Assembly (NCBI GenBank): GCA_964563495.1
Contig: CAZLYK010000003.1
Coordinates: 4,554 to 68,553 of the forward strand
Reading direction: 5' to 3'
Length of the DNA stretch: 64,000 bases
DNA from: an uncultured Heliobacteriaceae bacterium
GTDB taxonomy: Bacteria; Acidobacteriota; Blastocatellia; RBC074
Shown here: positions 1 through 64,000 of the stretch, piece by piece
Layout: each line of letters starts with the position of its first letter
How positions within the stretch are numbered: position 1 is the stretch's first letter
Translations under genes and position numbers: made by a program
Notes under the pieces: model-generated
What the model was told of the DNA's origin: nothing
Databases searched by the model: none
The model's input: only the letters and a program-made list of their open reading frames with translations

Positions 1-493
1 ACTTTTTGATCGGTATGGCACTTCGAACAGGTCTCGGCGATCTTGAATCGACTGACCATGGAGCGGGAATCATCCTTGCGGAAGATCTCGTGCGAGCCGT
101 GGCAATCCGCGCAGCCGGCCGCCTTGCCCTTGCTCGATTTGGCATGAATGCTCTCTTCGTGCTCTTTGGCTATGCCTTCGTGGCAACTCGCACACGAGCT
201 GACTTTCTGCGGCGCCGGCTCGTGCGGATACTCCTTGATGTCGGTGTGGCAACCCGTACAATCGAGCGCGCTGTGAACCGATTGGCCAAAGCCGGTCTCA
301 TCGACGTAGACGCTGACCTGCTTGCCATCGACCTCTTTGGTCAGATCCTGGTTGTTGTGGCAGGCCAGGCATTCGGCATTACCCATACCCTTTTTGGCGG
401 CGGCTTTCTGCGCTGTCGTCGAGCGACTCCCAATCGTCAAAATTCCGGCGAGCAAGAAGAGGCAGCAGATAATTCCCTTGGCAATTGTTTTCA
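1..493 (-). CDS. Multihaem cytochrome c, partial; the C-terminus lies beyond the window start
   Basis: Absent from the ORF track because no stop codon falls in the window. Minus-strand translation from the ATG at 491-493 gives [20 protein letters not shown] (signal peptide) followed by CLACH, CTGCH, CASCH, CADCH and CSKCH haem-binding motifs. Confidence 0.7.
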
Positions 494-530
494 TATAGTT
501 CGGGGGTGGGATGAGCGGATCAAAATATCA

Positions 531-628
531 AAATAGACAGGATGACAGCGGTTTTCACGTTTGTCTGACCGCGTCCTCGGGTCAGACAAACGTGAAAACC
601 GCTGTCATCCTGTCCAAATCCTGTCTAT
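531..628. repeat. Palindromic intergenic element E1 (TIR AATAGACAGGAT...ATCCTGTCTATT with a 34-bp perfect core hairpin at 536-612)
   Basis: Left TIR at 531-542, right TIR at 617-628. The perfect stem is gacagcggttttcacgtttgtctgacc / ggtcagacaaacgtgaaaaccgctgtc around a 9-nt loop. The element lies between two cytochrome genes. Confidence 0.8.
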
Positions 629-637
629 TCTGCCTAT

Positions 638-988
638 TTACTTCTTGGCCAACTCGCGGACATACCCGACGAGCTGTTTGCACTTGTCCGCGCCGAGGCT
701 CTTTTCATAGCCCGGCATTTTGCCTTTGCCCTTGGAGGTGACCTCGAGGAGCTTGGCGTCGGTCATTCCCTGAACCTCTTTCGAGCGCAGGTCTTTGAGG
801 TTCAGTTTGGTACCCATGGCAGTCTTGCCGCTGCCGTCTGTGCCATGGCAGCTGGCGCACTTCTGGTTATAAAGCGTCTTGGTCTCCTGGAACATCGGGC
901 CGGCCCCGAGCGAACTCGGTGACCAGGCCACCAAAACCAAGGCGACGGATGCAAAGAAAATAGCCAGTTTTCCAAATTTGGGGTTCAT
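638..988 (-). CDS. Monohaem class I cytochrome c (periplasmic)
   Basis: ORF 638..1057; the likely start is the internal MNPKFGKLAIFF signal peptide, preceded by AAAGGAG. It has a single CASCH motif and GKGKMPGY (Met sixth ligand). It is a paralog of the ORF at 7367..7795. Confidence 0.75.
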   Translation of the reverse strand: MNPKFGKLAIFFASVALVLVAWSPSSLGAGPMFQETKTLYNQKCASCHGTDGSGKTAMGTKLNLKDLRSKEVQGMTDAKLLEVTSKGKGKMPGYEKSLGADKCKQLVGYVRELAKK

Positions 989-1097
989 CGTAAACTCCTT
1001 TAAGTTTAGTGATAGGTTAAGGGGTAAAAACGAACACTTTGATGATCCAATTACCAAATTGGTTCGATTTGATCAAGAGATCACCACCAGTTACAAA

Positions 1098-2771
1098 TTA
1101 ATTCTCACCTTTCCCGATCAGGCGGCGAATCCGCGTGTAGAAGAGCGAGACGACCAGGGCCATCAATCCGAGAAATAGAAAGGCCGCGACGCGGTACTTG
1201 GGCGCCAGGCGCGCCAGATCGACCAGGAATAGATAGACGACAGTTACCAGCATCACCCCCATCGCCATGAAACGATACTTGATATTCTGGAGCAGGTAAC
1301 TGAAGCTAAAATACCCGATCGCGACCGCCGTCCACGAGAGCGTCACATACTGGCCCGGGACGATCTGATACAAGGCGTAGAGAATCATGGCAAAAGCGAT
1401 AAAAAGATAGACGTTACGGAGCGACTCTGTCCGAAGCGTAAGCCGCTCTTTTTGCCAGTTGATAATCCGGGCGCTGGCGTGCGCGACGATGACGAAGCTG
1501 AAATTGACCAGGTTCGAAGACGGAGCGGTCGTCAGGTAAGCGAGCAGGATCCCGATAAAGATCAATGAGTTGACGACGACCAGAAATCTGGACCTGAACC
1601 AGAGAGCCATCGAGACGACGAGCAGGCTTTGCAGCGAGAGCCACAAAAAAGAGGTTGGGATTGCCGCGTATCCGTAGATCGCGATGCTCAGCGCCATAAA
1701 TCCAAAACAGGCATATATTGCCGGCGCCAGTTGCCGGTGTGTCTTCAGCCACTGGATGATCGAGATCAAGAGAAACAGCCCGGCTACACCCAGGTAGACT
1801 GCCGCGTACCTCTCCGGAAAGTGAGTCATGACCGCCAGGAAGGCGAGCAGAGAAAAACCCAGGCAGTTGAGCAAAATCTCGGCAATCGAGATCGAGAGGG
1901 CGGTCTCGGAGTCTGCTTCCTTCCGCAGGAGCGCGGGAAGAGTAAAGATTGCCGCGTATAGAAATAAATAGCCCAGGTTGTATTGATGTTCGGTCACGCC
2001 GCGCAGGGTATGCCCGGCCAGGGGATTGTTGAGCAGCCAGAGCAAATGGGTGGAGTAGGCCAGAATAGTCGTCGCCATGAGCAGCCGCCACCAGCCATAA
2101 CGGATCTCCAGGAAGACTCCGAGGGCGCAAACCACCACCACCAGCGGCAAGCCGATGTGTGTTTTGTCGATCAGCAATGCCGAGACCAGCGCCGAGACGA
2201 TCGCCAGGGTCGCCAGCCCCTGGGATTGCCGCCTGAGCGCGAGATAAAGTTGAAGCCCGACAACTATCAGGAGCAGGGAAAAAGCCGGATAGAGATAACC
2301 GATCAACGGCTCGGCTGAAAAGAAGTGCAGCCGCATGGTCGTGTAAAAGAGCAGCAGCAGGCTGCTGTTGACCGTAATCCGGGACAGGTGCGGGGTGTCT
2401 TTGCTCCAGATCTGCGCAAGATAGGACAACCCGGCGGAAGCCGCGTAGCCCAGAATGCTGGCGAGGATCGGGTATCCGAGGCTGAAGGTATAGGTCACCA
2501 GAAAGACGATGCCGAGAAAGAAAATGATGCTCCCGACCCAGGCCAGGCCGAACTCGCCTATCTTCATCTCGACGGAGCCCTGCCCATACTCCGATGGTTT
2601 CGAAGCAGAGGCGGGCGCCTGTCCGGATGCCGGGCCTGCGAGCTGAGTGACCTCCCCGGCCGGCGCCAATCCAAGGTAGTTTTCGAGACTGGCGATTCGC
2701 ACTTCGAGATTGGTCAGAGCCTCGGATATTTTCGTTTCATCCAGCCCCTGCCGAATTTCCGGATGTGTCAT
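1098..2771 (-). CDS. Polytopic integral membrane protein, DUF2339-like (about 14 predicted TM helices), soluble N-terminal coiled-coil region
   Basis: 557 aa dominated by hydrophobic helices after an 80-aa polar N-terminus. It is embedded in the cytochrome operon. Function is unknown. Confidence 0.5.
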   Translation of the reverse strand: MTHPEIRQGLDETKISEALTNLEVRIASLENYLGLAPAGEVTQLAGPASGQAPASASKPSEYGQGSVEMKIGEFGLAWVGSIIFFLGIVFLVTYTFSLGYPILASILGYAASAGLSYLAQIWSKDTPHLSRITVNSSLLLLFYTTMRLHFFSAEPLIGYLYPAFSLLLIVVGLQLYLALRRQSQGLATLAIVSALVSALLIDKTHIGLPLVVVVCALGVFLEIRYGWWRLLMATTILAYSTHLLWLLNNPLAGHTLRGVTEHQYNLGYLFLYAAIFTLPALLRKEADSETALSISIAEILLNCLGFSLLAFLAVMTHFPERYAAVYLGVAGLFLLISIIQWLKTHRQLAPAIYACFGFMALSIAIYGYAAIPTSFLWLSLQSLLVVSMALWFRSRFLVVVNSLIFIGILLAYLTTAPSSNLVNFSFVIVAHASARIINWQKERLTLRTESLRNVYLFIAFAMILYALYQIVPGQYVTLSWTAVAIGYFSFSYLLQNIKYRFMAMGVMLVTVVYLFLVDLARLAPKYRVAAFLFLGLMALVVSLFYTRIRRLIGKGEN

Positions 2772-2815
2772 AACCTCACCTCAAGATATTGTTAATGACC
2801 AGAGCCAGCCTTCTG

Positions 2816-4123
2816 CTATGGCTTGCTTTCGATCTTCTTGATCTTGAGATAGACCAGGGCGGCGAGAAAGAGGATGAAGAAGAGCGAGACCGCCAGGCCC
2901 TTTCGCCTGAAGCCCAACTCTGAGAGGGCTCTCTCTCCGGCTTTCTGGCTCTTCCTGGCAATTTCAAGGCCGGGATTGATCACTTTTTCGACCTCGCCGA
3001 CGGAGAATGTATGAATCAGGACGCGCGCATTGGTCATGCTGTCTTTCGCTTCGCTCAATTCGAATTTGGGCCGGCTAACCTCCATTCCTGCCCGCTCAGC
3101 CCGGTTGATGATGGCCAGCGCATTCTGATTGGCCGCCAGCAATGCATCCATCATTCCACGCATTTTCTCCGCAACCTGATACCCGTTATCTCCCTGAGTG
3201 TGACAGCTGACGCAGGTCGATTTTTCTCCGACTCCGATCATGTCATCGTGCGGCGGCAGGATGTCGTGATTGTTATGGCACTGGATGCACTCGCCGATCT
3301 GCATCGCGTCGAAAGCGGCCTTGTGAGGGCTGGCCTGGAAGAGCGTCGATTGGCGAACGTGGCACTGTCCGCAGACATTTGCGATCGATGCGACGCCCGG
3401 CGGCGTTGCTCCGTGGTTGCCGTGGCAATCGTTGCAGGTCGGCGCCGAAGTATCCTGACGATCATAGAGGGCTTTGGCGTGGACGCTCCGTTTGTACTTC
3501 TCGTACTGATCGGTAGGGATCTTGTAGCTCTTCATGTAGTCGGCGTTGGCGTGGCATTTGGAGCAGGTTTCGGCGACGTTCATCGAAAAAACGGCCGCCT
3601 GCGGATCGTTGATCGCCCGGACGCCGTGGCTGCCGTGGCAGCTGACGCAGGTGGCGACTTTTTGATCACCGCCTTTAAGCAGCTTGCCGTGCACGCTCGT
3701 GAAATACTCGCGTTCCTGATCGACGCGCAAAGCCGGGTTGAACTGCTTGATGAAGTCGGCGTTGCTGTGGCACTTACCACAGAACCCCGGCACATTTGCC
3801 GGCTTCGGTTTGGCGATGAAGCCTTTACGCGGGTCCATGGCCCGGGTCGGGTCATCCTGTGAAGCATCACCGCCATGGCAATTCGCGCAGGAGAGGCCGC
3901 GGGACTTGTGTATGTCGCCCTTCATTAATAGTTGCACCGGCTCACCGATCGGCCCTTCGATCTGTGAATGGCATTCGATGCAGGAGTCCTTCTTCTGCGC
4001 CGGCGCCAGGCCGAAGAGAAGTATCAAGAGCATCGCCGCGCAAAGCGACTTTCTCAATCCATGTCCGAGCCTTGGTGAGCGGGTGTCTAGCTTAATCTCT
4101 CGATCAATCTCATGCAGATCCAT
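2816..4123 (-). CDS. Nonahaem cytochrome c with a C-terminal transmembrane anchor
   Basis: Nine CxxCH motifs (CIECH, CANCH, CGKCH, CVSCH, CSKCH, CNDCH, CGQCH, CIQCH, CVSCH). A hydrophobic stretch [17 protein letters not shown] lies near the C-terminus. Confidence 0.8.
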
Positions 4124-4137
4124 ATTCCCAGCCTCCC

Positions 4138-5235
4138 CTAGTCAAGATAGCCATAGACGGTCATGGCTACGATAAACAGGACAACCACCAACCCGATAGC
4201 GGTGAAGATCGAGCTTCTTTTGCCTGGTCGCGTTGGTTTGTCTAAAAAGGGAACGAGGAGCCAGAACAGCCCGCCCAGCGCGAATGCCATGATGCCGATC
4301 ACCTCGCCATCGAAGATCAGGATTTTCGCCGGGATCAGTTTGAGCGTCTGGAACATGAAGAGGAAATACCATTCGGGTCTGATGCCTGCCGGAGCGGACG
4401 CGAACGGGTCGGCTTTTTCGCCCAGTTCCCAGGGGAAGATCGCCGCCAGAGCGGCCAGCACGCCGATTGCCAGGATCCAGCCGATCAGGTCGCGGAGGAT
4501 GAAATTGGGAAAGAACTTCATGGTTTTGAGATTCTTTCCCTCAAGGCTCGGCGGCACGCTCATGCCCTGTTTTTGGACGAGCAGCAGGTGGAGGACCAGG
4601 AGGGCGGTCGTGGCGGCCGGAAGGACCGCGACATGGAAGCCGTAGAACCGCGTCAGCGTCGCGCCGGTTACATCTTCGCCGCCGCGGAGGAACCGCAGCA
4701 TGAACTTACCAATGACCGGCACGACGCCGGCGATATCAGTTCCGACTTTGGTCGCGAAGAACGCCAGTTTATTCCACGGGAGCAGATACCCGCTGAATCC
4801 GAAACCCAGCGCGATAAACAGAAGCAGGACTCCGCTGACCCAGGTGAGCTCGCGCGGGGCGCGGTAAGCCTTGAGGAAATAGACGCTGAACATGTGGATG
4901 AAGAGCGTCGCGATCATCAGGTTGGCCGACCAGCTGTGAATCGATCGGATCAACCACCCGAACTGCACCTCGGTCATGATGAACTGGACGCTTTCGAAGG
5001 CGTTTTCGGCGCTCGGCCGGTAATAGAGCAGCAGCAGTATGCCGGTGACTACCTGGACGACGAAGAGGAAGAGCGTCATCCCGCCGAAGTAATACCAGAT
5101 CTCGTGGCGGTGGATCGGGACCTCTTTCTTACGCGCAAACTCCGCTAACGCTTCAATCCCCAACCGCTCGTCCAGCCAGTCTCTGAATGCCGCGGCTCTT
5201 GGGGCTGTTTTGGTCAGCCGTGGATTCATAGTCAC
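4138..5235 (-). CDS. Cytochrome b of a Rieske/cytochrome b (bc-type) complex
   Basis: Paired-His helices ([21 protein letters not shown] and [23 protein letters not shown]) typical of the cytochrome b/b6 N-terminal domain plus a subunit-IV-like C-terminal part. It is directly downstream of a Rieske gene. Confidence 0.85.
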
Positions 5236-5673
5236 CTATCCTTTCGAGACGATGATTTCGTCGCCGCGGGTGTTGACCACGTATTCTTCAAGTGGGCGGG
5301 GCGGCGGGCCGCCGACATTCTGGCCGTTCAGGTTGTAGCGCCCGTTGTGGCAGGCGCACCAGATCCCTTTCATCTCAGGCTGATACTGCACAATGCAATC
5401 CAGATGGGTGCAGGTCGCGGAGAAGGCTTTCAGTTCTCCCGCCGGCGTGCGGATCAACAGACCGGGTTTGTTGCCGAATTTGAAGATCTTCCCGGAGTTC
5501 GCCGCCAGTTCGTTGACTTTCCCGGCGACGACGGAATTCTGAGTCGCTTCGGTCACTTCCGGCGGGGTGATAAATTTGAAGATCGGGTAGAAAATGGCTA
5601 CCAGCGTAGCTCCCGCACTCGTTCCCAGCAGGTAGTTGAGGAAACTACGCCGGCGGTTCACCTCTCGATCCAT
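5236..5673 (-). CDS. Rieske [2Fe-2S] iron-sulfur protein
   Basis: CTHLDC and CACHNGRY boxes. A Tat-like [12 protein letters not shown]-terminus. The start is chosen at MDREV, 7 nt after AGGAGG. The gene abuts cytochrome b. Confidence 0.85.
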
Positions 5674-5705
5674 AAGCATCCTCCTTTTCGTGCAGGTCCT
5701 GGGGG

Positions 5706-7241
5706 TTACGGATTGCTCCCCCCTCCAGAATGGCAATCTATGCACTTGACCCCGCTGAAATCGCCCAGGTCAACCGGGTGCTTGAACGGTTTTCCCTGAA
5801 CCGGCATGACCGGCGCCCCGCCCTCTATCTGGTCAAGCACCGTGTGGCAGATGTTGCAATCGTTTCTCACTACTTTGCCTTCCCGGCTCATATGCTGCCC
5901 GTCGTGGCAGCGGAAGCAACCGGTGAAGTAGTAGTGGCTCAGGTTATCCGGGTGGGTTCGCCAATCGACCTTCATTTCCGGAAAGATGGTGTTGGTAAAG
6001 ATGCGCTGGACTTCCGAGATCGCCCCTTTGACGGACCCCTCGATTTTGGCGTACCGGTCTGAGTAATTGCTCCGATAATAATTTTCCAGGTCGGTCGCGA
6101 TCGTCCTCGTCGCCTCATTGGTAGTGGCATATGACTTGGTCAGCGTCTGGATCGCCTGCTGTTTGATGTACGGCAGCGTACGATCGAGCCTTCCGGCGAG
6201 AAGCGACTCGTCTACCGACCGATCCGGCGGAACATAGATGTGAGAGGGGCGGTTGTGGCAATCCACGCAATCCATCCGCCGCTTGGATGCCTTGGCGATC
6301 TCTTCCGGCGTGAGCGTCGAATCCTTGGCCACGTACTCGGTGATCTGGCCCTGCCTGTCTTTCATCTGTACCCAGGGGATGACCTGTCGCTGTTCATCGG
6401 TCGAGATGTAAGTAATCTCATTGGCGATGTTCATATGCCAGTGAATCCCGGTGACAAAGCCGGACTTGGCGCTGCCCCCACCGGTATTGATCAACATCCT
6501 GATCTGAGTCGGCGTATTGTTCTCGTCGGATGCAAAATGACTGAAGACCTTCATCTGAGCGCCAAAGAACTTCTCCGGCCAATGGCATTGCTCGCAGGTC
6601 TCCTGAGCGGGCCGCAGACTCTTGACCGGGGTGTGGATCGGCGTCGGGTATTTCTTGAAGAGAACGGCGTAGACCTGATATGCGCCGGAGAGCTTCGAGC
6701 GGACATACCACGTGGCGCCCGGGCCGACGTGACAATCGACGCATCCGACCCGTGCGTGAGGCGAGTTCTGATAGGCAATGAACTCCGGGTGCATGACCGA
6801 GTGGCAGGTCTGCCCGCAGAACATAACCGAATCGGTGAACTCATACGCCTGGTAACTTCCAAACGTGCTCAGGAAGAGAAAGATGAAGGACGAAACGACA
6901 AAGATAAAGACCCCGCGGCGTTGTCGCGGGTTGTTCAAATCGATCCTCGGATAGAACGGCATCCCGGCAACGGCGCCCTTATGCCGCCGCCTTCGTTCGA
7001 GGATCATTCCGAGCAGAACCAGCAGCAGGCCAACGATCATGATCGCGGGGAAGACAATGTAAGCGAAGATCCCGATATAAGGATGCTCGCGCTTCCCCAG
7101 CATGTCGACGAGGAAAAGAAAAATGATGCAGATCAGACTGGTCGTGGCAATGACCAACCCCGCCAAACTTATGAAATTGCGCGTCAGCCCGGGTACGTGT
7201 GGATTTTTCGCTTCTTTATCGAGAGGGTTCGGCGAGCTCAT
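5706..7241 (-). CDS. Membrane-anchored heptahaem cytochrome c (N-terminal TM helices)
   Basis: Two to three N-terminal hydrophobic helices followed by CGQTCH, CVDCH, CEQCH, CVDCH, CFRCH, CNICH and CIDCH. Confidence 0.8.
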
Positions 7242-7264
7242 CTTGGGGTATCCTTTCTCACTTT

Positions 7265-7349
7265 AATAGACAGGATGAACAGGATTTTTTCAGGATCGAC
7301 AAGCTGGAGTCCGATCATTCCTGAGAAATTCTGGTTGACCCTGTCTATT
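7265..7349. repeat. Palindromic intergenic element E2
   Basis: The element begins with AATAGACAGGATGAACAGGATTTTTTCAGGAT and ends with a CTGTCTATT terminus. It lies between the heptahaem cytochrome gene and the monohaem cytochrome c paralog. Confidence 0.75.
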
Positions 7350-7366
7350 TCCTTATCCCGGTGCGT

Positions 7367-7723
7367 TCACTTCTTTTTGGCTAATTCCCGCACGTGGGCG
7401 ACCAACTGCTTGACTTGATCCGCCCCCAGGCTCTTTTCGAAGCCGGGCATTTTGCCCTTGCCCTTGCTGATGATTGTCTGCAGTTGAGCATCGGTCTGTT
7501 TCTGTACCTCTGCCGAACGCAGGTCGCGAACCTGCATCTTCTTCCCCATGGGCGTGCCTCCGCTGCCGTCGACGCTATGGCAGGTTGCGCACTTGGTTTT
7601 GAAGGTGAGGTCGATTCCCTGCGGCATGGCGCCGGTGACAGCCGATGAGGATAAGACCGCCAGCGCCACCATTGGAAGCGCGAGTAAGGAGATCACCCAT
7701 TTGATTTTGAAGGATGAGATCAT
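7367..7723 (-). CDS. Monohaem class I cytochrome c (paralog of 638..988)
   Basis: The likely start is MISSFKIKW. It has a CATCH motif and GKGKMPGF, and ends ELAKKK like its paralog. Confidence 0.75.
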   Translation of the reverse strand: MISSFKIKWVISLLALPMVALAVLSSSAVTGAMPQGIDLTFKTKCATCHSVDGSGGTPMGKKMQVRDLRSAEVQKQTDAQLQTIISKGKGKMPGFEKSLGADQVKQLVAHVRELAKKK

Positions 7724-7837
7724 CTTACCATCTCCTTTCAAGAGAGGTTTCAAAGGTGTTGATTGATACGTAAGACCTGCGCTCCCAAAGCTCATGACAA
7801 GCTTTGGGAGCGCAGGTCGCGACGGATTGGAGACAAG

Positions 7838-9988
7838 TTAGAAAGTAAACCGCAAGCTGGTCGTCAAAATATTGGCGCGATAGTTCTGGAATGAGTTGAG
7901 AGAGATCGCCTCACTCTCGTTATAGCTGTAATGGCGATAGCTCAAATTCCCAGTCACGTTATTGCTGAACCGATACGCCAACCGAACTTCCGGGTTATGG
8001 CGACGCAGCGGGTACGAATTGACCTGATCGTTTGCCCCGAGCGTGACTGACGGGTTTCCTCGATCCATGATGTAGTAATAAGCCATCAACAGATCGAGTC
8101 GATTGGTCAGCCCGAATCGGGTATTGGCAAAGACCGAGTTGATCCGCGAATAGTAGAGCGACCTTCCGCTGATGCGCTGGGTGCCCAGGGTGTAATTGAT
8201 CAGCGCCTCGGCATAGAGATCGTGATAGTCATACCCGAGGTCGATCATGGCCCGCTGATTGGGTTCCCAGCTGACGGCTCCGGTATAGCTTCTCATATCC
8301 GACTCGTTTTTAACCAGAGGCGTTGGATTGCTTCGGTCGAGGGAAGTGAAAGTCCCGTTGAATCCGAGCTTTTCGGTCGCCTGGATTTGTGCGCGGATAC
8401 GGAACCTGGTGTAATCGAGCGGGGCAATCCGGATAAAAGCATTGTTGTTCTGCCCGTGCTCGACGTCGAACATGAAGCTCGACCGGCCGCCCGGGCGAAT
8501 CCTCACTCCACCGATGAAGGCGTGGGTGTCGATGGACTCCTCTTCATCTTTGATCACCGGATTGGTTGAGGTGGCGTTCCAGATACCCGCCAGTGCGACG
8601 TCCCGCTTCATCGCACGCCACCCTAGATTGGCGGAGAACTTCCTTCCGTAACTGATGTTGGCCTCGAGCGTGTTGCGGTATGAGGATAGATCGGTCAGAT
8701 AGCCGGAGGCGACGGTTCTCGAAAATGTATTGAGAATCGGGCCGGTCCCGGCTTGTTGAACCGAGGTGTTGGTGTAGTCCATGTCTCCCTGGATACGGAA
8801 GGCAGTGTAGTTGAAGGTATCGCTGATCGTCAGGTGTTTATTGATGTCGAGGCTGACGCCGGCGTCAATGATATTCCCGGGTCTTTCGGCGATGCCGCTG
8901 TCATTGGCGAGGCTGAGAGTGCGGGAGATGATGGTCTGCCCATTGTTGGCGCGACCGGTATCTCTTTCCCAGTAACCCGCCCTGATCCGCTCATCGTCGT
9001 GCAGGGCCCGGAAGACTAGATGCAGGCGATCGGCGATCGATCCCCGGATCCCCGCTCGGGTGACCAGAGAACGCGAACGGAACGGAGTATCACGAAAGAG
9101 CGTCGTGATCCGGCCGTTGTCCGTGGTGACATATCCGAGGTCTCCGCCGGCTCTGGAGGTGATGGTCGGATCGTTGCTGAAATTACGGTAAAGCTGCTCG
9201 GCGTTGAAATCCCATTTCCGGTAAGTCGCGTCGATGCCGACACGATAATCATTGGCATCCCAACGAGTATTACCGAAGAGTTGGAAGATGTCGCGTTCGA
9301 AGCTATAAGTGGGTGTGTAGCGCCCCTTGGCCATGCTCCGGCTGTAACCGGCGTTGAACCTGACCGCACGCTGCGGGAAGAGCTTGAGGTTGAAGTCCGA
9401 GATCTGCTGCCGCAGATCGTGATCGCGCCAGGTGACGCCGGGGATCGGCGCGGCATAAGTCCCGACCGAACGGTAGTAATTGAAACGCCGGATATTGGCG
9501 TCAAGGAGATAGAACCGGGTCTTTTCGGCGCGCATGTTAAAGTTCTGCGCCACGTCGCCGCCGGCGTTGTTGACGCTCACCTTCATGAAATCGAAGAGCA
9601 CGCCGGTGCCGGGGCGAGCGCGCATATCGAGCGAATAATCGAGGACCCGGAATCCGTCACGGACGTTGACGTCTGAGAGATAGCGCCCCTCACTCCCGCC
9701 GGTCTCGACGAAGCGATAGCCGAGCTCGATCGAGGTCGTCGTCGAATAGATGCCCCACATCCGTCCGGTTTCGGGCGCCGCCGGCTTCGGATCACTCGGT
9801 TTAGCCGAAGCGACTTTAGCCCGTTCGTACTGAACCTCCAGTTCCTTGGCCTGCTGTGTCGTCTCAGCCTTCTCGACACTGCTCTGCGCCATGACGATCA
9901 CGCCGCACAGCAGAACCAGTGTACAGATCGCTGCCCCCGTCAAAGTTCGGGAGAGCCAGAGAGAGATAGATTGCATCCTGGGTTTCAT
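7838..9988 (-). CDS. Large outer-membrane beta-barrel protein, MtrB/PioB/MtoB-like porin of a porin-cytochrome conduit
   Basis: 716 aa after the start at MKPRMQSISLWLS (signal peptide; AAGGAGG RBS). It has a C-terminal ...SLRFTF with terminal Phe and alternating hydrophobic residues typical of OM barrels. It lies immediately downstream of a periplasmic decahaem cytochrome. Confidence 0.6.
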   Translation of the reverse strand: MKPRMQSISLWLSRTLTGAAICTLVLLCGVIVMAQSSVEKAETTQQAKELEVQYERAKVASAKPSDPKPAAPETGRMWGIYSTTTSIELGYRFVETGGSEGRYLSDVNVRDGFRVLDYSLDMRARPGTGVLFDFMKVSVNNAGGDVAQNFNMRAEKTRFYLLDANIRRFNYYRSVGTYAAPIPGVTWRDHDLRQQISDFNLKLFPQRAVRFNAGYSRSMAKGRYTPTYSFERDIFQLFGNTRWDANDYRVGIDATYRKWDFNAEQLYRNFSNDPTITSRAGGDLGYVTTDNGRITTLFRDTPFRSRSLVTRAGIRGSIADRLHLVFRALHDDERIRAGYWERDTGRANNGQTIISRTLSLANDSGIAERPGNIIDAGVSLDINKHLTISDTFNYTAFRIQGDMDYTNTSVQQAGTGPILNTFSRTVASGYLTDLSSYRNTLEANISYGRKFSANLGWRAMKRDVALAGIWNATSTNPVIKDEEESIDTHAFIGGVRIRPGGRSSFMFDVEHGQNNNAFIRIAPLDYTRFRIRAQIQATEKLGFNGTFTSLDRSNPTPLVKNESDMRSYTGAVSWEPNQRAMIDLGYDYHDLYAEALINYTLGTQRISGRSLYYSRINSVFANTRFGLTNRLDLLMAYYYIMDRGNPSVTLGANDQVNSYPLRRHNPEVRLAYRFSNNVTGNLSYRHYSYNESEAISLNSFQNYRANILTTSLRFTF

Positions 9989-10005
9989 CTTAAGCCTCCT
10001 TTCCT

Positions 10006-11043
10006 TTAGCGGAAGAATCGATCTTTGTTGGACCCGTGAATTTCGAGATGGCAAAGCGTGCAATTCCCATATCGCGGACTGTTGATGTCGTGGCTGGTCG
10101 GGCTTGGCACCCCGATGCCGCCGCCGTCACCGGGTATTCCCGGCGTATTCGAATGGCATTCGATGCAGAGGAACCTGACCAGGTTCCGCGTCAGCAGTTT
10201 CGGGTTGGTCGAGCCGTGTGGCGTATGGCAGGCCTGGCACCCTTCGGCCTTGATCGGAGCGTGTTCAAACACGAACGGCCCCTGCTTGTCGGCGTGACAT
10301 TTGAGACAGGCCAGGTCGCCGTTGACCGAATTGCGCATCGATTTGAGCATAAAACCGCCGTGCTGATTGTGGCAATCGGAGCACTTCATGCCGCCTTCCG
10401 GAACTTTGTGGTGGAAGGGTTTGGCAAAGGTGGACTTTTGCTCGGCGTGGCACTGATAACACATATTCGGCTCGGTGTCCTTGAGCAGGAACTCCGTCCG
10501 CTTCGGGGAATGCGACGAATGGCAGTCCAGGCACGATACGCCGTGACGGGCGTGCTCGCTCCGTCGATAGTTGAAGCGCTCGTCATTCCGGCCCTGCGAG
10601 CCTTCGTGACATTTCAGGCAGATCGCCGTAGTTTCACTCGACGAAAGATCCTTGATATCGCGCATCTTCGCGGCCTCGACTCTGGCCGCGTCGTTCATCA
10701 AGGCGGTGGCTTCGGCGTCTTTACCGTCCTTGAACAGTTGTGCGATGGTCTTCTGGAATTCGGCGTGAGTCCTGGCGCCGCCGTGACACGCCTCGCACCC
10801 GCGCTGATCAACCGGGAACTTGTCGCCCAGTTTGGCGTGCGCCGTTAACGAGAAGAAGGCGTGCTGGCCCGTGTGGCACTCGGCGCAGGTATCGCTGCCG
10901 ATGTATTGGTTCGGGTCGTTGCTGACCGGCTTGCTCTGACCAGGTTTTGGCCTGACCGAAGCCAATGTCGTTCTTAAATTCAAGAACGTTGCGGCTGCAC
11001 CGATCAGGAACAACATTACGACGATCAGCTTGATGTGTCGCAT
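10006..11043 (-). CDS. Periplasmic decahaem cytochrome c, MtrA/PioA/MtoA-like
   Basis: 345 aa with a signal peptide and exactly 10 CxxCH motifs. The size and haem count match MtrA-family partners of MtrB-like porins. Confidence 0.8.
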
Positions 11044-11174
11044 AAGGTTCTCCTTTTAGATTCTCTCTATCCGACGATTTTCTGCGGCTGTTTTGGTCTG
11101 GCCGGACAGAACAGCTTGTTAAAAACAGTAAAAAAACCGGATGGCCTTTTGGGGGTCATCCAGGCAGCCGCAAT

Positions 11175-11987
11175 TTATTGATTGGGATAAAGTTTCTTTC
11201 TCAGCGAATCTTTCAGTTTGGTCCCCTGCTCGAAAGCCGCGTCTGCCTTGGCCCGGACAACCTCCAGATTGAAGGCGTGGAACCCGGCTTTTGACTCGAT
11301 CAGCATGGCGTGGACGACTTTCATCTCTTTCTGATCGTCGGCCACATCCATCTTGCGTTTCTCGGCCTCTTCGAGCAGGCGATCAGCCCAGGCGACGACC
11401 ATATTGGCTCGTCGAATCGCGGTCATAGCTTCAGCCGCCTTTTCCGGAATCTCTGGGCGCTTCGGCATCATGGCGTTGGTTGAATTGTGGCAGCTGGCGC
11501 ACAGCTCAGAGGTCTGCTCCGGTGTGTACATCACCTCGGAGGCCATATGAGCGTGACAGGTGCTGCAGCTCGGCCCGATCCCGACAGTCTTCAAATTCTG
11601 ATAATGCTTGCTCTCGATAAAGTTGCTGACAAAGGGCTGGTGACAGGCGTTGCATGTATCGGGCACATTCTTGGGAAAGACCCTGCTGTTGGCGTCCGCG
11701 GGAGGCAGAACGCCATCGTGGGCCTTCTTCTGATCTTCTGCGCCGGGGTTGCCGCCGTGACATTTTTCGCAGCCCACACCCTTTATCTTATGCACCGACA
11801 TATGCCATTCCGCGTACTTGCCGCTCATCTTGATCGGGGAGGTCAGCCTCGAATGGCAGTTGACGCATTCATTGTTTTTGAATACGGCCATTTCGTCCTG
11901 GCCGATCACGGGTCTTTTCGCTTCACTGGTGGGCGCCGTGACCCAAAACAAAAAGAAGAACGCCACTACAAAAATTTTCTTTAGCAT
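11175..11987 (-). CDS. Pentahaem cytochrome c with signal peptide
   Basis: The internal start MLKKIFVVAFFFLF is used. Motifs are CVNCH, CEKCH, CNACH, CSTCH and CASCH. Confidence 0.75.
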   Translation of the reverse strand: MLKKIFVVAFFFLFWVTAPTSEAKRPVIGQDEMAVFKNNECVNCHSRLTSPIKMSGKYAEWHMSVHKIKGVGCEKCHGGNPGAEDQKKAHDGVLPPADANSRVFPKNVPDTCNACHQPFVSNFIESKHYQNLKTVGIGPSCSTCHAHMASEVMYTPEQTSELCASCHNSTNAMMPKRPEIPEKAAEAMTAIRRANMVVAWADRLLEEAEKRKMDVADDQKEMKVVHAMLIESKAGFHAFNLEVVRAKADAAFEQGTKLKDSLRKKLYPNQ

Positions 11988-12392
11988 GGTCCTTTTCCTT
12001 TTCTTCCCGGTTCTTCTATTGGAGCGATGAATCCGCCGCCGTCCTTCCCACCTATCTAATGATTGAGACAATCATTTCACCAAGTTAGAGTCACTGCTCT
12101 TGCAAGTGACGATCCAAAACCGGCCCCCGCTGTTTTTTTTTATCTTGATCTGACCAAGGCAAAGCGCTCACACCGCACGAGCGTGATATTTGCGGACTTA
12201 ACGGCTGAATTTTATGTCTGTTGACCCGAATTAGTCTGTGATCCACGGCACACCTAACTGTGACGTAGCGCACAACTGCGGAAAATTATCTACCTTCCGC
12301 CACTCGACGCTGCGTAAATTTCCCCTAATGATTACGGGTTGTCAAGATTATCCTGACCGGGTCTCCGATGCCGGGGAATAAAAGAGGATAAC

Positions 12393-12461
12393 CGCCAGGA
12401 AGCCAGGCGGGCCAAGCGGCAATAAATCTCTCTTCGTCTTGGCCCGCCTGGCTTCCTGGCG
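12393..12461. promoter_or_regulatory. 24-bp perfect inverted repeat with a 21-nt loop in a 510-bp divergent intergenic region
   Basis: The arms are cgccaggaagccaggcgggccaag ... cttggcccgcctggcttcctggcg. Confidence 0.5.
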
Positions 12462-12509
12462 ATTATTCTTGTTGTTGAATGGTATCATGCGGAATATTTT
12501 GTAAATTCA

Positions 12510-12567
12510 GTTTTCTGATAGGGATGTAGCGCGGGTAAAAAAACCCGCGCTACATCCCTATCAGAAA
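12510..12567. promoter_or_regulatory. 26-bp perfect palindrome immediately upstream of the ATP-grasp gene start (operator or attenuator hairpin)
   Basis: The arms are ttttctgatagggatgtagcgcgggt ... cccgcgctacatccctatcagaaaa around an AAAAAAA loop. The palindrome ends 15 nt before the ATG at 12583. Confidence 0.5.
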
Positions 12568-12582
12568 ACTGAGAGAGCGAAT

Positions 12583-13917
12583 ATGAGAGAGAATGCGATT
12601 AGTGAATATCATACAAACCTGGCCACTGACGAAGGTCTGACGCCGGAACTTTTTACTCGGTTGAAAGGCTGGATGAGCGCGGCGCGGATGTTGTACGGCA
12701 AGCGCGAGCTGGGGATATCGCTTCGCCCGCATTTTTTGACCCGGGGTCAGTACGATTTACTGGTGGACAGGTCGCAGGTATTGGTGAGGGCCTTTGACAA
12801 AGTCGCCCTGGCCATGCTGGAAGCTCCGGTTTTGATGGACCGGGTGGGTTTGCGGGAGCGTGAGCGCCGGTTGGCGCTGGTCAACCCGGGGTATCCATTA
12901 CCGGCGATCAACACGCGGCTTGATGCATTTATCAGGGGCGATCAAATCAAGTTCGTCGAATTCAACGCAGAGAACCCATCGAGTCTCATGGATCAGGCCG
13001 GGTTGAATCAGATTCTCTTTGAGATTCGCGCTCTACAGATTCTGGCTGAGCGCTATCGCATGCGGCAGTTCACGCCGGTGGCGAGCCTGGTCAGCTCTCT
13101 GCTCAACACCTTCCACGAATGGGGAGGGGTCGGCGCACCGAATGTCGCGATTCTCGATTGGGCCGATCTGCCGACGCTGCACGAATTCGTCCTGCTCCGT
13201 AATTACTTCGTCGGCTGTGGAATACCGACGATTATCTGCACTCCGGATGAGCTGGAATACGGCCATGGACGCCTGCGACGCGGCGATTTCCGCATCGACC
13301 TGGTCTATAAGCGGATCATCATCCACGAATTTCTGGACCGTTATCAAGATGATCATCCGCTGATTCGGGCCTATACGCACGGCTCGGTCTGTCTGATTAA
13401 TCCCTTTCGCTGCAAGATGCTCCACAAGAAAGCCGGCTTTGAGATGCTGACCGACGATGCTCATGATCGATGGTTCACCGCCGAGGAGCTCGGAGTTATC
13501 CACCAATGTGTGCCGTGGACCCGTCGCCTGTTCGAACGCAAGACCATTTACCGAGGGCTGGAGATCGACCTGATCGAATACATCAGGAAAAATCGCGCCG
13601 ATTTCATCCTCAAGCCGAACGACGATTATGGAGGGCACGGCATCTACTTCGGCAATCTCGCCGGCGTCTCTGAATGGGATTCATATCTGGACGACGCTTT
13701 GACCGGCGATTACGTGGTTCAGGAAAGGATCGACCTGCAGACCGAAGACTTTCCCATATTTAATGAGCGGGAGTGGAGCTTGCAGCCGATGTATGTCGAT
13801 ACGAACCCATTCATTTTTCGCGGCAAAGTCGATGGCGCCATGGTTCGGTTGTCCGATTCTCCGATCGTCAACGTCACTTCGGGCGGGGGCGAAACGGGCT
13901 TTTTTGTTCTGGAATAG
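12583..13917 (+). CDS. Circularly permuted ATP-grasp superfamily protein (glutathionylspermidine-synthase-like fold)
   Basis: 444 aa carrying [16 protein letters not shown] and VVQERIDL motifs characteristic of this family. Substrate is unknown. Confidence 0.55.
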
Positions 13918-14128
13918 ATATTTTTGACTGTGCATAAATCCCCAGATCTTGTGAGTAATAATGCGCACGAAGTGAATTTTTACGTCCCGCCTTTGATATC
14001 CCAGCCTGAAGAAGATCCGGAACGGGTGTTGCATGGGCTAATTGAGCAGTTCCGTGCAATGCTTTAAATAAGTGGCAGATCCTTATTGCCGATTTTTTTT
14101 CAATCCCAGATTCAGAAAAGGGGGGCCC

Positions 14129-15249
14129 ATGGCTGGTTCGACATCCACCATTTGGCAGTCCATGCAATCGAAGGGATATTCCCGCCGCGACTTTATCCAT
14201 TTCTGCACGGTAGCGGCAACGGTTGCTGGCATCGAAGCAACGGCCCTGAACACGGTTGTCCAGGCATTTGAAAATAAACCCCGCCCACCTGTAGTCTGGC
14301 TGCATTTTCAGGAATGCACCTGCTGCAGTGAGTCATTTATCCGCTCATCGCATCCGATCGTCGCCGACATCCTGCTCGATTATCTATCGCTCGATTATAC
14401 CGAAACATTGCAGGCCGCCGCGGGTCATCAGGCCGAAAAGTGTTATCAGGACACGATCAAGAAGTACCCGGGCCAGTATATTCTGGTGGTCGAGGGTTCG
14501 GTTCCGATGAAAGACGACGGTATCTACTGCATGATCGCCGGCCGGTCGGCGGAAGAGATCCTCAAGGAAGCGGCGAAAGACGCCGCGGTAGTGATTGCGT
14601 GGGGCAGTTGCGCCTCAAACGGATGCATCCAGAGCGCGAAACCGAATCCGACCAACGCGACTCCGATTCACAAGATTATCAACAAGCCGGTCATCAATGT
14701 TCCCGGCTGTCCCCCGATTGCCGACGTCATGACGGGCGTGGTCACGCACCTGCTGGTCTTTGGCCGCCCGCCCTCACTCGACAACCAGGGTCGTCCGAAA
14801 GAGTTTTACGGTCGTCGAGTTCACGACACGTGTTACCGGCGGCCTTATTACGACGCCGGCCTGTTCGTCGAATCGTGGGACGATGAGGCCGCGCGCAAGG
14901 GTTATTGCCTCTACAAGATGGGCTGCCGCGGCCCCGTTACCTACAACGCCTGTTCGGTCACCAAATGGAACGGAGGCGTCAGTTATCCGATTCAATCAGG
15001 TCACGGTTGCATCGGTTGCAGCGAGAACGGGTTCTGGGATAACGGCCCGTTCTACCAGCATCTGGCTTCGTTCCCGGGCTTTGGGATAGAGAGCACGGCC
15101 GATACGATCGGGACTGTTGCCGGTGTCGTGACGCTTGCGGGAGTGACACTTCACGCAATCACCACGAACATCCGGAAGCACAAGTTGATCAAAGAAGAGG
15201 TTGTCGATTCGATCGAAACCGAAAAAGAAGTGGAAGGAGGTGATCAGCA

Positions 15250-15253
<4 letters not shown>
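14129..15253 (+). CDS. hyaA: [NiFe]-hydrogenase small subunit, membrane-bound group 1, with O2-tolerant-type cysteine pattern
   Basis: The start at MAGSTSTIW follows AAAAGGGGGG. It has a Tat motif SRRDFIHF, the ECTCCSESFIRS and WGSCASNGC motifs (both supernumerary Cys of a [4Fe-3S] proximal cluster), and a C-terminal TM anchor. Confidence 0.9.
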
Positions 15254-16965
<1,712 letters not shown>

Positions 16966-16976
16966 GGAGGCGCACC

Positions 16977-17711
16977 ATGTCGACGAGACCTGAAGCAATT
17001 TTCGAAGCCTACCCGGTCCACCATGCGAGCTACAGGAAGATTTATGTCTGGGAATTGCCAGTCAGAATCTACCATTGGCTCAATGCCTTGTGCGTCATCA
17101 CGCTGAGCGTGACCGGCTATTTGATCGGTAAACCACTGGCCATCTCTTACTCCAGCGAAGCCTATCAGCAGTACTGGTTCGGGACGGTCAGGTTCATTCA
17201 CTTCGTTGCCGCGTTTATCTTCTTCTTTAATTTCCTGGCGAGAATTTATTGGGGGTTTGTCGGTAACGAACATGCTCGCTGGAGTAATTTCATCCCATTC
17301 AGCGGGTCGCAATGGCGGGAGATACGAGAAGTGTTGAGAGTCGATATCCTACAAACCAAATTGGGCGAGTTGATCACGATCGGTCACAACTCGCTGGCAG
17401 GTTTGATCTACTTTCTCTCATTTCTCGTCGCCCTGTTTCAGGCGATTACCGGCTTCGCTCTCTATTCGAGTATGAGCAAATCGTTCTTCCCTCAACTCTT
17501 CGCCTGGATCGTGCCGCTGATGGGCGGCGATTTTGCCGTTCGCCAATGGCATCACGCGTTTATGTGGTTCTTTGTCGTCTTCATCATCGTCCATGTCTAT
17601 CTGGTCGTTTATCACGATTATGTCGAAGGACGGGGAACAACCTCCTCGATGGTCGGGGGGTGGAAATTCGAGCGGGATGATGAACTCAAACGGAAGCTGT
17701 CTCAGAAATGA
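16977..17711 (+). CDS. hyaC: Hydrogenase b-type cytochrome membrane subunit
   Basis: The start MSTRPEAIF follows GAGGAGG. It has four TM helices with conserved His, typical of HyaC/HupC. Confidence 0.85.
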   Translation: MSTRPEAIFEAYPVHHASYRKIYVWELPVRIYHWLNALCVITLSVTGYLIGKPLAISYSSEAYQQYWFGTVRFIHFVAAFIFFFNFLARIYWGFVGNEHARWSNFIPFSGSQWREIREVLRVDILQTKLGELITIGHNSLAGLIYFLSFLVALFQAITGFALYSSMSKSFFPQLFAWIVPLMGGDFAVRQWHHAFMWFFVVFIIVHVYLVVYHDYVEGRGTTSSMVGGWKFERDDELKRKLSQK

Positions 17712-18162
17712 GGGTGCATCCGGCGCTCTCATCCTCGGCATCGGCAACGTGCTCATGGGGGATGAGGGCGTCGGGGTCCGGGTCGTCGAGGAGTTGCAAA
17801 AAGCTTCACTGCCCGTCGGGGTGGAATGCCTGGACGGTGGGACGGGCAGTTTTTTGCTGCTCGACCCGATGCAGCGGGTAAAGAAGGTGATCCTGATTGA
17901 CGCGACCGTGGACAGCGAGACGGTGGGGACGGTCCGCCGGCTGGAGCCGCGTTTTTCAAAAGATTACCCGCGCACCCTGACCGCGCACGATATCGGATTG
18001 AAGGATTTGATCGATGCCTTCTACCTGCTCGGCGAAGCGCCGGAGGTAGTTTTGTATGCGATCTCGATTCCGGCGCTCCGGGAAATGAGTCTCGAACTTT
18101 CGCCCGAAGTCAGCGCGGCCGTGCCGCGAATCGCGAAGCTGGTTCGAGCCGAGATTGAATAG
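17677..18162 (+). CDS. hyaD: Hydrogenase maturation endopeptidase
   Basis: The ALILGIGNVLMGDEGVGVRVVE N-terminus and DGGT motif fit the HyaD/HybD family. The start is uncertain: the ATGs at 17677/17680 overlap the hyaC 3' end, and an alternative non-ATG start could lie near 17707. Confidence 0.75.
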   Translation: MMNSNGSCLRNEGASGALILGIGNVLMGDEGVGVRVVEELQKASLPVGVECLDGGTGSFLLLDPMQRVKKVILIDATVDSETVGTVRRLEPRFSKDYPRTLTAHDIGLKDLIDAFYLLGEAPEVVLYAISIPALREMSLELSPEVSAAVPRIAKLVRAEIE

Positions 18163-18169
18163 TAGAAGA

Positions 18170-18511
18170 ATGCACGAAATGTCGATCATTCAGGGCGTGC
18201 TGGAAATTGCCGAAGGCGAGGCGCGTAAACACGGCGCCGCAAGGATCAATGAGATCAAGCTCAGACTCGGTGAATTTTGCGGGGTTGTCCGTGAGGCGCT
18301 GGATTTTGCTTTCGAGGCTTTGAAGCGGGGCACGCTGGCTGCGGATGCCAGGTTGAATATCGAGACGATTGAGCTGGTCGTCGAATGTCCGGATTGTGCT
18401 CTGGTCGAGACCTTGAAAGGCGAAATCAGTTTTATCTGTCCGCGATGCGGTGGGTTATTGAAGATCATCACCGGGCGCGAGATGCAGATCGAATATATTG
18501 ATTTGGATTGA
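18170..18511 (+). CDS. hypA: Hydrogenase nickel-insertion protein HypA
   Basis: The N-terminus MHEMSIIQGVLEIAE fits HypA. It has a CPDC...CPRC zinc site. Confidence 0.85.
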   Translation: MHEMSIIQGVLEIAEGEARKHGAARINEIKLRLGEFCGVVREALDFAFEALKRGTLAADARLNIETIELVVECPDCALVETLKGEISFICPRCGGLLKIITGREMQIEYIDLD

Positions 18512-18525
18512 ATTGAGGTGATTGG

Positions 18526-19197
18526 ATGCATCAGGTTAATCTGGAGACCGATATGCTGGAGATGAATCAACATCTCGCCGAGGAGAACGCGGAGATCTTC
18601 CGGAAGCAGGGCGTTTTCGTCATGAATCTCATGTCGGCGCCGGGCGCGGGAAAGACATCGATCCTCGAACAGACGATTGGTCGGCTTAAGCAAGCTTGCC
18701 GGATCGGTGTGATCGAAGGCGATCTCGTCACGACCATCGATGCCGACCGGATCTCCGTACTCGGTGTACCTGCTTACCAGATAACTACCGGAACCGTCTG
18801 TCACCTGGACGCTCGAATGGTCCACAATGCGCTGCACACTTTTCCGATCAGCGGGTTGGACCTGCTGGTAATCGAGAATGTCGGCAACCTGGTCTGTCCG
18901 GCTGAGTTTAATTTGGGTGAAGATCTGAAAGTCATGGTCTACAGCGTAGTCGAGGGTGCCGAGAAGCCGATGAAGTATCCGGTCATGTTTCACGAAGCGG
19001 AGGCCGTCCTGCTCAATAAAATCGACCTCCTGCCTTATTCGGGCGTCAGCCTGGAAGATCTGCGGCGCAATGTACTCGCGGTCAACCCGCGCGCTCAGAT
19101 CATTCCCGTCTCCTGCCGAACCGGTGAGGGTGTCGATCAGTGGATCGACTGGCTGAAAGGAAGAATAGACAGGGTTAACCGGATTTCACCGGATTAA
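18526..19197 (+). CDS. hypB: Hydrogenase maturation GTPase HypB (short form without His-rich N-terminus)
   Basis: SAPGAGKTS P-loop and ENVGNLVCP motifs. The last 11 codons and the stop are encoded inside repeat element E3. Confidence 0.85.
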   Translation: MHQVNLETDMLEMNQHLAEENAEIFRKQGVFVMNLMSAPGAGKTSILEQTIGRLKQACRIGVIEGDLVTTIDADRISVLGVPAYQITTGTVCHLDARMVHNALHTFPISGLDLLVIENVGNLVCPAEFNLGEDLKVMVYSVVEGAEKPMKYPVMFHEAEAVLLNKIDLLPYSGVSLEDLRRNVLAVNPRAQIIPVSCRTGEGVDQWIDWLKGRIDRVNRISPD

Positions 19198-19263
19198 ACA
19201 GGATCAAAGGCAGCAGAAAAAATCCGGTTCAATCCGGTGAAATCCTGTCGATCCTGTCTATTT
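19164..19263. repeat. Palindromic intergenic element E3 (overlaps the hypB 3' end)
   Basis: AATAGACAGGG ... ATCCTGTCGATCCTGTCTATT with an internal inverted repeat ccggatttcaccggatt / aatccggtgaaatcc. Confidence 0.75.
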
Positions 19264-19311
19264 TTGATGATGAACACGAGTCCTCGATTACAACCCGGTG
19301 AGCGGTTGCGA

Positions 19312-21579
19312 ATGGTGATCCGCGGCGCGGTGCAGGGAGTTGGCTTTCGCCCGTTTATCTATCGCCTGGCGACCGGATTGGGGTTATCGGGATGGGTCAG
19401 GAATTCGTCACAAGGAGTCTTGATAGAGGTCGAGGGTGCGAGGGAGAGGTTGGAGGCTTTTTTGCTGGGGATCGAGAGGGAGAGGCCGCCGCGGTCATTC
19501 ATTCACAGCCTCGAATCGGCTTTCCTGGATCCAGTGGGATTGACCGGTTTCAAAATCCTGGAGAGTGCCGAGAGCGGCGCAAAGACCGTCCTCGTCCTGC
19601 CCGACATCGCGACTTGTCCGGATTGCCTGGGTGAAGTCTTCGATCCCGCTGACCGCCGCTATCTTTATCCATTCACCAATTGCACCAACTGCGGGCCGCG
19701 TTTCAGCATTATCGAAGCCCTGCCGTATGACCGCGTGAACACGACCATGAAGAAATTCACCATGTGTCAGGCATGTGCGGCAGAGTACCATGATCCGCTC
19801 GATCGAAGATTCCACGCGCAGCCGAATGCCTGTCCCGAGTGCGGTCCTCAACTGGAGTTGTGGGACAGGGCAGGAAAGATTCTCTCCCGGCGCGGTGCGG
19901 CGCTGATCGGGGCCGCCGAGGCGATCCGCCGCGGCGAGATCGTGGCGGTCAAGGGGTTGGGCGGATTTCATCTGATGGTCGACGGCCGCAACCACGCGGC
20001 GATCGATCGGTTGCGACGGCGCAAGCATCGTGAAGAGAAGCCGTTTGCGCTCATGTGCCCGTCGGTCAAACAGATTGAGAGTAACTGCCGGGTCTCAGAG
20101 ATCGAGCGCCGTCTATTGCTTTCGCCGGAATCGCCGATCGTCCTGCTCGAACGAGCATCGACAATTCCAAATCGCCACTCAGCCATCTCCAGGTCGGCAG
20201 CCCCGGGGAATCCGTATCTCGGCGTCATGTTGCCGTATACGCCGCTGCACCATCTGCTGCTCTCAGAGCTCGACTTTCCGATCGTGGCGACGAGCGGCAA
20301 TCTGACCGATGAGCCGATTTGCACAGACGAACTGGAGGCGCTCGAAAGGCTGAGCGGGATCGCGGACCTGTTGCTGGTTCATGATCGGCCGATTGCGCGG
20401 CATCTGGACGATTCGATCGTCCGCGTCATGGCCGGCCGTGAGCTGGTCATGCGTCGCGCCCGCGGGTATGCGCCGCTGCCGCTTCATTTAAGTCAAGCCA
20501 TGCCGCCGGTGCTCGCCACCGGCGCAGATTTGAAGAGCGCGATTGCGATCTCGGTCGGGAATGATGTCTTCATCAGCCAGCACATCGGCGACCTGGAAAC
20601 CGCGCCGGCTGATGAGGCCTTTCGGCGAGTCACCGAAGACTTTGAAAAGCTCTACGATTTCCAGCCTTCCCGTGTCGCGTGTGATTTGCATCCGGATTAC
20701 CGCTCGACCAGGTTCGCCGAATCTCTGGGGAGGAAGGTCGAGCATATTCAACATCATTGCGCGCACGTCGCGGCGTGTATGGCCGAGAACGAGATTTGGG
20801 GGTCGGCGCTGGGTGTCGCCTGGGACGGAACCGGATACGGGCTGGACGGGACCATCTGGGGCGGCGAGTTTTTGCAGGCCGCCGGCGGGGATTTTCATCG
20901 TGTCGCGCATCTTCGTACTTTCCCGCTGCCCGGTGGCGAGAGAGCCGTGAGGGAGCCGCGCCGGATTGCAATCGGGATGCTCTATCAAATCTACGGCGCC
21001 CGGCTGTTCGAGATGGAGGACCTGGCGCCGCTCAAAACATTGACTACTCACGAGCGCGGAATCCTGCGGACCATGCTGGAGCGCAAGGTCAATACGCCGC
21101 TGACCTCGAGCGCCGGCCGGCTCTTCGATGCCGTGGCCGCGATCACGGGCCTGCGCCAGACAGCCAGGTTCGAGGGGCAGGCCGCGATGGAGCTGGAATT
21201 TGCGCTCGGAGGCATGATCGACAATGAGACCTATCCATTCGAGATCGGGCCCGAAACGGGGCCGGGTTCTGCCGGAGTGATCGATTGGGAACCGATGATT
21301 CGCGCGATCCTGGATCACGTCGCTGACCATATTTCGATCGCTCAGATCTCGGCGCGCTTTCACAACACGCTGGTCGAATCGATCATCGCGGTCGCGCGAT
21401 TGACGGGCGAAGAGCGGATTTGCCTGTCCGGAGGCTGTTTTCAGAACAGGTATCTGACCGAGAGGGCAATCTCTCGTTTGCGCGAGGTCGGCCTGCGTCC
21501 TTACTGGCACCAGCGCATTCCGCCCAACGATGGAGGGATTGCGCTCGGCCAGGTTGTCGCGGCCGCTGGGATAATCTGA
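19312..21579 (+). CDS. hypF: [NiFe]-hydrogenase maturation carbamoyltransferase HypF
   Basis: Acylphosphatase domain (VQGVGFRPF), two CxxC...CxxC zinc fingers, a YrdC-like domain and a Kae1-like domain. The start is taken at MVIRGAVQG; an upstream ATG at 19267 is also possible. Confidence 0.9.
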   Translation: MVIRGAVQGVGFRPFIYRLATGLGLSGWVRNSSQGVLIEVEGARERLEAFLLGIERERPPRSFIHSLESAFLDPVGLTGFKILESAESGAKTVLVLPDIATCPDCLGEVFDPADRRYLYPFTNCTNCGPRFSIIEALPYDRVNTTMKKFTMCQACAAEYHDPLDRRFHAQPNACPECGPQLELWDRAGKILSRRGAALIGAAEAIRRGEIVAVKGLGGFHLMVDGRNHAAIDRLRRRKHREEKPFALMCPSVKQIESNCRVSEIERRLLLSPESPIVLLERASTIPNRHSAISRSAAPGNPYLGVMLPYTPLHHLLLSELDFPIVATSGNLTDEPICTDELEALERLSGIADLLLVHDRPIARHLDDSIVRVMAGRELVMRRARGYAPLPLHLSQAMPPVLATGADLKSAIAISVGNDVFISQHIGDLETAPADEAFRRVTEDFEKLYDFQPSRVACDLHPDYRSTRFAESLGRKVEHIQHHCAHVAACMAENEIWGSALGVAWDGTGYGLDGTIWGGEFLQAAGGDFHRVAHLRTFPLPGGERAVREPRRIAIGMLYQIYGARLFEMEDLAPLKTLTTHERGILRTMLERKVNTPLTSSAGRLFDAVAAITGLRQTARFEGQAAMELEFALGGMIDNETYPFEIGPETGPGSAGVIDWEPMIRAILDHVADHISIAQISARFHNTLVESIIAVARLTGEERICLSGGCFQNRYLTERAISRLREVGLRPYWHQRIPPNDGGIALGQVVAAAGII

Positions 21580-21581
21580 AA

Positions 21582-21630
21582 AATAGACAGGATCGACAAG
21601 ATTTCAAAAGAGATTAAACAGGGATAGAAC
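21582..21630. repeat. Truncated (left-half) copy of the palindromic element, E4
   Basis: AATAGACAGGATCGACAAGATTTC with no matching right terminus. It begins 3 nt after the hypF stop. Confidence 0.55.
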
Positions 21631-21654
21631 CTGGCATTGAGGGGAAACAGGAAA

Positions 21655-22782
21655 ATGACCGGAGTTTTGCCAAATCAGCGGCCGATTGACCAGATCGATC
21701 CCGATCATTTGGAGCGGATCAAGGGGCTCAAGCACATGATCGGAAACACGCCACTGCTGGCGATCAATTTTAAGTTCAGAGGCCGGCCGCGCGTCGTCTA
21801 CGCCAAAGCCGAAAATCTCAATCTGACCGGCAGCATCAAGGATCGCATGGCCTATCACATTTTAAAGAGGGGGTATCAGGAAGGCATGATCCGGGAAGGC
21901 GACACGATCGCGGAGGCGACCAGCGGAAACACCGGCATCTCATTCTCGGCGATCGGACGCGCGCTTGGGCACCGGGTGGTGATCTTCATGCCCGACTGGA
22001 TGAGCCAGGAGCGAGTCGCTTTGATTCGCAGCCTGGGGGCGGAGATCGTGCCGGTCAGCCGGGAGGAAGGCGGTTTCCTGGGCAGCATCAGGAAGACCGA
22101 GGCCCTGGCGAGTGGCGAAGATCGCGTCTTCCTGCCCCGCCAATTTTCGAATGAGGCGAACGTCGAGGCCCATGAGCAGACGACCGGCCCCGAGATCTGG
22201 TGGCAGCTCAACCATCTCGGGCTCGCGCCGGATGTCTTTGTCGCCGGGGTCGGCACCGGGGGGACGATCATGGGAGTCGGTCGCTATCTGCGCGACCGGC
22301 GGCCCTCAATCCGCCTGCACCCGGTCGAGCCGGCCGAGTCGCCGACTCTCTCGACCGGCCACAAAGTCGGCCAGCATCGGATTCAGGGCATCTCCGATGA
22401 GTTCATCCCATCTATTGTAGAGCTCGATCAACTCGATCATGTCATCGGCGTCAACGATGGCGACGCGATTCTCATGGCGCAGAATCTGGCGAGCTGTCTG
22501 GGTCTGGCAGTCGGCATCTCCTCCGGGGCCAATTTTATCGCCGCCTTGATCGCGCAGAACGAGCTCGATGAAGATGCCGTCGCCGTCACCGTCTTCCCGG
22601 ACAGCAACAAAAAATATCTGAGCACCGACCTGCTCAGAAGCGAGCCGGTCAGGGATGGCTATCTCTCGCCCGAGATCGAGTTGATCAGTTACCGGTCGTT
22701 CAAACGCGTCTGCAGCACCTGCTACGACCTGGACGACGTGCTGCAGACCTACCTGATCAACCAGCCCAGAGGGGTCAGTTGA
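21655..22782 (+). CDS. Cysteine synthase / cystathionine beta-synthase family PLP-dependent enzyme with a roughly 60-aa C-terminal extension
   Basis: GSIKDR PLP-lysine motif; SGNTG and GxGTGGT glycine-rich loops. The substrate cannot be assigned from sequence. Confidence 0.75.
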
Positions 22783-22804
22783 TCAGGAGAATCGGGATTC
22801 ATCT

Positions 22805-23983
22805 ATGTTTAAAGAAGCAACCGTCAGACAATTGAAGAGAGAGGAATTTCAGCGCGAGCTCGGGCGTTATGGCGGGATCGTTCCCGGACCGCTGGTGATC
22901 TGCATTGGCGGAATTCACGGCAACGAACCGGCCGGCGCGCGGGCGTTGCAAAACGTGCTGGCGGATCTCCAGGCGGCCAGGCCGGCTTTCAACGGTGAGT
23001 TTGTGGCGCTGGCGGGAAATCTGGGGGCGCTCAATCAGGAGACCCGTTATCTGCTTCGCGATCTAAATCGCATGTGGTTACCCGACCAGGTCGAGCGGCT
23101 CAAATCCGAATCGTTGAGCGGTTCCGAAGAAGCCGAATACCTGGAACAGCGAGAATTGCTGGCGGCGATCGAATCGGTGATTGCCGGTCGAACGGGTAAT
23201 CTGATCTTTCTTGATCTGCACACGACATCGTCGGACGGGGCCCCCTTTGCGCTGATCAGCGACACGCTGGTCAACCGGCATCTGGCCATGAGGCTCGGCG
23301 TGCCGATCATCCTTGGCCTGGAAGAGAACATAGAGGGGACGATCCTCAATTACATCAACGAGCTCGGATTTGCGGCGATCGGGTTTGAGGCCGGCCAGCA
23401 CCAGGCGCCGTCGTCGGTCAAACATCACGAAGCCGTGATCTGGCTGGCCCTGGTCGAAGCCGGATGTCTCGCCCCGCAGCGGGCTCCGGAGCCGGCGGCT
23501 TTAAGGTCCGGCTTGAAAAAAGCCGTCAACCGGATCCCCCGGGTCATGGAGGTTCGTTATCGACACGCGATTCAGGAATCCGATCAATTTGTTATGCGGC
23601 CGGGGTTCACCAATTTTCATCCGGTCGAAAAATCGCAACCGCTGGCAAGCGACCATCTGGGCGAGGTGAGGTCCCCGGAGGATGGATTGCTGTTTATGCC
23701 GCTCTACCAGAAATTGGGTGAGGACGGCTTTTTCCTGGTCCGTCAGGTCAACACCTTCTGGCTGAAAGTTTCTGAATACATGCGGCGGCTCAAATTTGAC
23801 CGGGTCGTGCCGTTTTTACCCGGCGTCGATTATCTGCCCGGGCGGCGTGACGCCCTGGTCATCGACACACGGATCGCCCGCTGGTTTGTCATTGAAATTT
23901 GCCATCTGCTCGGTTTCCGCAAACACTCTCAAGTCGAGGGAAGGCTGGTAGTCAGCCGCAGACGGCAATCTCCCGAAGATTAA
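22805..23983 (+). CDS. Succinylglutamate desuccinylase / aspartoacylase family zinc hydrolase (M14-like deacylase)
   Basis: [10 protein letters not shown] zinc-binding motif. AGGAGA RBS. Confidence 0.7.
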
Positions 23984-24005
23984 GGAAACGGAGGCATTCA
24001 TATTT

Positions 24006-25643
24006 ATGTTACCGATACGAAAAATAGCCGATCAGCTCAACCTCTCGGATGACCATCTGGTCTATTACGGTGAGCATACGGCCAAGTTGAAATTGGATCT
24101 GCTGGACGAATCAAGGAAGCCGAATCGCGGGAAGTTGATTATGGTCACGGCGATTACCCCGACCAGCCATGGTGAAGGGAAGACGGTGGTCTCGATTGGG
24201 TTGGCGCAGGCTATCACGCGCTGCGGCAAGACGGCGCTGGCGACGCTGCGCGAGCCTTCACTCGGGCCGGTCTTCGGTTTGAAAGGCGGCGCGACCGGTG
24301 GCGGTAAGGCGCAGGTGCTGCCGGCCGAGAAGATCAATCTGCATTTCACCGGAGATTTTCACGCGATCACGTCGGCTCATAACCTGCTGGCCGCAGTGAT
24401 CGACTCACACTTACACCACGGCAACGAATTACGATTCGATGTCGACAACGTCTTCTGGCCGCGAGCCATGGATATGAACGACCGGGCACTGAGACATATC
24501 ATCGTCGGGCTTGGCGGGAAGATGAACGGAGTGCCGCGCGAGACCGGGTTCGTGATCACCGCCGCTTCGGAGGTCATGGCGATTATGGGCCTGGCCAAAT
24601 CGCGTCATGATTTGCGGCGGCGGCTCGACGAGATAGTGGTCGGTTTCAACCTCGACGGCCAGCCGATACGCGCTCGCGATCTGCACATCACCGGCGCCTT
24701 GATGGTCCTGCTCAATGAGGCGATCATGCCCAACCTGGCGCAGACCACCGAAGGCACACCGGCGCTTGTCCACACCGGCCCGTTTGCCAACATCGCGCAC
24801 GGGACGAGCAGCGTTATCTCCCAGATGATGGCCATGAGGCTCGCCGATTACGTCGTCAACGAATCGGGTTTCGGCGCGGAACTGGGGGCGGAGAAATATT
24901 TCGATATAGTCATGCCGCATTCGGGCCTCAAGCCCTCGGCCGCGGTTCTGATCGCCACCGTCCGCGCGCTGGCTTCGCACGGCTCGACGCCGGATAATCC
25001 CAGCGAGGTGAGTGCCGCAGCGGTGCAGAGGGGGTTGGCCAACCTGGCCAAGCACCTGGAAAACCTCCGCAAATACAAAGTCCCCGTGGTCGTCGCGATC
25101 AATCGCTTCAACACGGATACCGATGATCAGATTGAAGTGATTCGCGGCTTCTGCCGTGAAGCGAGGGTCGAATCGGCAGTCGTAGAGGTCTATAATCAAG
25201 GCGGCGAGGGGGCGATCGAACTGGCTGAAAAGGTCATGGCGATCGCTGAAAAAAGCCGCCCGGAAGAGGTCACGCCGATCTATCATTCGGACATGAGCCT
25301 GGAAGAGAAGATCGGACGGGTAGCCACGGAGATCTACGGCGCCAGCGGCGTTAACATCGAGTCTGAAGCGCGCAAGAAGCTGAAGAAGTTCGCCTCGCTC
25401 GGGTTCGGTCACTATCCGATCTGCATGGCCAAGACCCAGTCGTCTTTGACCGACAATCCGAAGCTGCTCGGCGCTCCATCCGGATGGACACTGACCGTCT
25501 CGGACGCCCATCTTTCGGCCGGGGCCGGCTTCGTCGTCGTCGTCGCCGGATCGATGATGTTGATGCCGGGGCTGCCAAAAGTGCCCCAGGCCGGCAAATT
25601 GGACGTCGACGGGCACGGCGCGATTACCGGGATGAATTACTGA
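24006..25643 (+). CDS. fhs: Formate--tetrahydrofolate ligase (formyl-THF synthetase)
   Basis: PTSHGEGKTVVSIGL P-loop region and overall length typical of FTHFS. Confidence 0.9.
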   Translation: MLPIRKIADQLNLSDDHLVYYGEHTAKLKLDLLDESRKPNRGKLIMVTAITPTSHGEGKTVVSIGLAQAITRCGKTALATLREPSLGPVFGLKGGATGGGKAQVLPAEKINLHFTGDFHAITSAHNLLAAVIDSHLHHGNELRFDVDNVFWPRAMDMNDRALRHIIVGLGGKMNGVPRETGFVITAASEVMAIMGLAKSRHDLRRRLDEIVVGFNLDGQPIRARDLHITGALMVLLNEAIMPNLAQTTEGTPALVHTGPFANIAHGTSSVISQMMAMRLADYVVNESGFGAELGAEKYFDIVMPHSGLKPSAAVLIATVRALASHGSTPDNPSEVSAAAVQRGLANLAKHLENLRKYKVPVVVAINRFNTDTDDQIEVIRGFCREARVESAVVEVYNQGGEGAIELAEKVMAIAEKSRPEEVTPIYHSDMSLEEKIGRVATEIYGASGVNIESEARKKLKKFASLGFGHYPICMAKTQSSLTDNPKLLGAPSGWTLTVSDAHLSAGAGFVVVVAGSMMLMPGLPKVPQAGKLDVDGHGAITGMNY

Positions 25644-25677
25644 CCGATCTGTTTTCGTTATCGTAGGAGCAACTCTT

Positions 25678-25929
25678 ATGTGTCTTGCTGTTCCGGGAAA
25701 CGTCGTCAGCATAGAGGGCGAGGACCTGCTCCGCCACGGTAAGGTAAATTTCGGCGGCATCGTCAAGCACGTCAATTTGAGCTACGTGCCGGAAGCGAAG
25801 ATCGGCGATTACGTGATCGTGCATGTCGGTTTTGCGATCAGTATCGTCGATCAGGCGGAAGCCGAACAGGTCTTCGAATTCCTGCGCTCGCTCGATGAGC
25901 TGTCTGAGCTTGAAGGGGAACCGCGATGA
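25678..25929 (+). CDS. hypC: Hydrogenase maturation chaperone HypC
   Basis: MCLAVPG N-terminus. Confidence 0.85.
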
Positions 25930-27029
25930 AGTTCATCGACGAATACCGCGACGCCGAATCTGCTCAGACCTGCGCCGAAGCCATTGCCGGACTGATCACC
26001 CGGCCCTGGACGCTCATGGAGGTCTGCGGCGGTCAGACGCATTCGATCGTCAAGTTCGGCATCGATGAGCTCCTCCCAGCTGAGTTGACGCTGGTCCACG
26101 GGCCCGGCTGTCCGGTCTGCGTGACCCCTCTCGAGCAGATCGATAAGGCGATCGAGATCGCTTCGCGCCCCGAAGTGATCTTCTGTTCCTTCGGCGACAT
26201 GCTGCGCGTCCCCGGCAGCGAGAAGGATCTCTTCATGGTCAAGGCGGCAGGCGGGGATGTCCGCGTAGTCTATTCGCCGCTCGATTGTTTGAAGATCGCG
26301 CGCGAGAATCCCGGCAGGATCGTCGTCTTTTTCGCGGTCGGGTTCGAGACCACGGCGCCGCCGAATGCGATGGTCGTATATCAGGCGCGCGAGCAGGGGA
26401 TCGACAACTTTTCGATCCTCGTTTCACACGTCCTGGTCCCTCCGGCGATGGAGGCGATCCTCTCTTCGCCGGGCAACCGCGTCCAGGGCTTTCTGGCCGC
26501 CGGCCACGTCTGCACGGTCATGGGCTATACCGAATATGAGCCGATCGCCGATAAGTACCGTGTGCCGATCGTCGTCACCGGGTTCGAGCCGCTCGATATA
26601 TTGCAGGGCGTGCTCATGTGCGTCCGGCAGTTGGAGGAAGGGCGGGCAGAGGTCGAAAACCAGTATGCCCGTTCGGTCAGACGCGAAGGTAACCAGCACG
26701 CCCAGAAGGTGATCAATCAGGTTTTCCGGGTCTCACCCCGCAAATGGAGGGGGATCGGCGAGATCCCGCAAAGCGGCCTGACTTTGAGCGAAGACTATGC
26801 CGAATTCGACGCCGAGCGCAGGTTCGGATTGACCGGTTACACCGCCGATGAGCCGTCCGAATGCATAAGCGGGTTGATCATGCAGGGCGTCAGGAAACCG
26901 CACGAATGCACGGCTTTCGGCTCACGGTGCACACCCGAAAAACCTCTCGGCGCGCCGATGGTCTCGAACGAAGGCGCCTGCGCCGCCTATTACCGATATC
27001 GACGGAACCTGGGAAATAGACAGGATTGA
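25926..27029 (+). CDS. hypD: Hydrogenase maturation protein HypD
   Basis: [13 protein letters not shown] and FEPLD motifs. The last four codons plus the stop (NRQD*) are encoded by repeat element E5. Confidence 0.9.
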
Positions 27030-27090
27030 CAGGATTTGACCAGACCTGATCTTGTTCAGTCCTGCATCGATCCGGTTGATCATGTCTATT
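27015..27090. repeat. Palindromic intergenic element E5
   Basis: AATAGACAGGATTGACAGGATTTGACC ... GATCATGTCTATT (right TIR slightly degenerate). Confidence 0.75.
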
Positions 27091-27109
27091 TTCTCGACGG
27101 GTCTTGATT

Positions 27110-28165
27110 ATGGCCGAAGATCTAGATTTCAACCTTTCGTGTCCGATCCCGATCGGGCAATACCCGCAGGTTTTGCTGGCTCACGGCGGGGGCGGCAAGC
27201 TCATGCATCAGTTGATCGAGCAAATGTTCGTCCCCGCCTTCGGCAATCCGTTGCTCGGCTCGCGCCACGACGGCGCGGTCCTGGAGATGAATGGCGCGAG
27301 ACTGGCATTCACCACCGACTCTTATGTCGTCCGCCCGATCTTCTTTCCCGGCGGCGACATCGGCACGCTGGCGATCAACGGCACGGTCAACGACCTGGCC
27401 ATGTGCGGAGCCCGGCCGCTCTATCTCAGCGCCGGCTTCATCCTGGAAGAAGGATTGCCGATGGAGTCGCTCTGGCGGATCGTGCAATCCATGCAGCGAG
27501 CGGCTGAAGAGGCCGGCGTACAGCTCGTCACCGGCGATACCAAGGTAGTCGATAAGGGCAAGGGAGACGGCATCTTCATCAACACGGCCGGCGTCGGCCT
27601 GATCGATCACGCACAGGTGATCGCGCCTGCGAGCGTCAGGGCCGGCGACGCCGTCCTGCTGAGCGGTGATCTTGGCCGCCACGGCATCTCGATTATGGCC
27701 ACGCGTGAAGGGCTGTCGTTTGAATCCGAGATCGAAAGCGATTGTGCGCCGCTCGCCGATCTGGTGCGCCGGATGATCGAGGCCGGGGTCGAGCTTCACT
27801 GCTTGCGGGATTTGACCAGAGGCGGTCTGGCCAGCGCCCTGGTCGAGATCTCCGAGGTTTCGGGGCTCCAGATCAGGATAGACGAAAACGCTATCCCGGT
27901 CCGTGAAGATGTCCGTGGTGCCTGCGAGATCCTGGGTCTGGACCCGCTTTACCTGGCCAATGAGGGCAGATTCGTTGTCTTTCTTCCGGCCACCCACGCC
28001 GACCGGGCGTTGGCAATCCTGACCGCGCATCCGCTCGGTCAAAACGCCGCGCTCATCGGGCGCGCCGAGCAGGGCTCATCGAATCATGTCCTGATCAGAA
28101 GCTCGATCGGCGCCCTCCGGATCGTCGATATGTTCAGTGGAGAGCAACTGCCGAGAATTTGCTGA
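27110..28165 (+). CDS. hypE: Hydrogenase maturation protein HypE
   Basis: AIR-synthase-like fold. C-terminal PRIC with terminal Cys (the carbamoylation/cyanation site). Confidence 0.9.
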
Positions 28166-28185
28166 ACTAATCCGCTCAACCCTGC

Positions 28186-28539
28186 CTACCTCTTCTTCGC
28201 TATCGCCTGCCCGGTGAATGCGCTCGCGTGCGCTTCATACTTCTCCTGCAAACTGGAACAGACCAGATCGCATAGCTCGAAGATCGATTCGTCAGCGATC
28301 GAATAATAGACCGTATTGCCTTCCTGTCGACGCCCAACCAGCCCGGCATCCTGCAAAATGCGCAAATGCTTGCTCACATTCGGCTGCGTCGATTCCACCT
28401 CGGCTGCAATCGAATTGACACTCATCCCTCCGCCTTCCAATACCTGCAGTATTCGCAGCCTCATCGGATCCGAAAGCACCTTGAACCGAGCCGCCACCAA
28501 TTGCAACGCCTCCATCGTCTTGATCAACTGCCTCTTCAC
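28186..28539 (-). CDS. ArsR/SmtB-family transcriptional regulator
   Basis: MRLRILQVL and QPNVSKHLRIL winged-HTH motifs. Divergent from the DUF302 gene. Confidence 0.8.
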   Translation of the reverse strand: MKRQLIKTMEALQLVAARFKVLSDPMRLRILQVLEGGGMSVNSIAAEVESTQPNVSKHLRILQDAGLVGRRQEGNTVYYSIADESIFELCDLVCSSLQEKYEAHASAFTGQAIAKKR

Positions 28540-28564
28540 TCTTTCGATCTTCCCTTTCTTTAAG

Positions 28565-28612
28565 ATGGTGCTTGACTATATGATTCTATAGTTATATAGT
28601 AATTAAGTCAAG
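28565..28612. promoter_or_regulatory. AT-rich palindromic candidate operator in the ArsR/DUF302 divergent promoter
   Basis: ttgactatatgattctatagttatatagtaattaagtcaa. It has outer TTGAC/GTCAA arms and inner CTATA...TATAG repeats. Confidence 0.4.
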
Positions 28613-28781
28613 AGAGACAAAAATAATTGATTCCGGCAAACGGAATTTTTTCGTGGTGGTGGTGAGAGGTGGCATAGGACGTGCAGTTAACTGAGATAAA
28701 TTACCGGCGTTGATGGTCTTTGAACATGAGGCGTAGCGAGCGAAATCATAAAATTCGCTGATGATTGAGAGGAATAAAGAT

Positions 28782-29201
28782 ATGAAGCAAGGAACGGGAA
28801 AGCAGAGTGTACGTGACATGGGCTATGGGATGAGCCGGGAGTTGGACATTTCATTTGCCCAGGCGGTTGAACGCACGAAGGAGGCGCTCAAGGCCGAGGG
28901 ATTCGGCGTGCTGTTTGAAATCGACATGAGGGAGAAGATGAAGGAGAAGCTGGGGCTGGATTTTCGCAACTATATTATTTTGGGGGCGTGCAATCCGCCG
29001 ATTGCGTATCAGGCGTTGCAGGAGGAGATCGGTTTGGGTTTGTTGCTGCCGTGCAATGTAGTGGTGTACGAAGAGGGTGGTAGATCTGTGGTTGCGGTGA
29101 TCGATGCCGAGAAGATGATGTCGATCGTGGGTAACCCCAAGCTGGGGACAGCCGCCGCGCAGGTCAACGAGAAACTTGATCGGGCTCTGGCCAGTCTATA
29201 A
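28782..29201 (+). CDS. DUF302 domain protein
   Basis: Start at MKQGTG after GAGAGGA. Family assignment is by overall similarity and is moderate. Confidence 0.55.
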
Positions 29202-29229
29202 CTCAAATAAAATTTGAAAGGAGAAAGTC

Positions 29230-29439
29230 ATGACCGTTGAAAGGGCACTCAGGCTGATTGCGGGCACTTTTGTTTTGGCGTCTTTACTGTTGGGTATTTA
29301 TCACAGCCCGAACTGGTTCTATTTCACCGGCTTTGTCGCCCTCAACCTAATCCAGTCGGCCTTTACCAACTGGTGCCCGATGATGGCGTTCCTGCGTTGG
29401 ATTGGGCTCAAGGATGAAGGGCAGCCGCGCCTGGTCTAA
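29230..29439 (+). CDS. DUF2892 (YgaP-like) small membrane protein
   Basis: 69 aa with two TM segments and a NWCP motif. Confidence 0.55.
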   Translation: MTVERALRLIAGTFVLASLLLGIYHSPNWFYFTGFVALNLIQSAFTNWCPMMAFLRWIGLKDEGQPRLV

Positions 29440-29613
29440 AGACCGTTCTGCCTGTGAAATCTTCCCATTAAAGCGTGCGGGCGCCCAGGCGTTGGGTGAT
29501 TTTTCGCAACGGTGCCTGGGCGTCATAATTGGAATTTGTTCTATCTGATCGCCTGATAATCTATGGCATCTTTTTTGCGTGATTGACCAAGATGACGAGT
29601 TGGAGTTTGGTTA

Positions 29614-29640
29614 AATCCTGCAAAGATCATGTCTATTCTG
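29614..29640. repeat. Solo right-end fragment of the palindromic element, E6
   Basis: AATCCTGCAAAGATCATGTCTATTCTGCC resembles the right termini of E1 and E5. Confidence 0.5.
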
Positions 29641-29703
29641 CCTGTTGTCGGTCGTTTAATTAGGTGATGGATGGGAAATGAGGGCTAAAAAGGGACGAAA
29701 GCG

Positions 29704-31095
29704 ATGATAGCCAAAACCAGGAAGAATATTTCGATGGCGCTCGTAGTTTGGCTGTGTTTGTGGGGGACGGGATTTGGTTTGATGGCGGGTGCGCAGTCCC
29801 AGGGATCTGTCGGATCCGATGGTCTGAGATTGCCGGTGGCGGTGGAGATAGCTTTGCGGGGTAATCCGCTGGTGCGGGCGAGCGCGTCGGGCCGGGAGAT
29901 GGCGGATGCGCAATTGAGCGAGGAGAGATCCGCCCGTTTGCCGGTTTTACAGTTCAGTGAAAATTTCATACGCAGTAACAATCCGGTCTTCGTTTTTGGC
30001 TCGCTCCTGGAGCAGGCCCGTTTCGGGGCGAGCAACTTCGCTCTGCCGGGGCTCAACAATCCGGATTCGCTGAGTAATTACCGGACGGCGCTGACTCTCA
30101 AGATGCCTGTCTTCGATCAATGGCGATCATCGACCCGGATCAACCAGGCGAAATTCTTGCAGCGGCAAGCCGAGGCTCAAACCGATCAGGTGCACCAGCA
30201 GCTTCGATACGAGGTTCTCAAGTCTTTTTACGGTGTCCTGCTGGCGGAGGCCGGAAAAGAGGTCGCCGACGAGGCTGTCAAGCTTGCTCAAGCCGATATC
30301 AAGCGGAGCCGCGATCGGATGGATGCGGGAGTTGCAGTGGCTTCGGATCTGCTCGCGGCGGAGGTGCAGTTGGCCGAATTCAGGCAGCAGCAGATTCAAG
30401 CCGAGGGAGAGATAGTGACCGCGAGAGCCGCGCTCAATACCGTCCTGGGATTGCCGATCGAGACACCGCAAAAGATCGCCGGCGAGCTGGCCGAGAAGAC
30501 CTTCAGCGTCAGTGTCCAGGATGAACTGATGGAAGAGGCATTGCGGCATCGCCCGGATTATTCGCGTGCCGGGTTGGCTCTCAGTTCGAGCCGTGAGGGG
30601 GTGAGGGCCGCTCGCGGCGAGAACCTGCCGCGGTTCGACGTCTACACCAGTTTTGGGACGAGTGGGCGCAATCTATGGAGCGGGAGCGGGGATTATCTGG
30701 TCGGCGCCAGCCTGAGCTTCAATCTGCTGGATTTCGGGCGGTCGGCGCGGATCAACCGCGCGCGCGCGGCCGAGACCATGGCGATGAGCGAGCAGCAACA
30801 TCTGGCCAACCAGATCCGGTTGGAGGTAGTTCGCGCCAATCAACAGTACCTGACGGCACGTGAGCGGCTGGTCGTCGCCGGCCGCGTGATCAACCACGCG
30901 ACCGAGGCCCTGCGGATCGTGCAGGATCGCTACAACGAGGGGCTGACCACGATCACCGAAGTCCTGCGCGCTGAGACTGCTCTGGTTCGCGCTCGCCTCA
31001 ACCTGCTCACAGCCCGTTACGATCATTATCTGGGCTATGCCGGTGTGTTGCTGGTGACCGGAAGACTGACCGATGTGCAACCGTTTGTTTCCTGA
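29704..31095 (+). CDS. Outer membrane efflux protein (TolC-like OMF)
   Basis: Signal peptide followed by two OEP repeats with coiled-coil segments. Confidence 0.75.
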
Positions 31096-31109
31096 GATCC
31101 GGATGGGGG

Positions 31110-32318
31110 ATGAAGATGAAGAAGAAAATTGCCCTGATCACAACCATCGCGATCTTTTCAATCGTCGCAGCCTCGTGCTCAAAAAAAGAGAAGGCTTCGA
31201 GCGAGAAGGCGCCGGTTGTTAAAGGCGCAGAGTTGGAGAAAGTCGCGGCTTCAACGATCGGCGATTATATCGAGGCGACGGGGACCGTACGCTCAAAGAC
31301 CACGACCGTGCTCTCATCGAAGATTATGGGAACCGTGATTTCATTGCGCGTCCGCGAAGGAGACAGAGTCGGAGCCGGTCGGACATTGATCGAGATCGAC
31401 AACCGGGATGCGGCGGCGCAATTGCAGAAAGTGCAGGCCGGGTTGCGAGAGGCGCAACAGGCGCTGGCTGAGGTCGAGCAATCATCGAGCGCCGCCCAAT
31501 CGGCGAAGAATGCTGCTCAAGCCAACCGGCGTTTGGCCGAGACTACTTTGAACCGCTACCAGATGCTGCTCGATCGAAAATCCGTCAGCCCCCAGGAGTT
31601 CGACGAAGTGAAGGCGAAGTACCAGGTGGCTGAAGCCGAGGCCGAGCGCGCCGACAAGATGCTGCAGATGGTCGCCGCGAAAAAGAATCAGGTTCTGGCG
31701 CGGATCGATCAGGCCAACGCCGAGATCGCCAACGCCCAGGTCTATCTCGGTTACGCCCGGATCGCCTCGCCGATGAGCGGCGTGGTGACGACCAAACAGA
31801 TCGAGCTGGGAGCAACGGCCATGCCGGGAGCGCCTCTGCTGACGATCGAAGACGGGGCCCATTACCGCCTCGAGGCGGCGGTCGAAGAATCCCGGATCGG
31901 AAAGATCCGCCTCAACGACAAGGCCTTGGTTCGGATCGACGCGATCGGACCGGAGGAATTCGATGGGGTGGTGGCCGAGATCGCCCCCGCGGCCGATCCG
32001 GCCAGTCGCAGCTACTTAGTCAAGATAGATATTCGCTCGCCGAAAGCCCAGTCGATGCTGCGTTCGGGGCTTTACGGCTCCGTGCGGTTCGCAGCCGGGC
32101 AGAAGCAGGTTCTGACGATTCCGCAAAAGGCCGTGATTCAGCACGGCCAGTTGATCGGTGCCTTCGTCGTCGACGACGCCGGCGTCGCGCGCTTGCGGTT
32201 GATCAAACCCGGGAAGAGATACGGTGAACGGGTAGAGGTGCTCTCGGGGTTGAATGATGGCGATCGCATTGTCGTCGACGGCGTCTCAGGCGTGAGCGAT
32301 GGCAGTCGAGTGCAGTGA
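31110..32318 (+). CDS. RND efflux periplasmic adaptor (membrane fusion protein)
   Basis: Lipoprotein-like N-terminus, coiled coil, and beta-barrel/MP domains typical of the HlyD/AcrA family. Confidence 0.8.
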
Positions 32319-32334
32319 TAAAAAAGGGGGAATT

Positions 32335-32709
32335 ATGACTACCCTGAAATATGATACGTTTTTCAATCTGGACGCCCTTTCGCTGATCGCCAAAGGGCTG
32401 AGCCTGATCAGCATTCTGATCCTCGCGCTTTTCTTTATCGGCGAAGGGTTCAATCCATCGAAGATTCAGCTCAATGAATGGATCCTCTTTCTCTTCTTTC
32501 CGTTCGGCCTGATTACCGGGATGGTTGTCGCCTGGTGGAAAGAGGGGCTGGGCGCGATGATCGCGGTCGGCAGCCTGGTCGGATTTTACCTGGCCCATTT
32601 TCTGCAGACCGGAGGGCTGCCGCGCGGATGGGCCTTTCTGGCCTTTGCCGTGCCCGGATTTCTGTTTCTCGTCCATTGGCTGATAACCAGGTTCAATCGA
32701 CAGGATTAA
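32335..32709 (+). CDS. Small four-TM membrane protein of unknown function
   Basis: Start MTTLKYDTFF after AAGGGGGAA. The last 5 codons plus the stop (FNRQD*) are encoded by repeat element E7. Confidence 0.4.
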   Translation: MTTLKYDTFFNLDALSLIAKGLSLISILILALFFIGEGFNPSKIQLNEWILFLFFPFGLITGMVVAWWKEGLGAMIAVGSLVGFYLAHFLQTGGLPRGWAFLAFAVPGFLFLVHWLITRFNRQD

Positions 32710-32777
32710 CAGGATTTCAACAGGATTAAACCGGATGGTTTTCCATCTTGCTTTTGATCCGGTTAACCCTGTCTATT
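32695..32777. repeat. Palindromic intergenic element E7
   Basis: AATCGACAGGATTAACAGGATTTCAACAGGATTAAACCGGAT ... ATCCGGTTAACCCTGTCTATT. Confidence 0.75.
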
Positions 32778-32807
32778 TCCTGCTTTGATCTGTTCAGGTG
32801 AATAGTT

Positions 32808-36092
<3,285 letters not shown>

Positions 36093-36234
36093 TGGTGATT
36101 GAGAAATGAGCGATTAGGTAGACTCTGTCTGATTCAAGAAAAAGATTAATTGCCAAGAGAGCCAAGGATTAGTTTGTTTCGGTCTTGGCGATTAATCCCT
36201 CATTTAATTGTATTCTCTCAAAAGGGGGGACTAG

Positions 36235-36921
36235 ATGTTACGCAAAAATTTATCCTTATTAGTGATGGTGTTTCTGGTTTTGGCCGTGCTCGCTTTGACC
36301 GCTATCGCTCAAGGGCAGGGTATGGGGAGGGGCATGGGCCGCGGGATGGGCCAGGGGCAGGATATGCAGACGATCCACGAGCTCTTCGGCGACCATAAGC
36401 AGATCGTCCGGACGGTGACAAAGATCGAAAATGGCGTGGAGACCCTGACCGAATCCGATGATCCCAAGGTGCAAGCCAAGATCGTCGAGCACGTCTACGC
36501 CATGAAGAAGAGGCTGGAGACGAGACAGCCGATCCGCCAGTGGGACCCGCTTTTTGGCGCGCTCTTCCAGCACGCCGACAAGATCGAGATGAAGATCGTC
36601 CAGACTCCCAAAGGTGCGAGGGTTATCGAGACTTCCAAAGATCCATACGTCGTCAAGCTGATCCAGTCACACGCCGATGGAGTAACCGAGTTTGTCAATC
36701 AGGGCATGGCGGTCATGCATAAACGCCATGAATTGCCCGGCGAGAAGACAGATCAATCGGCTTTTCTGGGTAAAGGTGACGGCGTGACGACCTGCCCGGT
36801 GACGGGTGAGCCAGTCAACAAGGAATTCAACGCGGAAATCTACGGGCGCACGGTCTATTTCTGCTGCGCCAACTGCCGGGATACGGTGAAGAAGAATCCT
36901 GAGCGATATTTGAAACCCTAG
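36235..36921 (+). CDS. Secreted YHS/TRASH-domain metal-binding protein with a [14 protein letters not shown] repeat
   Basis: Signal peptide. C-terminal [10 protein letters not shown]...[19 protein letters not shown] (YHS domain). Confidence 0.6.
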
Positions 36922-36962
36922 AATTTTACTGACCGCCGGCCTTAGCCGGTAAGGAGAAGGTT

Positions 36963-37505
36963 ATGTCCGCAAGAAAAAGCACAAAAAAATATACCAACGA
37001 GACGTGGACAAAGCGTGTCGATCACGAGGCGGGAAAGCACCGTCCGGGCAAGGCCGAGGGCGAGCCGCTGGTCTGTCAGGTCTGCGGCGATTTCTACTTC
37101 GAGCGTCGCTGGTGGCTGCCGGATTCTGAGGGCGTCGCCCGGTACAAGAACTCGATAGATCCAAAATGGAGTGAGCCGATGGCGACCGTTTGCCCGGCCT
37201 GCGAGCGCAAAAAAAATGGCGTCCCGAGCGGTTATGTCCACCTCGATGGCGCTTTTCTGACCCAGCATCGAGAAGAGATCGACCAGCTTCTGCACAATGA
37301 AGCCGGGCGCGCGGCCGAGGACAACCCGCTCGCCCGCATCATGAATTGGTCTCAGGATGAAAAGGGGCGGCTCACGCTTGAGACAACCACGGAACATCTG
37401 GCTCAACGGCTCGGGCACGCACTCGAAAAGGCGTTCAAAGGCCAGGTCCGCTATGATTTCTCGCACGAGAACAAGCTCGCTCACGTCTATTGGGTCAGAG
37501 ATTAA
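36963..37505 (+). CDS. Hypothetical zinc-ribbon protein
   Basis: CQVCGD...CPACERK pair of CxxC motifs. AAGGAGAAGG RBS. Confidence 0.4.
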   Translation: MSARKSTKKYTNETWTKRVDHEAGKHRPGKAEGEPLVCQVCGDFYFERRWWLPDSEGVARYKNSIDPKWSEPMATVCPACERKKNGVPSGYVHLDGAFLTQHREEIDQLLHNEAGRAAEDNPLARIMNWSQDEKGRLTLETTTEHLAQRLGHALEKAFKGQVRYDFSHENKLAHVYWVRD

Positions 37506-37538
37506 TGCGATAAACTTTATCCTATTTCGCCCTTAATA

Positions 37539-37586
37539 CGGTTTTCAGAGTCGTCCGTCCTGTCAGACGCACGACTCTGAAAACCG
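37539..37586. repeat. Solo core hairpin of the element family (type II core), E14
   Basis: cggttttcagagtcgtccgtc CTGTCAGA cgcacgactctgaaaaccg. The loop carries the TGTCAG motif. Confidence 0.55.
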
Positions 37587-37603
37587 CGCTCATCTCAGTT
37601 GTT

Positions 37604-38551
37604 ATGAAAAAGCCGACGCCTTTTGGAAATCTCGAAGTTCTTGATGCGCACATACACTTTTTTTCGCACAATTTTTTTCAAACCCTGATCAATCAATCTC
37701 CCGGATTGAGTGCGGATGCAGCTCCTTTCGGCCGCGCCGCTGAGATGACGGGGTGGCGGATGCCTCCGGCCGACCCGGAAGAGCTGGCGCGAATCTGGAT
37801 CGCCGAACTCGATCGGCGCCAGGTCTCAGCCGGGATGATGATCGCCAGCGTTCCCGGTGACGAAGAATCGATCGCGGCCGCGGTCAAGGCCTTCCCGGAT
37901 CGAATCGCCGGGGCTTTTATCGTCGACCCCAACAGACCCGATGCAGAAGCACGAACGCGGCGCGCCTTCGACGAGATGAAGCTCCGTGTGGCCTGTCTTT
38001 TCCCGGCCATGCACAATTTTTCCGTGGCAGAATCCGAAGGCGCCCACGCGATCGCCGCGCTGGCGGGTGAGCGTCCGGGGACGGCCCTCTTCGTCCATTG
38101 CGGCGCCCTCTCCGTCGGCGCACGAAAGAAATTGGGCTTGCGATCCCACTTCGACATGCGACGCTCGAATCCGCTGGAGATATATCGTCTCGCCGCCGAG
38201 TTCCCCGCGGCCAACTTTATCGTTCCTCATTTCGGCGCCGGCATGTTCCGCGAAGCGATGATGCTCGCCGACCTCTGTCCGAACGTTATGATCGATACTT
38301 CGAGCAGCAACAAATGGATCAATTACGAAACCTCTCCCGTCGACCTGCCGACGATATTCAAACGGGCTCTGGCGGTAGTCGGTGACCAGCGGTTATTGTT
38401 CGGCACGGACTCGTCGTTCTTCCCACGCGGGTGGCAGGAGGATATCTTTCATACCCAGGTCAATGCCTTACTGGAGATCGGTGTGAGCGAGGAACAGGCC
38501 GGGGCGATTTTTGGCGGAAATTTACGCCGGTTGCTCAATGTAAAAAATTGA
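37604..38551 (+). CDS. Amidohydrolase-2 family metal-dependent hydrolase (TIM barrel)
   Basis: LDAHIHFF N-terminal motif. Confidence 0.6.
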
Positions 38552-38561
38552 GATAGAAGAA

Positions 38562-38629
38562 AATAGACAGGATTGAACCAGATTATTATCCCGTTCAATC
38601 CTGCAGAAATCCTGTCAATCCTGTCTATT
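38562..38629. repeat. Palindromic intergenic element E8
   Basis: AATAGACAGGATTGAACCAGATTATTATCCCGTTCAATCCTGCAGAAATCCTGTCAATCCTGTCTATT. Confidence 0.75.
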
Positions 38630-38650
38630 TTTATGTGCGAGGAGGGCGGA

Positions 38651-40030
<1,380 letters not shown>

Positions 40031-40297
40031 TGTCGGTTGTCGCCAATCGTAGACATCCCGCGATTACAAAACCTGCCTGGTTGTAAACATCAAGCGTCAA
40101 TAAACCGCTCAACTGCACCCGGAAAATTGCCGGTCAAATTTCAATATCTTTATTGATCCTGCAACTTAAGGGCAAATTTCGGAGTCTTGGCGGGCGCTGG
40201 CACGGTCGTTGCAGTATACCTCGGCGTCGGAAGCAGAATGAACGGTACCCCCTAGTGCTGTTCGCCTCACCGGAATCAGGGACTGGGGAATCAGAAG

Positions 40298-40501
40298 ATG
40301 AGAAAGATTCTGACAAATTTTTGGCGAGATGAAGAAGGGCAAAGCGTGGTTGAGTATTCGCTATTGATGACGCTGATCGGAGCTTCGATGGTTTTTATGC
40401 TCACATTGATGAAGGTCAGCCTCAGCCGCGTGATCGGGATATCGGATATCACCGTTCAACGATATGCCGAATGGGCCTACGAAAAATTTAAAACTAAATA
40501 G
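40298..40501 (+). CDS. Flp/Fap-family type IVb pilin (orphan)
   Basis: GQSVVEYSLLMTLIGA Flp motif in a 67-aa protein. No tad genes are in the window. Confidence 0.5.
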   Translation: MRKILTNFWRDEEGQSVVEYSLLMTLIGASMVFMLTLMKVSLSRVIGISDITVQRYAEWAYEKFKTK

Positions 40502-40724
40502 TCGCTGATTGATACTGATGATAGCGACAAACCGGATTGAGAATGTCGTAACGATGTTCTCGAATTGCTCTCGCGCTACACATTGAGGACCGCTCTCTGT
40601 TACGTTTATTGACCGCAACCTCCACGAGACGTCCCTCCTTGACGAATCCCCATGATTCCCTCCACACAATTTCTCAATGTGTAGCCGAGAGTCTGAGCAA
40701 GTTAAAAATACCGTGACAGGTATC

Positions 40725-40768
40725 ACAAAACCACCCTGTAGTGTTGAGCTACAGGGTGGTTTTGTTTT
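40725..40768. terminator. Bidirectional rho-independent terminator
   Basis: aaaaccaccctgtagtgttgagctacagggtggttttgtttt. It lies between convergent genes. Confidence 0.7.
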
Positions 40769-40771
40769 AAC

Positions 40772-41629
40772 TCAATTGCCGCGCTGGAATGGTTTGGATC
40801 TTTTGCGCCAGCCGCGCTGGGCCAGATCGTGAAGATGCTGAGTCGAGTAGCGCTCTCGTTTTTTTCCCTCGTCTTTCTCTCGCAATCCGATGATGCCGAA
40901 AGCGAAGGGGATGATAAAGAAGTGTAGCCTGCCGCCCGCGACCTCGAAAAGATGGGATAAAAGCGTCATGGTGACCTGCACCGGCATCGAGGCCGGGACG
41001 ATTTGCAAACCCGAGTGGAGACCTATGTAACGCGCTCCCATGAGATGCAATGGCTGATAATTCAGAATGGCGAAGAGGAGGAGGCCGGCGTAGAAGTTTG
41101 CCATGGCCGAAAGCGCGTCCTTGCGCCAGGCGATGACCAGCGAAAAGAAGATGATCGTGGTGATGATCAAAATGATCTGGGTGGCGAACATCGGGCGCAC
41201 CGATGAGACGGGGCGCAGCCTCGAGACCGCACCGGCGACGAATGAGAGCAGCAAGACCAGGCCGCAGATGCCGATCAGCGGCAGCCATTGTTTCTGTTTC
41301 GATTTTGACGCGCGCAGATCGGCGAACCAGAACGCGATCATGCCGCAGGCGCCGCCATCGATGACCCCCTGGACTACCGGTCCGACCATTCTGGGCACAG
41401 TCAGTCCGAAGAGCGATAAACTGTATCCGGCTCCGCGCAGCCCGTTGAGCTGCAGCAGATATTCCGCGATCACGGTCAAGAAAGATCCACTGGCAAACAT
41501 GAGCAGAAACCGGTGATCGCGTTTGTAATAGAGGAAATATCCGGCGATGGCCAGACTGACTGCCATCAGGATCAGGCGGGTTTCATAGTAACCCGCCTGA
41601 TCGAAGGTTCTGAGCATCAAAAAATCCAT
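40772..41629 (-). CDS. Multi-pass membrane protein of unknown function
   Basis: The internal start MDFLMLRTF is used. About 8 TM helices. Confidence 0.4.
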   Translation of the reverse strand: MDFLMLRTFDQAGYYETRLILMAVSLAIAGYFLYYKRDHRFLLMFASGSFLTVIAEYLLQLNGLRGAGYSLSLFGLTVPRMVGPVVQGVIDGGACGMIAFWFADLRASKSKQKQWLPLIGICGLVLLLSFVAGAVSRLRPVSSVRPMFATQIILIITTIIFFSLVIAWRKDALSAMANFYAGLLLFAILNYQPLHLMGARYIGLHSGLQIVPASMPVQVTMTLLSHLFEVAGGRLHFFIIPFAFGIIGLREKDEGKKRERYSTQHLHDLAQRGWRKRSKPFQRGN

Positions 41630-41696
41630 AACCAAGCGTCGTCCCTGAGTAACCGGCCAGATAATTGTCGATGCAGGGCGTAAAAGATCCGTCGAC

Positions 41697-42350
41697 TCAG
41701 AGCACGTCGTTGTGCGCCATGATTCTGGGCTGAGTATCAAGCAGATAGACATCCATAAAGGCTTTGACCCGCGCCAGCCATTCACGCGCTCTGAACCTTT
41801 TTGATTTTTCGATCGGGACTTTTTCCGAGCAGAAAGCCACGGCGTCCAGGCTGTGGTACCTGCTCAGGAAGAGGGCGCGGGAGACATGAAAATCGTCGGT
41901 GATGATCGTCAAATGATCAAGCCCATAGACTTCTTTCGCGCGGACGATCGAATCGAGAGTTCTCAAGCCGGCGTGATCCAGCGTGATCGCGGATTCCGGC
42001 ACGCCGTGCTTGAGCAATTGTTTCTTCATTTCGATCGTTTCATCATATCTTTGCGTGTATCCGTCTCCGCTGACCAGCAGGTGCTTGACCTTGCCGATGT
42101 GATAGAGATGCGCGGCAGTCTCGATCCGGCCCAGAAAGTGCGGGTTGGGTTTGCGGCCCGCCAGCCTGGGGCTTGCCCCCAGAACCAGCCCGACCTCGTT
42201 GAACGGCAATTGCGATTCATCCGTGTAAACTTTCGATGAATTGGAGAGGATGATCCATAGATTTATGCTTAAGATCAATACCGGGAAGAGCAGTAATAAC
42301 CAGACGGATTTCCAGCGCAGTTTGAGCAATTTTTTAGACAATGATTTCAT
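41697..42350 (-). CDS. SanA/YdcF (DUF218) family protein
   Basis: N-terminal TM segment followed by a DUF218 core with LLVSGDGYTQRYDE. Confidence 0.65.
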   Translation of the reverse strand: MKSLSKKLLKLRWKSVWLLLLFPVLILSINLWIILSNSSKVYTDESQLPFNEVGLVLGASPRLAGRKPNPHFLGRIETAAHLYHIGKVKHLLVSGDGYTQRYDETIEMKKQLLKHGVPESAITLDHAGLRTLDSIVRAKEVYGLDHLTIITDDFHVSRALFLSRYHSLDAVAFCSEKVPIEKSKRFRAREWLARVKAFMDVYLLDTQPRIMAHNDVL

Positions 42351-42386
42351 AATATTATCGGCGATGTCAGGCGCGGCAGAGACTAT

Positions 42387-43553
42387 TCAAGCTGCCGGAC
42401 TGACATTCGCTTCATTATTTATCACACCGCGCGACGATTGTGAAATCATGAATCCGATCGTGACCAGGGCGCAGGCGACATTGAAGACCACCACCCAGAT
42501 CATGAACTGTGGGCCCAATCTGTTAAAGTATTGTCCGATCAGCCAGGGCCAGAACATGCTTCCCGCCGAAGAGCCGACGAGGAACCAGCCGGTCAGCTTG
42601 CCGGTCAGGCCAAGCACGTGCTGGGCGTATCCGAACGTATTGGGAAAGACCGGGGCCATGGTCAGCCCCATTCCGATCGCCCCCGCCCAGATGAGAACCG
42701 GCGAGGCCGGCAAGATCAGCAGTCCGACCGCTAAGATAAGCCAGATCGAGAGGTGTGCGACGATCAATGGAGGGGCGCTGAATCGCATTGCCAACCAGAT
42801 GGTCGCCAGCCGGCCGACGCTGAATGCCGCCCAGAATGCCGAAGTAATATATGCGGCCGTTTGATTGTCCATCCCGCGCGCGGTCGAATAAGTGAAGATC
42901 CAGCCCATGAGGCCGGCCTCGCCTCCCACTTCCAGAAAGAAGAAAAAGACCAGCGTGAACACGATCAGGGCCGGCACCTTGGCGTCTTTTCCCGGATGGC
43001 GGTGGCGGGCTGACCGCGGGCTTGCAGAGAGCCAGACGAAGACGGCCGGCAGTATTCCCAGCAAGGCGAGCATGCAATAGGTCAGTTGCAAACTGTCGGA
43101 CTGATCGGCAAAAAGAGCGACCAGCACCGGAGCCAGCAGTCCTCCTGCGCCGAAGGCGAAATGCAGAGTGCTGATGAAAGGTCTCACCCTTTCACCGTGG
43201 ACCTGCACGATCAACGTGTTACCGCCGACGTTGATCGAGCCGGACGCCATTCCCAGAAAAAGAAAGACCATGCTCATGAGCCAGAGTAATTTGACTACCG
43301 GGACGAGCAACATTGCGACGGCCGATACGACCAGAGATAGAGCCAGCAACGGATGTCCGGCCAGACGGTCGTAGCACCTCCCGATCAGCCACGATCCGAT
43401 CATCGTACCCAGGGAGCGGAAGACGAAGAGATGGCTGATCTGGCTCATCTCTACGTGTGTCTGCGCGGCGAGAGCCGGAAGAGTCGGACCCAGTGAAGCT
43501 GAGCTTAGACCGAGCGCGATAAAGGCAAGCGAGTAGATAATTGTTTTGCCCAT
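42387..43553 (-). CDS. MFS transporter
   Basis: 12 TM helices with a typical MFS loop motif. Confidence 0.75.
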   Translation of the reverse strand: MGKTIIYSLAFIALGLSSASLGPTLPALAAQTHVEMSQISHLFVFRSLGTMIGSWLIGRCYDRLAGHPLLALSLVVSAVAMLLVPVVKLLWLMSMVFLFLGMASGSINVGGNTLIVQVHGERVRPFISTLHFAFGAGGLLAPVLVALFADQSDSLQLTYCMLALLGILPAVFVWLSASPRSARHRHPGKDAKVPALIVFTLVFFFFLEVGGEAGLMGWIFTYSTARGMDNQTAAYITSAFWAAFSVGRLATIWLAMRFSAPPLIVAHLSIWLILAVGLLILPASPVLIWAGAIGMGLTMAPVFPNTFGYAQHVLGLTGKLTGWFLVGSSAGSMFWPWLIGQYFNRLGPQFMIWVVVFNVACALVTIGFMISQSSRGVINNEANVSPAA

Positions 43554-43660
43554 TCGAGTAAAATGATAGCCTAAATGACTTAAAAGTGACGGGTGACAAG
43601 AGGTGCTTGGTTTTTGACGTCAACTGAAATAGAGTGTACGCGATCTGGAAAAAAGCTGGT

Positions 43661-44686
43661 ATGAGACCAAAAGTATTCGTGACACGCCATCTTCCGGAAC
43701 CGGCGATGATTCGGTTGGCTGAAGTCTGTCGGATCGAAGTTGGAACGGACCGTGGATCTATCAGCCGGGAGGCTTTGCTGGCGGGAGTCCGTGATGCCGA
43801 GGGGTTGATTTGCCTGCTCACCGATCAGATCGATCGGGAAGTGATCGATGCCGGTGCAAGATTGCGAGTGATCTCGATTGTCGCCGTCGGTTATAATAAT
43901 ATCGATGTAAGCGCCGCCCAAGCTCGCGGGATCTGCGTCACCAACACGCCCGATGTCTTGACCGATGCGACGGCCGATCTGACCTGGGCCTTGATCCTGG
44001 CGACCACCCGCCGCATCGTCGAAGCCGATGCATTCGTCCGCACCGGCGGGTTCAAGGGCTGGGATTTCGATCTCCTCCTAGGCTCGGGGTTGAGCGGAAA
44101 AACCCTCGGTCTGGTCGGTTATGGCCGGATCGGGCGGGCCGTCGCGCGTCGCGCGAACGGTTTCGGTCTGACGGTCGTCTATTGCAATCGGGATGACATA
44201 GCTTTTCGAGACGATCCGCAACACCAGACTCTGACCACGCCTCGACCAACCGGCCCATCACCTTTCAACCAGAGTGCGCGAATAGACGGACTCGCCGTTC
44301 GCCACGTCTCATTCACCCAGTTATTGGAAACTTCAGACATTATCTCGCTTCACGTCCCCCTGGCGGCGACGACGCGTCACCTGATCGACAAAGCGGCTTT
44401 CGCACGGATCAAACCCACTGCCTTCCTGATCAACACGGCGCGCGGATCGGTGATCAATGAAAAGGCGCTGGTCGATGCCCTCCAAGAGGGGAGCATCGCA
44501 GGCGCCGGTTTGGACGTTTACGAGGACGAGCCCACCGTCAGCGCAGCGTTGCTGGAGATGAGCAATGTGGTGGTGCTGCCGCACATCGGCAGCGCGACCC
44601 GCGAAACCCGTACAGCCATGGCCTTACTCGCGGTCGAGAATACGATCGATGCCCTCTCCGGGCGCACCCCGAGAAATGCGGTCTGA
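43661..44686 (+). CDS. D-isomer-specific 2-hydroxyacid dehydrogenase (glyoxylate/hydroxypyruvate reductase-like) with a roughly 35-aa insertion
   Basis: GLVGYGRIGRAVARR NAD-binding motif. The catalytic R/E/H triad context is present. Confidence 0.8.
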   Translation: MRPKVFVTRHLPEPAMIRLAEVCRIEVGTDRGSISREALLAGVRDAEGLICLLTDQIDREVIDAGARLRVISIVAVGYNNIDVSAAQARGICVTNTPDVLTDATADLTWALILATTRRIVEADAFVRTGGFKGWDFDLLLGSGLSGKTLGLVGYGRIGRAVARRANGFGLTVVYCNRDDIAFRDDPQHQTLTTPRPTGPSPFNQSARIDGLAVRHVSFTQLLETSDIISLHVPLAATTRHLIDKAAFARIKPTAFLINTARGSVINEKALVDALQEGSIAGAGLDVYEDEPTVSAALLEMSNVVVLPHIGSATRETRTAMALLAVENTIDALSGRTPRNAV

Positions 44687-44850
44687 TCCCGGCTTCCGCC
44701 GGGAAAACACTGCTTCTGTCAGCCGGATACTCCAGCGCCGGAGTTGACTGTATACCACCAAACCCTTTAAAATCACTGGTTACCAATTCGGTCCCGGGTG
44801 GCACTGGAGTTGCCTCTTATCAGGTCAGTCAGGGGGATGAAGAGGTCCAG

Positions 44851-45777
44851 GTGGATAAGATAAAGGTATCGTTAATATTCAACCCAACGGCGGGGTCGCT
44901 ACGGAGAGATCCGCGTCAGGTCGAGCGTCTGAGCGCGGCGCTGGCCGGGCGAGGGATAGAGGTCAGTACCGCTGCCACACAATCTGCCGGTCACTCGACA
45001 GTGCTGGCCGCAGAGGCTGTCGAGCGGGGTGTGGATGTAGTCCTGGTTTGCGGCGGCGATGGAACCGTCAATGAGGCTGCCCAGTCCCTGATCGGCGCCG
45101 AAACGGCGCTCGCCGTCTGGCCGGGAGGAACGGCCAATGTCCTCGCGTCGGAATTGAGGTTGCCCCGTTCACCTGAGGGCCTGGCGGATTTGATCGCAGC
45201 TGGAAGCATCCTCACCATCAGCGTCGGGCGGGCGATGAAACCTGAGACCGGTTGGCAACGTTATTTTCTCCTTATGGCAGGGATCGGGCTCGATGCCGCG
45301 ATCGTCCAAAGCGTCAATTTGAATTTGAAGCGGATGGCCGGGATCGGCGCTTATCTGGTTTCCGGCCTGGATTATCTGGCGCGGTTGCCGCTCACGCCGT
45401 TTGTGATCGATTTTAACGGGTGCAGGCACGAGAGCACTTTCGCCGTCATCTCGAACTCGGCACATTATGCCGTTTGGTTCAGGCTGGCCCCGGAGGCAAA
45501 GATGGATGACGATAAATTGGATATTTGCCTCTTCAATAGCCGGAGCCGGCTGGTCTATCTGAGTTATGCGGCCATGAGTCTGGCCGGCAGGCACACTCGC
45601 AGTAAAGGGGTAGTTTACCAGGAGGCGACTCGGGCGCGGGCTAATTCGAACGATGCGGCCCTGGTCCAGTTGGATGGAGAGGTGGTCGGTAATCTGCCTA
45701 TGCAATTTGAGATCGTTCCGCGGGCGCTCAAAGTAGTTGCGCCTCTTTTCGATCGGGATAAAGCAATAGCTTCGTAA
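44851..45777 (+). CDS. Diacylglycerol-kinase catalytic-domain lipid kinase (YegS-like)
   Basis: GTG start. LIFNPTAGS and VCGGDGTVNEA motifs. Confidence 0.75.
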   Translation: MDKIKVSLIFNPTAGSLRRDPRQVERLSAALAGRGIEVSTAATQSAGHSTVLAAEAVERGVDVVLVCGGDGTVNEAAQSLIGAETALAVWPGGTANVLASELRLPRSPEGLADLIAAGSILTISVGRAMKPETGWQRYFLLMAGIGLDAAIVQSVNLNLKRMAGIGAYLVSGLDYLARLPLTPFVIDFNGCRHESTFAVISNSAHYAVWFRLAPEAKMDDDKLDICLFNSRSRLVYLSYAAMSLAGRHTRSKGVVYQEATRARANSNDAALVQLDGEVVGNLPMQFEIVPRALKVVAPLFDRDKAIAS

Positions 45778-45788
45778 TTGAGAGATTT

Positions 45789-47192
45789 ATGAGTCGGATA
45801 CTTCATTTAATTGAGAATTTCGTCCTGGCGATCTATTTTTGCGTAATCTGGCTGACGCCGGCCAATTTGCGCAGCGCCTCGCGAATCATGTCCAGTGGGC
45901 GATGGCGGGTGACGACCTGGCTGCGCGAGCGGCGGGATTTTCTGCCGCTGGCTGCGCTCATGCTGACCGTGGCATTGTCGACCCTGGTTTTCGGGCAAAC
46001 GCCCGAGGGTACTGGAATCGCGACTACTTCGACTGCCGCATTGCCGGCCGATCTGATCGAACTACGGCGAGAAGGAAATGCCGCCCTCTATAACATAGAT
46101 TACCCGACGGCCAGGACAAAGTTCGAGGAGATCAGGAAACGGCTGCCCTCTCATCCGGCAGGAGACCTCTATCTGGGAACTCTGATCTGGCTCGAACACC
46201 TCAACAAGAGCCGGCGATTGCAGACCGGTCTATATAGCAATGAATCGAGCTTTTATGCCGGCGCCGACAAGGCCAGTGAGGACAATGAAGGAGACGCGGT
46301 CGACCCGGCTGTCGATAAGGCGTTTCGCGACCGGATGGCTCAGGCTAAAACAAAGGCCCTCGCTCTGGTCAATCGCAACAAGAATGACGCCGACGCGGTC
46401 TACTTTCTCGGCGCCGTCTACGGAGTCATGGCCGGTTACGAGGCGTCCGTCGCGCGTAAATTCTTCGCCGCCATACGAAATGGATCGCGCGGCGTTGACG
46501 CCCACGAAAAAGTGCTCAAATTGAACCCGAATTATTATGACGCCTACCTTTCAGTCGGCATGTACGATTACATCATCGGCAGTCTGCCATTTGCCTACAA
46601 AGCGCTGGCGACGATCGCCGGTTTTCGCGGGAACAAGCAGAGAGGGATCAGCCGGTTGCAGACGATTATCGGGAAAGACGTTGCCACCTCCGATGACGCT
46701 CGGGTCATGCTGCTGGCGATCTATCAAAATGAAAAACGCCATCAGGACGCCCTCGCCATCCTTCAGGAACTGAACGCCAAATACCCGAACAGTTACCTGC
46801 TCAAGCTGGAGACGGCCTCAACCCTGGTCACGCTCAAGCGCAGCGAGGACGCCTATCAGGCATTCGAGAACCTGCTCAAGGACGAGACGACTGCGGCGAT
46901 CGTCGATCTGATTCATTTTCAATACGCCGAGGCGCTCGCTCTGAACCTGGAATTCAAACGCTCGGCCGAGCATTTTCTCGCGGCCTCTCAATCCAAAACG
47001 GCCGATGCGAACCTGGCGACCCTGGCGCTCCTGCGAGCCGCCCAGGTCTATGACCTCGCCGGCAGCCGCGACGCTGCTCTGGCTCAGTATAAAGCCGTCC
47101 TCGCGCGACCCAATGTTTACGATACGCGCGAACAGGCAGAACGTGGATTGAAGGAGCCTTTCCGCCGCAAACAGGAAGAGAAGAAGGGGTGA
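45789..47192 (+). CDS. TPR-repeat protein with N-terminal membrane anchor
   Basis: Repeated helical TPR-like units. Function is unknown. Confidence 0.45.
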   Translation: MSRILHLIENFVLAIYFCVIWLTPANLRSASRIMSSGRWRVTTWLRERRDFLPLAALMLTVALSTLVFGQTPEGTGIATTSTAALPADLIELRREGNAALYNIDYPTARTKFEEIRKRLPSHPAGDLYLGTLIWLEHLNKSRRLQTGLYSNESSFYAGADKASEDNEGDAVDPAVDKAFRDRMAQAKTKALALVNRNKNDADAVYFLGAVYGVMAGYEASVARKFFAAIRNGSRGVDAHEKVLKLNPNYYDAYLSVGMYDYIIGSLPFAYKALATIAGFRGNKQRGISRLQTIIGKDVATSDDARVMLLAIYQNEKRHQDALAILQELNAKYPNSYLLKLETASTLVTLKRSEDAYQAFENLLKDETTAAIVDLIHFQYAEALALNLEFKRSAEHFLAASQSKTADANLATLALLRAAQVYDLAGSRDAALAQYKAVLARPNVYDTREQAERGLKEPFRRKQEEKKG

Positions 47193-47195
47193 AGA

Positions 47196-47329
47196 AATAG
47201 ACAGGATTGACAGGATTTGTGCAGGATTAAACAGGATTATTGGAAAAAGGTGTGGTTGGGATAACCTCTATCATGCCTATATTGATCATCCTGTTTAATC
47301 CTGCACAAATCCTGTCAATCCTGTCTATT
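47196..47329. repeat. Palindromic intergenic element E9 (longest copy; 42-bp perfect TIRs and a 50-bp unique core)
   Basis: AATAGACAGGATTGACAGGATTTGTGCAGGATTAAACAGGAT ... ATCCTGTTTAATCCTGCACAAATCCTGTCAATCCTGTCTATT. The tatC stop codon lies inside the right TIR. Confidence 0.85.
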
Positions 47330-48380
47330 TCTTCGAGCCGGCGAACTCTTCATCGGACTGGCGGGGTTTACCGAAGGCCCAGACGATCCCCACGCTCAGG
47401 AAATAGAGACCGAGCATCGGCGTTGCAAACATCATCATATTGAATGCGTCGGGAGTCGGCGTCAGGACGGCCGAAATGATCGCGATGCTGACGATTGCGA
47501 CCCGCCAGGCCCTGAACATCATGCGCGGGGTCAAGAGCCCGATCCGGCCGAGCACGAAGGCGATCGTCGGGATCTGGAAGACGATGCCGAGGCCGAGCAT
47601 GATCATAATGATCAGGTCCAGGTAGTCCTCGGCGTCGAGCAAAGTCCGAAAACCTCCCTCGACGGCCAGCCCCAACAGATAATCGCAAGCGGCGGGGAAG
47701 GCGATCCGGTATGCGAAACTCGCGCCGAGGGTAAAAAAGACGGTCGACATGACCAACACCGGGACGATGTATTTTTTCTCGTGCTTGTAGAGTCCCGGTG
47801 AGATAAACGCCCAGATCTGGTAGAAGAGGAAGGGGACGGCCAGCGCGATGCCGGCGTAGAGCGCGACTCTCATGTAGATCATGAAAGAACTGGTCACGCC
47901 ACGCAGCACGAGCTGGTTGCTCTCGTCGTCAAAAAAGATCTGTGTTTGTCCTTCCTGGAAGATCTTGCTCAGCGGAGTCTCGGCCGGGACTACGGTTTTA
48001 GCAACCGACCATTGATCGGCGAGGACGAGCATCGGCTTATTGTCCTTGGCCACCTTTTTGACCAGGATCGTCGTCCCGAGCGGGATCTTTACCCCATTGA
48101 CCGCGGTCTCCTGGGTAAAGGTGTACTGGAGTATCTCTCCATCTTTGATCTGGCCGATGTCGACCTGTCCTGACGCCGCTTGCTGCGCGCGCCGGGCTTT
48201 CTGTAATTGCTTGATCACCGGGACTGAAAGGAATTTATAGATCTCTTCTGAAAAAACGAAGCAGAGGGCGAACGCCACGGCAATCGAGACCACCGAATAG
48301 ATCAGCCTGCGACGCAGCTCGTCGAGGTGATCCAGAAACGACATCTGTAATCCTTCTTGCGCTGCTATCTCGTCGCTCAT
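47325..48380 (-). CDS. tatC: Twin-arginine translocase subunit TatC (with a roughly 100-aa insertion in the first periplasmic loop)
   Basis: MSFLDHLDELRRRL N-terminal motif. Six TM helices. Confidence 0.8.
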   Translation of the reverse strand: MSDEIAAQEGLQMSFLDHLDELRRRLIYSVVSIAVAFALCFVFSEEIYKFLSVPVIKQLQKARRAQQAASGQVDIGQIKDGEILQYTFTQETAVNGVKIPLGTTILVKKVAKDNKPMLVLADQWSVAKTVVPAETPLSKIFQEGQTQIFFDDESNQLVLRGVTSSFMIYMRVALYAGIALAVPFLFYQIWAFISPGLYKHEKKYIVPVLVMSTVFFTLGASFAYRIAFPAACDYLLGLAVEGGFRTLLDAEDYLDLIIMIMLGLGIVFQIPTIAFVLGRIGLLTPRMMFRAWRVAIVSIAIISAVLTPTPDAFNMMMFATPMLGLYFLSVGIVWAFGKPRQSDEEFAGSKK

Positions 48381-48385
48381 TTGTT

Positions 48386-48817
48386 TCAGATCCAGTGCCG
48401 TTTCTCAGATGTGCTCGCTGCTGAGGCGGTGGTGTGCCCAAGATTGGAATCCACTTGCGGCGAGGCCGGCGCTTCACTCGTCGTTGGGTTCGATGAAGAA
48501 TCGAGAGCCGGCTCGCCGGTCTGTTCAGACGCCTGGGCGGATTCCGTCGGGTAGGAATAATCCGATGAGACTGAATCAGGAGAGTAAGAGCCGGCCGATG
48601 AGCTGTAATCGTAGCTTGAACCGGAACTCGGGCTGTCGTCTGTTCGGACCCTTTCGAGCTCAACTTCCTGTTCCCAGGTCCGTTTAAAATCTTCAGAGGC
48701 GCGGCGGAATTGGGCCATCGCCTGTCCCAGGGATTTGCCCAGTTCGGGCAACTTCCTCGGGCCAAAAACGATCAGCGCAATCACCAGAATGAGGACTACT
48801 TCCGGGGCTCCCAACAT
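48386..48817 (-). CDS. tatA: TatA/TatB-family translocase component with a Ser-rich acidic C-terminal tail
   Basis: The start at MLGAPEVVLILVIALIVFGPRKLPELGKSLG matches the canonical TatA/B TM plus amphipathic helix. Confidence 0.7.
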   Translation of the reverse strand: MLGAPEVVLILVIALIVFGPRKLPELGKSLGQAMAQFRRASEDFKRTWEQEVELERVRTDDSPSSGSSYDYSSSAGSYSPDSVSSDYSYPTESAQASEQTGEPALDSSSNPTTSEAPASPQVDSNLGHTTASAASTSEKRHWI

Positions 48818-48957
48818 AACTACTAATCTCTCCTTTGGGTATTCTCGGGCCCGCAGCGGCTCCATGAAAAGTTGCAGGTCGCGACGAAAATCAAATATAA
48901 GTGACGTTCAAAGGTGAGTCAAGCAGGGTGTCTGTCGAGCCATTCGGCGCTCCAGGC

Positions 48958-49893
48958 TCAGCCTTTGACCTTGACGGCAAAATAGCCCTGACGGGTTCGG
49001 ACATTGAGTTTTGGCTGTGCGACACGGACCTCGATCGCGCGCCATCTCCCATCATATCGCTCGTTCGACGACTCGTAAGTCAGTGTGTACTGGTTGCGTA
49101 GTTCATCCACCATTTGTGTAAATGCGTCGCGAAGCTTGTTTCCTCCGGGGGTCCGGAAGAATTTACCGCCGGTCTTGGCGGCCATGGTTTTCATGACCTC
49201 CGCGCCGCTGTCTCGCAGGCTGGAGCCGTAGACCGAAGAGTCGCTCATATCGACGGCATAAATGGAAACGTGCGCTCCGATGGCGGTTCTCATCGCCTTG
49301 TCCAGCGTGGCGCGGCTCTGAGTGTCTGCTCCATCCGAAACGACGATGATTGCGCGGCGACGCTCCGGCCGCCGGGAGAGCTCTTCGGCCGCCTCGACAA
49401 TCCCGTCATAGAGCGGCGTATTCCCCTCGGCGCGCATATCCCAGACCGAATCGGGAATGTCGCGGATCTCGGTGAAGCCCTGTAGCTTCCTGACCTTGAT
49501 TCCGCCAAATGAATAGATTGCGAATGAGTCTCCCTCTCGTATTCCCTCGACGAAGTTGGCGCAAGCCGCCCGCTCCAAGGTCAGCTTCTTCTCCATACTG
49601 CCGCTCGCATCCAGGAGAATAGCGGCGGCAAAAGGTGTCTCCTCGAAATCGAAACTGAGGATCTGCTGCGGTGTGTTGTCCTCTCTGATCTTGAAATCAT
49701 CGGCCTTCAACCCGGTCACATACCGGTCCTTGAGATCTGTAATCGTGACATTGAGGACGACCAGGTTGGTGTCAAGCGTGATCGCTTCTTCGTTTGGCGC
49801 GGCTTTCTTTTGCGGGTCCTGCTTTTGTGCGGTTGTCGGCGCCACGGCAAGACCGGAGGCCAGTATCAACATGAGCGGTAGACGGCGAAACAT
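48958..49893 (-). CDS. Secreted von Willebrand factor type A domain protein
   Basis: Signal peptide. DASGSM MIDAS-like motif. Confidence 0.7.
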   Translation of the reverse strand: MFRRLPLMLILASGLAVAPTTAQKQDPQKKAAPNEEAITLDTNLVVLNVTITDLKDRYVTGLKADDFKIREDNTPQQILSFDFEETPFAAAILLDASGSMEKKLTLERAACANFVEGIREGDSFAIYSFGGIKVRKLQGFTEIRDIPDSVWDMRAEGNTPLYDGIVEAAEELSRRPERRRAIIVVSDGADTQSRATLDKAMRTAIGAHVSIYAVDMSDSSVYGSSLRDSGAEVMKTMAAKTGGKFFRTPGGNKLRDAFTQMVDELRNQYTLTYESSNERYDGRWRAIEVRVAQPKLNVRTRQGYFAVKVKG

Positions 49894-49907
49894 ATTATTC
49901 TATTAAT

Positions 49908-50408
49908 TCAGTTCAGGTAACCGCGAATTATCTTGACCAGCTGAATAATCTTGCCCGATTCGTCAACCACGCTCAGTGAGACGACGCGGCGCGAAGTTTT
50001 GGCGAGATTCTCATTCAATTTCTCACCGGCCTGGACCAGTTGCTTGAGAGCCTCATTGAGATCAGCGGGCGGTTGGTCGAGCGGTTCATCCGCTGACGCG
50101 CCGGATTCCGAAAGAATCTGGCGCGCCGATTTTTCGATATCTTTCAGTTTCTTTTCAGCGCTCCGCGGCAACATGCCCCCGGCACCCCTGGCTTCCTGCG
50201 ACAGGTTTTGGGCATCGTCTTTGAGATGTGCAGCTTTCTCGAGCAGCTTTTTATGCTCATTCTCCTCACGCTTGATCTGCATCCGCTTGAGCGTGTCGAG
50301 CATGGTTTCGTTCTGCTCCTCGGCCGGGGGCTGATCTACGCTCTGCGCCCAGACCGCCGGAGCAGCGAAGATGAAGCAGCAGTAAATAAAGATGGATCTC
50401 AGTAACAT
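49908..50408 (-). CDS. Hypothetical periplasmic coiled-coil protein
   Basis: Signal peptide followed by a charged helical region. Confidence 0.35.
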   Translation of the reverse strand: MLLRSIFIYCCFIFAAPAVWAQSVDQPPAEEQNETMLDTLKRMQIKREENEHKKLLEKAAHLKDDAQNLSQEARGAGGMLPRSAEKKLKDIEKSARQILSESGASADEPLDQPPADLNEALKQLVQAGEKLNENLAKTSRRVVSLSVVDESGKIIQLVKIIRGYLN

Positions 50409-50458
50409 CTTGTCCCCCGGTGATCAACCCGGGCGGTATCAAAAGCAGCCAGGCCGCC

Positions 50459-51031
50459 TCAATATTCACAGTTGAGGATCCGACGACGGGTATTTCCCTT
50501 GATGCTCAAATCGATCCCCAGGATCTTGCCGGCCAAACCGCGGATCACCTCGTCTTCCAGCCTGCCGTTAGACTGACCCTCAACCCATTTGTTGCTGTCC
50601 AGGGCATCGGCCACTCGCCCCTGTATATGAGCCGAAACAAAGAGCTGGGAACGTTTTTGATCCAGCGGCAGTGCGCTAATTTCAAGGTAGAACCGGCCTT
50701 GAACCCAGTTTCGAACCTCGGTCGCAGGCATCGCAGCCAGATAATCGAGATCATTGCGAGTCGTCACGCCTTTGCTGAAATTGATCGTTTTCGTGACCAG
50801 CTTGCCCTCGCTCAGCTTGCTCGATTCCTCGTTCAGGTCGATCTTGCAGGTTTTTAATACATCGCGCGCAGTTTGTAGGATCTGCTCGCGAGGCACATTC
50901 ATTGTGTAAGGATTGTTCAACGGCGGTTCTGTCTTGGGGCGGTCAAACTGAATCTGCGCCTGCGCCACAACTGACCAGCAGGCAACTGCCAGAAATGCAA
51001 CAAATAAAGATTGAATTCGAATGTTTTTCAT
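50459..51031 (-). CDS. Hypothetical secreted protein
   Basis: Signal peptide MKNIRIQSLFVAFLAVACWSVVAQA. Confidence 0.35.
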   Translation of the reverse strand: MKNIRIQSLFVAFLAVACWSVVAQAQIQFDRPKTEPPLNNPYTMNVPREQILQTARDVLKTCKIDLNEESSKLSEGKLVTKTINFSKGVTTRNDLDYLAAMPATEVRNWVQGRFYLEISALPLDQKRSQLFVSAHIQGRVADALDSNKWVEGQSNGRLEDEVIRGLAGKILGIDLSIKGNTRRRILNCEY

Positions 51032-51414
51032 ATATCGGTCTTTTCAATTGATTGGGAGAACAATCCAAGAAGACAAGCCATGTGAACAATAACAGGTCGA
51101 CTTAGAGCACATCAAGCCCCTTGCTCAGGAAAGGTCATGCCGCAGTTATCGGTGGCAAGCGGACTGGGCGACTGAGGGAATGGGGGATCGATGATTCAAT
51201 CCCCCATTCTCCTCGTCTCTTCGCCACCAATCACTGAAGCATTACCGGCATGGAAATATTTTCATAGCGGTTTAGCCATCATGTTGTAAGAATTACCGGA
51301 ATGAGCCGGCCCGGCATCGGCGTGTGGTTTTTTATTTAAATAGTAACTTACTGGAAATACAGGTTTTCTGCGATTTATCGGGGACTTGCCGCCCGTGGCA
51401 TTGTGATTGCAGTA

Positions 51415-51497
<83 letters not shown>

Positions 51498-51503
51498 AAA
51501 TCA

Positions 51504-51545
51504 GGCGCTACAGACTTCCCACGACTGTAGCGCCTTTTATTTTGT
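51504..51545 (+). terminator. Rho-independent terminator in a long noncoding gap
   Basis: ggcgctacagacttcccacgactgtagcgcc followed by a TTTTATTTT run. Confidence 0.55.
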
Positions 51546-51878
51546 CTAAATCTGTTTTAATTCTGGAAGTTTTGGTAGATTTAGGATGCATCTTCTTCGA
51601 GGCCCTCTATCTTGATGGCATACTTCAGATCAACTAGGTATGCCCCATTCTCACTATGTTCAGACCTTAAAAAGTTCATCGAGCTTTTATTCAATCAAAA
51701 AAATACAGTTTTGAAAAAGACATCAATCAGGAAAGTCCGAGATAGGGTCTGGTGAAAAAGATGGCTGTGCAGGCGGTGTGGTCGGCGCATGGGAGCGGGC
51801 CTGTTAAGGGATTGCGGTAGGGGATGCACCGCATTCGCGACATGCGCCGACCAGACTGTCTGATACTTTCTTGACACG

Positions 51879-51907
51879 CTTTCCCGCCATTGGCTATGTT
51901 GCTTGCC
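51879..51907 (+). promoter_or_regulatory. Candidate sigma70-type promoter for the gene at 51939
   Basis: TTGACA, a 17-bp spacer, then CTATGT. Confidence 0.3.
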
Positions 51908-51938
51908 TTAACTTCCGACTGAGAAATTGAGTGCATGC

Positions 51939-53444
51939 ATGCTTAGCGAATACCGCCAACGTCTCGGCGAATTTCAGACCGCCGTCAATCGGGATGCCTA
52001 TTTGGCCGGCTCGGGCCGTCGGGAGAAGAGAGCGTTTGGCCGTGTCTTGGGCGAATACAGCGATCTTTTTCGACTCTCGGTCGTGGCCGAATTGCGCACC
52101 GGGCTGGCGGAAACCTCCGAAGTTTTTCAGACCGAAAAGGCAGGTATTCGTCGACTGATCGCTTTTGCTCTGGAGGGGAATTTAGCCGCTCGCCTGCACG
52201 AGGTTTCGCTGGAGATCGAAAGTCATCAAGCGATCGCGCTGATCGAATGGGAAGGTCGGAAGATTACGGCGGCGGAGGCGGCCGAGCTGCTCTCGGTTGA
52301 GCCGGAATTGAAGCGTCGCCGGGAGCTTGAGGCGCGTCGCGCAGAGGCGATCAGGGGAGCCGATGACCTGCGCGCAGCTAGATTTGACAGGCTCCACATT
52401 GCCGCGGTCGATCTGGGTTATCGGAATTACCTGGACATGCTCGTGACTGAGCGAGGGATCGATGCCGAGAAGATGGTTTCGTCCGCCAATCGTTTTCTCG
52501 CATCGACTGAGAACCGGTTTGTCGTCGCGCTTTCGCCGTTGCTCACTCGCCAGGCGCAGATCTCTCTCGATGAAGCGAACCAAACCGACCTCGATTATTT
52601 ACGAGCTTTTTCCGGATATGACCACTACTTTTCGCCTGAGCGGATGCTTGAGGTCTACCGCGAGCTCTTCTCAGGACTCGGTTTCAAGACCGAGGTGCAG
52701 ACAAACCTGACGATTGAACCTGGTTCTGGATCTCGAAAAGTCGGCGGGGCAGCCTGTTATCCGGTGGTCATCCCGGAAGAGATCAGGCTGGTCGTCAATC
52801 TGACCGGCGGGCAGGCCAACTATCGCCGGCTCTGTCGAGTAGCCGGAACCGCCCAAAATTTTGCCTGGACCTCGCGCCATTTGCATCCCGAATTCCGATT
52901 TCCCATTGCCTGGAGCGACTCGGCCGCCAGGATATCCTGGGGACTGCTGCTGGAGAGCCTGTTTCTGGATCGGAGCTGGCTGCTCGGGACGCTGGGTTTG
53001 AGAGAGAGTGAGGAGTTCCGTCGAACGCTGGCGATCCTGCGGTTGACGCAGGTACGCCGGCTTGCCGCGAGGCTCAATTACGAGGTGGAATATCACTCCG
53101 GCGCGCTGGTGGGCAGAGCAGGGGAGCGTTATGTCAAGCTCTTAAATGAGGCTTTACACGTCACGGTTGAACAGACGGAGTACCTGAGCGGGCTCTCTGA
53201 TTCATTATCCGCCGGTGATTATTTTCGCGCCTACGCCTTCGAGTCACAGCTGCGTGAATACCTCATGACCAAATTCGGCTCTCGCTGGTGGGTCTCGCGT
53301 AAGGCCGGCGAGATGTTGATCGATCTCTGGAATACGGGACAGAGATACACTGTCGAAGAAATGGCCGATCTGATCGGTCTCGGAGGACTCGATTATGACT
53401 GGCTGGCGCGTGGTCTGGTCAGCCATCCGTTGGTTGAATCATGA
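51939..53444 (+). CDS. Hypothetical protein (about 500 aa), translationally coupled to aroB
   Basis: No metalloprotease HExxH motif. The stop overlaps the aroB start (ATGA). Confidence 0.45.
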   Translation: MLSEYRQRLGEFQTAVNRDAYLAGSGRREKRAFGRVLGEYSDLFRLSVVAELRTGLAETSEVFQTEKAGIRRLIAFALEGNLAARLHEVSLEIESHQAIALIEWEGRKITAAEAAELLSVEPELKRRRELEARRAEAIRGADDLRAARFDRLHIAAVDLGYRNYLDMLVTERGIDAEKMVSSANRFLASTENRFVVALSPLLTRQAQISLDEANQTDLDYLRAFSGYDHYFSPERMLEVYRELFSGLGFKTEVQTNLTIEPGSGSRKVGGAACYPVVIPEEIRLVVNLTGGQANYRRLCRVAGTAQNFAWTSRHLHPEFRFPIAWSDSAARISWGLLLESLFLDRSWLLGTLGLRESEEFRRTLAILRLTQVRRLAARLNYEVEYHSGALVGRAGERYVKLLNEALHVTVEQTEYLSGLSDSLSAGDYFRAYAFESQLREYLMTKFGSRWWVSRKAGEMLIDLWNTGQRYTVEEMADLIGLGGLDYDWLARGLVSHPLVES

Positions 53445-54559
53445 GCCCAATAAACGACAAATCGTTGCGGACAGTTCGGGTTGAACTGGGAGAGCGCAGC
53501 TATCGGATTGCAATTGGAGACGGATTGCTGTCTGCCGCCGGCGAGATCGCCCGCGACGCACTCGGTCCGAAAGCCAGGCGCGTGGCGATCATCACCAATT
53601 CCCTGGTCGCTCGGCATTTCGGCAAGAGAGTCGAGAGGAGTCTACGCCAGGCCGGATTGGCGACGCTGACGCACCTGATCGGCGACGGTGAGCGGGCAAA
53701 ATCGCTGCGCACCGCAGAGCGTGCCTGGGCATTCCTGATTGCCAACCGGCTTGAACGCGCCGATGGAATTGTCGCGCTTGGCGGCGGAGTGGTTGGGGAT
53801 CTGGCGGGTTTTGTCGCTGCGACATTTCTGCGCGGCGTGAATTACGTCCAGATACCGACGACGCTGCTCGCGCAGATCGACAGCTCGGTCGGGGGCAAGA
53901 CGGCGGTCAATCATCCTCTCGGCAAGAATTTGATCGGCGCTTTTCATCAACCTCGGGGGGTCATCATCGACCCCGCCGTCTTGAGGACTCTGCCGGTGCG
54001 AGAGCTGCGCGCCGGCCTCTATGAGGCAGTCAAATACGGGATCATTCGCGACCGGGCGCTGGCCGCTTTTATCCAAAACAATCTGGTCAGGATCGAGGCG
54101 CTCGATTCAGAATCCCTCAGTCATCTGATCGCTCGCTGTTGCCGGATCAAAGCCGAGGTCGTCGCCGCGGATGAACGCGAATCCGGTCTGAGACGGATAC
54201 TGAACTTCGGCCATACGGTCGGCCACGCGCTCGAAGCGGTAACCTCATACCGCCGGTTGAAGCACGGAGAAGCGGTCGGCTATGGGATCAAGTGCGCTTC
54301 GGCAATTGCAGAAAAAGTTGGTATAATCTCCGGCGCTGATGCCCACGCGATAAAACAAAGCGTTGAGGCTTTGGGCAAACTCCCCCGGATCGGCGATCTG
54401 AAACCCCAAGACGTCATCGCCGCGATGGCGCATGACAAGAAGATTGCCCAAGGAAAACTCCCCCTTATTTTACCTACTCGAATCGGCGAGGTGGTTGTGC
54501 GTCACGATATCGCGCCGGCTGTGATCCGGGCAGCGGTCCGCGAATTGCTTTTTGATTGA
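53441..54559 (+). CDS. aroB: 3-dehydroquinate synthase
   Basis: GGGVVGDLAGF and IPTTLLAQIDSSVGGKTAVN motifs. Confidence 0.85.
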   Translation: MSPINDKSLRTVRVELGERSYRIAIGDGLLSAAGEIARDALGPKARRVAIITNSLVARHFGKRVERSLRQAGLATLTHLIGDGERAKSLRTAERAWAFLIANRLERADGIVALGGGVVGDLAGFVAATFLRGVNYVQIPTTLLAQIDSSVGGKTAVNHPLGKNLIGAFHQPRGVIIDPAVLRTLPVRELRAGLYEAVKYGIIRDRALAAFIQNNLVRIEALDSESLSHLIARCCRIKAEVVAADERESGLRRILNFGHTVGHALEAVTSYRRLKHGEAVGYGIKCASAIAEKVGIISGADAHAIKQSVEALGKLPRIGDLKPQDVIAAMAHDKKIAQGKLPLILPTRIGEVVVRHDIAPAVIRAAVRELLFD

Positions 54560-54564
54560 GAAGA

Positions 54565-54658
54565 AAATAGACAGGATTAACAGGATTTTCACAGGATTAA
54601 ACAAGATCAAAGACAAACCAAAGAAGCATCCTGTGAAAATCCTGTTAATCCTGTCTAT
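54565..54658. repeat. Palindromic intergenic element E10 (32-bp perfect TIRs)
   Basis: AATAGACAGGATTAACAGGATTTTCACAGGAT ... ATCCTGTGAAAATCCTGTTAATCCTGTCTATT. Confidence 0.85.
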
Positions 54659-54682
54659 TTTCTCCTTTCCCGAGGAGAAGTT

Positions 54683-55069
54683 ATGCCTGTCTCAAACCAA
54701 TCTTTTCAACATCTGTCCTCTGAACGAGGCGTCAGCAGATTTCCATTTCTCCTGTTGCTGGCTTTGACCTGCGCCATCATCTATCTCATGGCAGTCTCCA
54801 TTCCCGTCTATCTCGGCACCCGGCAGATGGAAGAGGCGTCGGCCGAGATCGTTCATCGCGGCGCATTGCAGAATTTGAGCGAGGCGGATGTCAGCGCGCA
54901 GTTGCACGAGAAGGCGCGTGAGTTCGGTTTGCCCGAAAACCGGCGAGTCGAACTGCGGCGCGACGGCAAAAAGCTGACCGCCCGAATCAGTTATACCCAG
55001 GCGGTCAGGTTCCCCTTTTATACTTACCAATGGCCGGTTGAGATACGAGTCCAGGATCTAGGGTTCTGA
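54683..55069 (+). CDS. Small membrane-anchored protein (DUF4845-like)
   Basis: N-terminal TM followed by a roughly 90-aa periplasmic domain. GGAGAAG RBS. Confidence 0.35.
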   Translation: MPVSNQSFQHLSSERGVSRFPFLLLLALTCAIIYLMAVSIPVYLGTRQMEEASAEIVHRGALQNLSEADVSAQLHEKAREFGLPENRRVELRRDGKKLTARISYTQAVRFPFYTYQWPVEIRVQDLGF

Positions 55070-55248
55070 CCCGCTCCAGATTCCAAGCGGCTTTGACTTG
55101 CCATGACCCTGAGATTTGTTTAAACTATTCAGGTAATTGAAACCCCAGCTCAAGATCCCAATGCAACTCCTTGGAATAATATCCCTGTCTGAGGTTGTTC
55201 ATTTCATGTACCTTTATCAATCAATCAACCAGCAAGGAGGATTAAGTC

Positions 55249-55623
55249 ATGGCTAGTTTTGATGAACTCAAGGCGAAGTATAATGCCGTTTTGGAGAAGG
55301 GCCACGATATTGGTCTGAACGTTCAGAATATCAACATGGAGGGGGATAAGCTTCTCATCCGCGGCGTGGTTCCGTCGGATTACGCGAAGAATGCGCTTTG
55401 GGACGCCGTCAAAAAGATTGACGCCAACGTCTCGGACGCAGTGATCGATGTCAACGTTCAGTCGGGGTTGACTTATAAGGTCGTCTCGGGGGACACGCTC
55501 TCGAAGATCGCCAAGCGTTTCTATGGGAATGCCGGCGATTACCAAAAGATCTTCAACGCCAACCGCGATCAGCTCAGTGATCCCGATAAGATCAACGTCG
55601 GCCAGGAATTGAAGCTACCCTAA
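55249..55623 (+). CDS. BON-like plus LysM peptidoglycan-binding domain protein
   Basis: C-terminal YKVVSGDTLSKIAKRFYGNAGDYQKIFNANRDQL LysM. AAGGAGG RBS. Confidence 0.65.
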   Translation: MASFDELKAKYNAVLEKGHDIGLNVQNINMEGDKLLIRGVVPSDYAKNALWDAVKKIDANVSDAVIDVNVQSGLTYKVVSGDTLSKIAKRFYGNAGDYQKIFNANRDQLSDPDKINVGQELKLP

Positions 55624-55643
55624 TCAAATCATCGGACAGAATT

Positions 55644-55707
55644 GGACAGGGAGTAAAAAAAGACGGAGCAAGATTTTCTTGCTCCGTCTTTTTTTACTCC
55701 CTGTCCA
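55644..55707. terminator. Bidirectional rho-independent terminator
   Basis: Perfect hairpin ggacagggagtaaaaaaagacggagcaag attttctt gctccgtctttttttactccctgtcc between convergent genes. Confidence 0.75.
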
Positions 55708-55714
55708 TTCATGG

Positions 55715-56764
<1,050 letters not shown>

Positions 56765-56840
56765 TGTTTTTTAGTTTTCTGACTGTCGCTTGTCGATGGC
56801 CGGCCTGAAACAGATGTTCGACCTCTAACCGTTGACCCCG

Positions 56841-58772
<1,932 letters not shown>

Positions 58773-58981
58773 CAAATCGAATTTAGTGATGAGAAAATAG
58801 CCGCTCGCAATAGATCTTGAGGTTCTCTCAAGGCACACTGCCGCTCACATCAGTCGGCCACAGGAGCCCTTGTCCAGAGCAATCTTGATGCGATTTCGGA
58901 AGTTATCTAAAGAGAGGCGGACTGTAACAGATTGGCTGGGTGCTGTCAAAAACTATTTTCCGGACCCTCCGGCTCGCTGTT

Positions 58982-59095
58982 ATTCGACTGAAATCGAATG
59001 GGTTACAGCGGTTTTTCAGTTTCGTGCGTCTGACAGGACGCACGAAACTGAAAAACCGCTGTAACCCTGCAAACGTCCCGTTAATTCTGTCTATT
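58982..59095. repeat. Palindromic intergenic element E12 (type II core hairpin plus right TIR)
   Basis: 28-bp stem ggttacagcggtttttcagtttcgtgcg / cgcacgaaactgaaaaaccgctgtaacc with loop TGACAGGA, then AATTCTGTCTATT. Confidence 0.7.
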
Positions 59096-59743
59096 GTCTG
59101 CTTCGATAATTTCCAATCTGCGCCACTGCCTGCGCAGTTGCAGAACTTCGTCCGCCAGTTCGCTCAACTGAGCTTTGATCTTTGTCCCGTCTTCCAGCCC
59201 GACAAGGTGGGGGTAACGACGTGGGAGGGCCAGTTGGCGAACCGGCTCGCGAGCCGTCGCCGGAACACGGGTGATCATTTGATAAATTCGAAATTCCGCC
59301 GGTCCCAGATCTCGCTTGACCCATCTGAGGATCCTGCCTATTTCGGGGTCGCATTCGGAGACGGCATTGAGTAAAGCGCTGCAGATGAAGGCAGCGCAGA
59401 AGACCGTCTTGCCGAATTTGTTGTTTGGATCGCAACCCTGCGAGCCGATCACGCGGCAGGTTGGTGGACAGCAGCCCGTACCCTGTTCGTGGCAGCGGCG
59501 GCAGATCTCGAGAACGCCGCTTGCGGCAAAGAACCGGTCGAGTTCTGCGATCAGTTCATGGCGGGTGATCTCCCCGGGCGTTTCGGCTCTCTGGTATCGC
59601 TCATCTCTGGCGCAGCGCGGACAGAGCACAAAATCGCTCTCCTCGTGCGGTTCACCGCGGGGCGCAAGAGTGTAAAGCCGATACCGGCGGGCGTTTGCCG
59701 CACCGCAGGATTGGCAGGTTCCATCCTGTTTGAGTAAGACCAT
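59081..59743 (-). CDS. Cysteine-rich hypothetical protein (zinc-ribbon plus CxxC...CC cluster)
   Basis: CQSC...CPRC and CRRCHEQGTGCC motifs. The last codons and stop (NRQN*) are encoded by element E12. Confidence 0.4.
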   Translation of the reverse strand: MVLLKQDGTCQSCGAANARRYRLYTLAPRGEPHEESDFVLCPRCARDERYQRAETPGEITRHELIAELDRFFAASGVLEICRRCHEQGTGCCPPTCRVIGSQGCDPNNKFGKTVFCAAFICSALLNAVSECDPEIGRILRWVKRDLGPAEFRIYQMITRVPATAREPVRQLALPRRYPHLVGLEDGTKIKAQLSELADEVLQLRRQWRRLEIIEADNRQN

Positions 59744-59781
59744 TCTTTATTTTCACTGGAATCAGCGGATCAAAGAAGAGA

Positions 59782-59842
59782 AAAGACAGGATTAACCGGA
59801 TTTCGACAGGATTAAACAGGATCGCTGTCATCCTCTCTATTT
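59782..59842. repeat. Palindromic intergenic element E11 (variant TIRs)
   Basis: AAAGACAGGATTAACCGGATTTCGACAGGATTAAACAGGATCGCTGTCATCCTCTCTATT. Confidence 0.6.
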
Positions 59843-59895
59843 CTCTTTCTTCTCGAATTTTTTCGGTCAGATGATGACCTTCGTCCAAGCCGGCC

Positions 59896-61599
59896 CTAAA
59901 GATTGCCCCGCTTCAATTCATCAGCCAGGTAATCGCAGGCGCGCGCCGTGATCGCCATCATGGTCAATGTCGGATTCTGACAACCCTGTGAGACGAAGCA
60001 CGACCCGTCGGTGACAAAGACGTTCTTGGCATCCCAGAGCTGGTTCCACTTGTTGAGGACGGAAGTCCCGGCGTCGACGCCCATGCGAGCGGTCCCGACC
60101 TCGTGAATGCAGAAGCCGGGAGGCGCCGGAGAATTGCTCGCGAATTGAGTTTCAAAACCGGCGGCGTCGGCCATCTCGCGAATTGATTCAAGGGCGTCCA
60201 CGGCCATGGCGCGCTCGTTGTCGCTGTGCGTACATGCTATGTGTAGCACGGGGATGCCCCAGGCGTCGACTTTGTTCGGATCGATCGTGGCCCGGTTCTC
60301 TCTGCGAGGCAACATCTCGCACCAGGCGCCGAGCCAGAAGTTCACCTCGTTCGGGTTTTCGCGGACAAACTTCTTGAATTCGGCACCAAAGCCGGGACGC
60401 TGTTTGGCGTGGTCATAGGTGTAACCCAGCCCGGCGCGGCCCTGCATCCCGTAACCGCGAATGAAGTTCGGATGCCTGGCTTTTAGATTGCGGAAGCGCG
60501 GGATATAGACCCCGTTGGCGCGACCGTCGGAGTAATCGTATTCCATCCCTTTGAGCGTCGGCACGACGCCGCCCGCGCTGATCTGAAACATGTGGTCCAT
60601 GAGGTAGCGACCGACCAGATCCGAAGAGTTGCCGAAGCCATTGGGATGCCGGCTCGACTTCGAATTCAAGAGAATCCGCGTCGATTCGAGCGTCGAGGCG
60701 CAGAGCACGATGACCCTGCCGTATTCTTCATCATCCTTTTTGGTCAGCTGATCGACTACGCGAACGCCTTTCGCCTTGCCGGTTTTGTCATCGATCAGGA
60801 TTTCACGGACGACGGCGTTTGGGCGCAGGGCCAGGCGCCCGGTCTTCGCCGCTGCGGGCAGTGTCGAGCCGACGCTGCTGAAATAGGAATGGGTATCGCA
60901 GCCGCGGTCGCAATGGCCGCAATAATGGCACTGCGCTCGACCCTGGTGCGGTCTGGTCAGAATCGCGGCGCGGCCGATGATCACTTTGCGATCGTCCCAC
61001 CGCTTCTCGACCGCGTGCTTGAGCAGCTGTTCACCGCAAGTCATGGCCATCGGCGGCAGAAATTTGCTGTCGGGCAATTGAGGAAGGTTCTCGGATGATC
61101 CGCTGATCCCGACAAAATCCTCGACCTGCTCGTAATAGGGCTCCAGGTCTTTGAGACTGATCGGCCAATCCACGCCATAGCCGTCGCGACTCGCGGCTTT
61201 GAAATCGAAATCCGAAAGGCGGTACGACTGGCGTCCCCAGGTCAGCGAGCGACCTCCGACCTGGCGCCCGCGTATCCACCAGAAAGGTTTGTCCTCCGGC
61301 GTGGAGTAGGGATTATCCAGATCGTCGACAAAGAAATGGGCGCTGTATTCGTTGCCGGCGTAGCACCTGCTCTGAATCGGCTGGCGCGGCGCGTAGACCG
61401 ACCCTGGCGCCAGGCCGCGGTATTTGAGCTGATAGGGCTCAGTCAGCATGCGATAGTCTTTTTTCGGATCGACATGCCTGCCCGCTTCGAGGACAAGTAC
61501 TTTGAGCCCCTTCTCCGTCAGCACTTTGGCGGCCCAACCGCCAGTCGCTCCAGAACCGACGACGATTGCATCGTAGACCTTTCGCTTGGCTCTTTGCAT
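59896..61599 (-). CDS. GMC-family FAD-dependent oxidoreductase
   Basis: N-terminal [12 protein letters not shown] Rossmann motif. AGGAGA RBS. Confidence 0.8.
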
Positions 61600-61686
61600 C
61601 AATGGATTCTCCTGTTTATGGTGCGCTCGAACGACAATCTAACCCAGGAAGCACAGCGACAGCAATCTTGACCTGAACCGGAGGAA

Positions 61687-61774
61687 AATAGACAAGATTA
61701 TAGCAAGTTTCACGTTTGTGCGACCACGTCCTCGCGGTCGCACAAACGTGAAACTTGCTATAATCCTGTCTATT
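61687..61774. repeat. Palindromic intergenic element E13 (type I core hairpin, sister of E1)
   Basis: AATAGACAAGAT ... ATCCTGTCTATT with stem agcaagtttcacgtttgtgcgacc / ggtcgcacaaacgtgaaacttgct and loop ACGTCCTCG. Confidence 0.8.
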
Positions 61775-61851
61775 TTCTTCTCTTTTGCTCGAATGCGATA
61801 TAATCAGGTTGTGATTCAAGTGGTACGATGGTGGTGTCGAGAAGATTGTTT

Positions 61852-64000
61852 ATGATCAAAGAAAAATTGCCTGCGATCGGGCGGACGCTTTCGCTGGTTT
61901 TGCTGATTGGCACAATCGCCGTGATCGTGACGGCTTTCATCCGCGCGAGGAGGCAGCCGCGGCCACCGAGCCCCGTCCGGTCCGAGTCGGTACTCAAAGC
62001 CAATGTCACATCGGTAATCGAGGGATACAAATACGTCAAAACCGATACCGGCAGTGGGCGGGAAACACTGCGTCTGCTGGCGGCCAAAGACATTACTTAC
62101 GAGGACGGCCGGCACGAATTGGAGAAAGTCGATCTGACCGCCTTCGGGGAGCCACAAAAAGACAAGACGGCTAAGAGTATGCGGATCACCGCGGATCGCG
62201 GCCTCTATTTGCGCGACCCCGGAATCGTCACCTTTACCGGCAATGTCATAGTGACCAGCAGCGACGGTCTGGAAGTGACGACCCAGTTGCTCAAATACGA
62301 GCAGCAGACCGAGCTGGCGAGCACGGATCTGGATGTCCAATTCAGGCAGCACGATCTGAGCGGCTCGTCGATCGGCGCTCAACTCTACGCCAAGACTCAT
62401 CATTTGGCGCTCCTCAAGGATGCGCGACTGGTCAGCAGCAATCCGGATCCCGGCAAGGAGGGCGGCCTGCCGGTCGAAATCCGAGGCGATCGTGCGTCGT
62501 ATGCCGAGTTGGATGGTGTGGCGCGGTTTGAGGGCAACGCCGGTATCGTGCAGGGCGAAAAATCGGCGCGCGCCGACATCATCACCGGTGTCATCGATCT
62601 GGGGAGCAAGCAACTCAACCGCATCGAGATGCGAGGCAATTCGAGCCTCAAGTCGTTGGAGAAGGGGAGGGCGTCTGAATTCCAGTCACGTGACCTGGAC
62701 TTCTTTTTCGATCAGGCACAGCATCTGAAGTCGGCGGTCGGGAATGGCGCCGCGCGGGCGGCCTCGCTCGAAAAAGACGCGCCTCGGGAAGTGACCGCGG
62801 ATAAGATCGAGGCGATTTATCAACCGTCTGAAAATGGCAGTCGCTTGCGTTCGGTTGTGACCCAGGGGCGGACGGTCATGAAGATAGAGGTCGCCGAAGG
62901 GGCGCCGAGCGCGAGGCAGGTATCGGAGCGGGTGATCGAGGCCGACTCCGTCCAGTCGGCCTTCCGCGAGGACGGCAAGTCTCTGTCACGGACCGAAGCC
63001 TCAGGCAACGCCGTCATGACCGTGACCCCAAAACAGCTCACCCCGGCGGCTGAAAAGAAGAGGTTGAGCGCGGCCAAATTCATTGCGGATTTCTTCGAGA
63101 GCGGCAACAACATCAAGACCTTTATCGCCGACGGGAATGCGCTCGCCGAATTCGAGCCGGTGCAGAAAGAGAGTAAGCGGCCGAAAAAGACCATGAGCGG
63201 CAGGAAGATGACCGCAAATTTCAGTGAGCAGGTCCAGGATCTCAGCGATTTGACCGTCGAGGGCGGGGCCAAGTTCAGCGAGGGAGATCGCCAGGCGACG
63301 GCGGCACGGGCGATCTACACCGCGGTCAATCAAACTGTTGCCATGCGCGGCAAGCCCCAACTGTGGGACTCCTCGGCGCGCACGGATGCCGACGAGATCG
63401 ACGCCAACCTTGACACCGGCGAGAGTTTTTTGCGCGGCCGGGTGCGGACGACTTATTACAGCCGTGAGACGACCGGCGGCTCGGCTCCGTTTAAGGACCG
63501 TCAAGCGCCGGTGACCGTCGCCTCGAATAGCGCCGTGGTCAAGCATCGCGAGGCCGCAGCGCGATACTCCGGCAATGTCAGAGCCTGGCAGGAAGACGAT
63601 TTTGTCCGCGCCGACAATCTGGAACTGGACAAAGGCGAACGTGTCATGACGGCCTGGGGCAACGCCCAGTCGGCGTTCTACGATTTTGAGCGCGAGATCG
63701 AAAAGGGCAGGAAAGAGGAAGTACCGGTCTTCGCCACCGCCGAACGGATCGTCTACTCCGATGCGACGCGGACGACACACTACGAAGGCTCAGTCAGGAT
63801 CCGCCAGGGGGGCGATCGGATTGAGTCTGCGGTGGCCGACGTGGTCATGGACGAAGCGCACCGGTTGGTTCAGATGACGGCGGCGAACAAGGTCGTGTTG
63901 ACCCAGCCGTCAAGAATCGCTACCGGTGACCAGGTCGTCTATACCGCCGCCAACGACGCCGCGGTGCTCACCGGCAATCCGGCGATCGTCGACGACCGCG
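61852..64000 (+). CDS. Giant LptC/LptA (OstA-like) repeat protein, partial; it runs off the window end
   Basis: Absent from the ORF track because there is no stop before the window end. The plus-strand ORF from the ATG at 61852 is at least 716 aa with one N-terminal TM and repeated A..Y...A.F.GNV...QG...AD.I OstA-like units. The minus-strand ORFs at 61816..62613, 62820..63272 and 63001..63780 are its shadows. Confidence 0.55.

Follow-up and report, generated by a model that had tools for sequence, protein, structure and literature searches.

How might a soil bacterium connect its quinone pool to the outside of the cell, and does a block of cytochrome genes from an uncultured soil acidobacterium (class Blastocatellia), known from a MAG, encode such a connection? 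The whole stretch of DNA analysed here (64,000 nucleotides; hereafter the window) carries on its minus strand, at 1-11987, a block of 11 co-directional genes with 38 haem c motifs (37 CXXCH and one CX3CH); the remaining 52 kb contains a single haem c motif. This enrichment is far beyond chance, because the cluster's complete ORFs contain 32 CXXCH motifs in 3,878 aa compared with 1 in 15,350 aa in ORFs elsewhere in the window. A sequence-only reading had proposed a gene order running from a pentahaem cytochrome to a multihaem cytochrome that continues off the window, and all eleven genes were found in that order. The identical gene string is carried by an independent assembly (L001). Judged from the coordinates, neighbouring genes are 0-44 bp apart within modules and 109-143 bp apart where modules meet. 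Upstream of the cluster, a 595-bp divergent intergenic region (11988..12582), the presumed promoter region, extends from the pentahaem start to a divergent ATP-grasp-like gene and contains one weak FNR-like half-palindrome (12475-12488). The block is a real and probably functional supercluster for extracellular electron transfer (EET), and we put the probability that it encodes a modular EET pathway at about 0.6.

The candidate outer-membrane conduit consists of a decahaem cytochrome and a beta-barrel. The decahaem protein (10006..11043, minus strand, 345 aa, 10 CXXCH) had been described as MtrA-like, and we could confirm this: it exceeds the cutoff of the DmsE/MtrA family (NCBIfam TIGR03508, 233.7 bits versus 192.2) and, in a phmmer search of PDB sequences, matches MtrA (6r2q_A) with an E-value of 8.7e-32. 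Its gene lies 17 bp upstream of that for a 716-aa outer-membrane protein (7838..9988, minus strand) ending in SLRFTF. Decahaem and barrel form an obligate gene pair, with the decahaem gene adjoining an intact barrel gene in 40 of 40 informative loci. The 716-aa protein had been taken for an MtrB-like barrel, and its predicted fold agrees with this. Modelled with AF2 at moderate confidence (pLDDT 76, pTM 0.63), it forms a large beta-barrel, and MtrB is by far its best structural match, with 561 residues aligning in Foldseek at a TM of 0.61-0.67. The C-terminal Phe is likewise present, and is invariant. The likeness does not, however, extend to sequence. Searches of Pfam, NCBIfam and profiles returned no MtrB or PioB match, and identity to Shewanella MtrB is 13-14%, in structural alignment only. 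In contrast to MtrB, the mature protein lacks a CXXC; the sequence has just two Cys, at 22 and 28, both within the signal peptide. The barrel belongs to a large family which has no Pfam or NCBIfam model and is labelled "hypothetical" in every record. In one relative (P0453), a monohaem cytochrome c is fused to the barrel C-terminus.

The first gene of the block encodes a pentahaem c-type cytochrome (11175..11987, minus strand, 5 CXXCH; Pfam Cytochrome_C7, NapC/NirT and Paired_CXXCH matches). It had previously been read as a 298-aa ORF from a TTG at 12071; we shortened it to 270 aa from an ATG, and the gene is likewise 270 aa in the annotation of the independent assembly. The protein, which has a Sec-type signal peptide and a helical domain at its C-terminus but no lipobox, is a probable periplasmic carrier. 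In a subset of relatives its gene precedes that of the decahaem or belongs to another operon, of 5-haem, monohaem and CymA-like genes, 4-6 kb away. Two class I monohaem cytochromes c accompany it. One (7367..7723, minus strand, 118 aa, one CXXCH; Pfam Cytochrome_CBB3, 43.9 bits), which we infer to be a periplasmic shuttle, is predicted from its sequence to have His/Met ligation, and a monohaem gene directly follows the barrel gene in 52 of 61 loci. The ligand check drew on a set of 48 unique homologues; the KGKGKM(P/E) Met was found in 40 of 40 aligned sequences listed and in 10 of 10 regex-flagged tails listed, and on these alignments it appears conserved. The other (638..988, minus strand, 116 aa; Pfam Cytochrome_CBB3, 45.7 bits) is more closely related than the first to the monohaem found after the barrel in most relatives. 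His/Met ligation does not fix the potential of a monohaem, because PmcA is a His/Met cytochrome and yet sits at -143 mV (PMC13390432).

Three inner-membrane modules follow. The protein previously called a membrane-anchored heptahaem cytochrome (5706..7241, minus strand, 511 aa; Pfam NapC/NirT, 45.4 bits) indeed has seven haem motifs and a membrane anchor, but its identity had been missed: it is an ImcH-type multihaem quinol/quinone oxidoreductase, with three N-terminal hydrophobic helices followed by a CX3CH (CGQTCH at 142) and six CXXCH. The published features of the ImcH family include three TM, CX3CH, six CXXCH and a length of 495-519 aa (PMC6295460), and all the defining ones are present, as in Geobacter ImcH. 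The family is very widespread, with at least 8,000 matches. At the window edge, the multihaem gene which runs off the sequence (1..494, minus strand, 5 CXXCH in a scan of 161 aa from bases 3-485) is the 5' part of a CbcL/MtoC/MtrH-like gene, a relationship the earlier reading had not noticed. Its homologues are 54-60% identical across the N-terminal portion contained in the window and measure 707 aa (L002), 706 aa (L041) and 684 aa (L095). Those of L002 and L041 have 11 CXXCH, compared with 9 haem motifs in Geobacter CbcL, and 5-6 TM; like CbcL, the homologues join an N-terminal multihaem part to a C-terminal HydC/FdnI-like membrane domain, for which the L041 protein scores 29.4 bits with Pfam Ni_hydr_CYTB, below the cutoff of 30.1. 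By likeness to these full-length proteins, the truncated gene would encode a multihaem cytochrome c fused to a b-type membrane domain.

The third module is a Rieske/cytochrome b unit, and the earlier identification of a bc-type complex held up, with cofactor and Qo-site motifs intact. The Rieske [2Fe-2S] subunit (5236..5673, minus strand, 145 aa; Pfam Rieske, 44.8 bits, and TM_PetC) has CTHLDC...CACH boxes and a Tat signal/anchor with a twin-arginine RRSFL. Cytochrome b (4138..5235, minus strand, 365 aa; Pfam Cytochrome_B, 190.7 bits, and Cytochrom_B_C) is of the fused b6 plus subunit IV type and contains HX13H, HX14H and PEWY; its sequence has no Cys for haem ci. Its NCBIfam scores, 258 bits for cytochrome b6 and 225.7 bits for ExtP, are both below the cutoffs (290 for the ExtP equivalog). 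The next gene encodes a nonahaem c-type cytochrome (2816..4123, minus strand, 435 aa, 9 CXXCH) with a C-terminal membrane anchor, seen as one hydrophobic helix by direct reading and as two hydrophobic segments in a crude hydropathy count. In relatives this gene always follows Rieske and cytochrome b, including in stand-alone copies, and its family, with at least 6,797 homologues, is mainly acidobacterial. The nonahaem protein replaces cytochrome c1 in a complete Rieske/cytochrome b6-type complex. Anammox bacteria and the Cbc-type complexes of Geobacter similarly combine Rieske and a b6-type cytochrome b with multihaem c subunits that stand in for cytochrome c1 or f; in contrast to these, the complex in the window is physically linked to an outer-membrane conduit and its nonahaem family is mainly from acidobacteria. 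Downstream, in a position conserved in relatives and kept in L089 and L095, is a gene for a DUF2339 polytopic membrane protein (1098..2771, minus strand, 557 aa, ~12 TM; Pfam DUF2339, 46.2 bits versus a cutoff of 33.6). Since ImcH-type, bc and CbcL-like modules are all present, three quinone-pool modules stand behind one conduit.

Among the closest published systems is mtoA-mtoB-mtoD-imoA (cymA; CymA-ES1) of Sideroxydans lithotrophicus ES-1, where monohaem cytochromes are modelled as feeding an oxidase, bc1 or a NapC/NirT protein (PMC4412085, PMC13390432). Its order is the majority arrangement among relatives of our locus (decahaem, barrel, monohaem c, small NapC/NirT), whereas in the window the fourth position is taken by the ImcH-type protein. 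Both systems lack an MtrC-type surface cytochrome and have two monohaems (MtoD and PmcA in Sideroxydans). The window differs in its acidobacterial host, its barrel without an MtrB/PioB sequence match, its His/Met rather than bis-His monohaem, the ImcH-type and CbcL-type modules in the cluster, and the inclusion of a Rieske/cytochrome b complex, the bc1 genes of Sideroxydans being elsewhere. Shewanella MtrCAB-CymA (PDB 6r2q) shares a decahaem of the same family and an inner-membrane quinone-pool cytochrome; it differs in having the MtrC/OmcA decahaem lipoprotein that the window cluster lacks, and in using STC/FccA as periplasmic carriers instead of monohaem class I cytochromes. The linkage of an MtrAB-like pair to a bc complex had been called uncommon, which is fair, but there is a precedent: extHIJKLMNOPQS of Geobacter sulfurreducens is a porin-cytochrome cluster with Rieske and cytochrome b genes (PMC5877670). 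The likeness is seen in the ExtP score given above, although this falls short of the equivalog cutoff. ExtI is a 45-kDa Pcc-type porin, whereas the window barrel is of MtrB size; ExtP is a short, b6-only protein (23 kDa), whereas our cytochrome b is fused to subunit IV; and the window cluster has no rhodanese or selenoprotein. Geobacter encodes ImcH and CbcL outside its ext cluster, and the window has both types within one. A 2018 survey found no mtrAB or mtoAB beside imcH (PMC6295460), in contrast to the window, where only a monohaem gene separates the barrel gene from the imcH-type gene ~600 bp downstream.

Is the bc complex then wired to the conduit, as the earlier reading held? Across 97 related loci, decahaem, barrel and His/Met monohaem c make up the invariant core, and the inner-membrane partner varies. 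The gene after the monohaem encodes a CymA-like NapC/NirT protein in 23 of 45 loci, a CbcL-like protein in 3, and a non-orthologous Rieske with a cytochrome b-c fusion in 6, all of one clade; in 1 it is a nonahaem gene that belongs to a convergent bc module. Proximity to a bc module does recur in divergent relatives, but the module is outside the conserved core, and most relatives have CymA-like NapC/NirT there. Conduit and bc module are thus in part independent, since the latter is also convergent in two relatives and stand-alone elsewhere. The Rieske/cytochrome b/nonahaem unit, perhaps with DUF2339, may be a nearby housekeeping complex III of the ordinary aerobic kind, because it is widespread, stands alone in L089 and L091, and is absent within 10 kb in most barrel lineages recovered via the barrel itself, an unbiased sample. 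The conduit would then use ImcH, CbcL or a CymA-like protein alone, and the genes would be close because cytochrome-rich respiratory operons cluster and share regulators. The bc module runs convergently to the conduit in L011 and L094 and is therefore a separate transcription unit there (it is co-directional in L093); in the window, internal promoters could lie in the gaps of 114 and 125 bp flanking the first monohaem gene and in the 109-bp gap that follows DUF2339. However, an orthologous bc module lies near the conduit in at least five barrel lineages, a non-orthologous one in one clade, and Rieske/cytochrome b within 5 kb in two distant family members; for a ~3-kb locus in a several-Mb genome, this recurrence is far above random placement. 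In addition, L095, with a barrel of only 45% identity, retains all eleven genes in another order, and in loci of the L012 type Rieske starts ~15 bp past the ~360-bp post-barrel monohaem gene with no other quinone module. We therefore consider a bc complex with no part in the conduit rather unlikely. Far less probable still is a reading of the barrel as a large porin of the ordinary kind or a TonB-dependent-type transporter, with an unrelated periplasmic decahaem beside it. Such an identity would fit the lack of an MtrB/PioB HMM match, but receptors align over only ~400 residues (TM ~0.4), markedly worse than MtrB; no plug-domain or TonB-receptor Pfam match was found; and the constant pairing with a decahaem gene and the barrel-cytochrome fusion both argue against it.

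A stronger competitor, though less likely than not, concerns direction. In uptake of the Mto/Pio type, decahaem and barrel would oxidise an extracellular donor (Fe(II), Mn(II), reduced humics or a mineral), and electrons would pass through the monohaems downhill to a terminal oxidase, and also uphill to quinones via NapC/NirT or a reversed Rieske/cytochrome b complex. The Sideroxydans-like order of most relatives favours this, as does the missing MtrC-type cytochrome, a feature of MtoAB and PioAB. For Acidithiobacillus, uphill transfer through a reversed bc complex is accepted, and the same has been proposed for MtoD (PMC4412085). An uptake [NiFe] hydrogenase adjoins the cluster in the window, which fits an energy supplement from inorganic donors; but it is not kept beside the cluster in relatives, no autotrophy genes were seen within the 64-kb window, and the cluster monohaem is His/Met whereas MtoD is bis-His. 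A heterotroph needs no reverse electron flow, yet a quinone-pool module stands beside the conduit in nearly every lineage. To date, moreover, ImcH homologues are known from Fe(III) reducers alone, and they are viewed as quinol oxidases; in Geobacter, both ImcH and CbcL have been linked to outward EET, as proposed quinol oxidases still to be characterised (PMC6295460). By analogy with these families, implicated or proposed as inner-membrane EET components, the ImcH-type and CbcL-like genes may offer a simpler wiring of the conduit than the bc complex. We lean towards outward flow because of this Geobacter role, because relatives have Crp/FNR-family regulators on the flanks of the cluster, and because cultured members of the host's lineage are heterotrophs; these use menaquinone. 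With the odds about even, quinol would be oxidised and extracellular Fe(III), Mn(IV) or humics reduced when O2 is scarce. The cluster encodes no MtrC/OmcA-type surface cytochrome, which leaves contact with solid minerals unexplained.

In the modular EET pathway that we favour, the decahaem cytochrome would sit inside the barrel and take electrons through the outer membrane, in the manner of MtrAB, MtoAB and PioAB. Shuttling through the periplasm would fall to the monohaem cytochromes and perhaps to the pentahaem, and the inner-membrane modules would trade these electrons with the (mena)quinone pool, each probably in its own redox window. The bc-type complex would be an optional plug-in, adding Q-cycle energy conservation or reverse electron flow, and not an obligatory partner. 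The conduit is built around a pore family that is named in no database, and, with the periplasmic cytochromes and quinone modules, it looks like a complete wire from the respiratory chain to the cell exterior.

Positions 1-11987 of the window are occupied by eleven minus-strand genes in tandem. In the direction of transcription they encode a pentahaem cytochrome c (11175-11987), a decahaem cytochrome c (10006-11043; 345 aa), a 716-aa barrel protein (7838-9988), a first monohaem cytochrome c (7367-7723), a 511-aa membrane cytochrome of ImcH type (5706-7241), a Rieske protein (5236-5673), a cytochrome b (4138-5235), a nonahaem cytochrome c with a C-terminal anchor (2816-4123), a DUF2339 membrane protein (1098-2771), a second monohaem cytochrome c (638-988), and a further multihaem cytochrome c (1-494) that runs off the window after its first ~164 codons. 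The complete ORFs of the block contain 32 CXXCH motifs in 3,878 aa, compared with one in 15,350 aa of ORFs from the other 52 kb; thus, the cytochrome block is real and far beyond chance. The sequence-only reading had described a co-directional block of eleven cytochrome-related genes, and all of them were found in the order it gave, with the motif density as confirmation. It had also named the pentahaem gene correctly but overestimated its product at 298 aa by starting from an upstream TTG; the ATG gives 270 aa, and an independent assembly calls the same start.

G+C content is uniform over the block region and therefore gives no sign of a recently acquired island. Gaps within modules measure 0-44 bp (decahaem/barrel, 17; ImcH/Rieske, 32; Rieske/cytochrome b, 0-6; cytochrome b/nonahaem, 14; nonahaem/DUF2339, 44), and those at module borders measure 109-143 bp (131, 114, 125, 109 and 143). 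This pattern fits a supercluster built from three or four units, possibly with internal promoters. A promoter and terminator consensus scan of 1-12700 returned counts equal to those in shuffled sequence and is therefore uninformative on operon structure. When we searched for FNR/CRP palindromes, the upstream intergenic region of the cluster held one weak site only (12475-12488). Over the whole window, TTGATN4ATCAA with at most two mismatches occurred at 53 sites versus 27.7 ± 4.9 in shuffles, none of which reached 53; most of these FNR-like sites are intragenic.

The decahaem protein carries 10 CXXCH motifs in its 345 aa, behind an N-terminal hydrophobic signal read from the sequence. It scored 233.7 bits against TIGR03508, the NCBIfam model for the DmsE/MtrA/MtoA family (cutoff 192.2), over model positions 1-257 of 258, and its residues 132-340 matched MtrA of the solved Mtr complex (6r2q_A) with an E-value of 8.7e-32. 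These matches assign it to the DmsE/MtrA/MtoA family and bear out its earlier description as MtrA-like.

For the barrel protein, sequence and predicted fold gave different answers. Neither Pfam nor NCBIfam yielded a match at E≤0.01, the MtrB/PioB models (PF11854/TIGR03509) included; a profile of 42 barrel homologues run against PDB sequences did not find MtrB at E≤10, and PF11854 gave a sub-threshold match (15 bits, cutoff 23) in one distant relative only. In an AlphaFold2 model built with the 42-homologue alignment (pLDDT 76), an all-beta barrel begins near residue 76 and runs as far as the C-terminal Phe, which is invariant in the homologues. In Foldseek, MtrB was the top match to the model (E 1e-15, TM 0.61/0.67), with the next matches at TM ~0.4, and the predicted model agrees with a large beta-barrel fold like that of MtrB (26 strands). 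The mature protein is free of Cys. An N-terminal CXXC motif is typical of metal-reducing gammaproteobacterial MtrB; it is absent from the barrel, whose sole Cys residues (22 and 28) belong to the signal peptide. Fold comparison is the sole link to MtrB, a sequence-level link to MtrB/PioB having been rejected after negative results with Pfam, NCBIfam and the 42-sequence profile. We also rejected a TonB-dependent receptor, for which aligned length and TM-score were much lower; the barrel has no plug domain and is always paired with a decahaem gene. Of the earlier MtrB-like assignment, the predicted barrel fold and the MtrB match stand, and membership by MtrB/PioB HMM does not. The protein is MtrB-like in modelled fold and in genomic partnership, and by sequence criterion it falls outside the MtrB/PioB family.

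A search of 1.84 billion representatives with the barrel profile retrieved 1,278 family members, counted as cluster representatives, 174 of them at E≤1e-30. The family is without a Pfam or NCBIfam model, and every record naming a member calls it 'hypothetical'. Ten distant members were compared with Pfam, and none had an above-threshold match to a barrel family; one of the ten, a fusion protein, had cytochrome c domains in its C-terminal part. Judged at the sequence level, the barrel is a new family. Where the barrel's homologues carry a label, it is that of Blastocatellia or Acidobacteria/Acidobacteriota MAGs; others have none, and many of the contigs bear JGI or ENA metagenome identifiers. 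The records of four homologous loci (L004, L006, L007 and L008) are titled 'uncultured Heliomicrobium sp.'; Heliomicrobium is a genus of Bacillota, bacteria that lack an outer membrane, so the name is probably either a placeholder or wrong.

All cluster proteins were mapped onto 97 loci from other assemblies and metagenomes, numbered L001 to L097; a single-protein scan of genome contigs provided 8 loci, an alignment-based metagenome scan 76 more, and others were added. Of the 46 loci with enough upstream sequence, 40 have the decahaem gene immediately before the barrel gene, and the six exceptions are 5'-truncated barrel remnants. These remnants (L043, L044, L059, L066, L067 and L077) start at query residues 121-127 or 395, lack an upstream decahaem gene, have unrelated neighbours, and are apparently decayed or rearranged. 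Directly downstream of the barrel, a class I monohaem cytochrome c is found in 52/61 loci. A distal Met in the motif KGKGKM(P/E) was present in all monohaem homologue sequences inspected (48 unique sequences collected), which predicts His/Met ligation for the first monohaem cytochrome. In addition, the 894-aa distant barrel-family member P0453 (L096 2096-4780, GCA_016853205.1) ends in a fused class I monohaem cytochrome c domain, and a decahaem-like gene lies immediately upstream of it; the existence of such a fusion argues independently for a joint function of these proteins. These data show that the decahaem/barrel/monohaem core is obligate.

Several other genes accompany the core in individual relatives. 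In L097 (3761-6723), the decahaem-barrel pair is immediately preceded, on the same strand, by genes for System II cytochrome c maturation (ResB, CcsA). One Blastocatellia genome (L002 5450-6580; L003 1402-2532) has, upstream of the cluster and divergent from it, a gene for a 376-aa protein with a photosynthetic-reaction-centre cytochrome c domain (PF02276). In five relatives, the cytochrome cluster has a gene for a Crp/FNR-family regulator (cNMP_binding + HTH_Crp_2) at its flank (L002 16723-17454; L089 3954-4667; L093 2940-3659; L094 15637-16353; L095 13097-13738); the window shows none, its corresponding end being cut off.

On the other side of the block, an ATP-grasp-like gene (12583-13917, plus strand) is divergent from the pentahaem gene, as it also is in L010 (16741-18081), L053 and L060. 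In relatives with this neighbour, the pentahaem gene heads a separate pentahaem/monohaem/CymA-like operon, and the L010 copy of the ATP-grasp-like gene has weak GSP_synth and CP_ATPgrasp matches. Beyond it, a membrane-bound [NiFe] uptake hydrogenase region occupies 14072-28165 on the plus strand, with genes for the small subunit (14072-15253), the large subunit (15250-16965) and a b-type cytochrome (16896-17711), followed by hypF (19237-21579) and hypD (25926-27029). Cysteine-synthase-like, AstE/aspartoacylase-like and formate-THF ligase genes sit inside the hyp cluster (21637-25643), and the latter two are repeated neighbours as well. We considered the hydrogenase as a part of the extracellular electron transfer (EET) system and rejected this, since it is not conserved beside the cluster in relatives. 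Elsewhere in the window, two adjacent minus-strand ORFs of 351 and 159 aa (47325-48865) were read by eye, from N-terminal sequence only, as TatC-like and TatA/B-like; if this reading is correct, the pair would bear on how the Rieske protein and the hydrogenase are exported, though it is probably housekeeping.

Two further EET quinone modules, one ImcH-type and one CbcL-like, had been overlooked in the earlier reading of the block. The 511-aa cytochrome has about three N-terminal hydrophobic helices, an adjacent CX3CH (CGQTCH at 142) and six CXXCH motifs, and its NapC/NirT Pfam match covers residues 107-201. It fits the published description of the ImcH family, which comprises proteins of 495-519 aa with three N-terminal TM helices, a CX3CH by the TM domain and then six CX2CH (PMC6295460); the assignment is by features, a dedicated HMM being absent from Pfam and NCBIfam. 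At the ImcH loci described in that work, mtrAB or mtoAB was never found beside imcH (PMC6295460), whereas in the window only the monohaem gene parts the imcH-type gene from the barrel gene. The last gene of the block is cut after 161 aa, and the motif scan of this part (bases 3-485) found five CXXCH. We read its architecture from full-length homologues in L002 and L041, which are 54-60% identical over the visible N-terminal part and have 11 CXXCH and 5-6 TM helices; Ni_hydr_CYTB scored 29.4 bits in L041 (cutoff 30.1) and had no match in L002. Members of the CbcL/MtoC/MtrH family join an N-terminal multihaem c domain to a C-terminal b-type domain of six TM helices that resembles HydC/FdnI. By the architecture of these homologues, a multihaem cytochrome c with a b-type membrane domain, the truncated gene appears CbcL/MtoC/MtrH-like.

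The gene that follows the monohaem gene was counted in the 45 loci with at least 1.5 kb of downstream sequence. By Pfam, it encodes a 209-aa NapC/NirT (CymA-like) protein in 23 of them; in three it is a CbcL-like protein of roughly 706 aa with 11 haem motifs and 5-6 TM helices. In six loci of the clade nearest to the window (barrels 74-77% identical), the monohaem gene is followed by genes for a Rieske protein and for a cytochrome b with a fused class I cytochrome c. This L012 clade carries a different, non-orthologous complex, because its Rieske protein and cytochrome b are only 26% and 39% identical to those of the window. At one locus (L011) this position is taken by the nonahaem gene of a bc module in convergent orientation, and the remaining 12 have nothing recognisable. 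These counts show that the quinone-pool partner of the conduit is variable.

The cofactor motifs are intact throughout the modules of the cluster. The Rieske protein (Pfam Rieske, 44.8 bits) has CTHLDC and CACH boxes and a twin-arginine RRSFL, and its box II, CACHNGRY, has Gly where high-potential Rieske proteins carry Ser, which would fit a menaquinol-type complex; Acidobacteria use menaquinone. Cytochrome b (Pfam Cytochrome_B, 190.7 bits) has the four haem-ligating His residues of helices B and D (HX13H at 100, HX14H at 201) and the Qo-site motif PEWY at 287, and has no Cys for haem ci; on these grounds it is a fusion of b6 and subunit IV. No cytochrome c1 or f homologue was found in the module, and the C-terminally anchored nonahaem cytochrome stands at that gene position.

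The conduit had been proposed to be joined to this bc-type complex in a single system, and the relatives bear this out in part. The nonahaem subunit has 6,797 homologues, and the Rieske/cytochrome b/nonahaem unit is found widely, in some cases with DUF2339 and in others without it. Among loci retrieved through the barrel, and so unbiased as to bc, a bc complex is nearby only in L011 and in the L012 clade. In L095 (barrel 45% identical), genes for the pentahaem, decahaem, barrel, two monohaem, CbcL-like, ImcH-like, Rieske, cytochrome b, nonahaem and DUF2339 proteins follow one another on one strand, which is the gene set of the window in a different order. L093 (barrel 51%) has monohaem, decahaem, barrel, monohaem, Rieske, cytochrome b, nonahaem and CymA-like genes on one strand, and in L094 (barrel 53%) a monohaem, ImcH-like, Rieske, cytochrome b and nonahaem series is convergent with decahaem, barrel and monohaem genes. 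Having been ascertained through a bc subunit, these three loci give no measure of frequency. Two distant family members were picked regardless of the bc module: on the contig of P0368 a bc module is nearby and co-directional, with an ImcH-like gene, and in L097 it lies 5 kb upstream on the opposite strand. Such proximity cannot be random, because it recurs, for one locus of roughly 3 kb per genome of several Mb; one recurrence involves the non-orthologous bc complex. Synteny was divided, conduit and bc module being co-directional in L093 and L095 but convergent in L011 and L094, with the bc module standing alone in L089 and L091. Thus, proximity recurs across lineages, but the linkage falls short of a conserved operon, and the bc module is a recurrent, optional addition to the conduit rather than the partner that defines it.

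Among known systems, the closest in gene order is MtoAB-MtoD-ImoA and the closest in structure is MtrAB. MtoD, a monohaem cytochrome of Sideroxydans, has bis-His ligation (PMC4412085), in contrast to the His/Met ligation predicted here. The closest precedent for a conduit with Rieske and cytochrome b is Geobacter extHIJKLMNOPQS, which encodes a porin (ExtI), multihaem cytochromes, a Rieske protein (ExtO) and a cytochrome b (ExtP) (PMC5877670); the window's cytochrome b scored 225.7 bits against the ExtP equivalog NF040969, below its cutoff of 290. MtrCAB has been reported in Acidobacteriia (Bryobacterales and unclassified members), with MtrC present, a tetrahaem cytochrome downstream and no quinone oxidoreductase nearby (PMC8805035), and PioA/MtoA homologues have been noted in Acidobacteria (PMC10654088). 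In the literature on Blastocatellia and Acidobacteriota, we found no description of the barrel family or of the cluster in Blastocatellia.

Taken together, the block is a real and probably functional EET gene supercluster. By analogy with the Mtr structure and with the Mto and Pio literature, the barrel would hold the decahaem protein across the outer membrane, the periplasmic step would fall to the monohaem cytochromes, perhaps with the pentahaem protein, and the ImcH-like, CbcL-like and bc modules would each connect to the quinone pool. Electrons may flow outward, from quinol oxidation to the outside: Fe(III) reducers are the only organisms with known ImcH homologues, which are treated as quinol oxidases (PMC6295460), Crp/FNR-type regulators flank the cluster in relatives, and the conduit has a quinone module beside it in nearly all lineages, something that a heterotroph requires only to oxidise quinol. 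Alternatively, electrons may be taken up from an outside donor, since the commonest gene order in relatives is exactly that of the Sideroxydans mto cluster, the cluster has no MtrC-type surface cytochrome, and a reverse-running bc complex is established in acidophilic iron oxidisers. We rejected monohaem His/Met ligation as a sign of high potential or of direction; it cannot decide between the two because PmcA, a Sideroxydans monohaem cytochrome with His/Met ligation, sits at -143 mV.

We speculate, with a probability of roughly 0.3, that Blastocatellia may run a Q-cycle-coupled form of EET, in which electrons would pass from Rieske/cytochrome b to the nonahaem cytochrome, then through monohaem shuttles and the MtrB-like conduit, so far unrecognised, to acceptors of high potential outside the cell such as Mn(IV)/Fe(III) oxides and humics. 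Run backwards, this wire would draw electrons from Fe(II) or Mn(II). The combination of one outer-membrane core with CymA-like, ImcH, CbcL or two unrelated bc-type modules is a natural experiment, which shows that inner-membrane partners of EET conduits are interchangeable, and the cluster offers a concrete system for testing whether a Rieske/cytochrome b complex couples to EET. Porin-cytochrome conduits are the known electron route across Gram-negative outer membranes, and they are recognised in genomes mainly via MtrB/PioB, Cyc2 or Geobacter-type models. HMM screens for iron genes that depend on models of this kind would thus be expected to report a lone 'MtoA/DmsE' match, or nothing, in these soil bacteria. 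Abundant soil Blastocatellia are regarded as strictly aerobic oligotrophic heterotrophs. If the Q-cycle-coupled pathway is real, it would represent a kind of energy-conserving EET that is not known in Shewanella or Geobacter, and a dominant soil clade would be a hidden player in metal redox cycling. If the EET pathway of the cluster is active, expectations of how a numerically important soil lineage lives under fluctuating oxygen would change.

Follow-up and report, generated by a model that had tools for sequence, protein, structure and literature searches.

The Correia repeats of Neisseria (CREE / NEMIS) are 69-157-bp intergenic palindromes without an ORF, which have TA-ended inverted repeats, duplicate their target, form long hairpins in transcripts and fall into size classes through internal deletion, and for which neither an enzyme nor a mechanism of mobilisation has been assigned (PMC2649163, PMC2229807). 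TA-ended bacterial MITEs such as ERIC and RUP are similarly non-coding, intergenic and shorter than 200 bp, with inverted termini bounded by 5'-TA-3' and stable RNA hairpins (PMC2229807), and each is confined to a genus or family. In REPIN-RAYT systems, abundant non-autonomous palindromes with compensated stems accompany one small nuclease-type gene and no multi-copy insertion sequence; the RAYT itself is an HUH/Y1 transposase located outside the repeats and flanked by them, and the systems are mostly inherited vertically according to the RAREFAN preprint. When a 2024 census grouped bacterial MITEs at 95% identity, none of its 111,245 clusters mixed phyla (PMC11602168). The repeat family described here, which populates a 64,000-nucleotide stretch of acidobacterial DNA (the window), displays all the Correia features of TA termini, transcript hairpins, deletion size classes and no assigned mobilising enzyme, together with the general organization of ERIC and RUP and the abundance, compensated stems and single small nuclease-type gene of REPIN-RAYT systems. 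In contrast to these systems it is shared across phyla, its arms are arrays of iterated 9-11-bp units rather than the one 26-bp terminal repeat of the Neisseria-restricted Correia family or GTAG-tagged REP hairpins, and the IHF site of the longest Correia class is not seen. In addition, it has a form that encloses a nuclease gene inside the hairpin loop, whereas no ORF-bearing Correia form is described in the cited sources.

The terminus AATAGACAGGAT occurs 24 times in the window with at most one mismatch, against 0.15 expected from shuffles, which establishes as real the palindromic terminal-repeat family reported in an earlier note on this DNA; ACAGGATT also occurs 24 times, against 1.45 expected. 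The reported density of at least 14 copies, one per about 4.5 kb, holds for loci (approximately 14, one per roughly 4.6 kb), but only 10 of these are complete palindromes (61–134 bp), with a further 4 partial copies. Each arm comprises TA, then GACAGGAT, then 1–3 further xCAGGAT units at a spacing of 9–11 bp. The 12-bp terminus previously read as one unit is not one. With the flank left unconstrained, GACAGGAT has TA directly ahead of it in 18/24 arms from hosts and 20/25 from viruses (38/49 in total), and the two bases ahead of TA vary, being AA in hosts and TT in phages. The copies occupy intergenic spacers of housekeeping operons; they have inverted arms, encode nothing, differ in size and are sometimes truncated, with intact and decayed members mixed. 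Identical copies are present in two independent assemblies of the same population (L070 and L072, 99.95% identical), thus the window copies are not assembly artefacts. The 12-mer at 59331-59342 is probably a chance match: it has one mismatch, stands alone in a coding ORF and lacks neighbouring sub-repeats.

The largest and best-preserved copy (47196-47329, 134 bp) lies between convergent genes; its 50-nt arms, of four units each, are 98% complementary and separated by a loop of 44 nt, and the tatC stop codon, CTA at 47325-47327, falls within the copy. Also between convergent genes, the 98-bp copy at 532-629 combines CAGGAT arms on the outside with an inner hairpin of 35 perfectly paired bp (536-570 with 580-614), and holds the TAG stop (534-536) of ORF 6-536. 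The 94-bp copy at 54566-54659, with three units per arm and 97% complementarity, separates aroB from the next gene, ending 23 nt before the start codon of the latter and approximately 11 nt before its GAGGAG ribosome-binding site. In the 88-bp copy at 61687-61774 a 48-nt arm pair, inner core hairpin included, is 94% complementary. Within the hyp cluster, a 99-bp complete copy (19164-19262) lies between hypB and hypF, a plus-strand half copy retaining the left arm only (21582-21640) directly follows the hypF stop codon, and a complete, partly decayed 76-bp copy (27015-27090) separates hypD from hypE, its terminus encoding the last five hypD codons and the TGA stop at 27027-27029 (HypD C-terminus GNRQD*). 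The RND efflux operon holds an 83-bp complete copy (32695-32777) between the membrane-fusion gene and acrB, while a minus-strand half copy with the right arm only (29590-29637; terminus ATCATGTCTATT) precedes the outer-membrane efflux gene by 66 nt. Two complete but decayed copies lie between tandem minus-strand genes, one of 85 bp (7265-7349, partly decayed), with 23 nt between it and the start codon of gene 5706-7241, and a short one of 61 bp (59781-59841). A complete short copy of 68 bp (38562-38629) separates an amidohydrolase gene from a rhodanese/beta-lactamase-fold gene. At 59000-59095 the left arm is missing, leaving a perfect 31-bp core hairpin (59000-59067) and a right arm ending at 59095 that encodes the final codons and stop of the minus-strand ORF 59081-59743 (DNRQN*). 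The core-hairpin module also stands alone at 37539-37586, with 21-bp arms, the base GGTTTTCA...TGAAAACC and no recognisable outer arms.

Intact window copies fold from either strand into 36-48-bp stems (dG -58 to -98 kcal/mol, z -12 to -18). Across 20 aligned copies a 32-bp stem is 95.8% paired and contains 21 compensated cells, compared with 5.5±2.5 in shuffles, of which 0/500 reach the observed value; the inner stems of copies 61687-61774 and 532-629 likewise differ by compensated changes. Arm complementarity is preserved through such changes, and the scarcity of G·U-type changes points to symmetry at the level of DNA or of both strands. Quasi-palindrome correction during replication is a known mutational process and could account for the covariation in place of selection or a transposition mechanism.

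The copies are insertions, because relatives have compact hyp clusters without them: the hypB–hypF spacer measures 6 nt in L073 against the 99-bp copy of the window, and the hypD–hypE spacer, occupied in the window, is 18 nt in L073 and similarly empty in L075. The half copy at 21582-21640 lies on the left boundary of three inserted genes (21637-25643), which L073 also lacks. The L054/L065 pair speaks for insertion as well, since every copy in one genome has an unrelated hairpin in its place in the other. No target duplication other than TA was observed. As close relatives provided no clean empty site, a TA duplication is suggested by the invariance of TA and by one nested copy (L044), in which the inner element occupies AA-TA-TT at the centre of the outer palindrome.

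The motif also occurs outside the window and its lineage. The family architecture extends to at least eight phylum-level groups and to phage contigs, 16 of which contain arms. Complete copies were found in Acidobacteriota, Gamma- and Betaproteobacteria, Armatimonadota, Sumerlaeota, Planctomycetota, Verrucomicrobiota and Bacteroidota, names that come mostly from MAG labels, some of which look wrong, and on a Thiodictyon plasmid. Element GC is 31–40%, against 53–65% for the host loci, and is constant whatever the host GC. Between phylum-level groups the copies are 66-89% identical, and thus the 2024 census would not have merged them. No Rfam model matches the family and neither terminus 12-mer appears in any relevant paper of the searchable literature. 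The earlier failure to place the termini in a known family stands to this extent, qualified by a weak likeness to the Correia repeats.

Across loci, the 74 classifiable copies include 34 tandem, 28 convergent and 7 divergent placements, and the element supplies the stop codon at 21/90 stop-facing junctions. The statement that no copy lies inside a gene is nearly right, although the last few codons of a gene, stop included, often fall within a copy. Flanks show a symmetric preference and are pyrimidine-rich on both sides. This enrichment at gene 3' ends and rarity between divergent genes, along with very stable hairpins on both strands between pyrimidine-rich flanks, would be expected of host-selected functional hairpins (bidirectional terminators, RNase III sites, mRNA stabilisers or CsrA-type arrays) that are not mobile at present. 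Canonical terminator-like sites in the window at 44-64 kb are at chance level (24 found, 21.8 expected), and Correia hairpins are RNase III substrates (PMC2649163). Hairpin families also replace one another at orthologous sites, as in the L054/L065 pair (~80-83% identical), where an unrelated hairpin replaces each copy in the other genome, and an orthologous copy in L030/L056 is 97% identical within surroundings of 87-90%. The CsrA SELEX consensus RUACARGGAUGU is similar to the unit UACAGGAU, but the GGA motifs would be buried in long duplex, an arrangement ill-suited to CsrA binding. Strong termination is unlikely at copies located inside read-through operons (hypB-hypF, hypD-hypE and membrane-fusion gene-acrB), and many copies are decayed. 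Since host function alone cannot explain a cross-phylum sequence of constant low GC, the phage copies or the arms around nuclease genes, we consider it an improbable account of the family; exaptation of individual hairpins is compatible with mobility but does not replace it.

The same arms also occur in versions of 0.46–0.6 kb, where they surround the gene for a ~125-aa GxxExxY PD-(D/E)XK nuclease (TIGR04256/PF13366), a family of unassigned function that has passed between bacterial divisions several times (PMC3424549). Of the eight GxxExxY genes in 1.4 Mb of element-bearing DNA, five lie between a left and a right arm and a sixth is directly adjacent to a copy; all four genes chosen by protein similarity alone, one from an Anaerolineae genome, lie between arms. 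The ORF of L001 is framed by arms that pair without a mismatch and have the same sequence as the 79-bp copies of that lineage, and intermediate forms of 290-370 bp share a subterminal hairpin with the ORF-bearing copy of L119. Among distant nuclease relatives, 2/3 checked repeat the layout with units of their own, ACAGAGA in Bernardetia and CGCGGAT in Gemmatirosa. The nuclease shows no variation at its catalytic residues (E of GxxExxY, D66, E76-x-K78 and Q90xxxY94), and the fold, confidently predicted (pLDDT 87), corresponds to a RecB/Cas4-type nuclease core. The window itself holds no full-length nuclease-bearing copy, and a protein-pattern scan of viral contigs found no nuclease relative. 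Split arms can also be occupied by other cargo, an alpha/beta hydrolase gene in L068. The full-length parent sought by the earlier note therefore exists, with matching termini, but it carries the GxxExxY nuclease and neither a transposase nor a RAYT.

Of the earlier assignment to MITE or REP/BIME-like elements, the first part is retained, as the copies are non-coding, sometimes truncated, bounded by inverted arms and absent from orthologous sites, and the second is not supported, as no tag, REP hairpin or RAYT was seen. A REP/REPIN-RAYT arrangement, in which a single-copy domesticated IS200-like tyrosine (HUH) transposase acts on single-stranded hairpins, would fit high-copy intergenic palindromes with compensated stems and no multi-copy transposase, and the ATAG beside the stem is reminiscent of the GTAG tag that REPs carry (PMC3733652). 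It is nevertheless very hard to credit: there is no GTAG or CGTC tag, the arms lack the short GC-rich REP hairpin, no RAYT gene was seen, and the associated gene is a PD-(D/E)XK nuclease within the hairpin rather than a repeat-flanked Y1 transposase. The mostly vertical inheritance within lineages described in the RAREFAN preprint also differs from a near-constant family found across phyla.

Mobilisation by a TA-duplicating DDE transposase (IS630/Tc1/mariner-like), as long suspected for Correia, would make these repeats classical MITEs and the nuclease a passenger or a homing-endonuclease-like loop invader. The TA that bounds the arms with no other duplication, the symmetric flanks and the nested L044 insertion accord with this, the repeated units of each arm could offer a transposase more than one binding site, and split arms accept cargo. 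The Correia repeats, with TA-ended inverted repeats and a target duplication, offer a parallel: their terminus TATAGTGGATTAACAAAAATCAGGACAA aligns with the arms at 22/28 positions, with ATAG, GGATTAACA and TCAGGA in common order. The alignment scores 26 against 11.3±4.3 in shuffles (0/500 reach it), and for the mean over 117 arms 5/500 shuffles do as well; the termini weakly resemble Correia repeats, a statistically modest likeness that was noticed before it was tested, and the TA register relative to the aligned ATAG differs between the two families. However, no transposase was found between or beside the arms in about 1.4 Mb of element-bearing DNA, and the nuclease is the sole gene repeatedly enclosed by arms, including in the 4/4 sample not selected for them. 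Two of three distant subfamilies having their own cognate unit arms argues for co-evolution rather than random invasion, and a DDE transposase accordingly seems an unlikely source of the copies.

We favour, at a probability of roughly 0.6, the reading that the window repeats are the gene-less, non-autonomous (MITE-like) form of the nuclease-carrying element family. The link between nuclease and arms is one of association, from which we infer that the nuclease moves the copies. It would be supplied in trans, presumably from a full-length copy elsewhere in the genome, and would recognise the unit arrays, or a hairpin or cruciform formed by them, leading to copying or movement of the element. Insertion would take place at TA in short spacers, often the TA of a TAA or TAG stop, which the element would rebuild as TAG. 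Copies may then persist because the upstream gene is ended cleanly and the gap from a stop codon to the following ribosome-binding site accommodates them. The hairpin and its pyrimidine-rich tracts might further serve, in either direction, as an RNA-processing, stabilising or terminator-like signal. A single-domain nuclease of ~125 aa is small for a transposase, and it could alternatively be a selfish gene that colonises hairpin loops. Free-standing PD-(D/E)XK homing endonucleases and ORF-bearing 23S rRNA intervening sequences also place a small, selfish-looking ORF in the loop of a long stem, and the former likewise exemplify PD-(D/E)XK nucleases serving mobile DNA. Homing, however, requires a homologous empty allele, and homing-type elements are not known to leave hundreds of ORF-less intergenic hairpins, while the 23S intervening sequences reside in rRNA and typically encode a four-helix-bundle protein, unlike the GxxExxY nuclease. 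The element with its nuclease gene appears to be a small, mobile-looking and previously undescribed one.

The 64-kb window contains 24 sites that match AATAGACAGGAT with at most one mismatch, where dinucleotide-preserving shuffles predict 0.15, and the sub-repeat ACAGGATT also occupies 24 sites (1.45 expected from shuffles). The earlier note had claimed at least 14 copies of a palindromic repeat; about 14 loci are indeed present, but ten are complete palindromes of 61–134 bp and four are partial, of which two are single arms (left at 21582, right with its end at 29637) and two retain a core hairpin (59000–59095 with a right arm, 37539–37586 alone). This hairpin is an inner stem module of some copies, and a comparison of GACAGCGGTTTTCACG with GACAGGATTTTTCAGG by eye suggests that it is the inner portion of the same arm after divergence. 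A further 12-mer match at 59331 was rejected as a copy, being located inside a coding ORF, devoid of sub-repeats and probably due to chance. Intact copies display stems of 36–48 bp on either strand, with ΔG values between −58 and −98 kcal/mol and z-scores between −12 and −18, and some window copies are clearly decayed. Arm identity is higher within than between copies (0.68 vs 0.57 in the window, 0.94 vs 0.89 in one MAG), a modest excess that fits a family mixing young and old members. The same population is represented by two further, independently made short-read assemblies (L070 and L072); at 99.95% identity to the window they contain identical copies and offered no empty site.

Comparison of the window copies with 70 copies of other genomes defines the anatomy of the repeat. 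Each arm consists of a terminal unit followed by one to three xCAGGAT units at a spacing of 9, 11 and 10 bp, and the other arm mirrors this array across a variable loop. When no constraint is placed on the flank, GACAGGAT has TA in front of it in 18/24 host and 20/25 viral arms (38/49 in total), and the two bases ahead of the TA are usually AA in hosts and usually TT in phages. Since the TA is usual and the bases preceding it depend on host or phage, the 12-bp terminus first described as one unit is a composite of a two-base flank preference, the TA and the first unit. The built-in TA excepted, no direct repeat of 2–7 bp marks a target-site duplication under any boundary definition. The flanks outward of either end are rich in pyrimidines, and complementarity specific to the partner continues for another 4 nt or so. 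In an alignment of 20 copies, 95.8% of the 32-bp stem is paired, and nine pairs are compensated on both sides (21 cells vs 5.5±2.5 in shuffles, 0/500). Plain mismatches (27 cells) outnumber one-sided G·U-type changes (5 cells), a pattern that points to Watson–Crick symmetry of the DNA, or of both strands, and away from selection on one RNA strand.

The window genes are housekeeping only and include cytochrome bc and multihaem cytochromes, a NiFe hydrogenase with hypA–F, an RND efflux pump, TatBC, aroB, arginine decarboxylase and deoxyhypusine synthase; the closest named relatives of HypD are in Blastocatellia and Acidobacteria MAGs (83% identity), which makes an acidobacterium the most likely source of the window. 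Neither a transposase nor a RAYT nor CsrA was found among 40 window ORFs scanned with Pfam or six more Pfam-labelled genes. All window copies are located in short spacers, some within apparent operons (hypB–hypF, hypD–hypE, membrane-fusion gene–acrB). The initial observation that none lies inside a gene is nearly right, but genes often extend a few codons into the copy. HypD terminates in GNRQD-stop, encoded by GGA AAT AGA CAG GAT TGA of a copy, the ORF at 59081–59743 ends within a copy as DNRQN-stop, and the terminus TAG provides the stop codon of ORF 6–536 and of tatC. Among 74 classifiable copies, 34 are in tandem, 28 in convergent and 7 in divergent gene context. The stop codon is the terminus TAG at 17 of 90 stop-facing junctions, and at 4 further junctions it is a TGA or TAA where the first two units meet; such element-donated stops would be expected if elements inserted at the TA of TAA or TAG stop codons. 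ORFs called into arms acquire tails such as NRQD, NPVNPV or DPVNPDENPVNPV, artefactual or real, and arm-derived C-termini are displayed by window HypD, by the nuclease relatives P0190 and P0213, by P0146 and by ORF 3590–3922 of locus L068.

Orthologous loci reveal that the copies are insertions. In the related genome L073 the hyp cluster is compact: hypB and hypF are 6 nt apart, hypF and hypC 4 nt, and hypD and hypE 18 nt. At these junctions the window carries copies at hypB–hypF and hypD–hypE and a half copy at hypF–hypC. The hypD–hypE spacer is empty in L075 and is occupied in L074 by an unrelated palindromic repeat family. Similarly, in the syntenic loci L054 and L065 (about 80–83% identical) a copy in one is replaced by a different hairpin in the other, in both directions, one of the replacements being a GTAG-type REP-like palindrome. 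The copies therefore show the presence/absence polymorphism at orthologous sites that characterizes MITEs (L073, L075 and two L054/L065 sites). Other orthologous sites retain the copy, as in L030 and L056, where it is 97% identical within surroundings of 87–90% identity. Three genes separate hypF from hypC in the window (21637–25643), encoding a PALP-family enzyme, an AstE/AspA-family protein and formate-tetrahydrofolate ligase, while hypF and hypC are adjacent in L073; the left junction of this insertion coincides precisely with a half copy, and the right junction has none.

The motif is by no means confined to the window. A species scan for complete copies with perfect termini, using one genome per species and taxa by record title, gave at least 69 loci, and the matches listed came from Blastocatellia and other Acidobacteriota, Chthonomonadaceae, Sumerlaeota, Planctomycetales, Chthoniobacterales, Lewinellaceae, Sulfuricaulis, Allochromatium warmingii DSM 173 and Beta- and Gammaproteobacteria MAGs. 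One unannotated copy is carried by a plasmid of Candidatus Thiodictyon syntrophicum Cad16T, a metagenome scan gave at least 120 loci, and 16 IMG/VR contigs contain an arm or a full copy. The phage-contig arms and copies examined lie between genuine phage structural genes, and single phage-contig arms were rejected as transposon ends, being flanked by structural genes such as those for terminase, portal and adaptor. An nhmmer profile of the 32-nt arm was too insensitive for a census. Element GC is 31–40% in every group, a composition foreign to the host loci (53–65%), and the best full-length identity between phylum-level groups is 66–89%. Taxon names are mostly MAG labels, some of them doubtful. 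The ‘Heliomicrobium’ labels of L056, which is syntenic with a Blastocatellia locus at 87–90%, and of L054 look wrong, as do those of the ‘Streptomycetaceae’ loci (L068, L010 and others; GC 62–67%), which carry a protein family otherwise common only to Beta- and Gammaproteobacteria loci. We take this family to be Bug-type tricarboxylate-binding. The multi-phylum distribution is nevertheless secure, because cultured Chromatiaceae, multi-megabase contigs and the GC spread together support it. In a 2024 census of prokaryotic MITEs, none of the 111,245 bacterial clusters formed at 95% identity combined different phyla (PMC11602168); the present family would fall below that threshold and is therefore unusual rather than contradictory to the census. 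A purely functional origin of the hairpins cannot explain this distribution and is improbable, although exaptation of some copies as terminator, processing site or stabiliser is likely. Compared with intrinsic terminators, the stems are long and AT-rich, both flanks are pyrimidine-rich, and a simple scan does not call the copies.

Clustering of all ORFs within 1.5 kb of arms in 1.38 Mb of collected DNA identified one non-trivial recurrent family, a reading frame of about 160 aa that matches PF13366 (PDDEXK_3; E 3e-34 to 3e-43) and TIGR04256 (‘GxxExxY protein’; E 1e-35 to 1e-42). The other recurrent ORFs encode only ABC ATPases, Bug-family proteins and a phage portal. In L001, from a Blastocatellia MAG, the layout is TAGACAGGATTTACAGGATTTTTCAGGAT - 24 nt - ORF - ATCCTGAAAAATCCTGTAAATCCTGTCTA, and the two arms are perfectly complementary and identical to the arms of the 79-bp copies of its own lineage. 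The long form with the same arms is found in L001, L119, L195, L213, L223, L231 and L233, and four ORF-bearing copies measured about 0.46–0.61 kb. Eight GxxExxY homologues are present in the collected DNA, all at loci preselected for arms; five are enclosed by arms on the left and right and a sixth abuts a copy. Because of that preselection, four further relatives were picked by protein similarity only, namely P0190, P0213 (Blastocatellales), P0183 (Anaerolineae MAG) and P0195 (5.17-Mb Acidobacteriota chromosome). All four genes are wedged between unrelated housekeeping genes, with ACAGGATT-type units ending 15–25 nt upstream of the ATG and ATCCTGT-type units at or just past the stop codon. 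Enclosure of the nuclease gene by the arms is tight and recurrent. Forms of 290–370 bp (L109, L165) with the same arms share the subterminal hairpin TTTCTCACTTCC...GGAAGTGAGAAA with the ORF-bearing L119 copy and look like deletion intermediates. A longer armed form with matching termini exists, as sought for a full-length parent, but its gene encodes a nuclease and neither a recognised transposase nor a RAYT. A protein-pattern scan confirmed no nuclease in viral contigs. In locus L068 (1456–3689) the arms of one element, with complementary inner parts, lie 2.2 kb apart around a gene for a 667-aa alpha/beta hydrolase (PF20091), reflecting either cargo capture or insertion into the loop; the hydrolase is an ordinary member of its kind.

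The invariant residues of the nuclease in 12- and 26-member alignments comprise the Glu (E27) and Tyr of GxxExxY, D66, E76-x-K78 and Q90, and Y94 is nearly invariant; judged from these alignments, they constitute a complete predicted PD-(D/E)XK site with a RecB-type QxxxY motif. Above-cut-off TIGR04256/PF13366 matches, intact catalytic residues and a predicted PD-(D/E)XK-type fold place the protein in the GxxExxY/PDDEXK_3 family. Sequence comparison detected no solved structure. The AlphaFold model is confident (pLDDT 87.4, pTM 0.80), with the arm-derived tail disordered (residues 125–138, pLDDT below 50), and its closest solved folds are weak matches (TM 0.45–0.52) to Cas4 SSO0001, lambda-type and alkaline exonucleases, MGME1 and Hjc resolvases. 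A superfamily survey describes PF13366 as of unknown function, present in prokaryotes and viruses and transferred multiple times between bacterial divisions (PMC3424549), and a full-text literature search retrieved no functional study of GxxExxY, PF13366 or TIGR04256.

The best-supported reading is that the window repeats, which have no ORF themselves, derive from a small element with the nuclease as its sole gene. The nuclease would act on the arms and promote movement, the TA would be the duplicated target, and the hairpins may exert effects at the RNA level; a full-length copy is assumed to reside elsewhere in the genome of the window organism. The main rival assigns movement to a conventional transposase that duplicates TA and treats the nuclease as a passenger that invaded the loop; it draws on the TA ends and on a resemblance of the arms to Correia repeats. 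It is rather unlikely, as no such transposase was found in about 1.4 Mb and two of three distant nuclease subfamilies inspected possess cognate arms. ORF clustering and an inverted-repeat screen of this collected DNA found no DDE or HUH transposase with the arms; among inverted repeats 700–3200 bp apart, none with element termini encloses a transposase. An IS4 copy on the Thiodictyon plasmid was dismissed as a source since its ends are unrelated. The distant PF13366 members, on plasmids of cultured bacteria, lack CAGGAT arms, and the two with the same design use other units: the Bernardetia ORF has ACAGAGA units upstream and TCTCTGT units downstream, and the Gemmatirosa gene is directly followed at its 3′ side by a palindrome of three CGCGGAT and three ATCCGCG units. 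The Fusobacteria copy is flanked instead by direct repeats of about 45 nt.

The original MITE-like description agrees with the inverted arms, small size and missing ORF of the ten complete copies, and the view that the family could not be placed is borne out by Rfam, in which the window has no gathering-level match. Rfam 15, in gathering and E-value modes, returned for the window only sub-threshold generic microRNA-precursor hairpins, the larger element forms had no match, and literature searches by sequence and lineage retrieved nothing relevant. The alternative REP/BIME-like description fails. REP units are GC-rich imperfect palindromes of 20–40 bp tagged with GTAG/CGTC, whereas the present arms are AT-rich arrays of direct units without a self-complementary REP unit, and CAGGAT and ATCCTG are absent from the main text of a REP catalogue paper (PMC3733652). 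In REPIN-RAYT systems a Y1/HUH RAYT gene is flanked by the repeats, whereas the gene associated here is PF13366, and no RAYT recurs near arms in about 1.4 Mb. With these defining features failing, a REPIN-RAYT system is highly improbable. In behaviour, the closest described relatives are REPINs and the Neisseria Correia elements. Correia elements (69–157 bp) likewise have TA at their termini and a palindromic non-coding body (PMC2649163, PMC2229807). Their long form contains an IHF-binding core with the site CTTCAGCACCTTA, and their transcripts are cleaved by RNase III (PMC2649163); CTTCAGCACCTTA was not noticed by eye in the copies inspected. The Correia terminus TATAGTGGATTAACAAAAATCAGGACAA (PMC5039591) agrees with some arms in 22 of the 28 positions of an alignment that contains two gaps, scoring 26 against 11.3±4.3 in shuffles (0/500), and the mean of 117 arms is 12.9 against 2.2±3.8 (5/500). 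This resemblance is suggestive only, because it had been noted before it was tested, and the copies were rejected as Correia repeats proper, the 26-bp TATAGTGGATTAACAAAAA(CCGGTACGG / TCAGGACAA) being absent at the ends and the similarity partial.

Several other assignments were discarded. CsrA sites are a resemblance only, since the stem would bury the GGA motifs, and comparison with DnaA boxes, IHF sites, Pho boxes, integron attC and Tn5, Tn7 or Mu ends gave no fit. The window copies are dispersed inverted pairs and not a CRISPR array. The regular 76-bp array of L122, retrieved through a relaxed 10-mer, is an unrelated genuine CRISPR (1497–2680; 37-bp repeat GTAGAAGTAGACTGGATGCCCCCAGGGGCATTACGAC), whose one-mismatch match to the terminal 10-mer is probably a coincidence; two true element copies lie directly past its last repeat (2807–2966).

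Other hairpins populate the same kind of spacer. Long intergenic hairpins without CAGGAT termini are present at 12385–12469, 12507–12572, 40718–40772 and 55643–55707 (arms 24–32 nt, two of them perfect), and the window genome seems to hold several palindromic repeat families. Same-population short-read contigs (L070, L076) break at or beside such hairpins and at a CAGGAT copy. Unrelated TGCCACGGGCTTGTCCCGTGG-type palindromic repeats occur in L074 (7090–7320) and GTAG-tagged REP-like hairpins in L054 (~5536), and in L085 (near 9600–11070) a GTAG hairpin lies within a CAGGAT-type copy, which suggests nesting of hairpin elements or replacement of one by another. The arm module is arranged in tandem in L192 (13340–13840; about 15 repeats of a T-run plus TAGACAGGATTAACAGGATTAACAGG) and amplified as 88-bp tandem units in L181 (6520–6900), and the Lewinellaceae contig L044 contains tandem 17-bp ATCCTGTCTATTAAAAT units (1740–1910). 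A perfect 35-nt inverted-repeat pair in L008 (TCCCCGTGGTTGAGTTTCCGTCCGAATGTTTCCTG; 3568–5835, 2.27 kb apart), unrelated to the element, may be an insertion sequence. Within the ORF-free gap 51031–51927, a stretch of about 125 nt (51421–51547) is 80–82% identical to Blastocatellia L043 (6114–6245), displays compensated stem changes (GGTGGTTACC...GGTAACCAC vs GGCGGCTGCC...GGTAGCCGCC), ends in a canonical GC-rich hairpin with a T-run (51496–51547) and matches no Rfam family; by these features it looks like a conserved small RNA.

GxxExxY proteins (PF13366/TIGR04256) may be the mobilising enzymes of a hitherto unrecognised pan-bacterial class of small hairpin elements, in which each subfamily recognises its own unit array, ORF-less palindromes are shed and movement between phyla takes place partly on phages; Correia elements, whose mobilising enzyme has never been identified (PMC2649163, PMC2229807), could be a diverged branch. 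This tentative proposal is given a probability of roughly 0.3. If true, it would provide the first biological context for the ‘GxxExxY protein’, a family of thousands of members with unknown function, and a concrete candidate for how Correia-like repeats move, and small palindromic repeats may arise without a DDE transposase or RAYT. The ends of the family are recognisable across many phyla and phages, whereas bacterial MITE clusters in a large census are almost wholly genus-specific. For annotation, the copies explain altered gene 3′ ends (donated stops, NRQD or NPV tails), as well as short-read contig breaks and long hairpins in operons of Acidobacteriota and other soil and freshwater bacteria.

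Follow-up and report, generated by a model that had tools for sequence, protein, structure and literature searches.

The hairpins present in the window (the whole 64-kb stretch of DNA that was analyzed) form the interior of a foldback repeat that occupies intergenic positions in high copy number in an acidobacterial (Blastocatellia-like) genome. The repeat is a mosaic found in about 15 copies in these 64 kb, with a left arm made of two to four units of 9-11 nt that each end with ACAGGAT, a right arm mirroring the left one, and a middle that may be a type I module, a type II module or an unpaired centre. We consider, with a probability of about 0.5, that these elements are selfish, non-autonomous palindromes comparable to REP/REPIN elements or MITEs, the arms of which co-evolve through foldback copying or repair. 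The sequence ATAGACAGGAT, allowing one mismatch at most, was counted 29 times where 0.64 would be expected, and all occurrences form convergent pairs. Individual copies are perfect (E1 and E12), near-perfect (E11, E13 and E54), decayed (E2, E5, E8 and E10), reduced to halves (E4, E6 and E7) or chimeric (E59), and no target-site duplication is evident.

Nearly all copies lie directly 3' of a stop codon, several of them within operons (hypB-hypF and hypD-hypE). E1 (526-647), which has AAAATAGACAGGAT as its left terminus, contains a perfect palindrome of 35+35 nt (536-570/580-614) followed by two additional right-hand units (615-647); it is located between convergent genes and furnishes the TAG stop codons of both through ATAGAC at either end. 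Terminal ATAGAC also provides the host stop TAG in E12 and in E11 (47189-47338; arms of 50+50 nt, 98% complementary, with a centre of 44 nt), which separates convergent TPR and tatC genes and supplies the stop of tatC. Host stop codons fall within the arms of three other copies: E3 (19156-19265), a palindrome with four units per arm and 84% complementarity lying between hypB and hypF, the left arm of which includes the TAA of hypB; E5 (27008-27099), a decayed palindrome in the hypD/hypE gap that has the hypD stop in its left arm; and E8 (32688-32786), a decayed palindrome that separates a DUF7670 gene from an AcrB-type pump gene. E2 (7258-7358), a palindrome of ACAGGAT units that has decayed, separates two cytochrome c genes of the minus strand, and E10 (38548-38638) is asymmetric, its left arm being short and its right arm long. 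Among the half copies, E4 (21575-21640) consists of the left arm alone, immediately 3' of hypF, while E6 (28170-28199, between hypE and an ArsR-family gene) and E7 (29602-29647, upstream of an outer-membrane efflux gene) are remnants of the right arm. E54 (54552-54668; arms of 39+39 nt, 97% complementary, around an unpaired centre of 30 nt) has the 3-dehydroquinate synthase gene on one side and the next ORF on the other, and E59 (59767-59850) joins a long left arm of four units to a truncated E1-type right arm, represented by ATAGAGAGGATGACAGCGATC on the opposite strand, and folds poorly.

The remaining copies carry, together with E1, the core hairpins that the initial annotation had located correctly in the sequence. 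The type I core of E1 (563-587) reads GTCTGACC-GCGTCCTCG-GGTCAGAC and has a variant, GTGCGACC...GGTCGCAC (61718-61743), inside E13 (61673-61783). The latter lies in the divergent intergenic region between a minus-strand GMC oxidoreductase gene and a plus-strand LptC/LptD_N gene, with an outward-facing TGCTATAAT on each arm. The type II core is found in E12 (58991-59104, plus strand), where the stem CAGTTTCGT/ACGAAACTG (59017-59050) is part of a perfect palindrome (59000-59030/59037-59067) flanked by degenerate ACAGGAT arms, and in E14 (37539-37586, minus strand), a solitary core in reversed orientation with respect to E12 that lacks ACAGGAT arms and has one C-C mismatch in its stem CAGAGTCGT/ACGACTCTG (37546-37579). 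The stems first described are real but were drawn far too short, since pairing extends over 35+35 nt in E1 (100% complementary), 48+48 nt in E13 (94%) and 31+31 nt in E12 (100%). The loops required revision too: that of type II, quoted as 8 nt, is in fact TGACAG (4-6 nt), because GCGTC and GACGC are also paired, so that its ACAGG is exposed only in part; the type I loop has no ACAGG, and that of E13 is one base longer than that of E1, with which it had been equated.

The paired substitutions claimed between copies hold true for both types of core. E1 and E13, which are 82-84% identical across about 90 nt, differ at seven pairs, all compensated; their consensus fold obtained with RNAalifold contains 36 pairs, seven of which are changed on both sides and none broken. 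The equivalent comparison of E12 with the reverse complement of E14 yields 22 pairs with two true compensations (TT/AA to AG/CT), plus a paired 1-nt indel (T5/A5 versus T4/A4). The four cores fold far better than shuffled sequences on either strand (z from -9 to -20), with ssDNA energies of -22 to -50 kcal/mol that none of 200 shuffles equalled, and the sense and antisense strands of the elements fold equally well. For the 12 two-armed copies of the window, moreover, the match of a left arm to its own right arm is 0.62 versus 0.33 to the right arms of other copies (permutation p = 5e-5). Coincidence among four unrelated hairpins, which might be entertained from the presence of just two copies per type, is effectively refuted by the complete compensation within the extended E1/E13 similarity, the z-scores and the family-wide permutation. 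Searches with blastn-short in over 140 fetched loci and one metagenome scan retrieved no further copies of type I or type II beyond these two each.

With only two copies per core type, foldback copying and selection on the stem cannot be separated by means of the paired changes, for which foldback copying or templated repair from arm to arm accounts just as well as selection does. Elements of this kind would insert beside gene ends and decay afterwards; copying or repair of the element as a foldback, either via a single-stranded hairpin intermediate or with one arm serving as template for the other, would pass a change in one arm to its partner and thus produce paired differences between copies. 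Compensated changes across hairpins have also been described for REPINs, the nearest known analogue (PMC3116915). If this reading is true, the ability to form hairpins is a property of the replicating unit and does not require a host function.

The initial annotation took covariation to mean that the structure itself is under selection, a conclusion that two sequences per type, the lack of wobble excess and the decayed or chimeric copies do not establish. Its RNA version, in which purifying selection on pairing would maintain 3' stabilisers, attenuators, terminators or RNase III sites useful to the host, appears rather unlikely to us. It would account for the stop codon at, or a few bases from, the start of most copies, for the several copies in operons, for the higher complementarity of arms to their own partners than across copies and for the outer stem AAAATAGACAGG/CCTGTCTATTTT, which finishes with a short run of U residues whichever strand is read. 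However, mismatches between arms on the sense strand comprise 15 G·U, 10 A·C and 22 transversions, hence no excess of wobble pairs. E13 could be considered favourable to RNA pairing, as its single mismatch is G·T on the minus strand, where pairing is thus complete, but it is not a 3' mRNA hairpin because the genes around it are divergently transcribed. Decayed or chimeric copies are numerous, the Rfam search returned no family match (generic hairpin hits below threshold only), and a classical bidirectional terminator is used elsewhere in the window (55643-55707). Moreover, structure alone does not explain why ACAGGAT is conserved across phyla.

Comparison with relatives bears on the same question. 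ACAGGAT elements are absent from 12-21 kb in three syntenic relatives (their GMC oxidoreductases are 76-83% identical), which carry palindromes of other unit types at similar places; such absence speaks for lineage-specific gain and against a host RNA function. The conserved arginine decarboxylase leader next to E12 is shared with locus L131, as is a small CCGGAGG(G)TCCGG hairpin; with respect to L131, E12 is an extra block between this hairpin and the upstream stop codon, in our window that of a 220-aa ORF. E12 was gained beside an ancestral terminator-like hairpin that was retained at its 3' side, ahead of the leader, again arguing against an RNA function. The finding that three lineages have three different hairpins at this same site upstream of the leader counts, conversely, in favour of the RNA reading. 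Decay of pairing is seen in the related genomes L020 and L071 (about 92% nucleotide identity), since the ACAGGAT element common to both shows eight substitutions and an indel in one arm, none compensated, a further result against selection on structure. Three other unit-array palindromes differ between these genomes by presence or absence, and L071 has an 81-nt palindrome inserted in frame. For the ACAGGAT elements themselves no such polymorphism was seen within a single species, a point against the selfish reading.

Beyond this genome, the ACAGGAT unit forms similar palindromes in over 110 loci of Acidobacteriota, Chloroflexota, Pseudomonadota, Planctomycetota and other phyla, among them loci of the isolates Thiobaca trueperi, Thiocystis minor and Planctomycetales ZRK34 as well as a plasmid of Ca. 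Thiodictyon. Another reading is that the arms are iterons, arrayed sites on double-stranded DNA to which a protein recognizing ACAGGAT would bind, with inversion reflecting symmetric binding and hairpin potential as a by-product. In its favour, the 7-nt core is kept from phylum to phylum, in contrast to the spacers, which vary and are mostly non-complementary (48 of 67 elements); a period of 9-11 nt would place the sites on the same face of the helix; loci L107 and L142 contain long head-to-tail arrays that lack an inverted partner; and the outward-facing motifs in the arms of E13 indicate that arm sequence can matter on duplex DNA. Nevertheless, we find the proposal improbable, for it leaves unexplained both the paired indel and the inner cores, which are lineage-specific and differ among copies although each is a perfect palindrome; no candidate binding protein was found, and a density of one element per 4-5 kb in the window versus one per 40 kb in Thiodictyon would be an unusual pattern for a conserved regulator. 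In 19 of the 67 elements, versus 8.7 expected by chance, both arms have the same first spacer between units, a proportion too limited to sustain structural selection, and unit spacing is mirrored between arms in 17 of 24 cases versus 10.4 by chance. Both values exceed chance, implying that some pressure or mechanism holds the arms in register family-wide.

The comparison with REP elements drawn in the initial annotation is sound insofar as these are extragenic palindromes of REP/BIME-like type with arms that are not independent; its other part, recognition by a RAYT/IS200-like transposase, did not find support, since a Pfam scan of the approximately 57 ORFs in the 64-kb window detected no RAYT/IS200 (Y1_Tnp), other transposase or nuclease genes. 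Mobilization by a RAYT (IS200/IS605-like Y1 HUH transposase) from another part of the genome, as for classical REPs and REPINs, would fit the extragenic inverted doublets forming long hairpins with compensated changes (PMC3116915), and the absence from 64 kb says little given that RAYTs are typically single-copy, according to PMC5581495. We nonetheless judge it very improbable. When the 1,198 ORFs of 110 unit-carrying loci were clustered by all-against-all BLASTP, no recurrent transposase-like family emerged, the three largest clusters being ABC ATPase (9 loci), aminotransferase (6 loci) and short-chain dehydrogenase (5 loci). Furthermore, the arms are arrays of 9-11-nt units rather than one imperfect palindrome of 20-40 nt, and the unit is common to many phyla, whereas REP/RAYT systems are described as being mostly inherited vertically within lineages (bioRxiv 10.1101/2022.05.22.493013).

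The sole family found within or between arms is PF13366/TIGR04256 (GxxExxY), a small putative nuclease of the PD-(D/E)XK type the gene of which is so placed in four of the 110 loci, all from other genomes; we therefore consider it the best candidate, rather than a RAYT, for the enzyme of the element. In those genomes the arms supply the start and stop codons of the gene. Of the 120 closest homologues, 84 begin with D-x-Q-D, the translation of GAT-NNA-CAG-GAT, and in loci L112 and L116 both the ATG and the C-terminal YKHG-TAG lie within direct copies of the arm, followed by an inverted arm. These arm-encoded termini are predicted to be disordered in the AlphaFold model. Palindromes of GGAT units flank distant members of the family too, and the cassettes sit inside operons, namely that of a type I R-M system and a flagellar cluster. 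The gene outlives its arms, because one of two orthologous copies (L115 versus L116) has a decayed arm at its start and the proteins remain 72-100% identical even if the few named members span several phyla. The association mostly concerns the subtype led by ACATGGAT in other genomes; the subtype of the window begins with AAAATAGAC.

Among known systems, REPINs and REPs with their RAYTs (Pseudomonas fluorescens SBW25, E. coli) resemble our elements in being short extragenic palindromes that occur in many copies as inverted doublets, which form long hairpins in ssDNA or RNA with compensated changes (PMC3116915) and decay into singlets or half elements. Such systems are expected to include a dedicated gene with these repeats on its flanks, and GxxExxY would be its analogue, even if it encodes a PD-(D/E)XK protein instead of an HUH Y1 transposase; other differences are the lack of a RAYT in the window, the tandem ACAGGAT units and their occurrence in many phyla, REPs being lineage-specific. 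The BIMEs of enterobacteria are mosaics of REP variants and short linker motifs. They share with our elements a modular structure, here of outer arms and alternative inner motifs, and a location at gene ends or between genes of the same operon, while their modules and sequences are unrelated and do not consist of unit arrays. Correia elements of Neisseria and Rickettsia palindromic elements, which are bacterial MITEs inserting at or inside gene ends, are equally small, non-coding and palindromic, sometimes supply stop codons or promoters and differ in presence between relatives; unlike them, the elements of the window show neither a target-site duplication nor a DDE-transposase parent, and their terminal repeats are internal tandem units. 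The intervening sequences of 23S rRNA, in which a long stem encloses a small ORF, are similar in having a small gene or nothing between long complementary arms, putatively removable from the host transcript by RNase III, but no element of the window lies in an rRNA gene. Finally, E1 and E11 recall bidirectional intrinsic terminators as palindromes located between convergent genes with runs of A and of T on opposite sides, although stems of 30-50 bp are much longer, their base is AT-rich with a U run of only 4-5 nt, and many copies lie within operons or, in one case, in a divergent promoter region. The textbook terminator of the window differs from the elements in sequence.

The motifs that the initial annotation had quoted as two types of core hairpin all lie where it placed them, at E1 (563-587) and E13 (61718-61743) for type I and at E12 (59017-59050) and E14 (37546-37579) for type II, the E numbers denoting copies of the ACAGGAT palindrome in the window. 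The paired substitutions reported between these copies are also confirmed. In the type I cores, RNAalifold finds seven of 36 pairs changed on both sides, with no pair changed on one side only and none broken, while the comparison of E12 with the reverse complement of E14 gives 22 pairs, of which two are genuinely compensated. The latter copies also differ by a paired one-base indel (T5/A5 vs. T4/A4), and the core of E14 contains one C-C mismatch. Both strands, taken as single strands, fold equally well (z from -9 to -20) and no shuffled sequence matches them. The compensated changes are real and far beyond chance, but they are based on two sequences per type (E1/E13 and E12/E14), the only ones from which each core is known; a blastn-short search of all the loci that we fetched from other genomes and metagenomes returned no further core of type I or II beyond the window copies. 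The loops need correction. Those given for type II were mis-delimited, the actual loop being TGACAG, which leaves only part of the ACAGG motif said to be exposed there unpaired; ACAGG is absent from the type I loop.

A single metagenome scan with the pattern ACAGCGGTTTTN{25,55}AAAACCGCTGT retrieved 12 hairpins, all unrelated to the cores. Three metagenome hairpins (L121, 2215-2275; L125, 1178-1229; L127, 1417-1489) have TTACAGCGGTTTTCA...TGAAAACCGCTGTAA in common with E1 and E12, a likeness that extends past the 11-mers used as query, and their self-complementary interior differs in each case; in L127 this module is nested within arms of CACAGAGG units. The inner module of E1 and E12 may therefore be widespread beyond the window too.

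The quoted cores are the tips of longer palindromes, which are perfect in E1 (35+35 nt) and E12 (31+31 nt) and 94% paired in E13 (48+48 nt). A full copy runs from (G)AAGAAAATAGACAGGAT through more units of 9-11 nt ending in ACAGGAT to a middle and then to the mirror image, the middle being an unpaired centre in E11 and E54, type I in E1 and E13 and type II in E12. The type II module also stands alone, as E14, whereas E4, E6 and E7 are half elements and E59 (59767-59850) is a chimera of a long-type left arm with a truncated arm of E1 type on the right, which points to family members having recombined or inserted into one another. This mosaic of modules is similar to the build of BIMEs. The sequence ATAGACAGGAT, with at most one mismatch, is found 29 times in the window against 0.64 expected, always in facing pairs. 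When left arms are compared with right arms, the match within a copy is 0.62 vs. 0.33 for the arms of other copies (p = 5e-5), an excess due to E1, E3, E11, E12, E13, E14 and E54; in E2, E5, E8, E10 and E59 the match to the own arm is not above that of cross-pairs. The compensated differences show that both arms of a copy share a history.

The genes of the window include a NiFe hydrogenase with hyp maturation genes, multihaem cytochromes, a Rieske/cytochrome b unit, FTHFS, an RND pump, TatA/TatC and arginine decarboxylase, together with a GMC oxidoreductase whose best named relatives (74-83% identical) belong to Acidobacteria/Blastocatellia MAGs, and a 100% identical copy of which is present both at NCBI and on a Logan contig from run SRR14932634; a search for tRNA and tmRNA genes was negative. 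The approximately 15 palindromes are extragenic, all lying between ORFs or overlapping last codons, and most of them start where a gene ends, at its last codons or within them. The TAG within the terminal ATAGAC is the stop codon of both genes at E1, of tatC (E11) and of a 220-aa ORF (E12), and hypB, hypD and the DUF7670 gene end at the TAA or TGA inside GGATTAA or GGATTGA; several copies lie inside the hyp operon. Other long palindromes of the window are not of this type. The one at 55643-55707, a perfect 31+31 nt palindrome with internal A7/T7 runs between the convergent genes for a LysM-domain protein and deoxyhypusine synthase, is unrelated in sequence to the ACAGGAT family and looks like an ordinary bidirectional intrinsic terminator. 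Two more, at 12385-12469 (32 nt, 94%) and 12507-12572 (30 nt, 100%), lie between a multihaem cytochrome gene and the ORF at 12583, which are divergently oriented.

What the covariation means is a separate question. The initial annotation took it as evidence that the structure itself is under selection; the arms do co-vary, but copying through a single-stranded hairpin, or correction of one arm templated by the other, would link them equally well. Templated correction of this kind is a known class of quasi-palindrome mutation. We lean to copying or correction because the indel is paired, because copies range from perfect to decayed with no wobble signature, and because of where E13 lies. A role of the stem in host RNA is kept alive by the location of most copies after stop codons, and yet the arm mismatches on the sense strand comprise 15 G·U, 10 A·C and 22 transversions, with no wobble excess in these small numbers, which come from nine copies with an assigned direction of transcription, that of E13 having later been overturned. 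E13 is among the best-kept palindromes, yet it lies downstream of no gene: its right neighbour, the LptC/LptD_N gene (61828-64000, running past the window end and hence absent from the ORF list), is on the plus strand and is overlapped by shadow ORFs on the minus strand (61816-62613 and 63001-63780), so that E13 sits between divergent genes.

The same copy shows how covariation could also arise in appearance only. Of the seven paired changes from E1 to E13, four or five convert CCGCTGTCAT to TTGCTATAAT, and thereby produce a predicted, outward-facing extended -10-like TGCTATAAT box in each E13 arm; selection acting symmetrically on a promoter pair, or the recruitment of a subfamily that bears promoters, could then mimic selection on a stem. 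There are only three occurrences of TGNTATAAT in the window (0.38 expected). The two TGCTATAAT boxes, at 61697-61705 on the minus strand and 61756-61764 on the plus strand, point at the GMC oxidoreductase and LptC/LptD_N genes, respectively. The case of E13 warns that paired changes in a DNA palindrome are no proof of a selected stem.

Across the family, the two arms have an identical first inter-unit spacer in 19 out of 67 elements from outside the window, compared with 8.7 by shuffling, and the unit spacing is mirrored between arms in 17 out of 24, compared with 10.4 by chance, so that the arms are held in register above chance. Mismatched spacers are nonetheless found in most stems across the family, and the family-wide conservation concerns the unit rather than a perfect stem. 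Rfam 15 gave no match at gathering thresholds; at E<=5 only models of plant and animal miRNA precursors appeared, with scores far short of threshold, as generic long hairpins would give. The elements were not reported by a terminator scan defined by at most 20 pairs and a loop of 3-8 nt, in which longer stems are undetectable. The stems are followed by tails of TATTTT(C/T), several copies lying inside operons and E13 between divergent genes. The repeat of CsrB is similar to ACAGGAU. We dropped a CsrA-sponge RNA, since a long duplex would hide the motifs and both strands carry them; DnaA boxes, parS, IHF and CtrA sites were inspected by eye and none fits.

The most economical account would be a selfish foldback family resembling REPs/REPINs or MITEs, which has probably expanded in the lineage of the window organism. 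Hairpin-forming extragenic repeats with compensated changes are an already known kind, for REPINs likewise consist of two inverted repeats and a spacer that form a hairpin with compensated changes (PMC3116915), and the terminal inverted repeats, with GAAGAAAATAGACAGGAT... at both ends in opposite orientation, are a feature shared with MITEs. Direct repeats indicative of target-site duplication were not evident outside the termini of the 12 copies inspected, the ends of which are blurred by AT-rich flanks. Nor did an exact-unit scan of 53 arm pairs (see below) reveal a full-length parent, in which these repeats would flank a transposase. The proposal that the hairpins are recognized by a RAYT, the Y1 HUH transposase of REP systems, has no support in the window: none of its approximately 57 ORFs encodes a Y1_Tnp, transposase, RAYT or PD-(D/E)XK protein, and no transposase-like family recurs beside the unit among the 110 loci listed. 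The spread of the unit across phyla does not fit this proposal either. A RAYT encoded elsewhere in the genome is conceivable, if unlikely. Instead of a lineage-specific, vertically inherited repeat, as expected of REPs, we find a cross-phylum unit that is missing from close relatives of the window organism, and such a shared building block is not predicted by REP/RAYT biology.

Scanning species-representative genomes with ATAGACAGGATNNACAGGAT yielded at least 110 loci, with approximately 17 chance matches estimated for such a collection. Those listed belong to Pyrinomonadaceae and other Acidobacteriota, to Anaerolineae, Dehalococcoidia and Chloroflexia, to Beta- and Gammaproteobacteria (including the isolates Thiobaca trueperi and Thiocystis minor), to Planctomycetota (including the complete genome ZRK34) and to Verrucomicrobiota, Bacteroidota, Latescibacterota and others. 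Among these 110 loci and the window, 84 elements (five of them in the window) are palindromic, with arms of 15-61 nt that are 75-100% complementary around mostly unpaired centres; palindromes are found in Acidobacteriota, Chloroflexota, Pseudomonadota, Planctomycetota, Verrucomicrobiota and Bacteroidota. A finished plasmid of Ca. Thiodictyon carries one copy, 89% identical to the arms of E11 and with no annotation under the match, and a scan of viral contigs returned seven loci with a few palindromes. An ACAGGAT palindrome is also present on an archaeon-assigned contig of Candidatus Methanoperedens sp. BLZ2 (L054, 112-192), either real or a binning artefact. In two fetched loci the units run head-to-tail with no obvious inverted partner, namely the 9-nt ATTCACAGG, at least 13 times, in L107 (5266 to the end) and GGACAGGAT/AGACAGGAT, about 12 times, in L142 (5540-5660).

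Three relatives share with the window the synteny GMC ... arginine decarboxylase ... deoxyhypusine synthase ... LysM ... dehydroquinate synthase, and their 12-21 kb contain no ACAGGAT elements. They have palindromes of other units, AGTTAAAAGT, CACGAAG/CACAAAG and GAGACGGGG. Palindromes of the same architecture at comparable intergenic sites were seen at 9676-10000 and 16275-16400 in L131, 11700-11820 in L133 and 9840-9880 in L132, built of AGTTAAAAGT, CACGAAG/CACAAAG, GAGACGGGG and CCTTCACGTGATCCGGAAAAT. Upstream of the arginine decarboxylase gene, the leader AAAAATAGTTTTTGACAGC...TACAGTCC is common to all three genomes aligned, and a small CCGGAGG(G)TCCGG hairpin is common to the window and L131; E12 is an additional block between the upstream stop codon and this hairpin, and at the same site L133 has a palindrome of GAGACGGGG units. 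A second comparison involves two 'Muproteobacteria'-type genomes, L020 and L071, which are approximately 92% identical over 7.5 kb. One arm of their common ACAGGAT element is identical, whereas the other differs by eight substitutions and an indel, none of them compensated. Three other unit-array palindromes of 81, 113 and 72 nt (alignment columns 1854-1935, 2809-2922 and 6621-6693, of GGAGGGAGG, CGCAAAGA and GCAGCAAG type, respectively) are present in one genome and missing in the other; the 81-nt insertion is in frame inside a conserved coding-like stretch, and is reminiscent of the palindromic elements of Rickettsia. Such differences mark out elements that genomes acquire, lose or allow to degenerate.

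Within or between the arms, one protein family recurs in four phyla, as obtained by ORF clustering of the 110 listed loci: the GxxExxY proteins (PF13366/TIGR04256) of 120-195 aa, which have a PD-(D/E)XK fold. In an exact-unit scan of 53 arm pairs, leaving out unrelated pairs several kb apart, those spaced by more than 200 nt enclose either non-coding DNA or a PF13366 gene of 120-195 aa, never a transposase. The arms of these cassettes (L049, L102, L018, L112 and L116) and those of the window are both inverted arrays of 9-10-nt units ending in GGAT (ACAGGAT), while the outer end of the window subtype (AAAATAGAC...) differs from that of the gene-bearing subtype (ACATGGAT...). A type I restriction-modification operon contains one cassette (L112, 10001-10414), and a flagellar cluster contains others (L115-L118, 10001-10417), placed between flgM and flgI. 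In L112 and L116-118 the ATG of the gene is within AACATGGATAGACAGGAT, and the C-terminal YKHG and TAG stop are in the second direct copy of the arm, followed by the inverted arm. A D-x-Q-D start, the translation of GAT-NNA-CAG-GAT, is found in 84 of the 120 closest relatives, which are 72-100% identical; the few named ones belong to Gammaproteobacteria, Nitrospinota and Planctomycetota. Distant members have related arms: a gene of Gemmatirosa has NNCGCGGAT units on its 3' side and one of Treponema has inverted ACACGGATTCG on both sides, and N-terminal MNADERR or MNTDEHGY and C-terminal NPVHPVHPV peptides also occur.

In these other genomes, gene and arms look like partners, to judge from their arrangement. 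The partnership would be akin to that of REPs and RAYTs, but on a different nuclease fold and with the start and stop codons of the gene in the arms. A wider reading, which we consider rather unlikely on balance (probability roughly 0.3), would place the ACAGGAT palindromes in a cross-phylum superfamily of 'unit-array foldbacks' with GxxExxY as PD-(D/E)XK partner enzyme, the empty foldbacks being non-autonomous offspring or homing targets; its other units would comprise CGCGGAT, ACACGGAT, CACAGAGG and CGCAAAGA. If so, a PF13366 gene inside AAAATAGACAGGAT arms is expected in the genome of the window organism. A profile HMM built from four arm-borne genes found no GxxExxY gene when run on the window translated in all six frames, and no relatives were found in viral contigs. 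The function of GxxExxY is listed as 'Unknown' (PMC3424549), and the family has 24,181 cluster representatives at 50% identity. A true partnership would give a function to this very large orphan family and add a second enzyme class maintaining hairpin repeats in bacterial genomes. Our searches of the literature with the unit sequence, GxxExxY, PF13366 and IVS proteins retrieved no description of ACAGGAT elements, nor of the unit-array build, the cross-phylum unit or the GxxExxY link, which together form a concrete testable hypothesis.

For annotation, the family accounts for assembly breaks and altered 3' ends of genes, and at E13 it may account for two promoters. Short-read assemblies fragment at the palindromes: Logan contigs from the sample of the window (L134 and L135; SRR14932634) stop inside E1 (585) and E13 (61756). 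Two minor observations concern the GxxExxY genes: in L115 the N-terminal arm has decayed while the protein core is still conserved, and several proteins of 250-280 aa (P0242, P0243, P0247, P0250 and others) have two domains in tandem, with two matched stretches each.

Follow-up and report, generated by a model that had tools for sequence, protein, structure and literature searches.

Why should genes for unrelated proteins end in similar short tails? The question is raised by a 64-kb stretch of a Blastocatellia-like acidobacterial contig (hereafter the window), in which five verified genes, namely hypB, hypD, tatC, a DUF7670 membrane protein gene and the gene for a conserved Cys-rich protein, stop inside the terminus of a palindromic repeat present in 13 copies of about 59-132 bp each (Table 1). 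Six further copies begin 3-18 nt past a stop codon. All five tail-bearing ORFs are real genes; hypB, hypD, tatC and the DUF7670 gene match Pfam families, and homologues of the Cys-rich ORF reach E values as low as 7.5e-63. The original prediction that five genes draw their stop codon or last residues from such elements is borne out by the sequence, including the DUF7670 and Cys-rich tails and the tatC stop, although its hypB tail needs two adjustments. This tail starts at 19162 rather than 19164, and both orthologues and solved HypB structures can still be aligned through R213 and I214 of HypB (AGA ATA), so the element-derived part is about nine residues and not all 11. Two other ORFs with a stop in an element were discounted, one (6-536, +) because it runs antisense to a multihaem cytochrome c gene and one (61770-62093, -) for want of supporting evidence.

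Table 1. Elements and element-derived gene ends in the window (asterisk, stop codon).
Feature	Coordinates	Strand	Details
hypB tail RIDRVNRISPD*	19162-19197	+	AGA ATA GAC AGG GTT AAC CGG ATT TCA CCG GAT TAA; E3 left arm
hypD tail NRQD*	27015-27029	+	AAT AGA CAG GAT TGA; E5 terminus
DUF7670 membrane protein tail FNRQD*	32692-32709	+	TTC AAT CGA CAG GAT TAA; E7
tatC stop TAG	47325-47327	-	AAA TAG; E9 right terminus
Cys-rich protein tail ADNRQN*	59081-59101	-	GCA GAC AAT AGA CAG AAT TAA; gene 59081-59743; E11
E1	533-628	.	nested hairpin 536-614; 9 nt past stop of cytochrome c gene 638-1057 (-); 38 nt ahead of multihaem cytochrome c gene start
E2	7266-7348	.	18 nt past stop of cytochrome c gene 7367-7795 (-)
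E3 (ATAG...CTAT)	19165-19261	.	between hypB and hypF; hairpin with flanks 19161-19265; 44-nt arms, 84% complementary; predicted RNA fold -54.3 kcal/mol, z -8.6
E4	21583-21632	.	left arm alone; 3 nt past hypF stop (TGA 21577-21579)
E5	27016-27089	.	between hypD and hypE; arms decayed
E6	29609-29636	.	right-terminus remnant
E7	32696-32776	.	between DUF7670 gene and RND pump gene
E8	38563-38628	.	11 nt past amidohydrolase gene stop
E9	47197-47328	.	best preserved copy; between convergent genes; left gene stop 4 nt before E9; 50-nt arms, 98% complementary; predicted RNA fold -88.7 kcal/mol, z -16
E10	54567-54658	.	7 nt past 3-dehydroquinate synthase gene stop
E11	58990-59094	.	right terminus alone retained (59068-59094); nested second hairpin family at 59000-59067
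E12 (short)	59782-59840	.	between GMC oxidoreductase gene and Cys-rich gene
E13	61688-61773	.	with nested second hairpin family; 48-nt arms, 94% complementary

The repeat is a small, multi-copy element without coding capacity. Its arms, which begin AATAGACAGGATT, consist of three to four phased ACAGGAT(T) modules, direct sub-repeats of about 10 bp that share this core, and two such arms in inverted orientation flank a variable loop that holds no ORF. Its abundance is far above chance: ATAGACAGGAT at no more than one mismatch is matched 29 times in the window against 0.64 expected, a number attained by none of 100 shuffles. Terminal inverted repeats are present (arms of 17-50 nt, 81-100% complementary), and the outer boundary is sharp, falling after the first A of AAT(A/G)GACAGGATT. 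Copies run from perfect through decayed to half elements, a range that fits the neutral decay of a selfish insert.

Comparison with other members of four of the families bears directly on the origin of the tails. None of 278 homologues ends in element-type residues (0/119 for HypD, 0/119 for HypB, 0/31 for DUF7670 and 0/9 for the Cys-rich protein), so the refutation named with the original prediction did not materialize. Each family is instead conserved up to the junction and followed by a variable tail: HypD right to the junction, HypB to ...WLK.RI., DUF7670 to ...PGFLFL..WL. and the Cys-rich protein to ...EVLEIRRxW. Judged from these orthologues, the element tail appears to have replaced a native C terminus, as originally proposed. 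The HypB and HypD ends do differ from those of orthologues, but the practical effect of the tails is probably nil, since the Pfam domains and the regions aligning to solved structures (2wsm, 2hf8, 2z1d) are complete in both. The window offers five orthologue-controlled examples of a repeat re-capping genes while leaving conserved cores untouched. Deposited HypD (367 aa), HypB (223 aa) and DUF7670 proteins already bear element tails, and ORF callers can choose a start codon that lies within it (GTG 19237 for hypF is one case); the repeat should be masked when C termini are compared or families built from such genomes.

The same junctions can be inspected in three relatives (L114, L115 and L116) whose HypD is 81-83% identical. 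Their hypD-hypE spacers are 3-18 nt long and lack the element, against 80 nt in the window, and the hypB-hypF spacers of L115 and L116, the two with hypB, are 6-12 nt long and likewise element-free, against 70 nt. L116 carries one copy elsewhere, 38 nt past hypE, so the family is present in this lineage at different sites. The search for an empty site at the nucleotide level found none, the nearest database HypD being 84% identical and from no close strain. In-silico excision that keeps one AT yields a 369-aa HypD with TGA 2 nt before the hypE ATG, as in the relatives; it also leaves a clean ancestral junction for the DUF7670 gene, an ambiguous one for hypB and an implausible one for tatC. Taken with the variable tails of the families, the short unoccupied junctions indicate that the elements look like insertions into, or just past, dispensable gene 3' tails.

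Placement follows a consistent pattern. Every copy lies 3' of a gene and several lie within operons, where the next start is 6-31 nt beyond the element. In nine of the ten scorable co-directional junctions, the element is nearer the upstream stop (from inside the gene to 18 nt away) than the downstream start (6-150 nt). The same terminus occurs, with a patchy distribution, in at least eight phyla, and its carriers include cultured Chromatiaceae and Pelotomaculum. Across 216 termini from other genomes it is conserved over about 22 nt, with information content rising abruptly at position -1, where A is found in 77%; outside the element there is only a weak A-rich signal at -11 to -2 (0.2-0.4 bits per position). 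Position +2 is A or G, often unlike between the two ends of one element. In these genomes, 17 of the 97 termini with a same-direction ORF contain the stop of that ORF (10 at TAG, 7 at TRA) and a further 22/97 ORFs stop 2-20 nt ahead of the terminus, counts that come from a crude longest-ORF gene call and into which a stop-rich terminus also brings truncated spurious ORFs. When this ORF set is restricted to those of at least 150 codons, about 3.6 stops per nt fall between -8 and -2 and about 1.5 per nt between -24 and -9, and stops on the boundary read TGAatag, TAAtag and TGAaatag. Stops in all three frames are no commoner in the element than in shuffled sequence, so they are a by-product of composition, not design.

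We think it probable that this is a non-coding, MITE-like foldback element whose insertions are tolerated at gene 3' ends and purged when they fall deeper. Insertion would have placed copies either in the tight gaps between genes of compact operons or within a gene's final few codons. Of the three frames entering the terminus, two would reach a stop almost immediately, the TAG of ATAG adding zero residues and the TGA or TAA of GGATT[G/A]A giving ...RQD*, and the third would stop in many copies of this genome at GGATTAAAC, giving ...DR.NRISPD*. An insertion at a 3' end would therefore exchange a non-conserved tail for 0-9 element-encoded residues and a stop, leaving the conserved domain whole, and such an insertion could survive. 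Those deeper in genes, or in ribosome-binding sites and promoters on the downstream side, would be lost to selection. Clustering at stop codons is probably reinforced by a bias of the element towards A-rich sequence immediately beyond its end.

That bias could, on its own, set the position, with an enzyme recognizing A-rich sequence ending in AAT and selection playing a minor part, which we consider possible but doubtful, although the data are compatible with a target preference as well as with a tolerated-insertion filter. In a genome of 56% G+C, sequence of this kind occurs mainly at or just after stops (TAA, TGA A...), the A at -1 and the A enrichment lie outside the sharp boundary, stops pile up on that boundary in other genomes, and the AGA ATA of hypB encodes orthologue-aligned residues, such that the target already resembled GAAGAAT. 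However, the A-rich signal is weak, and the flanks in Blastocatellia pair with each other in inverted orientation (GAAGAAA...TTTCTTC), extending the hairpin, and could be decayed element ends instead of target. Alternatively, the hairpins may be kept for a role in RNA, as 3'-end stabilizers, RNase III sites, weak terminators or devices for translational coupling, the stop in the stem being functional in that a terminating ribosome would melt the stem and free the start of the next gene. Predicted folding of the RNA hairpins is very favourable (-26 to -89 kcal/mol, z -4 to -17), the stop sits at the base of the stem, and the position 3' of genes and close to the next start within operons would suit such a role. 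An intrinsic terminator has a G+C-rich stem with a U tract directly behind it; here the stem base is A/U-rich, and the tails after the hairpin read UAUUUCUUC or UAUUUUUGA. Liang, Rudd and Deutscher reportedly found in 2015 that REP sequences placed about 15 nt or less from a stop lower expression through ribosome stalling. Correia elements are also RNase III substrates in mRNA (PMC2649163). We nevertheless find an RNA role unlikely: many copies are decayed, one-armed or asymmetric, with arm identity averaging 0.63 within a copy versus 0.55 between copies, the relatives run the same operons without the element, and a patchy cross-phylum distribution is typical of selfish DNA. A terminator scan of 18001-38000 (requiring a 3-8 nt loop and 5 or more T among the next 8 bases) listed none of the four of 13 copies it covered, although its loop limit excludes most of these hairpins.

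Two further readings have almost nothing in their favour. Were the shared tails a conserved C-terminal peptide motif or a product of chance, they would not owe their sequence to the element; but the five proteins are mutually unrelated, the homologue comparison refutes the idea, and the same nucleotides run on into a palindrome that also occurs away from any ORF. The chance that the palindromes are integron attC-type sites marking gene cassettes is similarly negligible. What speaks for it is that attC sites are imperfectly palindromic, measure 60-140 bp and frequently overlap the stop of the ORF before them. Yet the genes around the copies belong to conserved operons (hypA-B-F-C-D-E and an RND pump operon) and keep the order found in relatives, the termini read AATAGAC...GTCTATT and not RYYYAAC/GTTRRRY, and the window mixes co-directional and convergent genes with no cassette-array organization.

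How such an element might move is a separate matter. Most DDE transposons leave a variable target-site duplication. The check for flanking duplications proposed with the original prediction turned up no variable one: in 84 complete elements, direct repeats of 2-8 bp did not exceed a permutation control at boundary offsets from -4 to +4. The AT, which is palindromic and invariant, could belong to the inverted repeat or represent a duplication of fixed 2-bp length. A survey of 89 loci found no autonomous parent that combines these ends with a transposase, no transposase or other protein family recurs inward of 38 unpaired termini, and the subset of window ORFs scanned against Pfam included no Y1 transposase. 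Conservation of a non-coding terminus of about 40 nt across phyla points to a widely shared mobilizing or binding protein. When bacterial MITEs were clustered at 95% identity in a 2024 census, no cluster mixed phyla (PMC11602168). We found no description of the family by sequence search of papers, in Rfam or in a limited keyword search on bacterial MITEs. A speculative reading, to which we give little weight, is that the ACAGGAT-module foldback element is an undescribed family, perhaps kin to Correia, that has spread horizontally over at least eight phyla and moves without variable duplication; on this reading, the target may be a fixed AT, or the hairpin may transpose as a single strand. In that case the enzyme behind Correia-type movement could be sought through the cultured carriers.

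Several known repeats invite comparison. Drosophila FB elements also have inverted arms of short tandem sub-repeats; they are eukaryotic and much longer, and the likeness is a structural analogy only. REPs and REPINs, which are mobilized by RAYT transposases encoded by a single-copy gene flanked by the repeats, are, like the present element, intergenic palindromes after genes without target duplication and with a conserved tetranucleotide at the hairpin foot, which in REPs is GTAG or CGTC (PMC3733652). The present repeat does not fit the REP unit, as the tag here is ATAG/ATGG and, whereas a REP unit is an imperfect palindrome of 20-40 bp, the present arm is made of direct ACAGGAT sub-repeats, is not self-complementary and cannot fold alone.

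Correia elements (CREE/NEMIS) share with the present element a palindromic form of 70-160 bp beside genes, an mRNA hairpin and the fact that the mobilizing enzyme is not known for either. The Correia terminus reads TATAG[CT]GGATTAACAAAAATCAGGAC (PMC2649163) and the present one AATAGACAGGATTAACAGGAT, with ATAG and GGATTAACA in common. This partial match to the 26-bp repeat TATAG[CT]GGATTAA... is only suggestive, its score being reached by 7-21 of 2000 shuffles for the closest pairs of variants and by 50-198 of 2000 for the remainder (frequency 0.004-0.1). The Correia likeness drawn in the original prediction does not extend to the 26-bp terminal repeat or the TA duplication: Correia duplicates TA, whereas TA at both ends occurs in 31/84 of the present elements, no more than in permutations. 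Correia also has a defined core and is found in Neisseria alone, in contrast to the variable loop, modular arms and many phyla seen here.

Repeats overlapping gene 3' ends are already documented. RU-1 and ERIC (IRU) are joined to gene 3' ends past the conserved domain, as in the E. carotovora amidase ECA3499 (Delihas 2007, PMC2759123), and there too the native stop is removed and element-encoded residues are added; however, some 35 residues are added by RU-1 through its long open frame, translation into the present element usually ends within 0-9, and the sequences are unrelated. In Coxiella burnetii, the small hairpin MITEs QMITE1 and QMITE2 overlap the last 1-50 bp of many functional genes, among them ubiB, pntAA, mutT, nagZ, kdgK, ogt, recN and ruvB, and in the Dugway strain EnhC takes its C-terminal residues from a QMITE and stops immediately after it (Wachter et al. 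2018, PMC5896051). The phenomenon is the same as here, but the sequences are unrelated, QMITE2 has copy-unique direct repeats whereas the present element has no variable duplication, and QMITEs are limited to one genus. It is the terminus shared across phyla that is less expected.

Allowing no more than one mismatch, the window has 29 occurrences of ATAGACAGGAT where 0.64 would be expected, a count reached in none of 100 shuffles, and these matches group into 13 copies (E1-E13) of a palindromic repeat, the ACAGGAT element. A complete element spans 59-132 bp and has two inverted arms flanking a variable loop, each arm made of three or four direct sub-repeats with the core ACAGGAT(T) at 9-11 bp spacing (arm consensus AATAGACAGGATT-rACAGGATTT-caCAGGATT-AAACAGGAT). 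E9 is near perfect (50-nt arms, 98% complementarity) and E10 and E13 are also well preserved, while E5, E7, E8 and E12 are decayed and asymmetric and E4, E6 and E11 are one-armed remnants. Folded as RNA, the copies are predicted to form hairpins with free energies between -26 and -89 kcal/mol (z between -4 and -17), with stop codons in the stem base because the stem takes in flanking purine and pyrimidine runs. Compensatory evolution of the arms, considered as a sign of selected structure, was not convincing: many copies are asymmetric, and arm identity within a copy (0.63) is barely above that between copies (0.55), which offers no support for strong selection for pairing. Rfam gave no match in the window at the gathering threshold, the window has no tRNA genes, and a terminator consensus scan of 18001-38000, which holds 4 of the 13 copies, listed none, its 3-8 nt loop limit excluding most of these hairpins. 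Across 84 complete elements from the window and from loci in other genomes, terminus position +2 usually differs (A or G) between the two ends (AATA...CATT 17, AATG...TATT 12, G at both ends 1); with unequal ends, the RNA of one strand would have a G-U pair there, and the palindrome a hidden polarity.

The original prediction held that elements supply the stop codon and last residues of at least five genes, having inserted into their 3' ends. All five listed tails are present in the sequence, confirming that these gene ends are read from the element.

Gene ends read from ACAGGAT elements in the window
Gene	Position	Strand	Codons	Tail
hypB	19162-19197		AGA ATA GAC AGG GTT AAC CGG ATT TCA CCG GAT TAA	RIDRVNRISPD*
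hypD	27015-27029		AAT AGA CAG GAT TGA	NRQD*
Small membrane protein (DUF7670)	32692-32709		TTC AAT CGA CAG GAT TAA	FNRQD*
Cys-rich protein	59081-59101	minus	GCA GAC AAT AGA CAG AAT TAA	ADNRQN*
tatC	47325-47327 (stop)		AAA TAG	

Four of these genes have Pfam matches: HypB (cobW domain, residues 32-193 of 223), HypD (13-359 of 367, full profile), TatC (17-321 of 351) and DUF7670 (30-132 of 136). A library of 1.8 billion proteins contains homologues of the Cys-rich ORF with E values as low as 7.5e-63. Two further candidates for element-capped genes were set aside: ORF 6-536, which is antisense to a multihaem cytochrome c gene, and ORF 61770-62093, which lacks supporting evidence.

In every case compared, the element-read tail starts at the point where family conservation stops. 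The 119 closest HypD orthologues are conserved through a common 12-residue stretch followed by 0-30 unrelated residues, none ends in NRQD, and the alignment with the solved Thermococcus kodakarensis HypD (2z1d) reaches residue 358. Similarly, 119 HypB orthologues are conserved through ...WI.WLK.RI and then carry variable tails of ~3-25 residues, none ending in anything like DRVNRISPD. As solved HypB structures (2wsm, 2hf8) align through residues 214-215, R213 and I214 (AGA ATA) are still native-like; the predicted 11-residue hypB tail is present, but its element-derived part is ~9 residues. Conservation extends through ...PGFLFL..WL in DUF7670 homologues and through ...LADEVLEIRRxW..E in the Cys-rich family, with variable sequence beyond. 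Four HypD orthologues (P0018, P0022, P0030 and P0033) have long, odd tails (...PPSGGRP..PEGG... and ...TEEFGEFTTETPRTQSSEKGL) that look like read-through into other repeat families, and the effect may therefore be general in soil genomes.

No strain is close enough for a base-level empty site, the best HypD match being 84% identical; we therefore compared junctions in three relatives (L114-L116) whose HypD is 81-83% identical. Between the hypD stop and the hypE start these relatives have 4, 18 and 3 nt and the window has 80 nt; between hypB and hypF the distances are 6 and 12 nt versus 70 nt, and neither junction carries an element in the relatives compared. One of them, L116, has a typical copy at a different site, 38 nt past hypE, with the same GAAAAGAAAA/TTTCTTCTTTC flanks; the other two have no copy within 16-21 kb. 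When E5 is deleted in silico and a single AT retained, HypD becomes 369 residues long, with 2 nt separating its TGA from the hypE ATG, an arrangement like that in the relatives, whereas the other two removal rules fuse hypD with hypE or run through it. Keep-one-AT removal at DUF7670 gives a 136-residue protein; removal is ambiguous at hypB (a 13-residue tail overlapping hypF, or WLKGRF* with a TGATG overlap after full removal) and implausible for tatC. An empty site was also sought between two loci in other genomes, L004 and L011, which are 92% identical, and both have an ACAGGAT copy at the same place. These two loci differ only in the presence or absence of other palindromes with ~9-bp modules (CGCAAAG, AGCAAG) at gene junctions (L004 2730-2841 and 6535-6645). 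Loci L006 and L009 have the gene end ...APF* in common, with the L006 element directly after the stop and downstream DNA that is not comparable. With unoccupied junctions in relatives and none of 278 homologues sharing an element-read ending, the evidence supports the proposal that element insertion replaced the 3' tails of these genes.

All 13 copies are intergenic, leaving every conserved domain uninterrupted. Five reach into the 3' end of a verified gene and six start 3-18 nt past a stop (E1 9, E2 18, E4 3, E8 11, E9 left side 4 and E10 7 nt); the downstream start, where placeable, lies 6-150 nt past the element. Of 10 co-directional junctions that could be scored, 9 have the element closer to the upstream stop than to the downstream start. 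Such asymmetry is expected where ribosome-binding sites and promoters have to stay intact, and also if the element prefers A-rich sequence at or after stop codons. The longest ORFs of hypF (GTG 19237) and of a lactamase/rhodanese gene (TTG 38573) begin inside elements; for hypF, the N termini of relatives favour ATG 19268, which lies only 6 nt past the element and lacks a Shine-Dalgarno sequence outside that element. Between hypF and hypC (21637-25643) lie three unrelated genes, including one for a PLP-dependent enzyme, with half-element E4 at the break, and hypC directly follows hypF in L114-L116. Two cytochrome c paralogues on the minus strand (638-1057 and 7367-7795) end in ...VRELAKK(K)*, with an element copy 9-18 nt beyond each.

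Other palindromes are found nearby. An unrelated hairpin family (ACAGCGGTTTTCACGTTTGTC...) is nested centrally in E1, E11 and E13 (536-614, 59000-59067 and 61700-61760) and stands alone at 37539-37586, upstream of an amidohydrolase gene. Further long, nearly perfect intergenic palindromes lie at 12385-12469, 12507-12572, 40718-40772, 7774-7818 and 55643-55707, the last between convergent genes and starting with TGGACAGGG, which resembles the ATGGACAGG variant of the ACAGGAT terminus. A palindrome of GCCAAG/CTTGGC modules sits just past an RND pump stop (36130-36200), and the same modules come after an ACAGGAT arm in L009 (3190-3290), suggesting that several module-built repeat families coexist and combine.

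The exact 23-mer AATAGACAGGATTRACMGGATTT occurs at at least 89 loci in at least eight phyla. Among the matches listed, hosts include Gammaproteobacteria (Thiobaca trueperi DSM 13587, Allochromatium warmingii DSM 173, Sulfuricaulis and Ca. Muproteobacteria), Betaproteobacteria, Chloroflexota, Acidobacteriota (Blastocatellia, Pyrinomonadaceae), Armatimonadota, Planctomycetota, Bacillota (Pelotomaculum), Bacteroidota and Desulfobacterota, with cultured carriers that include T. trueperi, A. warmingii and Pelotomaculum propionicicum. Copies elsewhere are palindromes too, 40-350 bp long, in which the arms are the same and the loops unrelated. Compared over 216 termini, the element has a sharp boundary: 77% have A at position -1, conservation is strong at positions 0-21, and the sequence outside shows only weak A-enrichment. 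For the 97 termini that have a same-direction ORF, crude longest-ORF calls place the stop of that ORF inside the terminus in 17 (10 at TAG, 7 at TGA/TAA) and 2-20 nt before it in a further 22, counts that are approximate because the stop-rich terminus cuts spurious ORFs too; automated calls of genes entering termini, by GC3 or longest ORF, are too error-prone for exact rates. Stops crowd right onto the boundary in other genomes (TGAatag, TAAtag, TGAaatag). The sole plasmid record found by BLAST, from Ca. Thiodictyon syntrophicum, has no annotation under the match. The strict 23-mer matched no IMG/VR viral contig; the looser pattern TAGACAGGATTNACAGGAT matched 24 (L090-L113), mostly in the form of the variant TTAGACAGGATT, and often with one arm alone.

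The original prediction also suggested checking for target-site duplications flanking each copy. In 84 complete elements, none of 2-8 bp rose above permutation controls at any boundary offset, and the sole sequence shared at both boundaries is an invariant, self-complementary AT. Around E5 an apparent TCGACGG repeat, isolated and asymmetric, was treated as chance. TA at both ends occurs in 31 of the 84, no more than in permutations, arguing against mariner/Correia-type TA duplication. Among the matches listed, no parent transposon was found: the only long terminus pair was a 750-bp composite (L051) crowded with other repeats, and unpaired termini have no recurrent protein family beside them. 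It is this combination, a terminus conserved across phyla with no variable target duplication, that gives the family its value for follow-up.

We propose, as the most likely explanation, that the ACAGGAT element is a selfish, MITE-like foldback element that spread within the lineage and whose copies would persist only at low-harm sites, such as the few bases between packed genes or dispensable last codons. Early stops are frequent in two frames (TAG in 64% and TRA in 58% of 246 termini) and the third stays open over 60 nt in more than half. With two entry frames stopping immediately, and the third often within 11 codons, a gene entered by an element would be re-capped with 0-9 foreign residues. 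Three-frame stops as a conserved design were rejected, occurring within 33 nt in 14.6% of the 246 termini versus 15.0% of composition-matched shuffles. Insertions may also be drawn to the surroundings of stop codons by a bias towards A-rich sequence that ends in AAT; the tolerance filter and this bias may both contribute to placement. A functional RNA role is possible, whether in RNase III processing, in 3'-end protection or in ribosome-dependent melting that couples translation of the next gene, but it is not needed to account for the data and is weakened both by decayed copies and by relatives without the element.

Among known systems, the Correia element is nearest in form. Its terminus, TATAG[CT]GGATTAACAAAAATCAGGAC (PMC2649163), has ATAG and GGATTAACA in common with that of the ACAGGAT element, a likeness that is only suggestive, as the best pairs have scores reached by 7-21 of 2000 shuffles, and its TA duplication is not seen here. 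The arms consist of direct sub-repeats rather than self-folding units, so the element does not qualify as a REP/REPIN, and gene content excludes attC sites. In a 2024 census of MITEs, no bacterial cluster at 95% identity was reported to mix phyla (PMC11602168). We found no description of the ACAGGAT family in Rfam or, by sequence string or keyword, in open-access text, where sequence strings matched only unrelated primers and keywords returned precedents for the phenomenon and none for the family itself. Repeats overlapping gene 3' ends are already documented: in Coxiella, many functional genes have their last 1-50 bp overlapped by QMITE1 or QMITE2, one copy providing the C terminus of EnhC (PMC5896051), and enterobacterial RU-1/ERIC repeats are fused to gene 3' ends past the conserved domain, with the native stop removed (PMC2759123).

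Follow-up and report, generated by a model that had tools for sequence, protein, structure and literature searches.

Why should a gene for formate-tetrahydrofolate (THF) ligase lie inside a [NiFe]-hydrogenase maturation operon? In the window analyzed here, a stretch of 64,000 nucleotides from an uncultured acidobacterium, fhs and two further genes, one encoding a cysK-like PLP enzyme and the other an AstE/AspA-family zinc amidohydrolase, separate hypF from hypC. The preliminary description of this DNA proposed that the embedded fhs marks a formyl-THF-linked route to the hydrogenase ligands, fed by the PLP enzyme and the deacylase. It is established that the CO ligand made under air derives from 10-formyl-THF, and a recent review calls the metabolic origin of this ligand without HypX the most pressing open question of the field, naming formate and formyl intermediates as candidates for the anoxic route (PMC12134894).

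Gene order and integrity of the hydrogenase-hyp locus

The genes of the block all lie on the + strand, and each identity was backed by Pfam and NCBIfam profile matches; start coordinates are those called on an independent assembly of this locus. The block opens with the genes for the hydrogenase small subunit (hyaS, 14072-15253), which carries a Tat signal, and large subunit (hyaL, 15250-16965), followed by those for a cytochrome b membrane anchor (cytb, Ni_hydr_CYTB, 16977-17711) and a specific maturation endopeptidase of the HycI/HyaD type (hyaD, HycI domain, 17680-18162). Then come hypA (18170-18511, Pfam HypA), hypB (18526-19197, Pfam CobW/HypB) and hypF (19312-21579), which encodes a carbamoyltransferase with all five HypF domains. 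The cysK-like gene (PALP, Fn1055 subfamily, 21655-22782), the AstE-like gene (AstE_AspA_cat, an uncharacterised 390-aa subfamily, 22805-23983) and fhs (FTHFS, 24006-25643) follow, and the order ends with hypC (25678-25929, Pfam HupF_HypC), hypD (25926-27029, Pfam HypD) and hypE (27104-28165, Pfam AIRS/AIRS_C). All six Hyp proteins, HypA to HypF, are present with their Pfam family domains. HypC and HypE both look intact, because the former begins MCLAVPG (MCxxxP with its cysteine) and the latter terminates in PRIC.

The gaps measure 75 nt between hypF and the cysK-like gene, 22 nt on either side of the AstE-like gene and 34 nt between fhs and hypC. The hypF-cysK-like and fhs-hypC junctions were reproduced in two independent Logan assemblies from separate runs (SRR14932511 and SRR14932634), which confirms that the placement of the three genes within the hyp operon is real and no assembly artefact. 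The gene order, co-direction and tight spacing claimed in the preliminary description were accordingly borne out, with all genes intact.

Hydrogenase type and the HypX problem

The small subunit carries the motifs ECTCCSESF and GSCASNGCIQ, that is, the six-cysteine proximal-cluster signature with its two supernumerary cysteines (CTCC and GC(I/V)Q, here GCIQ). Among solved structures, it comes closest to R. eutropha HoxK, E. coli Hyd-1 and the H. marinus MBH. The O2-tolerant type that had been proposed is supported by the small subunit sequence, its two extra cysteines being a mark of group 1d; the large subunit, however, has its closest match in the Allochromatium vinosum enzyme (3myr), with Hyd-5 and Hyd-1 next. 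The MBH cluster of Cupriavidus necator (R. eutropha), hoxKGZ...hypA1B1F1CDEX, encodes, like the window, a membrane-bound [NiFe] hydrogenase (six-cysteine small subunit, cytochrome b as anchor) ahead of its hyp genes, and its aerobic CO-ligand synthesis begins with 10-formyl-THF. In contrast to that cluster, which includes HypX, the window contains neither hypX nor the extra Hox/Hup maturation genes hoxLOQRTV, its large subunit lies nearer to that of A. vinosum, and its operon contains instead a formate-THF ligase, the maker of the HypX substrate. With HypX defined by an N-terminal formyltransferase domain and a C-terminal crotonase-like domain, none of the sizeable ORFs of the 64-kb window that were scanned against Pfam showed a formyltransferase or crotonase domain, in agreement with the earlier claim that hypX is missing from it.

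These features bear on the possibility that the embedded Fhs alone is coupled to [NiFe] cofactor assembly and would sustain the supply of 10-formyl-THF (or formyl phosphate) from which the carbonyl ligand is made, its formyl group passing either to a HypX encoded elsewhere or, independently of HypX, onto HypF/HypCD, with the cysK-like and AstE-like genes as bystanders. To our knowledge, CO cannot be made by Fhs alone, and the only known route from 10-formyl-THF to CO requires HypX. Our literature search also found no paper tying fhs to hyp. On the other hand, the O2-tolerant signature of the small subunit and the absence of hypX from the window speak for such a coupling, as do the start of HypX chemistry at 10-formyl-THF and the formyl intermediates listed for the anoxic route (PMC12134894).

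Predicted products of the three embedded genes

Residues 20-352 of the cysK-like protein align to residues 8-339 of 340 of Fusobacterium nucleatum Fn1055 (PDB 5B53/5B55/5Z5C; identity of the PDB entry as Fn1055 taken from PMC9865163) at ~57% identity (E = 1e-120). Both proteins have a C-terminal extension that ordinary CysK lacks, whereas the window protein has ~20 extra N-terminal residues and comes from an aerobic-type acidobacterium rather than an anaerobe. By sequence, it is a homologue of the Fn1055-type cysteine (hydroxyl) lyase, with Cys + H2O <-> Ser + H2S as its putative reaction. An identity as the O-acetylserine sulfhydrylase CysK/CysM was rejected, since the scores fell below all three NCBIfam cut-offs (304 versus 344 for cysKM, 297 versus 351 for cysK and 214 versus 394 for cysM).

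The AstE-like protein scored 60 bits against PF24827 (cut-off 25), its metal ligands H38, E41 and H139 are invariant across 20 homologues, and its fold matches those of AstE, DoeB and ASPA (Foldseek probability 1.0, TM 0.5-0.6). Although the fold and the H-x-x-E...H zinc site are common to AstE, DoeB(EutE), aspartoacylase, aminoacylase-3 and CphZ, identity to these enzymes is just 13-22%, and the AstE-like protein is extended by a conserved C-terminal region. Nor does its gene keep company with ast or ectoine genes; it is found instead with the cysK-like gene, fhs or genes for amide ligases (GCS2+CBS, ATP-grasp-like). Assignment to the succinylglutamate desuccinylase or aspartoacylase equivalog was rejected, as the scores lay far under the NCBIfam cut-offs (36 versus 306 bits for astE and 43.5 versus 180 bits for aspartoacylase).

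Fhs possesses a full-length FTHFS domain (PF01268, 782 bits) and exceeds the cut-off of NF010030 (PRK13505; 775 versus 652 bits). It nests among the Fhs proteins of Blastocatellia and other Acidobacteria, being 81% identical to one from Blastocatellales and 66-75% identical to other acidobacterial Fhs. Judged by this grouping with ordinary acidobacterial Fhs, the embedded Fhs is probably not a dedicated paralogue distinct from the housekeeping fhs.

A resident gene string of Blastocatellia

The AstE-like gene and fhs are adjacent (gap of at most 55 nt) in 10 genome loci, which are named Blastocatellia, Blastocatellales or Acidobacteriota or share their synteny, and lie one ORF apart in L021. 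The cysK-like gene adjoins the AstE-like gene in five loci and fhs in two (L176 and L178). In Blastocatellia-type genomes, the three genes occur as adjacent pairs or triplets; the chromosomal backbone around them is the same, and hyp genes are missing from their neighbourhood. The backbone genes of the window (7367-13917 and 28186-32318) are matched by collinear orthologues of 60-77% identity around the string in L004, L013, L010 and L014, and no hyp genes were found at these four string loci. The string is flanked upstream by cytochromes, a beta-barrel protein and an ATP-grasp-like gene (12583-13917, + strand, weak CP_ATPgrasp_2 similarity), and downstream by an efflux pump and an ArsR-family regulator (28186-28539, - strand), a resident backbone neighbour, the orthologues of which follow the AstE-like/fhs region in relatives. 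Orthologues of the ATP-grasp-like gene (71-77% identical) are found directly upstream of the AstE-like gene in L004, L006, L011, L013 and L018. In the window, the hydrogenase block parts the AstE-like gene from this usual upstream neighbour, and the gap is a variable spot, because in L083 it is filled by 7 kb of unrelated cargo. The cysK-like gene, the AstE-like gene and fhs are the lineage's own resident gene string, independent of the hydrogenase unit, and the conserved class-wide partners of fhs are the other two genes of the string, not hyp.

Pairwise linkage in many genomes suggests that the three genes may act in a common pathway, and the earlier proposal of a three-gene formyl-THF-linked ligand pathway, in which Fhs would be supplied by the PLP enzyme and the deacylase (through deformylation of an N-formyl amino acid, for example), has some appeal: a formate-releasing amidase beside a formate-fixing ligase is chemically sensible, and the string of the window does sit between hypF and hypC. 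However, the linkage exists without hydrogenase genes nearby, and the cysK-like protein matches a cysteine (hydroxyl) lyase. Outside Blastocatellia, moreover, the AstE-like gene is usually partnered by a GCS2+CBS ligase, without fhs; this ligase is its commonest neighbour elsewhere (at most three genes away in 29 of 80 loci).

hyp clusters of relatives and a sister lineage

All five of the closest HypF contexts show the canonical hypABFCDE order, and hypC adjoins hypF in 39 of the 40 related metagenome loci that hold both (gaps of at most 450 nt; 38 of 40 at a 400-nt limit). The nearest canonical clusters (L085, L087, L088, L093, L152 and L138) have the same genes and order as the window, with 62-83% identity in HypF, HypC, HypD and HypE, and the hydrogenase subunits of L152 are 74-79% identical to those of the window. 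In these clusters, however, hypC comes straight after hypF, whereas the junction in the window holds 4.1 kb and three unrelated genes. Neither the cysK-like nor the AstE-like gene was found in the closest 80 HypD loci or the five closest HypF contexts, and fhs adjoins hyp genes in none of the other 79 closest HypD loci. Within hypF to hypE, 12 of 80 related loci (~15%) carry over 450 nt of additional sequence; the inserts sampled in six of these 12 encode PFOR, ArsP, PAS-GGDEF or CHAT-TPR proteins. Unrelated cargo is common inside hyp clusters.

A second, diverged lineage displays the order hypF-fhs-hypC-hypD-hypE in six independent assemblies (L170-L174 and L096), and we found no paper describing this arrangement of an uncultured lineage. 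As in the window, fhs lies between hypF and hypC. Both its Fhs, 76% identical to that of the window (~24% divergence), and its Hyp proteins form the sister group of the window's, with bootstrap values in the Hyp-protein trees of 94/100 (HypD+HypE) and 96/100 (HypF+HypD+HypE). In contrast to the window, the sister lineage has no cysK-like or AstE-like gene and no hypA or hypB upstream; it has two HycI-like genes before hypF and unrelated flanks (DUF1501, PSCyt2/PSD1). Because the second lineage is the sister of the window in these trees, the presence of fhs in both points to one ancestral rearrangement that was retained rather than to recurrence. The preliminary description had named absence of the three genes from the hyp cluster in all relatives as grounds for refutation; such absence was found for the cysK-like and AstE-like genes, whereas fhs escaped it once, in this one sister lineage.

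The sister lineage keeps fhs in its hyp operon and has dropped the cysK-like and AstE-like genes, which also argues against a three-gene ligand pathway. We consider such a pathway very unlikely: the two genes are absent from the hyp clusters of relatives, are linked to each other or to fhs without hyp nearby, and are bystanders, nothing linking either to ligand synthesis. For a coupling of Fhs alone to cofactor assembly, the evidence is divided. The order hypF-fhs-hypCDE has been kept in two sister lineages despite reshuffled surroundings, but a single evolutionary origin means that the association rests on one event, and the ordinary affiliation of Fhs, its class-wide partners and the near-universal adjacency of hypF and hypC in related loci likewise weigh against it. 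We regard this coupling as an unlikely, though not negligible, reading.

Repeat elements and transcription

A palindromic REP/MITE-like element occupies the hypB/hypF gap (19156-19265; hairpin of -54 kcal/mol, z = -8) and the hypD/hypE gap (27008-27094; -35 kcal/mol, z = -3.6), and a half copy with no significant hairpin lies in the hypF/cysK-like gap (21575-21624). Repeat copies at the latter two positions do bracket the block, as had been described, but the bracketing is not block-specific, because the element recurs in the hypB/hypF gap and at no fewer than 10 other intergenic sites of the window. The bracketing copies, with the half element as a possible breakpoint mark at the hypF/cysK-like junction, could suggest the recent insertion of a cassette by a mobile element, or an assembly chimera. 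This account is largely refuted and appears extremely improbable: besides the wide spread of the repeat family and the reproduced junctions, the arrangement is older than the split from the sister lineage, no transposase or integrase was found in the block, and GC3 and composition showed no contrast between blocks.

Hairpins are confined to the hypB/hypF and hypD/hypE gaps, and none was found in the gap between fhs and hypC. A single transcript probably covers hypF, the cysK-like gene, the AstE-like gene, fhs, hypC and hypD, since no hairpin or terminator separates these genes. The tight spacing and the lack of an fhs/hypC hairpin are also what a functional coupling of Fhs to the Hyp proteins has in its favor.

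Origin and role of the arrangement

We consider it probable that the locus, which belongs to a Blastocatellia-type acidobacterium, comprises two interleaved independent units, brought together by a one-time rearrangement that was retained in the sister lineage, and that the string has no maturation role, with fhs in its normal C1 job. The first unit would be the complete operon, hypABFCDE included, of a membrane-bound [NiFe] hydrogenase whose small subunit bears the six-cysteine signature, and the second the cysK-like gene, the AstE-like gene and an ordinary formate-THF ligase gene. The variable spot that separates the ATP-grasp-like gene from the string would have received the hydrogenase island first; a local block swap would then have moved the string into the hypF-hypC junction, as a single event in the shared ancestor of the window's lineage and its sister. 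Later, the cysK-like and AstE-like genes may have disappeared from this place in the sister lineage, which kept hypF-fhs-hypCDE. These two genes would most likely serve cysteine/thiol and amide metabolism. The place of fhs in the operon may be neutral, because hypCDE would rely on read-through and an essential gene cannot be dropped.

Against this two-unit account, fhs has stayed fixed between hypF and hypC across ~24% protein divergence while most of its surroundings changed in the sister lineage, where hypAB are gone from their position, the cysK-like and AstE-like genes are gone and the flanks differ; selection for linkage would also yield such retention. The O2-tolerant-type hydrogenase, the mostly aerobic host class, the lack of hypX in 64 kb and the established origin of the aerobic CO ligand in 10-formyl-THF (PMC12134894) count against it as well. 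There is, therefore, some small chance that the retention of fhs reflects a supply of 10-formyl-THF to CO-ligand synthesis via a HypX encoded elsewhere. That Fhs was recruited into the hyp operon of this clade as a dedicated source of the formyl donor from which an O2-tolerant [NiFe] enzyme gets its carbonyl ligand, whether through an unlinked HypX or through HypX-independent delivery of formyl phosphate or 10-formyl-THF to HypF/HypCD, seems to us quite doubtful. The original idea that fhs marks a formyl-THF-linked ligand route is supported only in part: what stands is the same place kept in the sister lineage; the single event, the ordinary Fhs, the absence of HypX from the window and the frequency of cargo in hyp clusters count against it.

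The analysis also uncovered two associations not described before, namely a conserved acidobacterial string of an Fn1055-type lyase, an AstE-like amidase and fhs, whose joint function is uncharacterised, and a GCS2+CBS ligase as a widespread neighbour of the AstE-like amidase. The fhs gene held at the same place in one sister lineage is a weak but testable lead on the source of the CO ligand, and its position in two sister lineages of aerobic-type Acidobacteria offers a concrete and cheap test case for the origin of this ligand. If Fhs were indeed a supplier, formate would be tied directly to the long-sought origin of CO. If, as is most likely, the arrangement is a retained rearrangement without special meaning, it would caution against guilt by association in hyp clusters, into which unrelated cargo has found its way in ~15% of related loci.

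Hydrogenase and hyp genes

The preliminary description had a hyp operon interrupted between hypF and hypC by a cysK-like gene, an AstE-like gene and a formate-THF ligase gene (fhs), hereafter the string. This gene order is real: each gene was identified by Pfam and NCBIfam, and all lie on the + strand. The [NiFe] hydrogenase small subunit (14072-15253) and large subunit (15250-16965) are followed by a cytochrome b (about 16977-17711), a HycI-type protease (about 17680-18162) and hypA, hypB and hypF (up to 21579), then by the PALP/cysK-like gene (21655-22782), the gene for an AstE_AspA_cat protein (22805-23983) and fhs (24006-25643; NF010030, 775 bits compared with a cut-off of 652), and finally by hypC (25678-25929), hypD (25926-27029) and hypE (27104-28165). 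The spacers from hypF through the string to hypC are 75, 22, 22 and 34 nt. Because HypC begins with MCLAVPG and HypE ends with PRIC, both proteins look intact, and because the same junctions are present in two independent Logan assemblies of different sequencing runs (SRR14932511 and SRR14932634), a chimeric assembly is excluded.

The hydrogenase had also been called O2-tolerant. This holds for the small subunit only, which carries the six-cysteine signature of O2-tolerant enzymes (ECTCCSES and GCIQ). The two subunits differ in their nearest characterized relative: the small subunit points to the O2-tolerant MBH/Hyd-1 enzymes (nearest solved structures, R. eutropha HoxK and E. coli Hyd-1), the large subunit to the Allochromatium vinosum enzyme (834 bits versus 757 and 683).

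In the established aerobic route, the CO ligand is derived from 10-formyl-THF via HypX (PMC12134894). A 2025 review described the origin of CO without HypX as the most pressing open question, with candidates including formyl intermediates and formate (PMC12134894). The embedded fhs had been proposed to mark a formyl-THF-linked route to this ligand, with the cysK-like and AstE-like proteins feeding Fhs. One point in favor of a coupling between fhs and CO-ligand supply is that hypX is indeed absent from the 64-kb window: among the sizeable ORFs scanned against Pfam, neither a formyltransferase nor a crotonase domain was found.

We sought a foreign block using per-gene GC and GC3, and the blocks showed no contrast. 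A scan for promoter and terminator consensus sequences (12000-29500) gave the same counts as shuffled sequence and was uninformative, and Rfam gave zero matches in the entire window. Elsewhere, the window encodes a metallo-beta-lactamase-fold protein fused to rhodanese domains (38573-40030), an architecture of the persulfide dioxygenase type, as well as a DUF302 gene (28761-29201) and tatA/tatC genes (47325-48865).

A palindromic repeat around the string

Copies of a repeat element had been noted to bracket the string. Copies are present near it, at 21575-21624 (a half copy) and 27008-27094, but the bracketing is unspecific, since the window holds at least 10 copies, one of them in the gap between hypB and hypF (19156-19265). 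The element is an intergenic palindrome with the termini AAATAGACAGGATT and AATCCTGTCTATTT; further copies lie at 530-614, 7258-7350, 29602-29647, 32688-32737, 38548-38630, 47189-47334, 54552-54668, 59000-59096, 59767-59823 and 61673-61780. The elements are ~90-145 nt long, mostly directly follow stop codons and form very stable hairpins (–54 kcal/mol at 19150-19270). This family has no match in Rfam, and its members look like a REP/MITE-type element or a terminator module. Because the element is an intergenic palindrome that occurs genome-wide, we rejected the idea that its copies delimit a mobile cassette.

The string belongs to a conserved chromosomal neighborhood

We fetched 80 genome loci around AstE-like homologues and searched them with all window proteins. 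The homologues occur chiefly in Acidobacteriota (Blastocatellia) and Binatia, and the nearest non-self match shows 69% identity. In 10 Blastocatellia-type loci, fhs (76-80% identical to that of the window) lies within 55 nt after the AstE-like gene; in one locus, L021, a single ORF separates the two. A cysK-like orthologue (71-73%) is immediately upstream of the AstE-like gene in 5 loci. Hyp genes adjoin the string in none of these loci, and the only locus with hyp genes anywhere is L077, where they lie 2.2 kb away on the opposite strand. In a neighboring Fhs clade (loci L176 and L178), a cysK-like orthologue (69-70%) is directly upstream of fhs, with neither an AstE-like gene nor hyp genes beside the pair. 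Pairs from the string are thus found without hyp genes, which indicates that the three genes are pairwise linked across the class independently of the hydrogenase. That fhs has its conserved partners outside the hyp genes argues against its coupling to CO-ligand supply.

The surroundings of the string are conserved as well. Upstream in the window are genes for cytochromes, a 741-aa beta-barrel-like protein and an ATP-grasp-like protein (7367-7795, 7838-10063, 10006-11043, 11175-12071 and 12583-13917), and downstream are an ArsR gene (28186-28539) and efflux genes (29704-32318). Orthologues of this backbone are 60-77% identical and keep their order around AstE-like/fhs in five loci (L004, L013, L010, L014 and L005). 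Within this backbone, the resident string is flanked by the hydrogenase genes, which are split into two blocks (14072-21579 and 25678-28165). In locus L083 (2271-9531), the gap between the ATP-grasp-like and AstE-like genes is filled by ~7 kb of unrelated stress-type genes, so the position is variable, which suggests that this gap is an insertion hotspot. The L083 cargo comprises two Usp genes, archease, DksA-like, BON and DUF2867 genes; the window has a hydrogenase block in the equivalent gap.

The region 638-12071 is rich in respiratory and extracellular-electron-transfer-like genes, including several for multihaem c-type cytochromes, a cytochrome b (4138-5235), a Rieske protein (5236-5745) and a NapC/NirT-like protein (5706-7241). 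Part of this gene set is kept beside AstE-like/fhs in Blastocatellia MAGs. The 741-aa protein has no Pfam match, and its orthologue looks like an outer-membrane barrel. Eight MAG records with an AstE-like gene are titled Heliomicrobium, Heliobacteriaceae or Enterobacteriaceae (L002, L006, L007, L009, L015, L018, L020 and L031). Most show Blastocatellia-type synteny (cytochromes, fhs or cysK-like), L031 being of the GCS2+CBS ligase type described below, and these taxon labels look wrong.

The cysK-like and AstE-like proteins

The cysK-like protein does not reach the cut-offs that NCBIfam sets for CysK, CysM and CysKM. It matches PDB entries 5B53/5B55/5Z5C over its full length, including the C-terminal extension (E = 1e-120, ~57% identity); these are structures of Fn1055 from Fusobacterium nucleatum, which as a cysteine (hydroxyl) lyase forms serine and H2S from cysteine and water (PMC9865163).

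The AstE-like protein shows only weak sequence similarity to AstE, and 20 homologues all conserve its zinc ligands H38, E41 and H139. Its AlphaFold model (pLDDT 86.8) matches AstE, DoeB/EutE, aspartoacylase, aminoacylase 3 and CphZ. It fails the AstE and aspartoacylase equivalog tests and is a member of an uncharacterized subfamily of the AstE/AspA superfamily. Outside Blastocatellia, a GCS2-like carboxylate-amine ligase (~640 aa, two CBS domains) is encoded at most three genes from the AstE-like gene in 29/80 loci, mostly immediately upstream and co-directional (loci in the range L028-L079; e.g. L044 7623-11167 and L067 8061-11116). This conserved pair fits no known pathway that we found. Loci carrying it are labeled Binatia, Gemmatimonadota, Cyclobacteriaceae, Planctomycetota and Thermoanaerobaculia. 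In Blastocatellia, the neighbor is often an ATP-grasp-like gene. From this context we infer that the AstE-like protein is a hydrolase partner of amide ligases, possibly with a role in cysteine or low-molecular-weight thiol metabolism. It might conceivably have a formate-releasing deformylase activity, which would explain the link to fhs.

In Binatia, three membrane-protein genes (clusters 12, 8 and 9) follow the AstE-like gene (L044 11312-14432 and equivalents in ~10 loci); judged by eye, they resemble subunits of copper membrane monooxygenases (pmo/amo-like).

Interruptions in related hyp clusters

The closest HypF homologues (63-68%) are spread over many phyla, and all five contexts inspected have the order hypA-hypB-hypF-hypC-hypD-(x)-hypE. 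A further set consisted of the 80 metagenome loci whose HypD is closest to that of the window (73-83% identity). Among the 40 loci holding both genes, hypF and hypC are adjacent in 39 (gaps ≤450 nt; 38 at a 400-nt limit). The cysK-like gene is absent from all 80 loci, and the sole AstE-like gene, in L152, comes after hypE and is not part of the hyp cluster. Except in the sister lineage described below, the related hyp clusters examined lack fhs, which again speaks against a coupling to CO-ligand supply.

Extra sequence of >450 nt between hypF and hypE was found in 12/80 loci. In six of these loci the cargo was sampled, and none of the encoded proteins has an obvious link to maturation: pyruvate:ferredoxin oxidoreductase together with a DHO-dehydrogenase-like protein, an ArsP permease, PAS-GGDEF proteins and a CHAT-TPR protein. 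In L087, a nitroreductase gene lies between hypD and hypE. Unrelated cargo in hyp clusters is therefore not rare, and location inside such a cluster is weak evidence of function, including for fhs.

Pyruvate:ferredoxin oxidoreductase is another recurrent cargo, its full-length gene lying co-directionally between hypC and hypD in L134 (5220-9898) and L132 (2196-6280). In L134, whose genes alone were covered by the profile scan, a DHO-dehydrogenase-like gene follows. In two related loci, L101 (11086-12819) and L141 (11086-12981), hypD and hypE are separated by PAS-GGDEF diguanylate cyclase genes of opposite orientation.

The closest hydrogenase orthologue is in L152 (Ga0138256_10000065, 2325-16454; large subunit 79%, small subunit 74%). 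This cluster, hyaSLCD-hypABFCDE, is uninterrupted and is followed co-directionally by genes for a NicO-like nickel transporter, a distant AstE-like protein (41%) and a GCS2+CBS ligase. This makes L152 the second instance of an AstE-like gene next to this kind of hydrogenase cluster.

A sister lineage with fhs in the hyp operon

In L096, a short metagenome contig, the C-terminal part of Fhs (74% identical, and identical to homologue P0264) precedes hypC, hypD and hypE. Five further independent assemblies with longer contigs (L170-L174) have the order HycI-like, HycI, hypF, fhs, hypC, hypD, hypE, with gaps of 27 nt and 64 nt. They contain neither the cysK-like nor the AstE-like gene, have no hypA/hypB at the site, and their flanks are unrelated. 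Sources of this lineage include SRR14932504, SRR30892197 and WBZP01046215.1. Conservation of the interrupted arrangement in relatives is therefore partial: the cysK-like and AstE-like genes occur in no related hyp cluster, but fhs is kept in this sister lineage.

Identities between the two lineages are 65% for HypF, 76% for Fhs, 72% for HypC, 83% for HypD and 76% for HypE. The HypF-only phylogeny is star-like (all distances 0.30-0.33), and a concatenated HypD+HypE tree was needed to resolve relationships that it left open. The window and L170 were sisters in 94/100 bootstraps for HypD+HypE and 96/100 for HypF+HypD+HypE, with the canonical clusters L085, L088 and L093 next nearest by distance. 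P0125, which the HypF-only tree misplaced as a close relative, proved to lie on a contig with the canonical hypB-hypF-hypC order. This placement indicates a single entry of fhs into the hyp operon, in an ancestor shared by both lineages. In the Fhs neighbor-joining tree, the two embedded groups are also sisters, with weak support (89/200 bootstraps); seven residues, which speak neither for nor against neofunctionalization, are common only to them.

The position of fhs between hypF and hypC was retained while almost all surroundings changed. Retention in two lineages, in the operon of an O2-tolerant-type enzyme, favors a functional coupling; the single evolutionary origin weighs against it. The Fhs of the window shares 81% identity with a Blastocatellales Fhs and 66-75% with those of other Acidobacteria, which, judged from sequence identity, is the pattern expected of an ordinary, vertically inherited gene. 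Its grouping with the housekeeping gene is a further argument against coupling.

Proposed history and the CO ligand

The most likely history starts with a hydrogenase/hyp island entering the variable position that separates the ATP-grasp-like gene from the resident string. The string and the neighboring hypCDE block would then have changed places locally, giving hypF-string-hypCDE; a breakpoint may be marked by the half copy of the repeat where hypF meets the cysK-like gene. In the sister lineage, the cysK-like and AstE-like genes would later have disappeared from this site.

RNA folding gave strong hairpins in just two gaps, hypB|hypF (–54 kcal/mol, z = –8) and hypD|hypE (–35 kcal/mol, z = –3.6), and none in the hypF|cysK-like and fhs|hypC gaps. 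Accordingly, hypF through hypD, including the string, probably form one transcript. If transcription had to run through an essential C1 gene to reach hypCDE, the arrangement would be hard to undo, and this dependence offers a neutral explanation for the retention of fhs.

Fhs cannot make CO by itself, and together with the evidence above this makes a functional coupling of fhs to CO-ligand supply unlikely. A full pathway of cysK-like, AstE-like and Fhs proteins, as first proposed, is far less probable still.

We found nothing relevant in the literature on fhs together with hyp genes or on HypX in Acidobacteria, and no paper describing hypF-(cysK-like-AstE-like)-fhs-hypCDE. Every part belongs to a known family: the Hyp proteins, a group-1 membrane-bound hydrogenase, Fhs, the Fn1055-type lyase subfamily and the AstE/AspA superfamily. 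The arrangement itself is a hyp operon variant new to the literature found, and most probably represents a retained rearrangement without special function.
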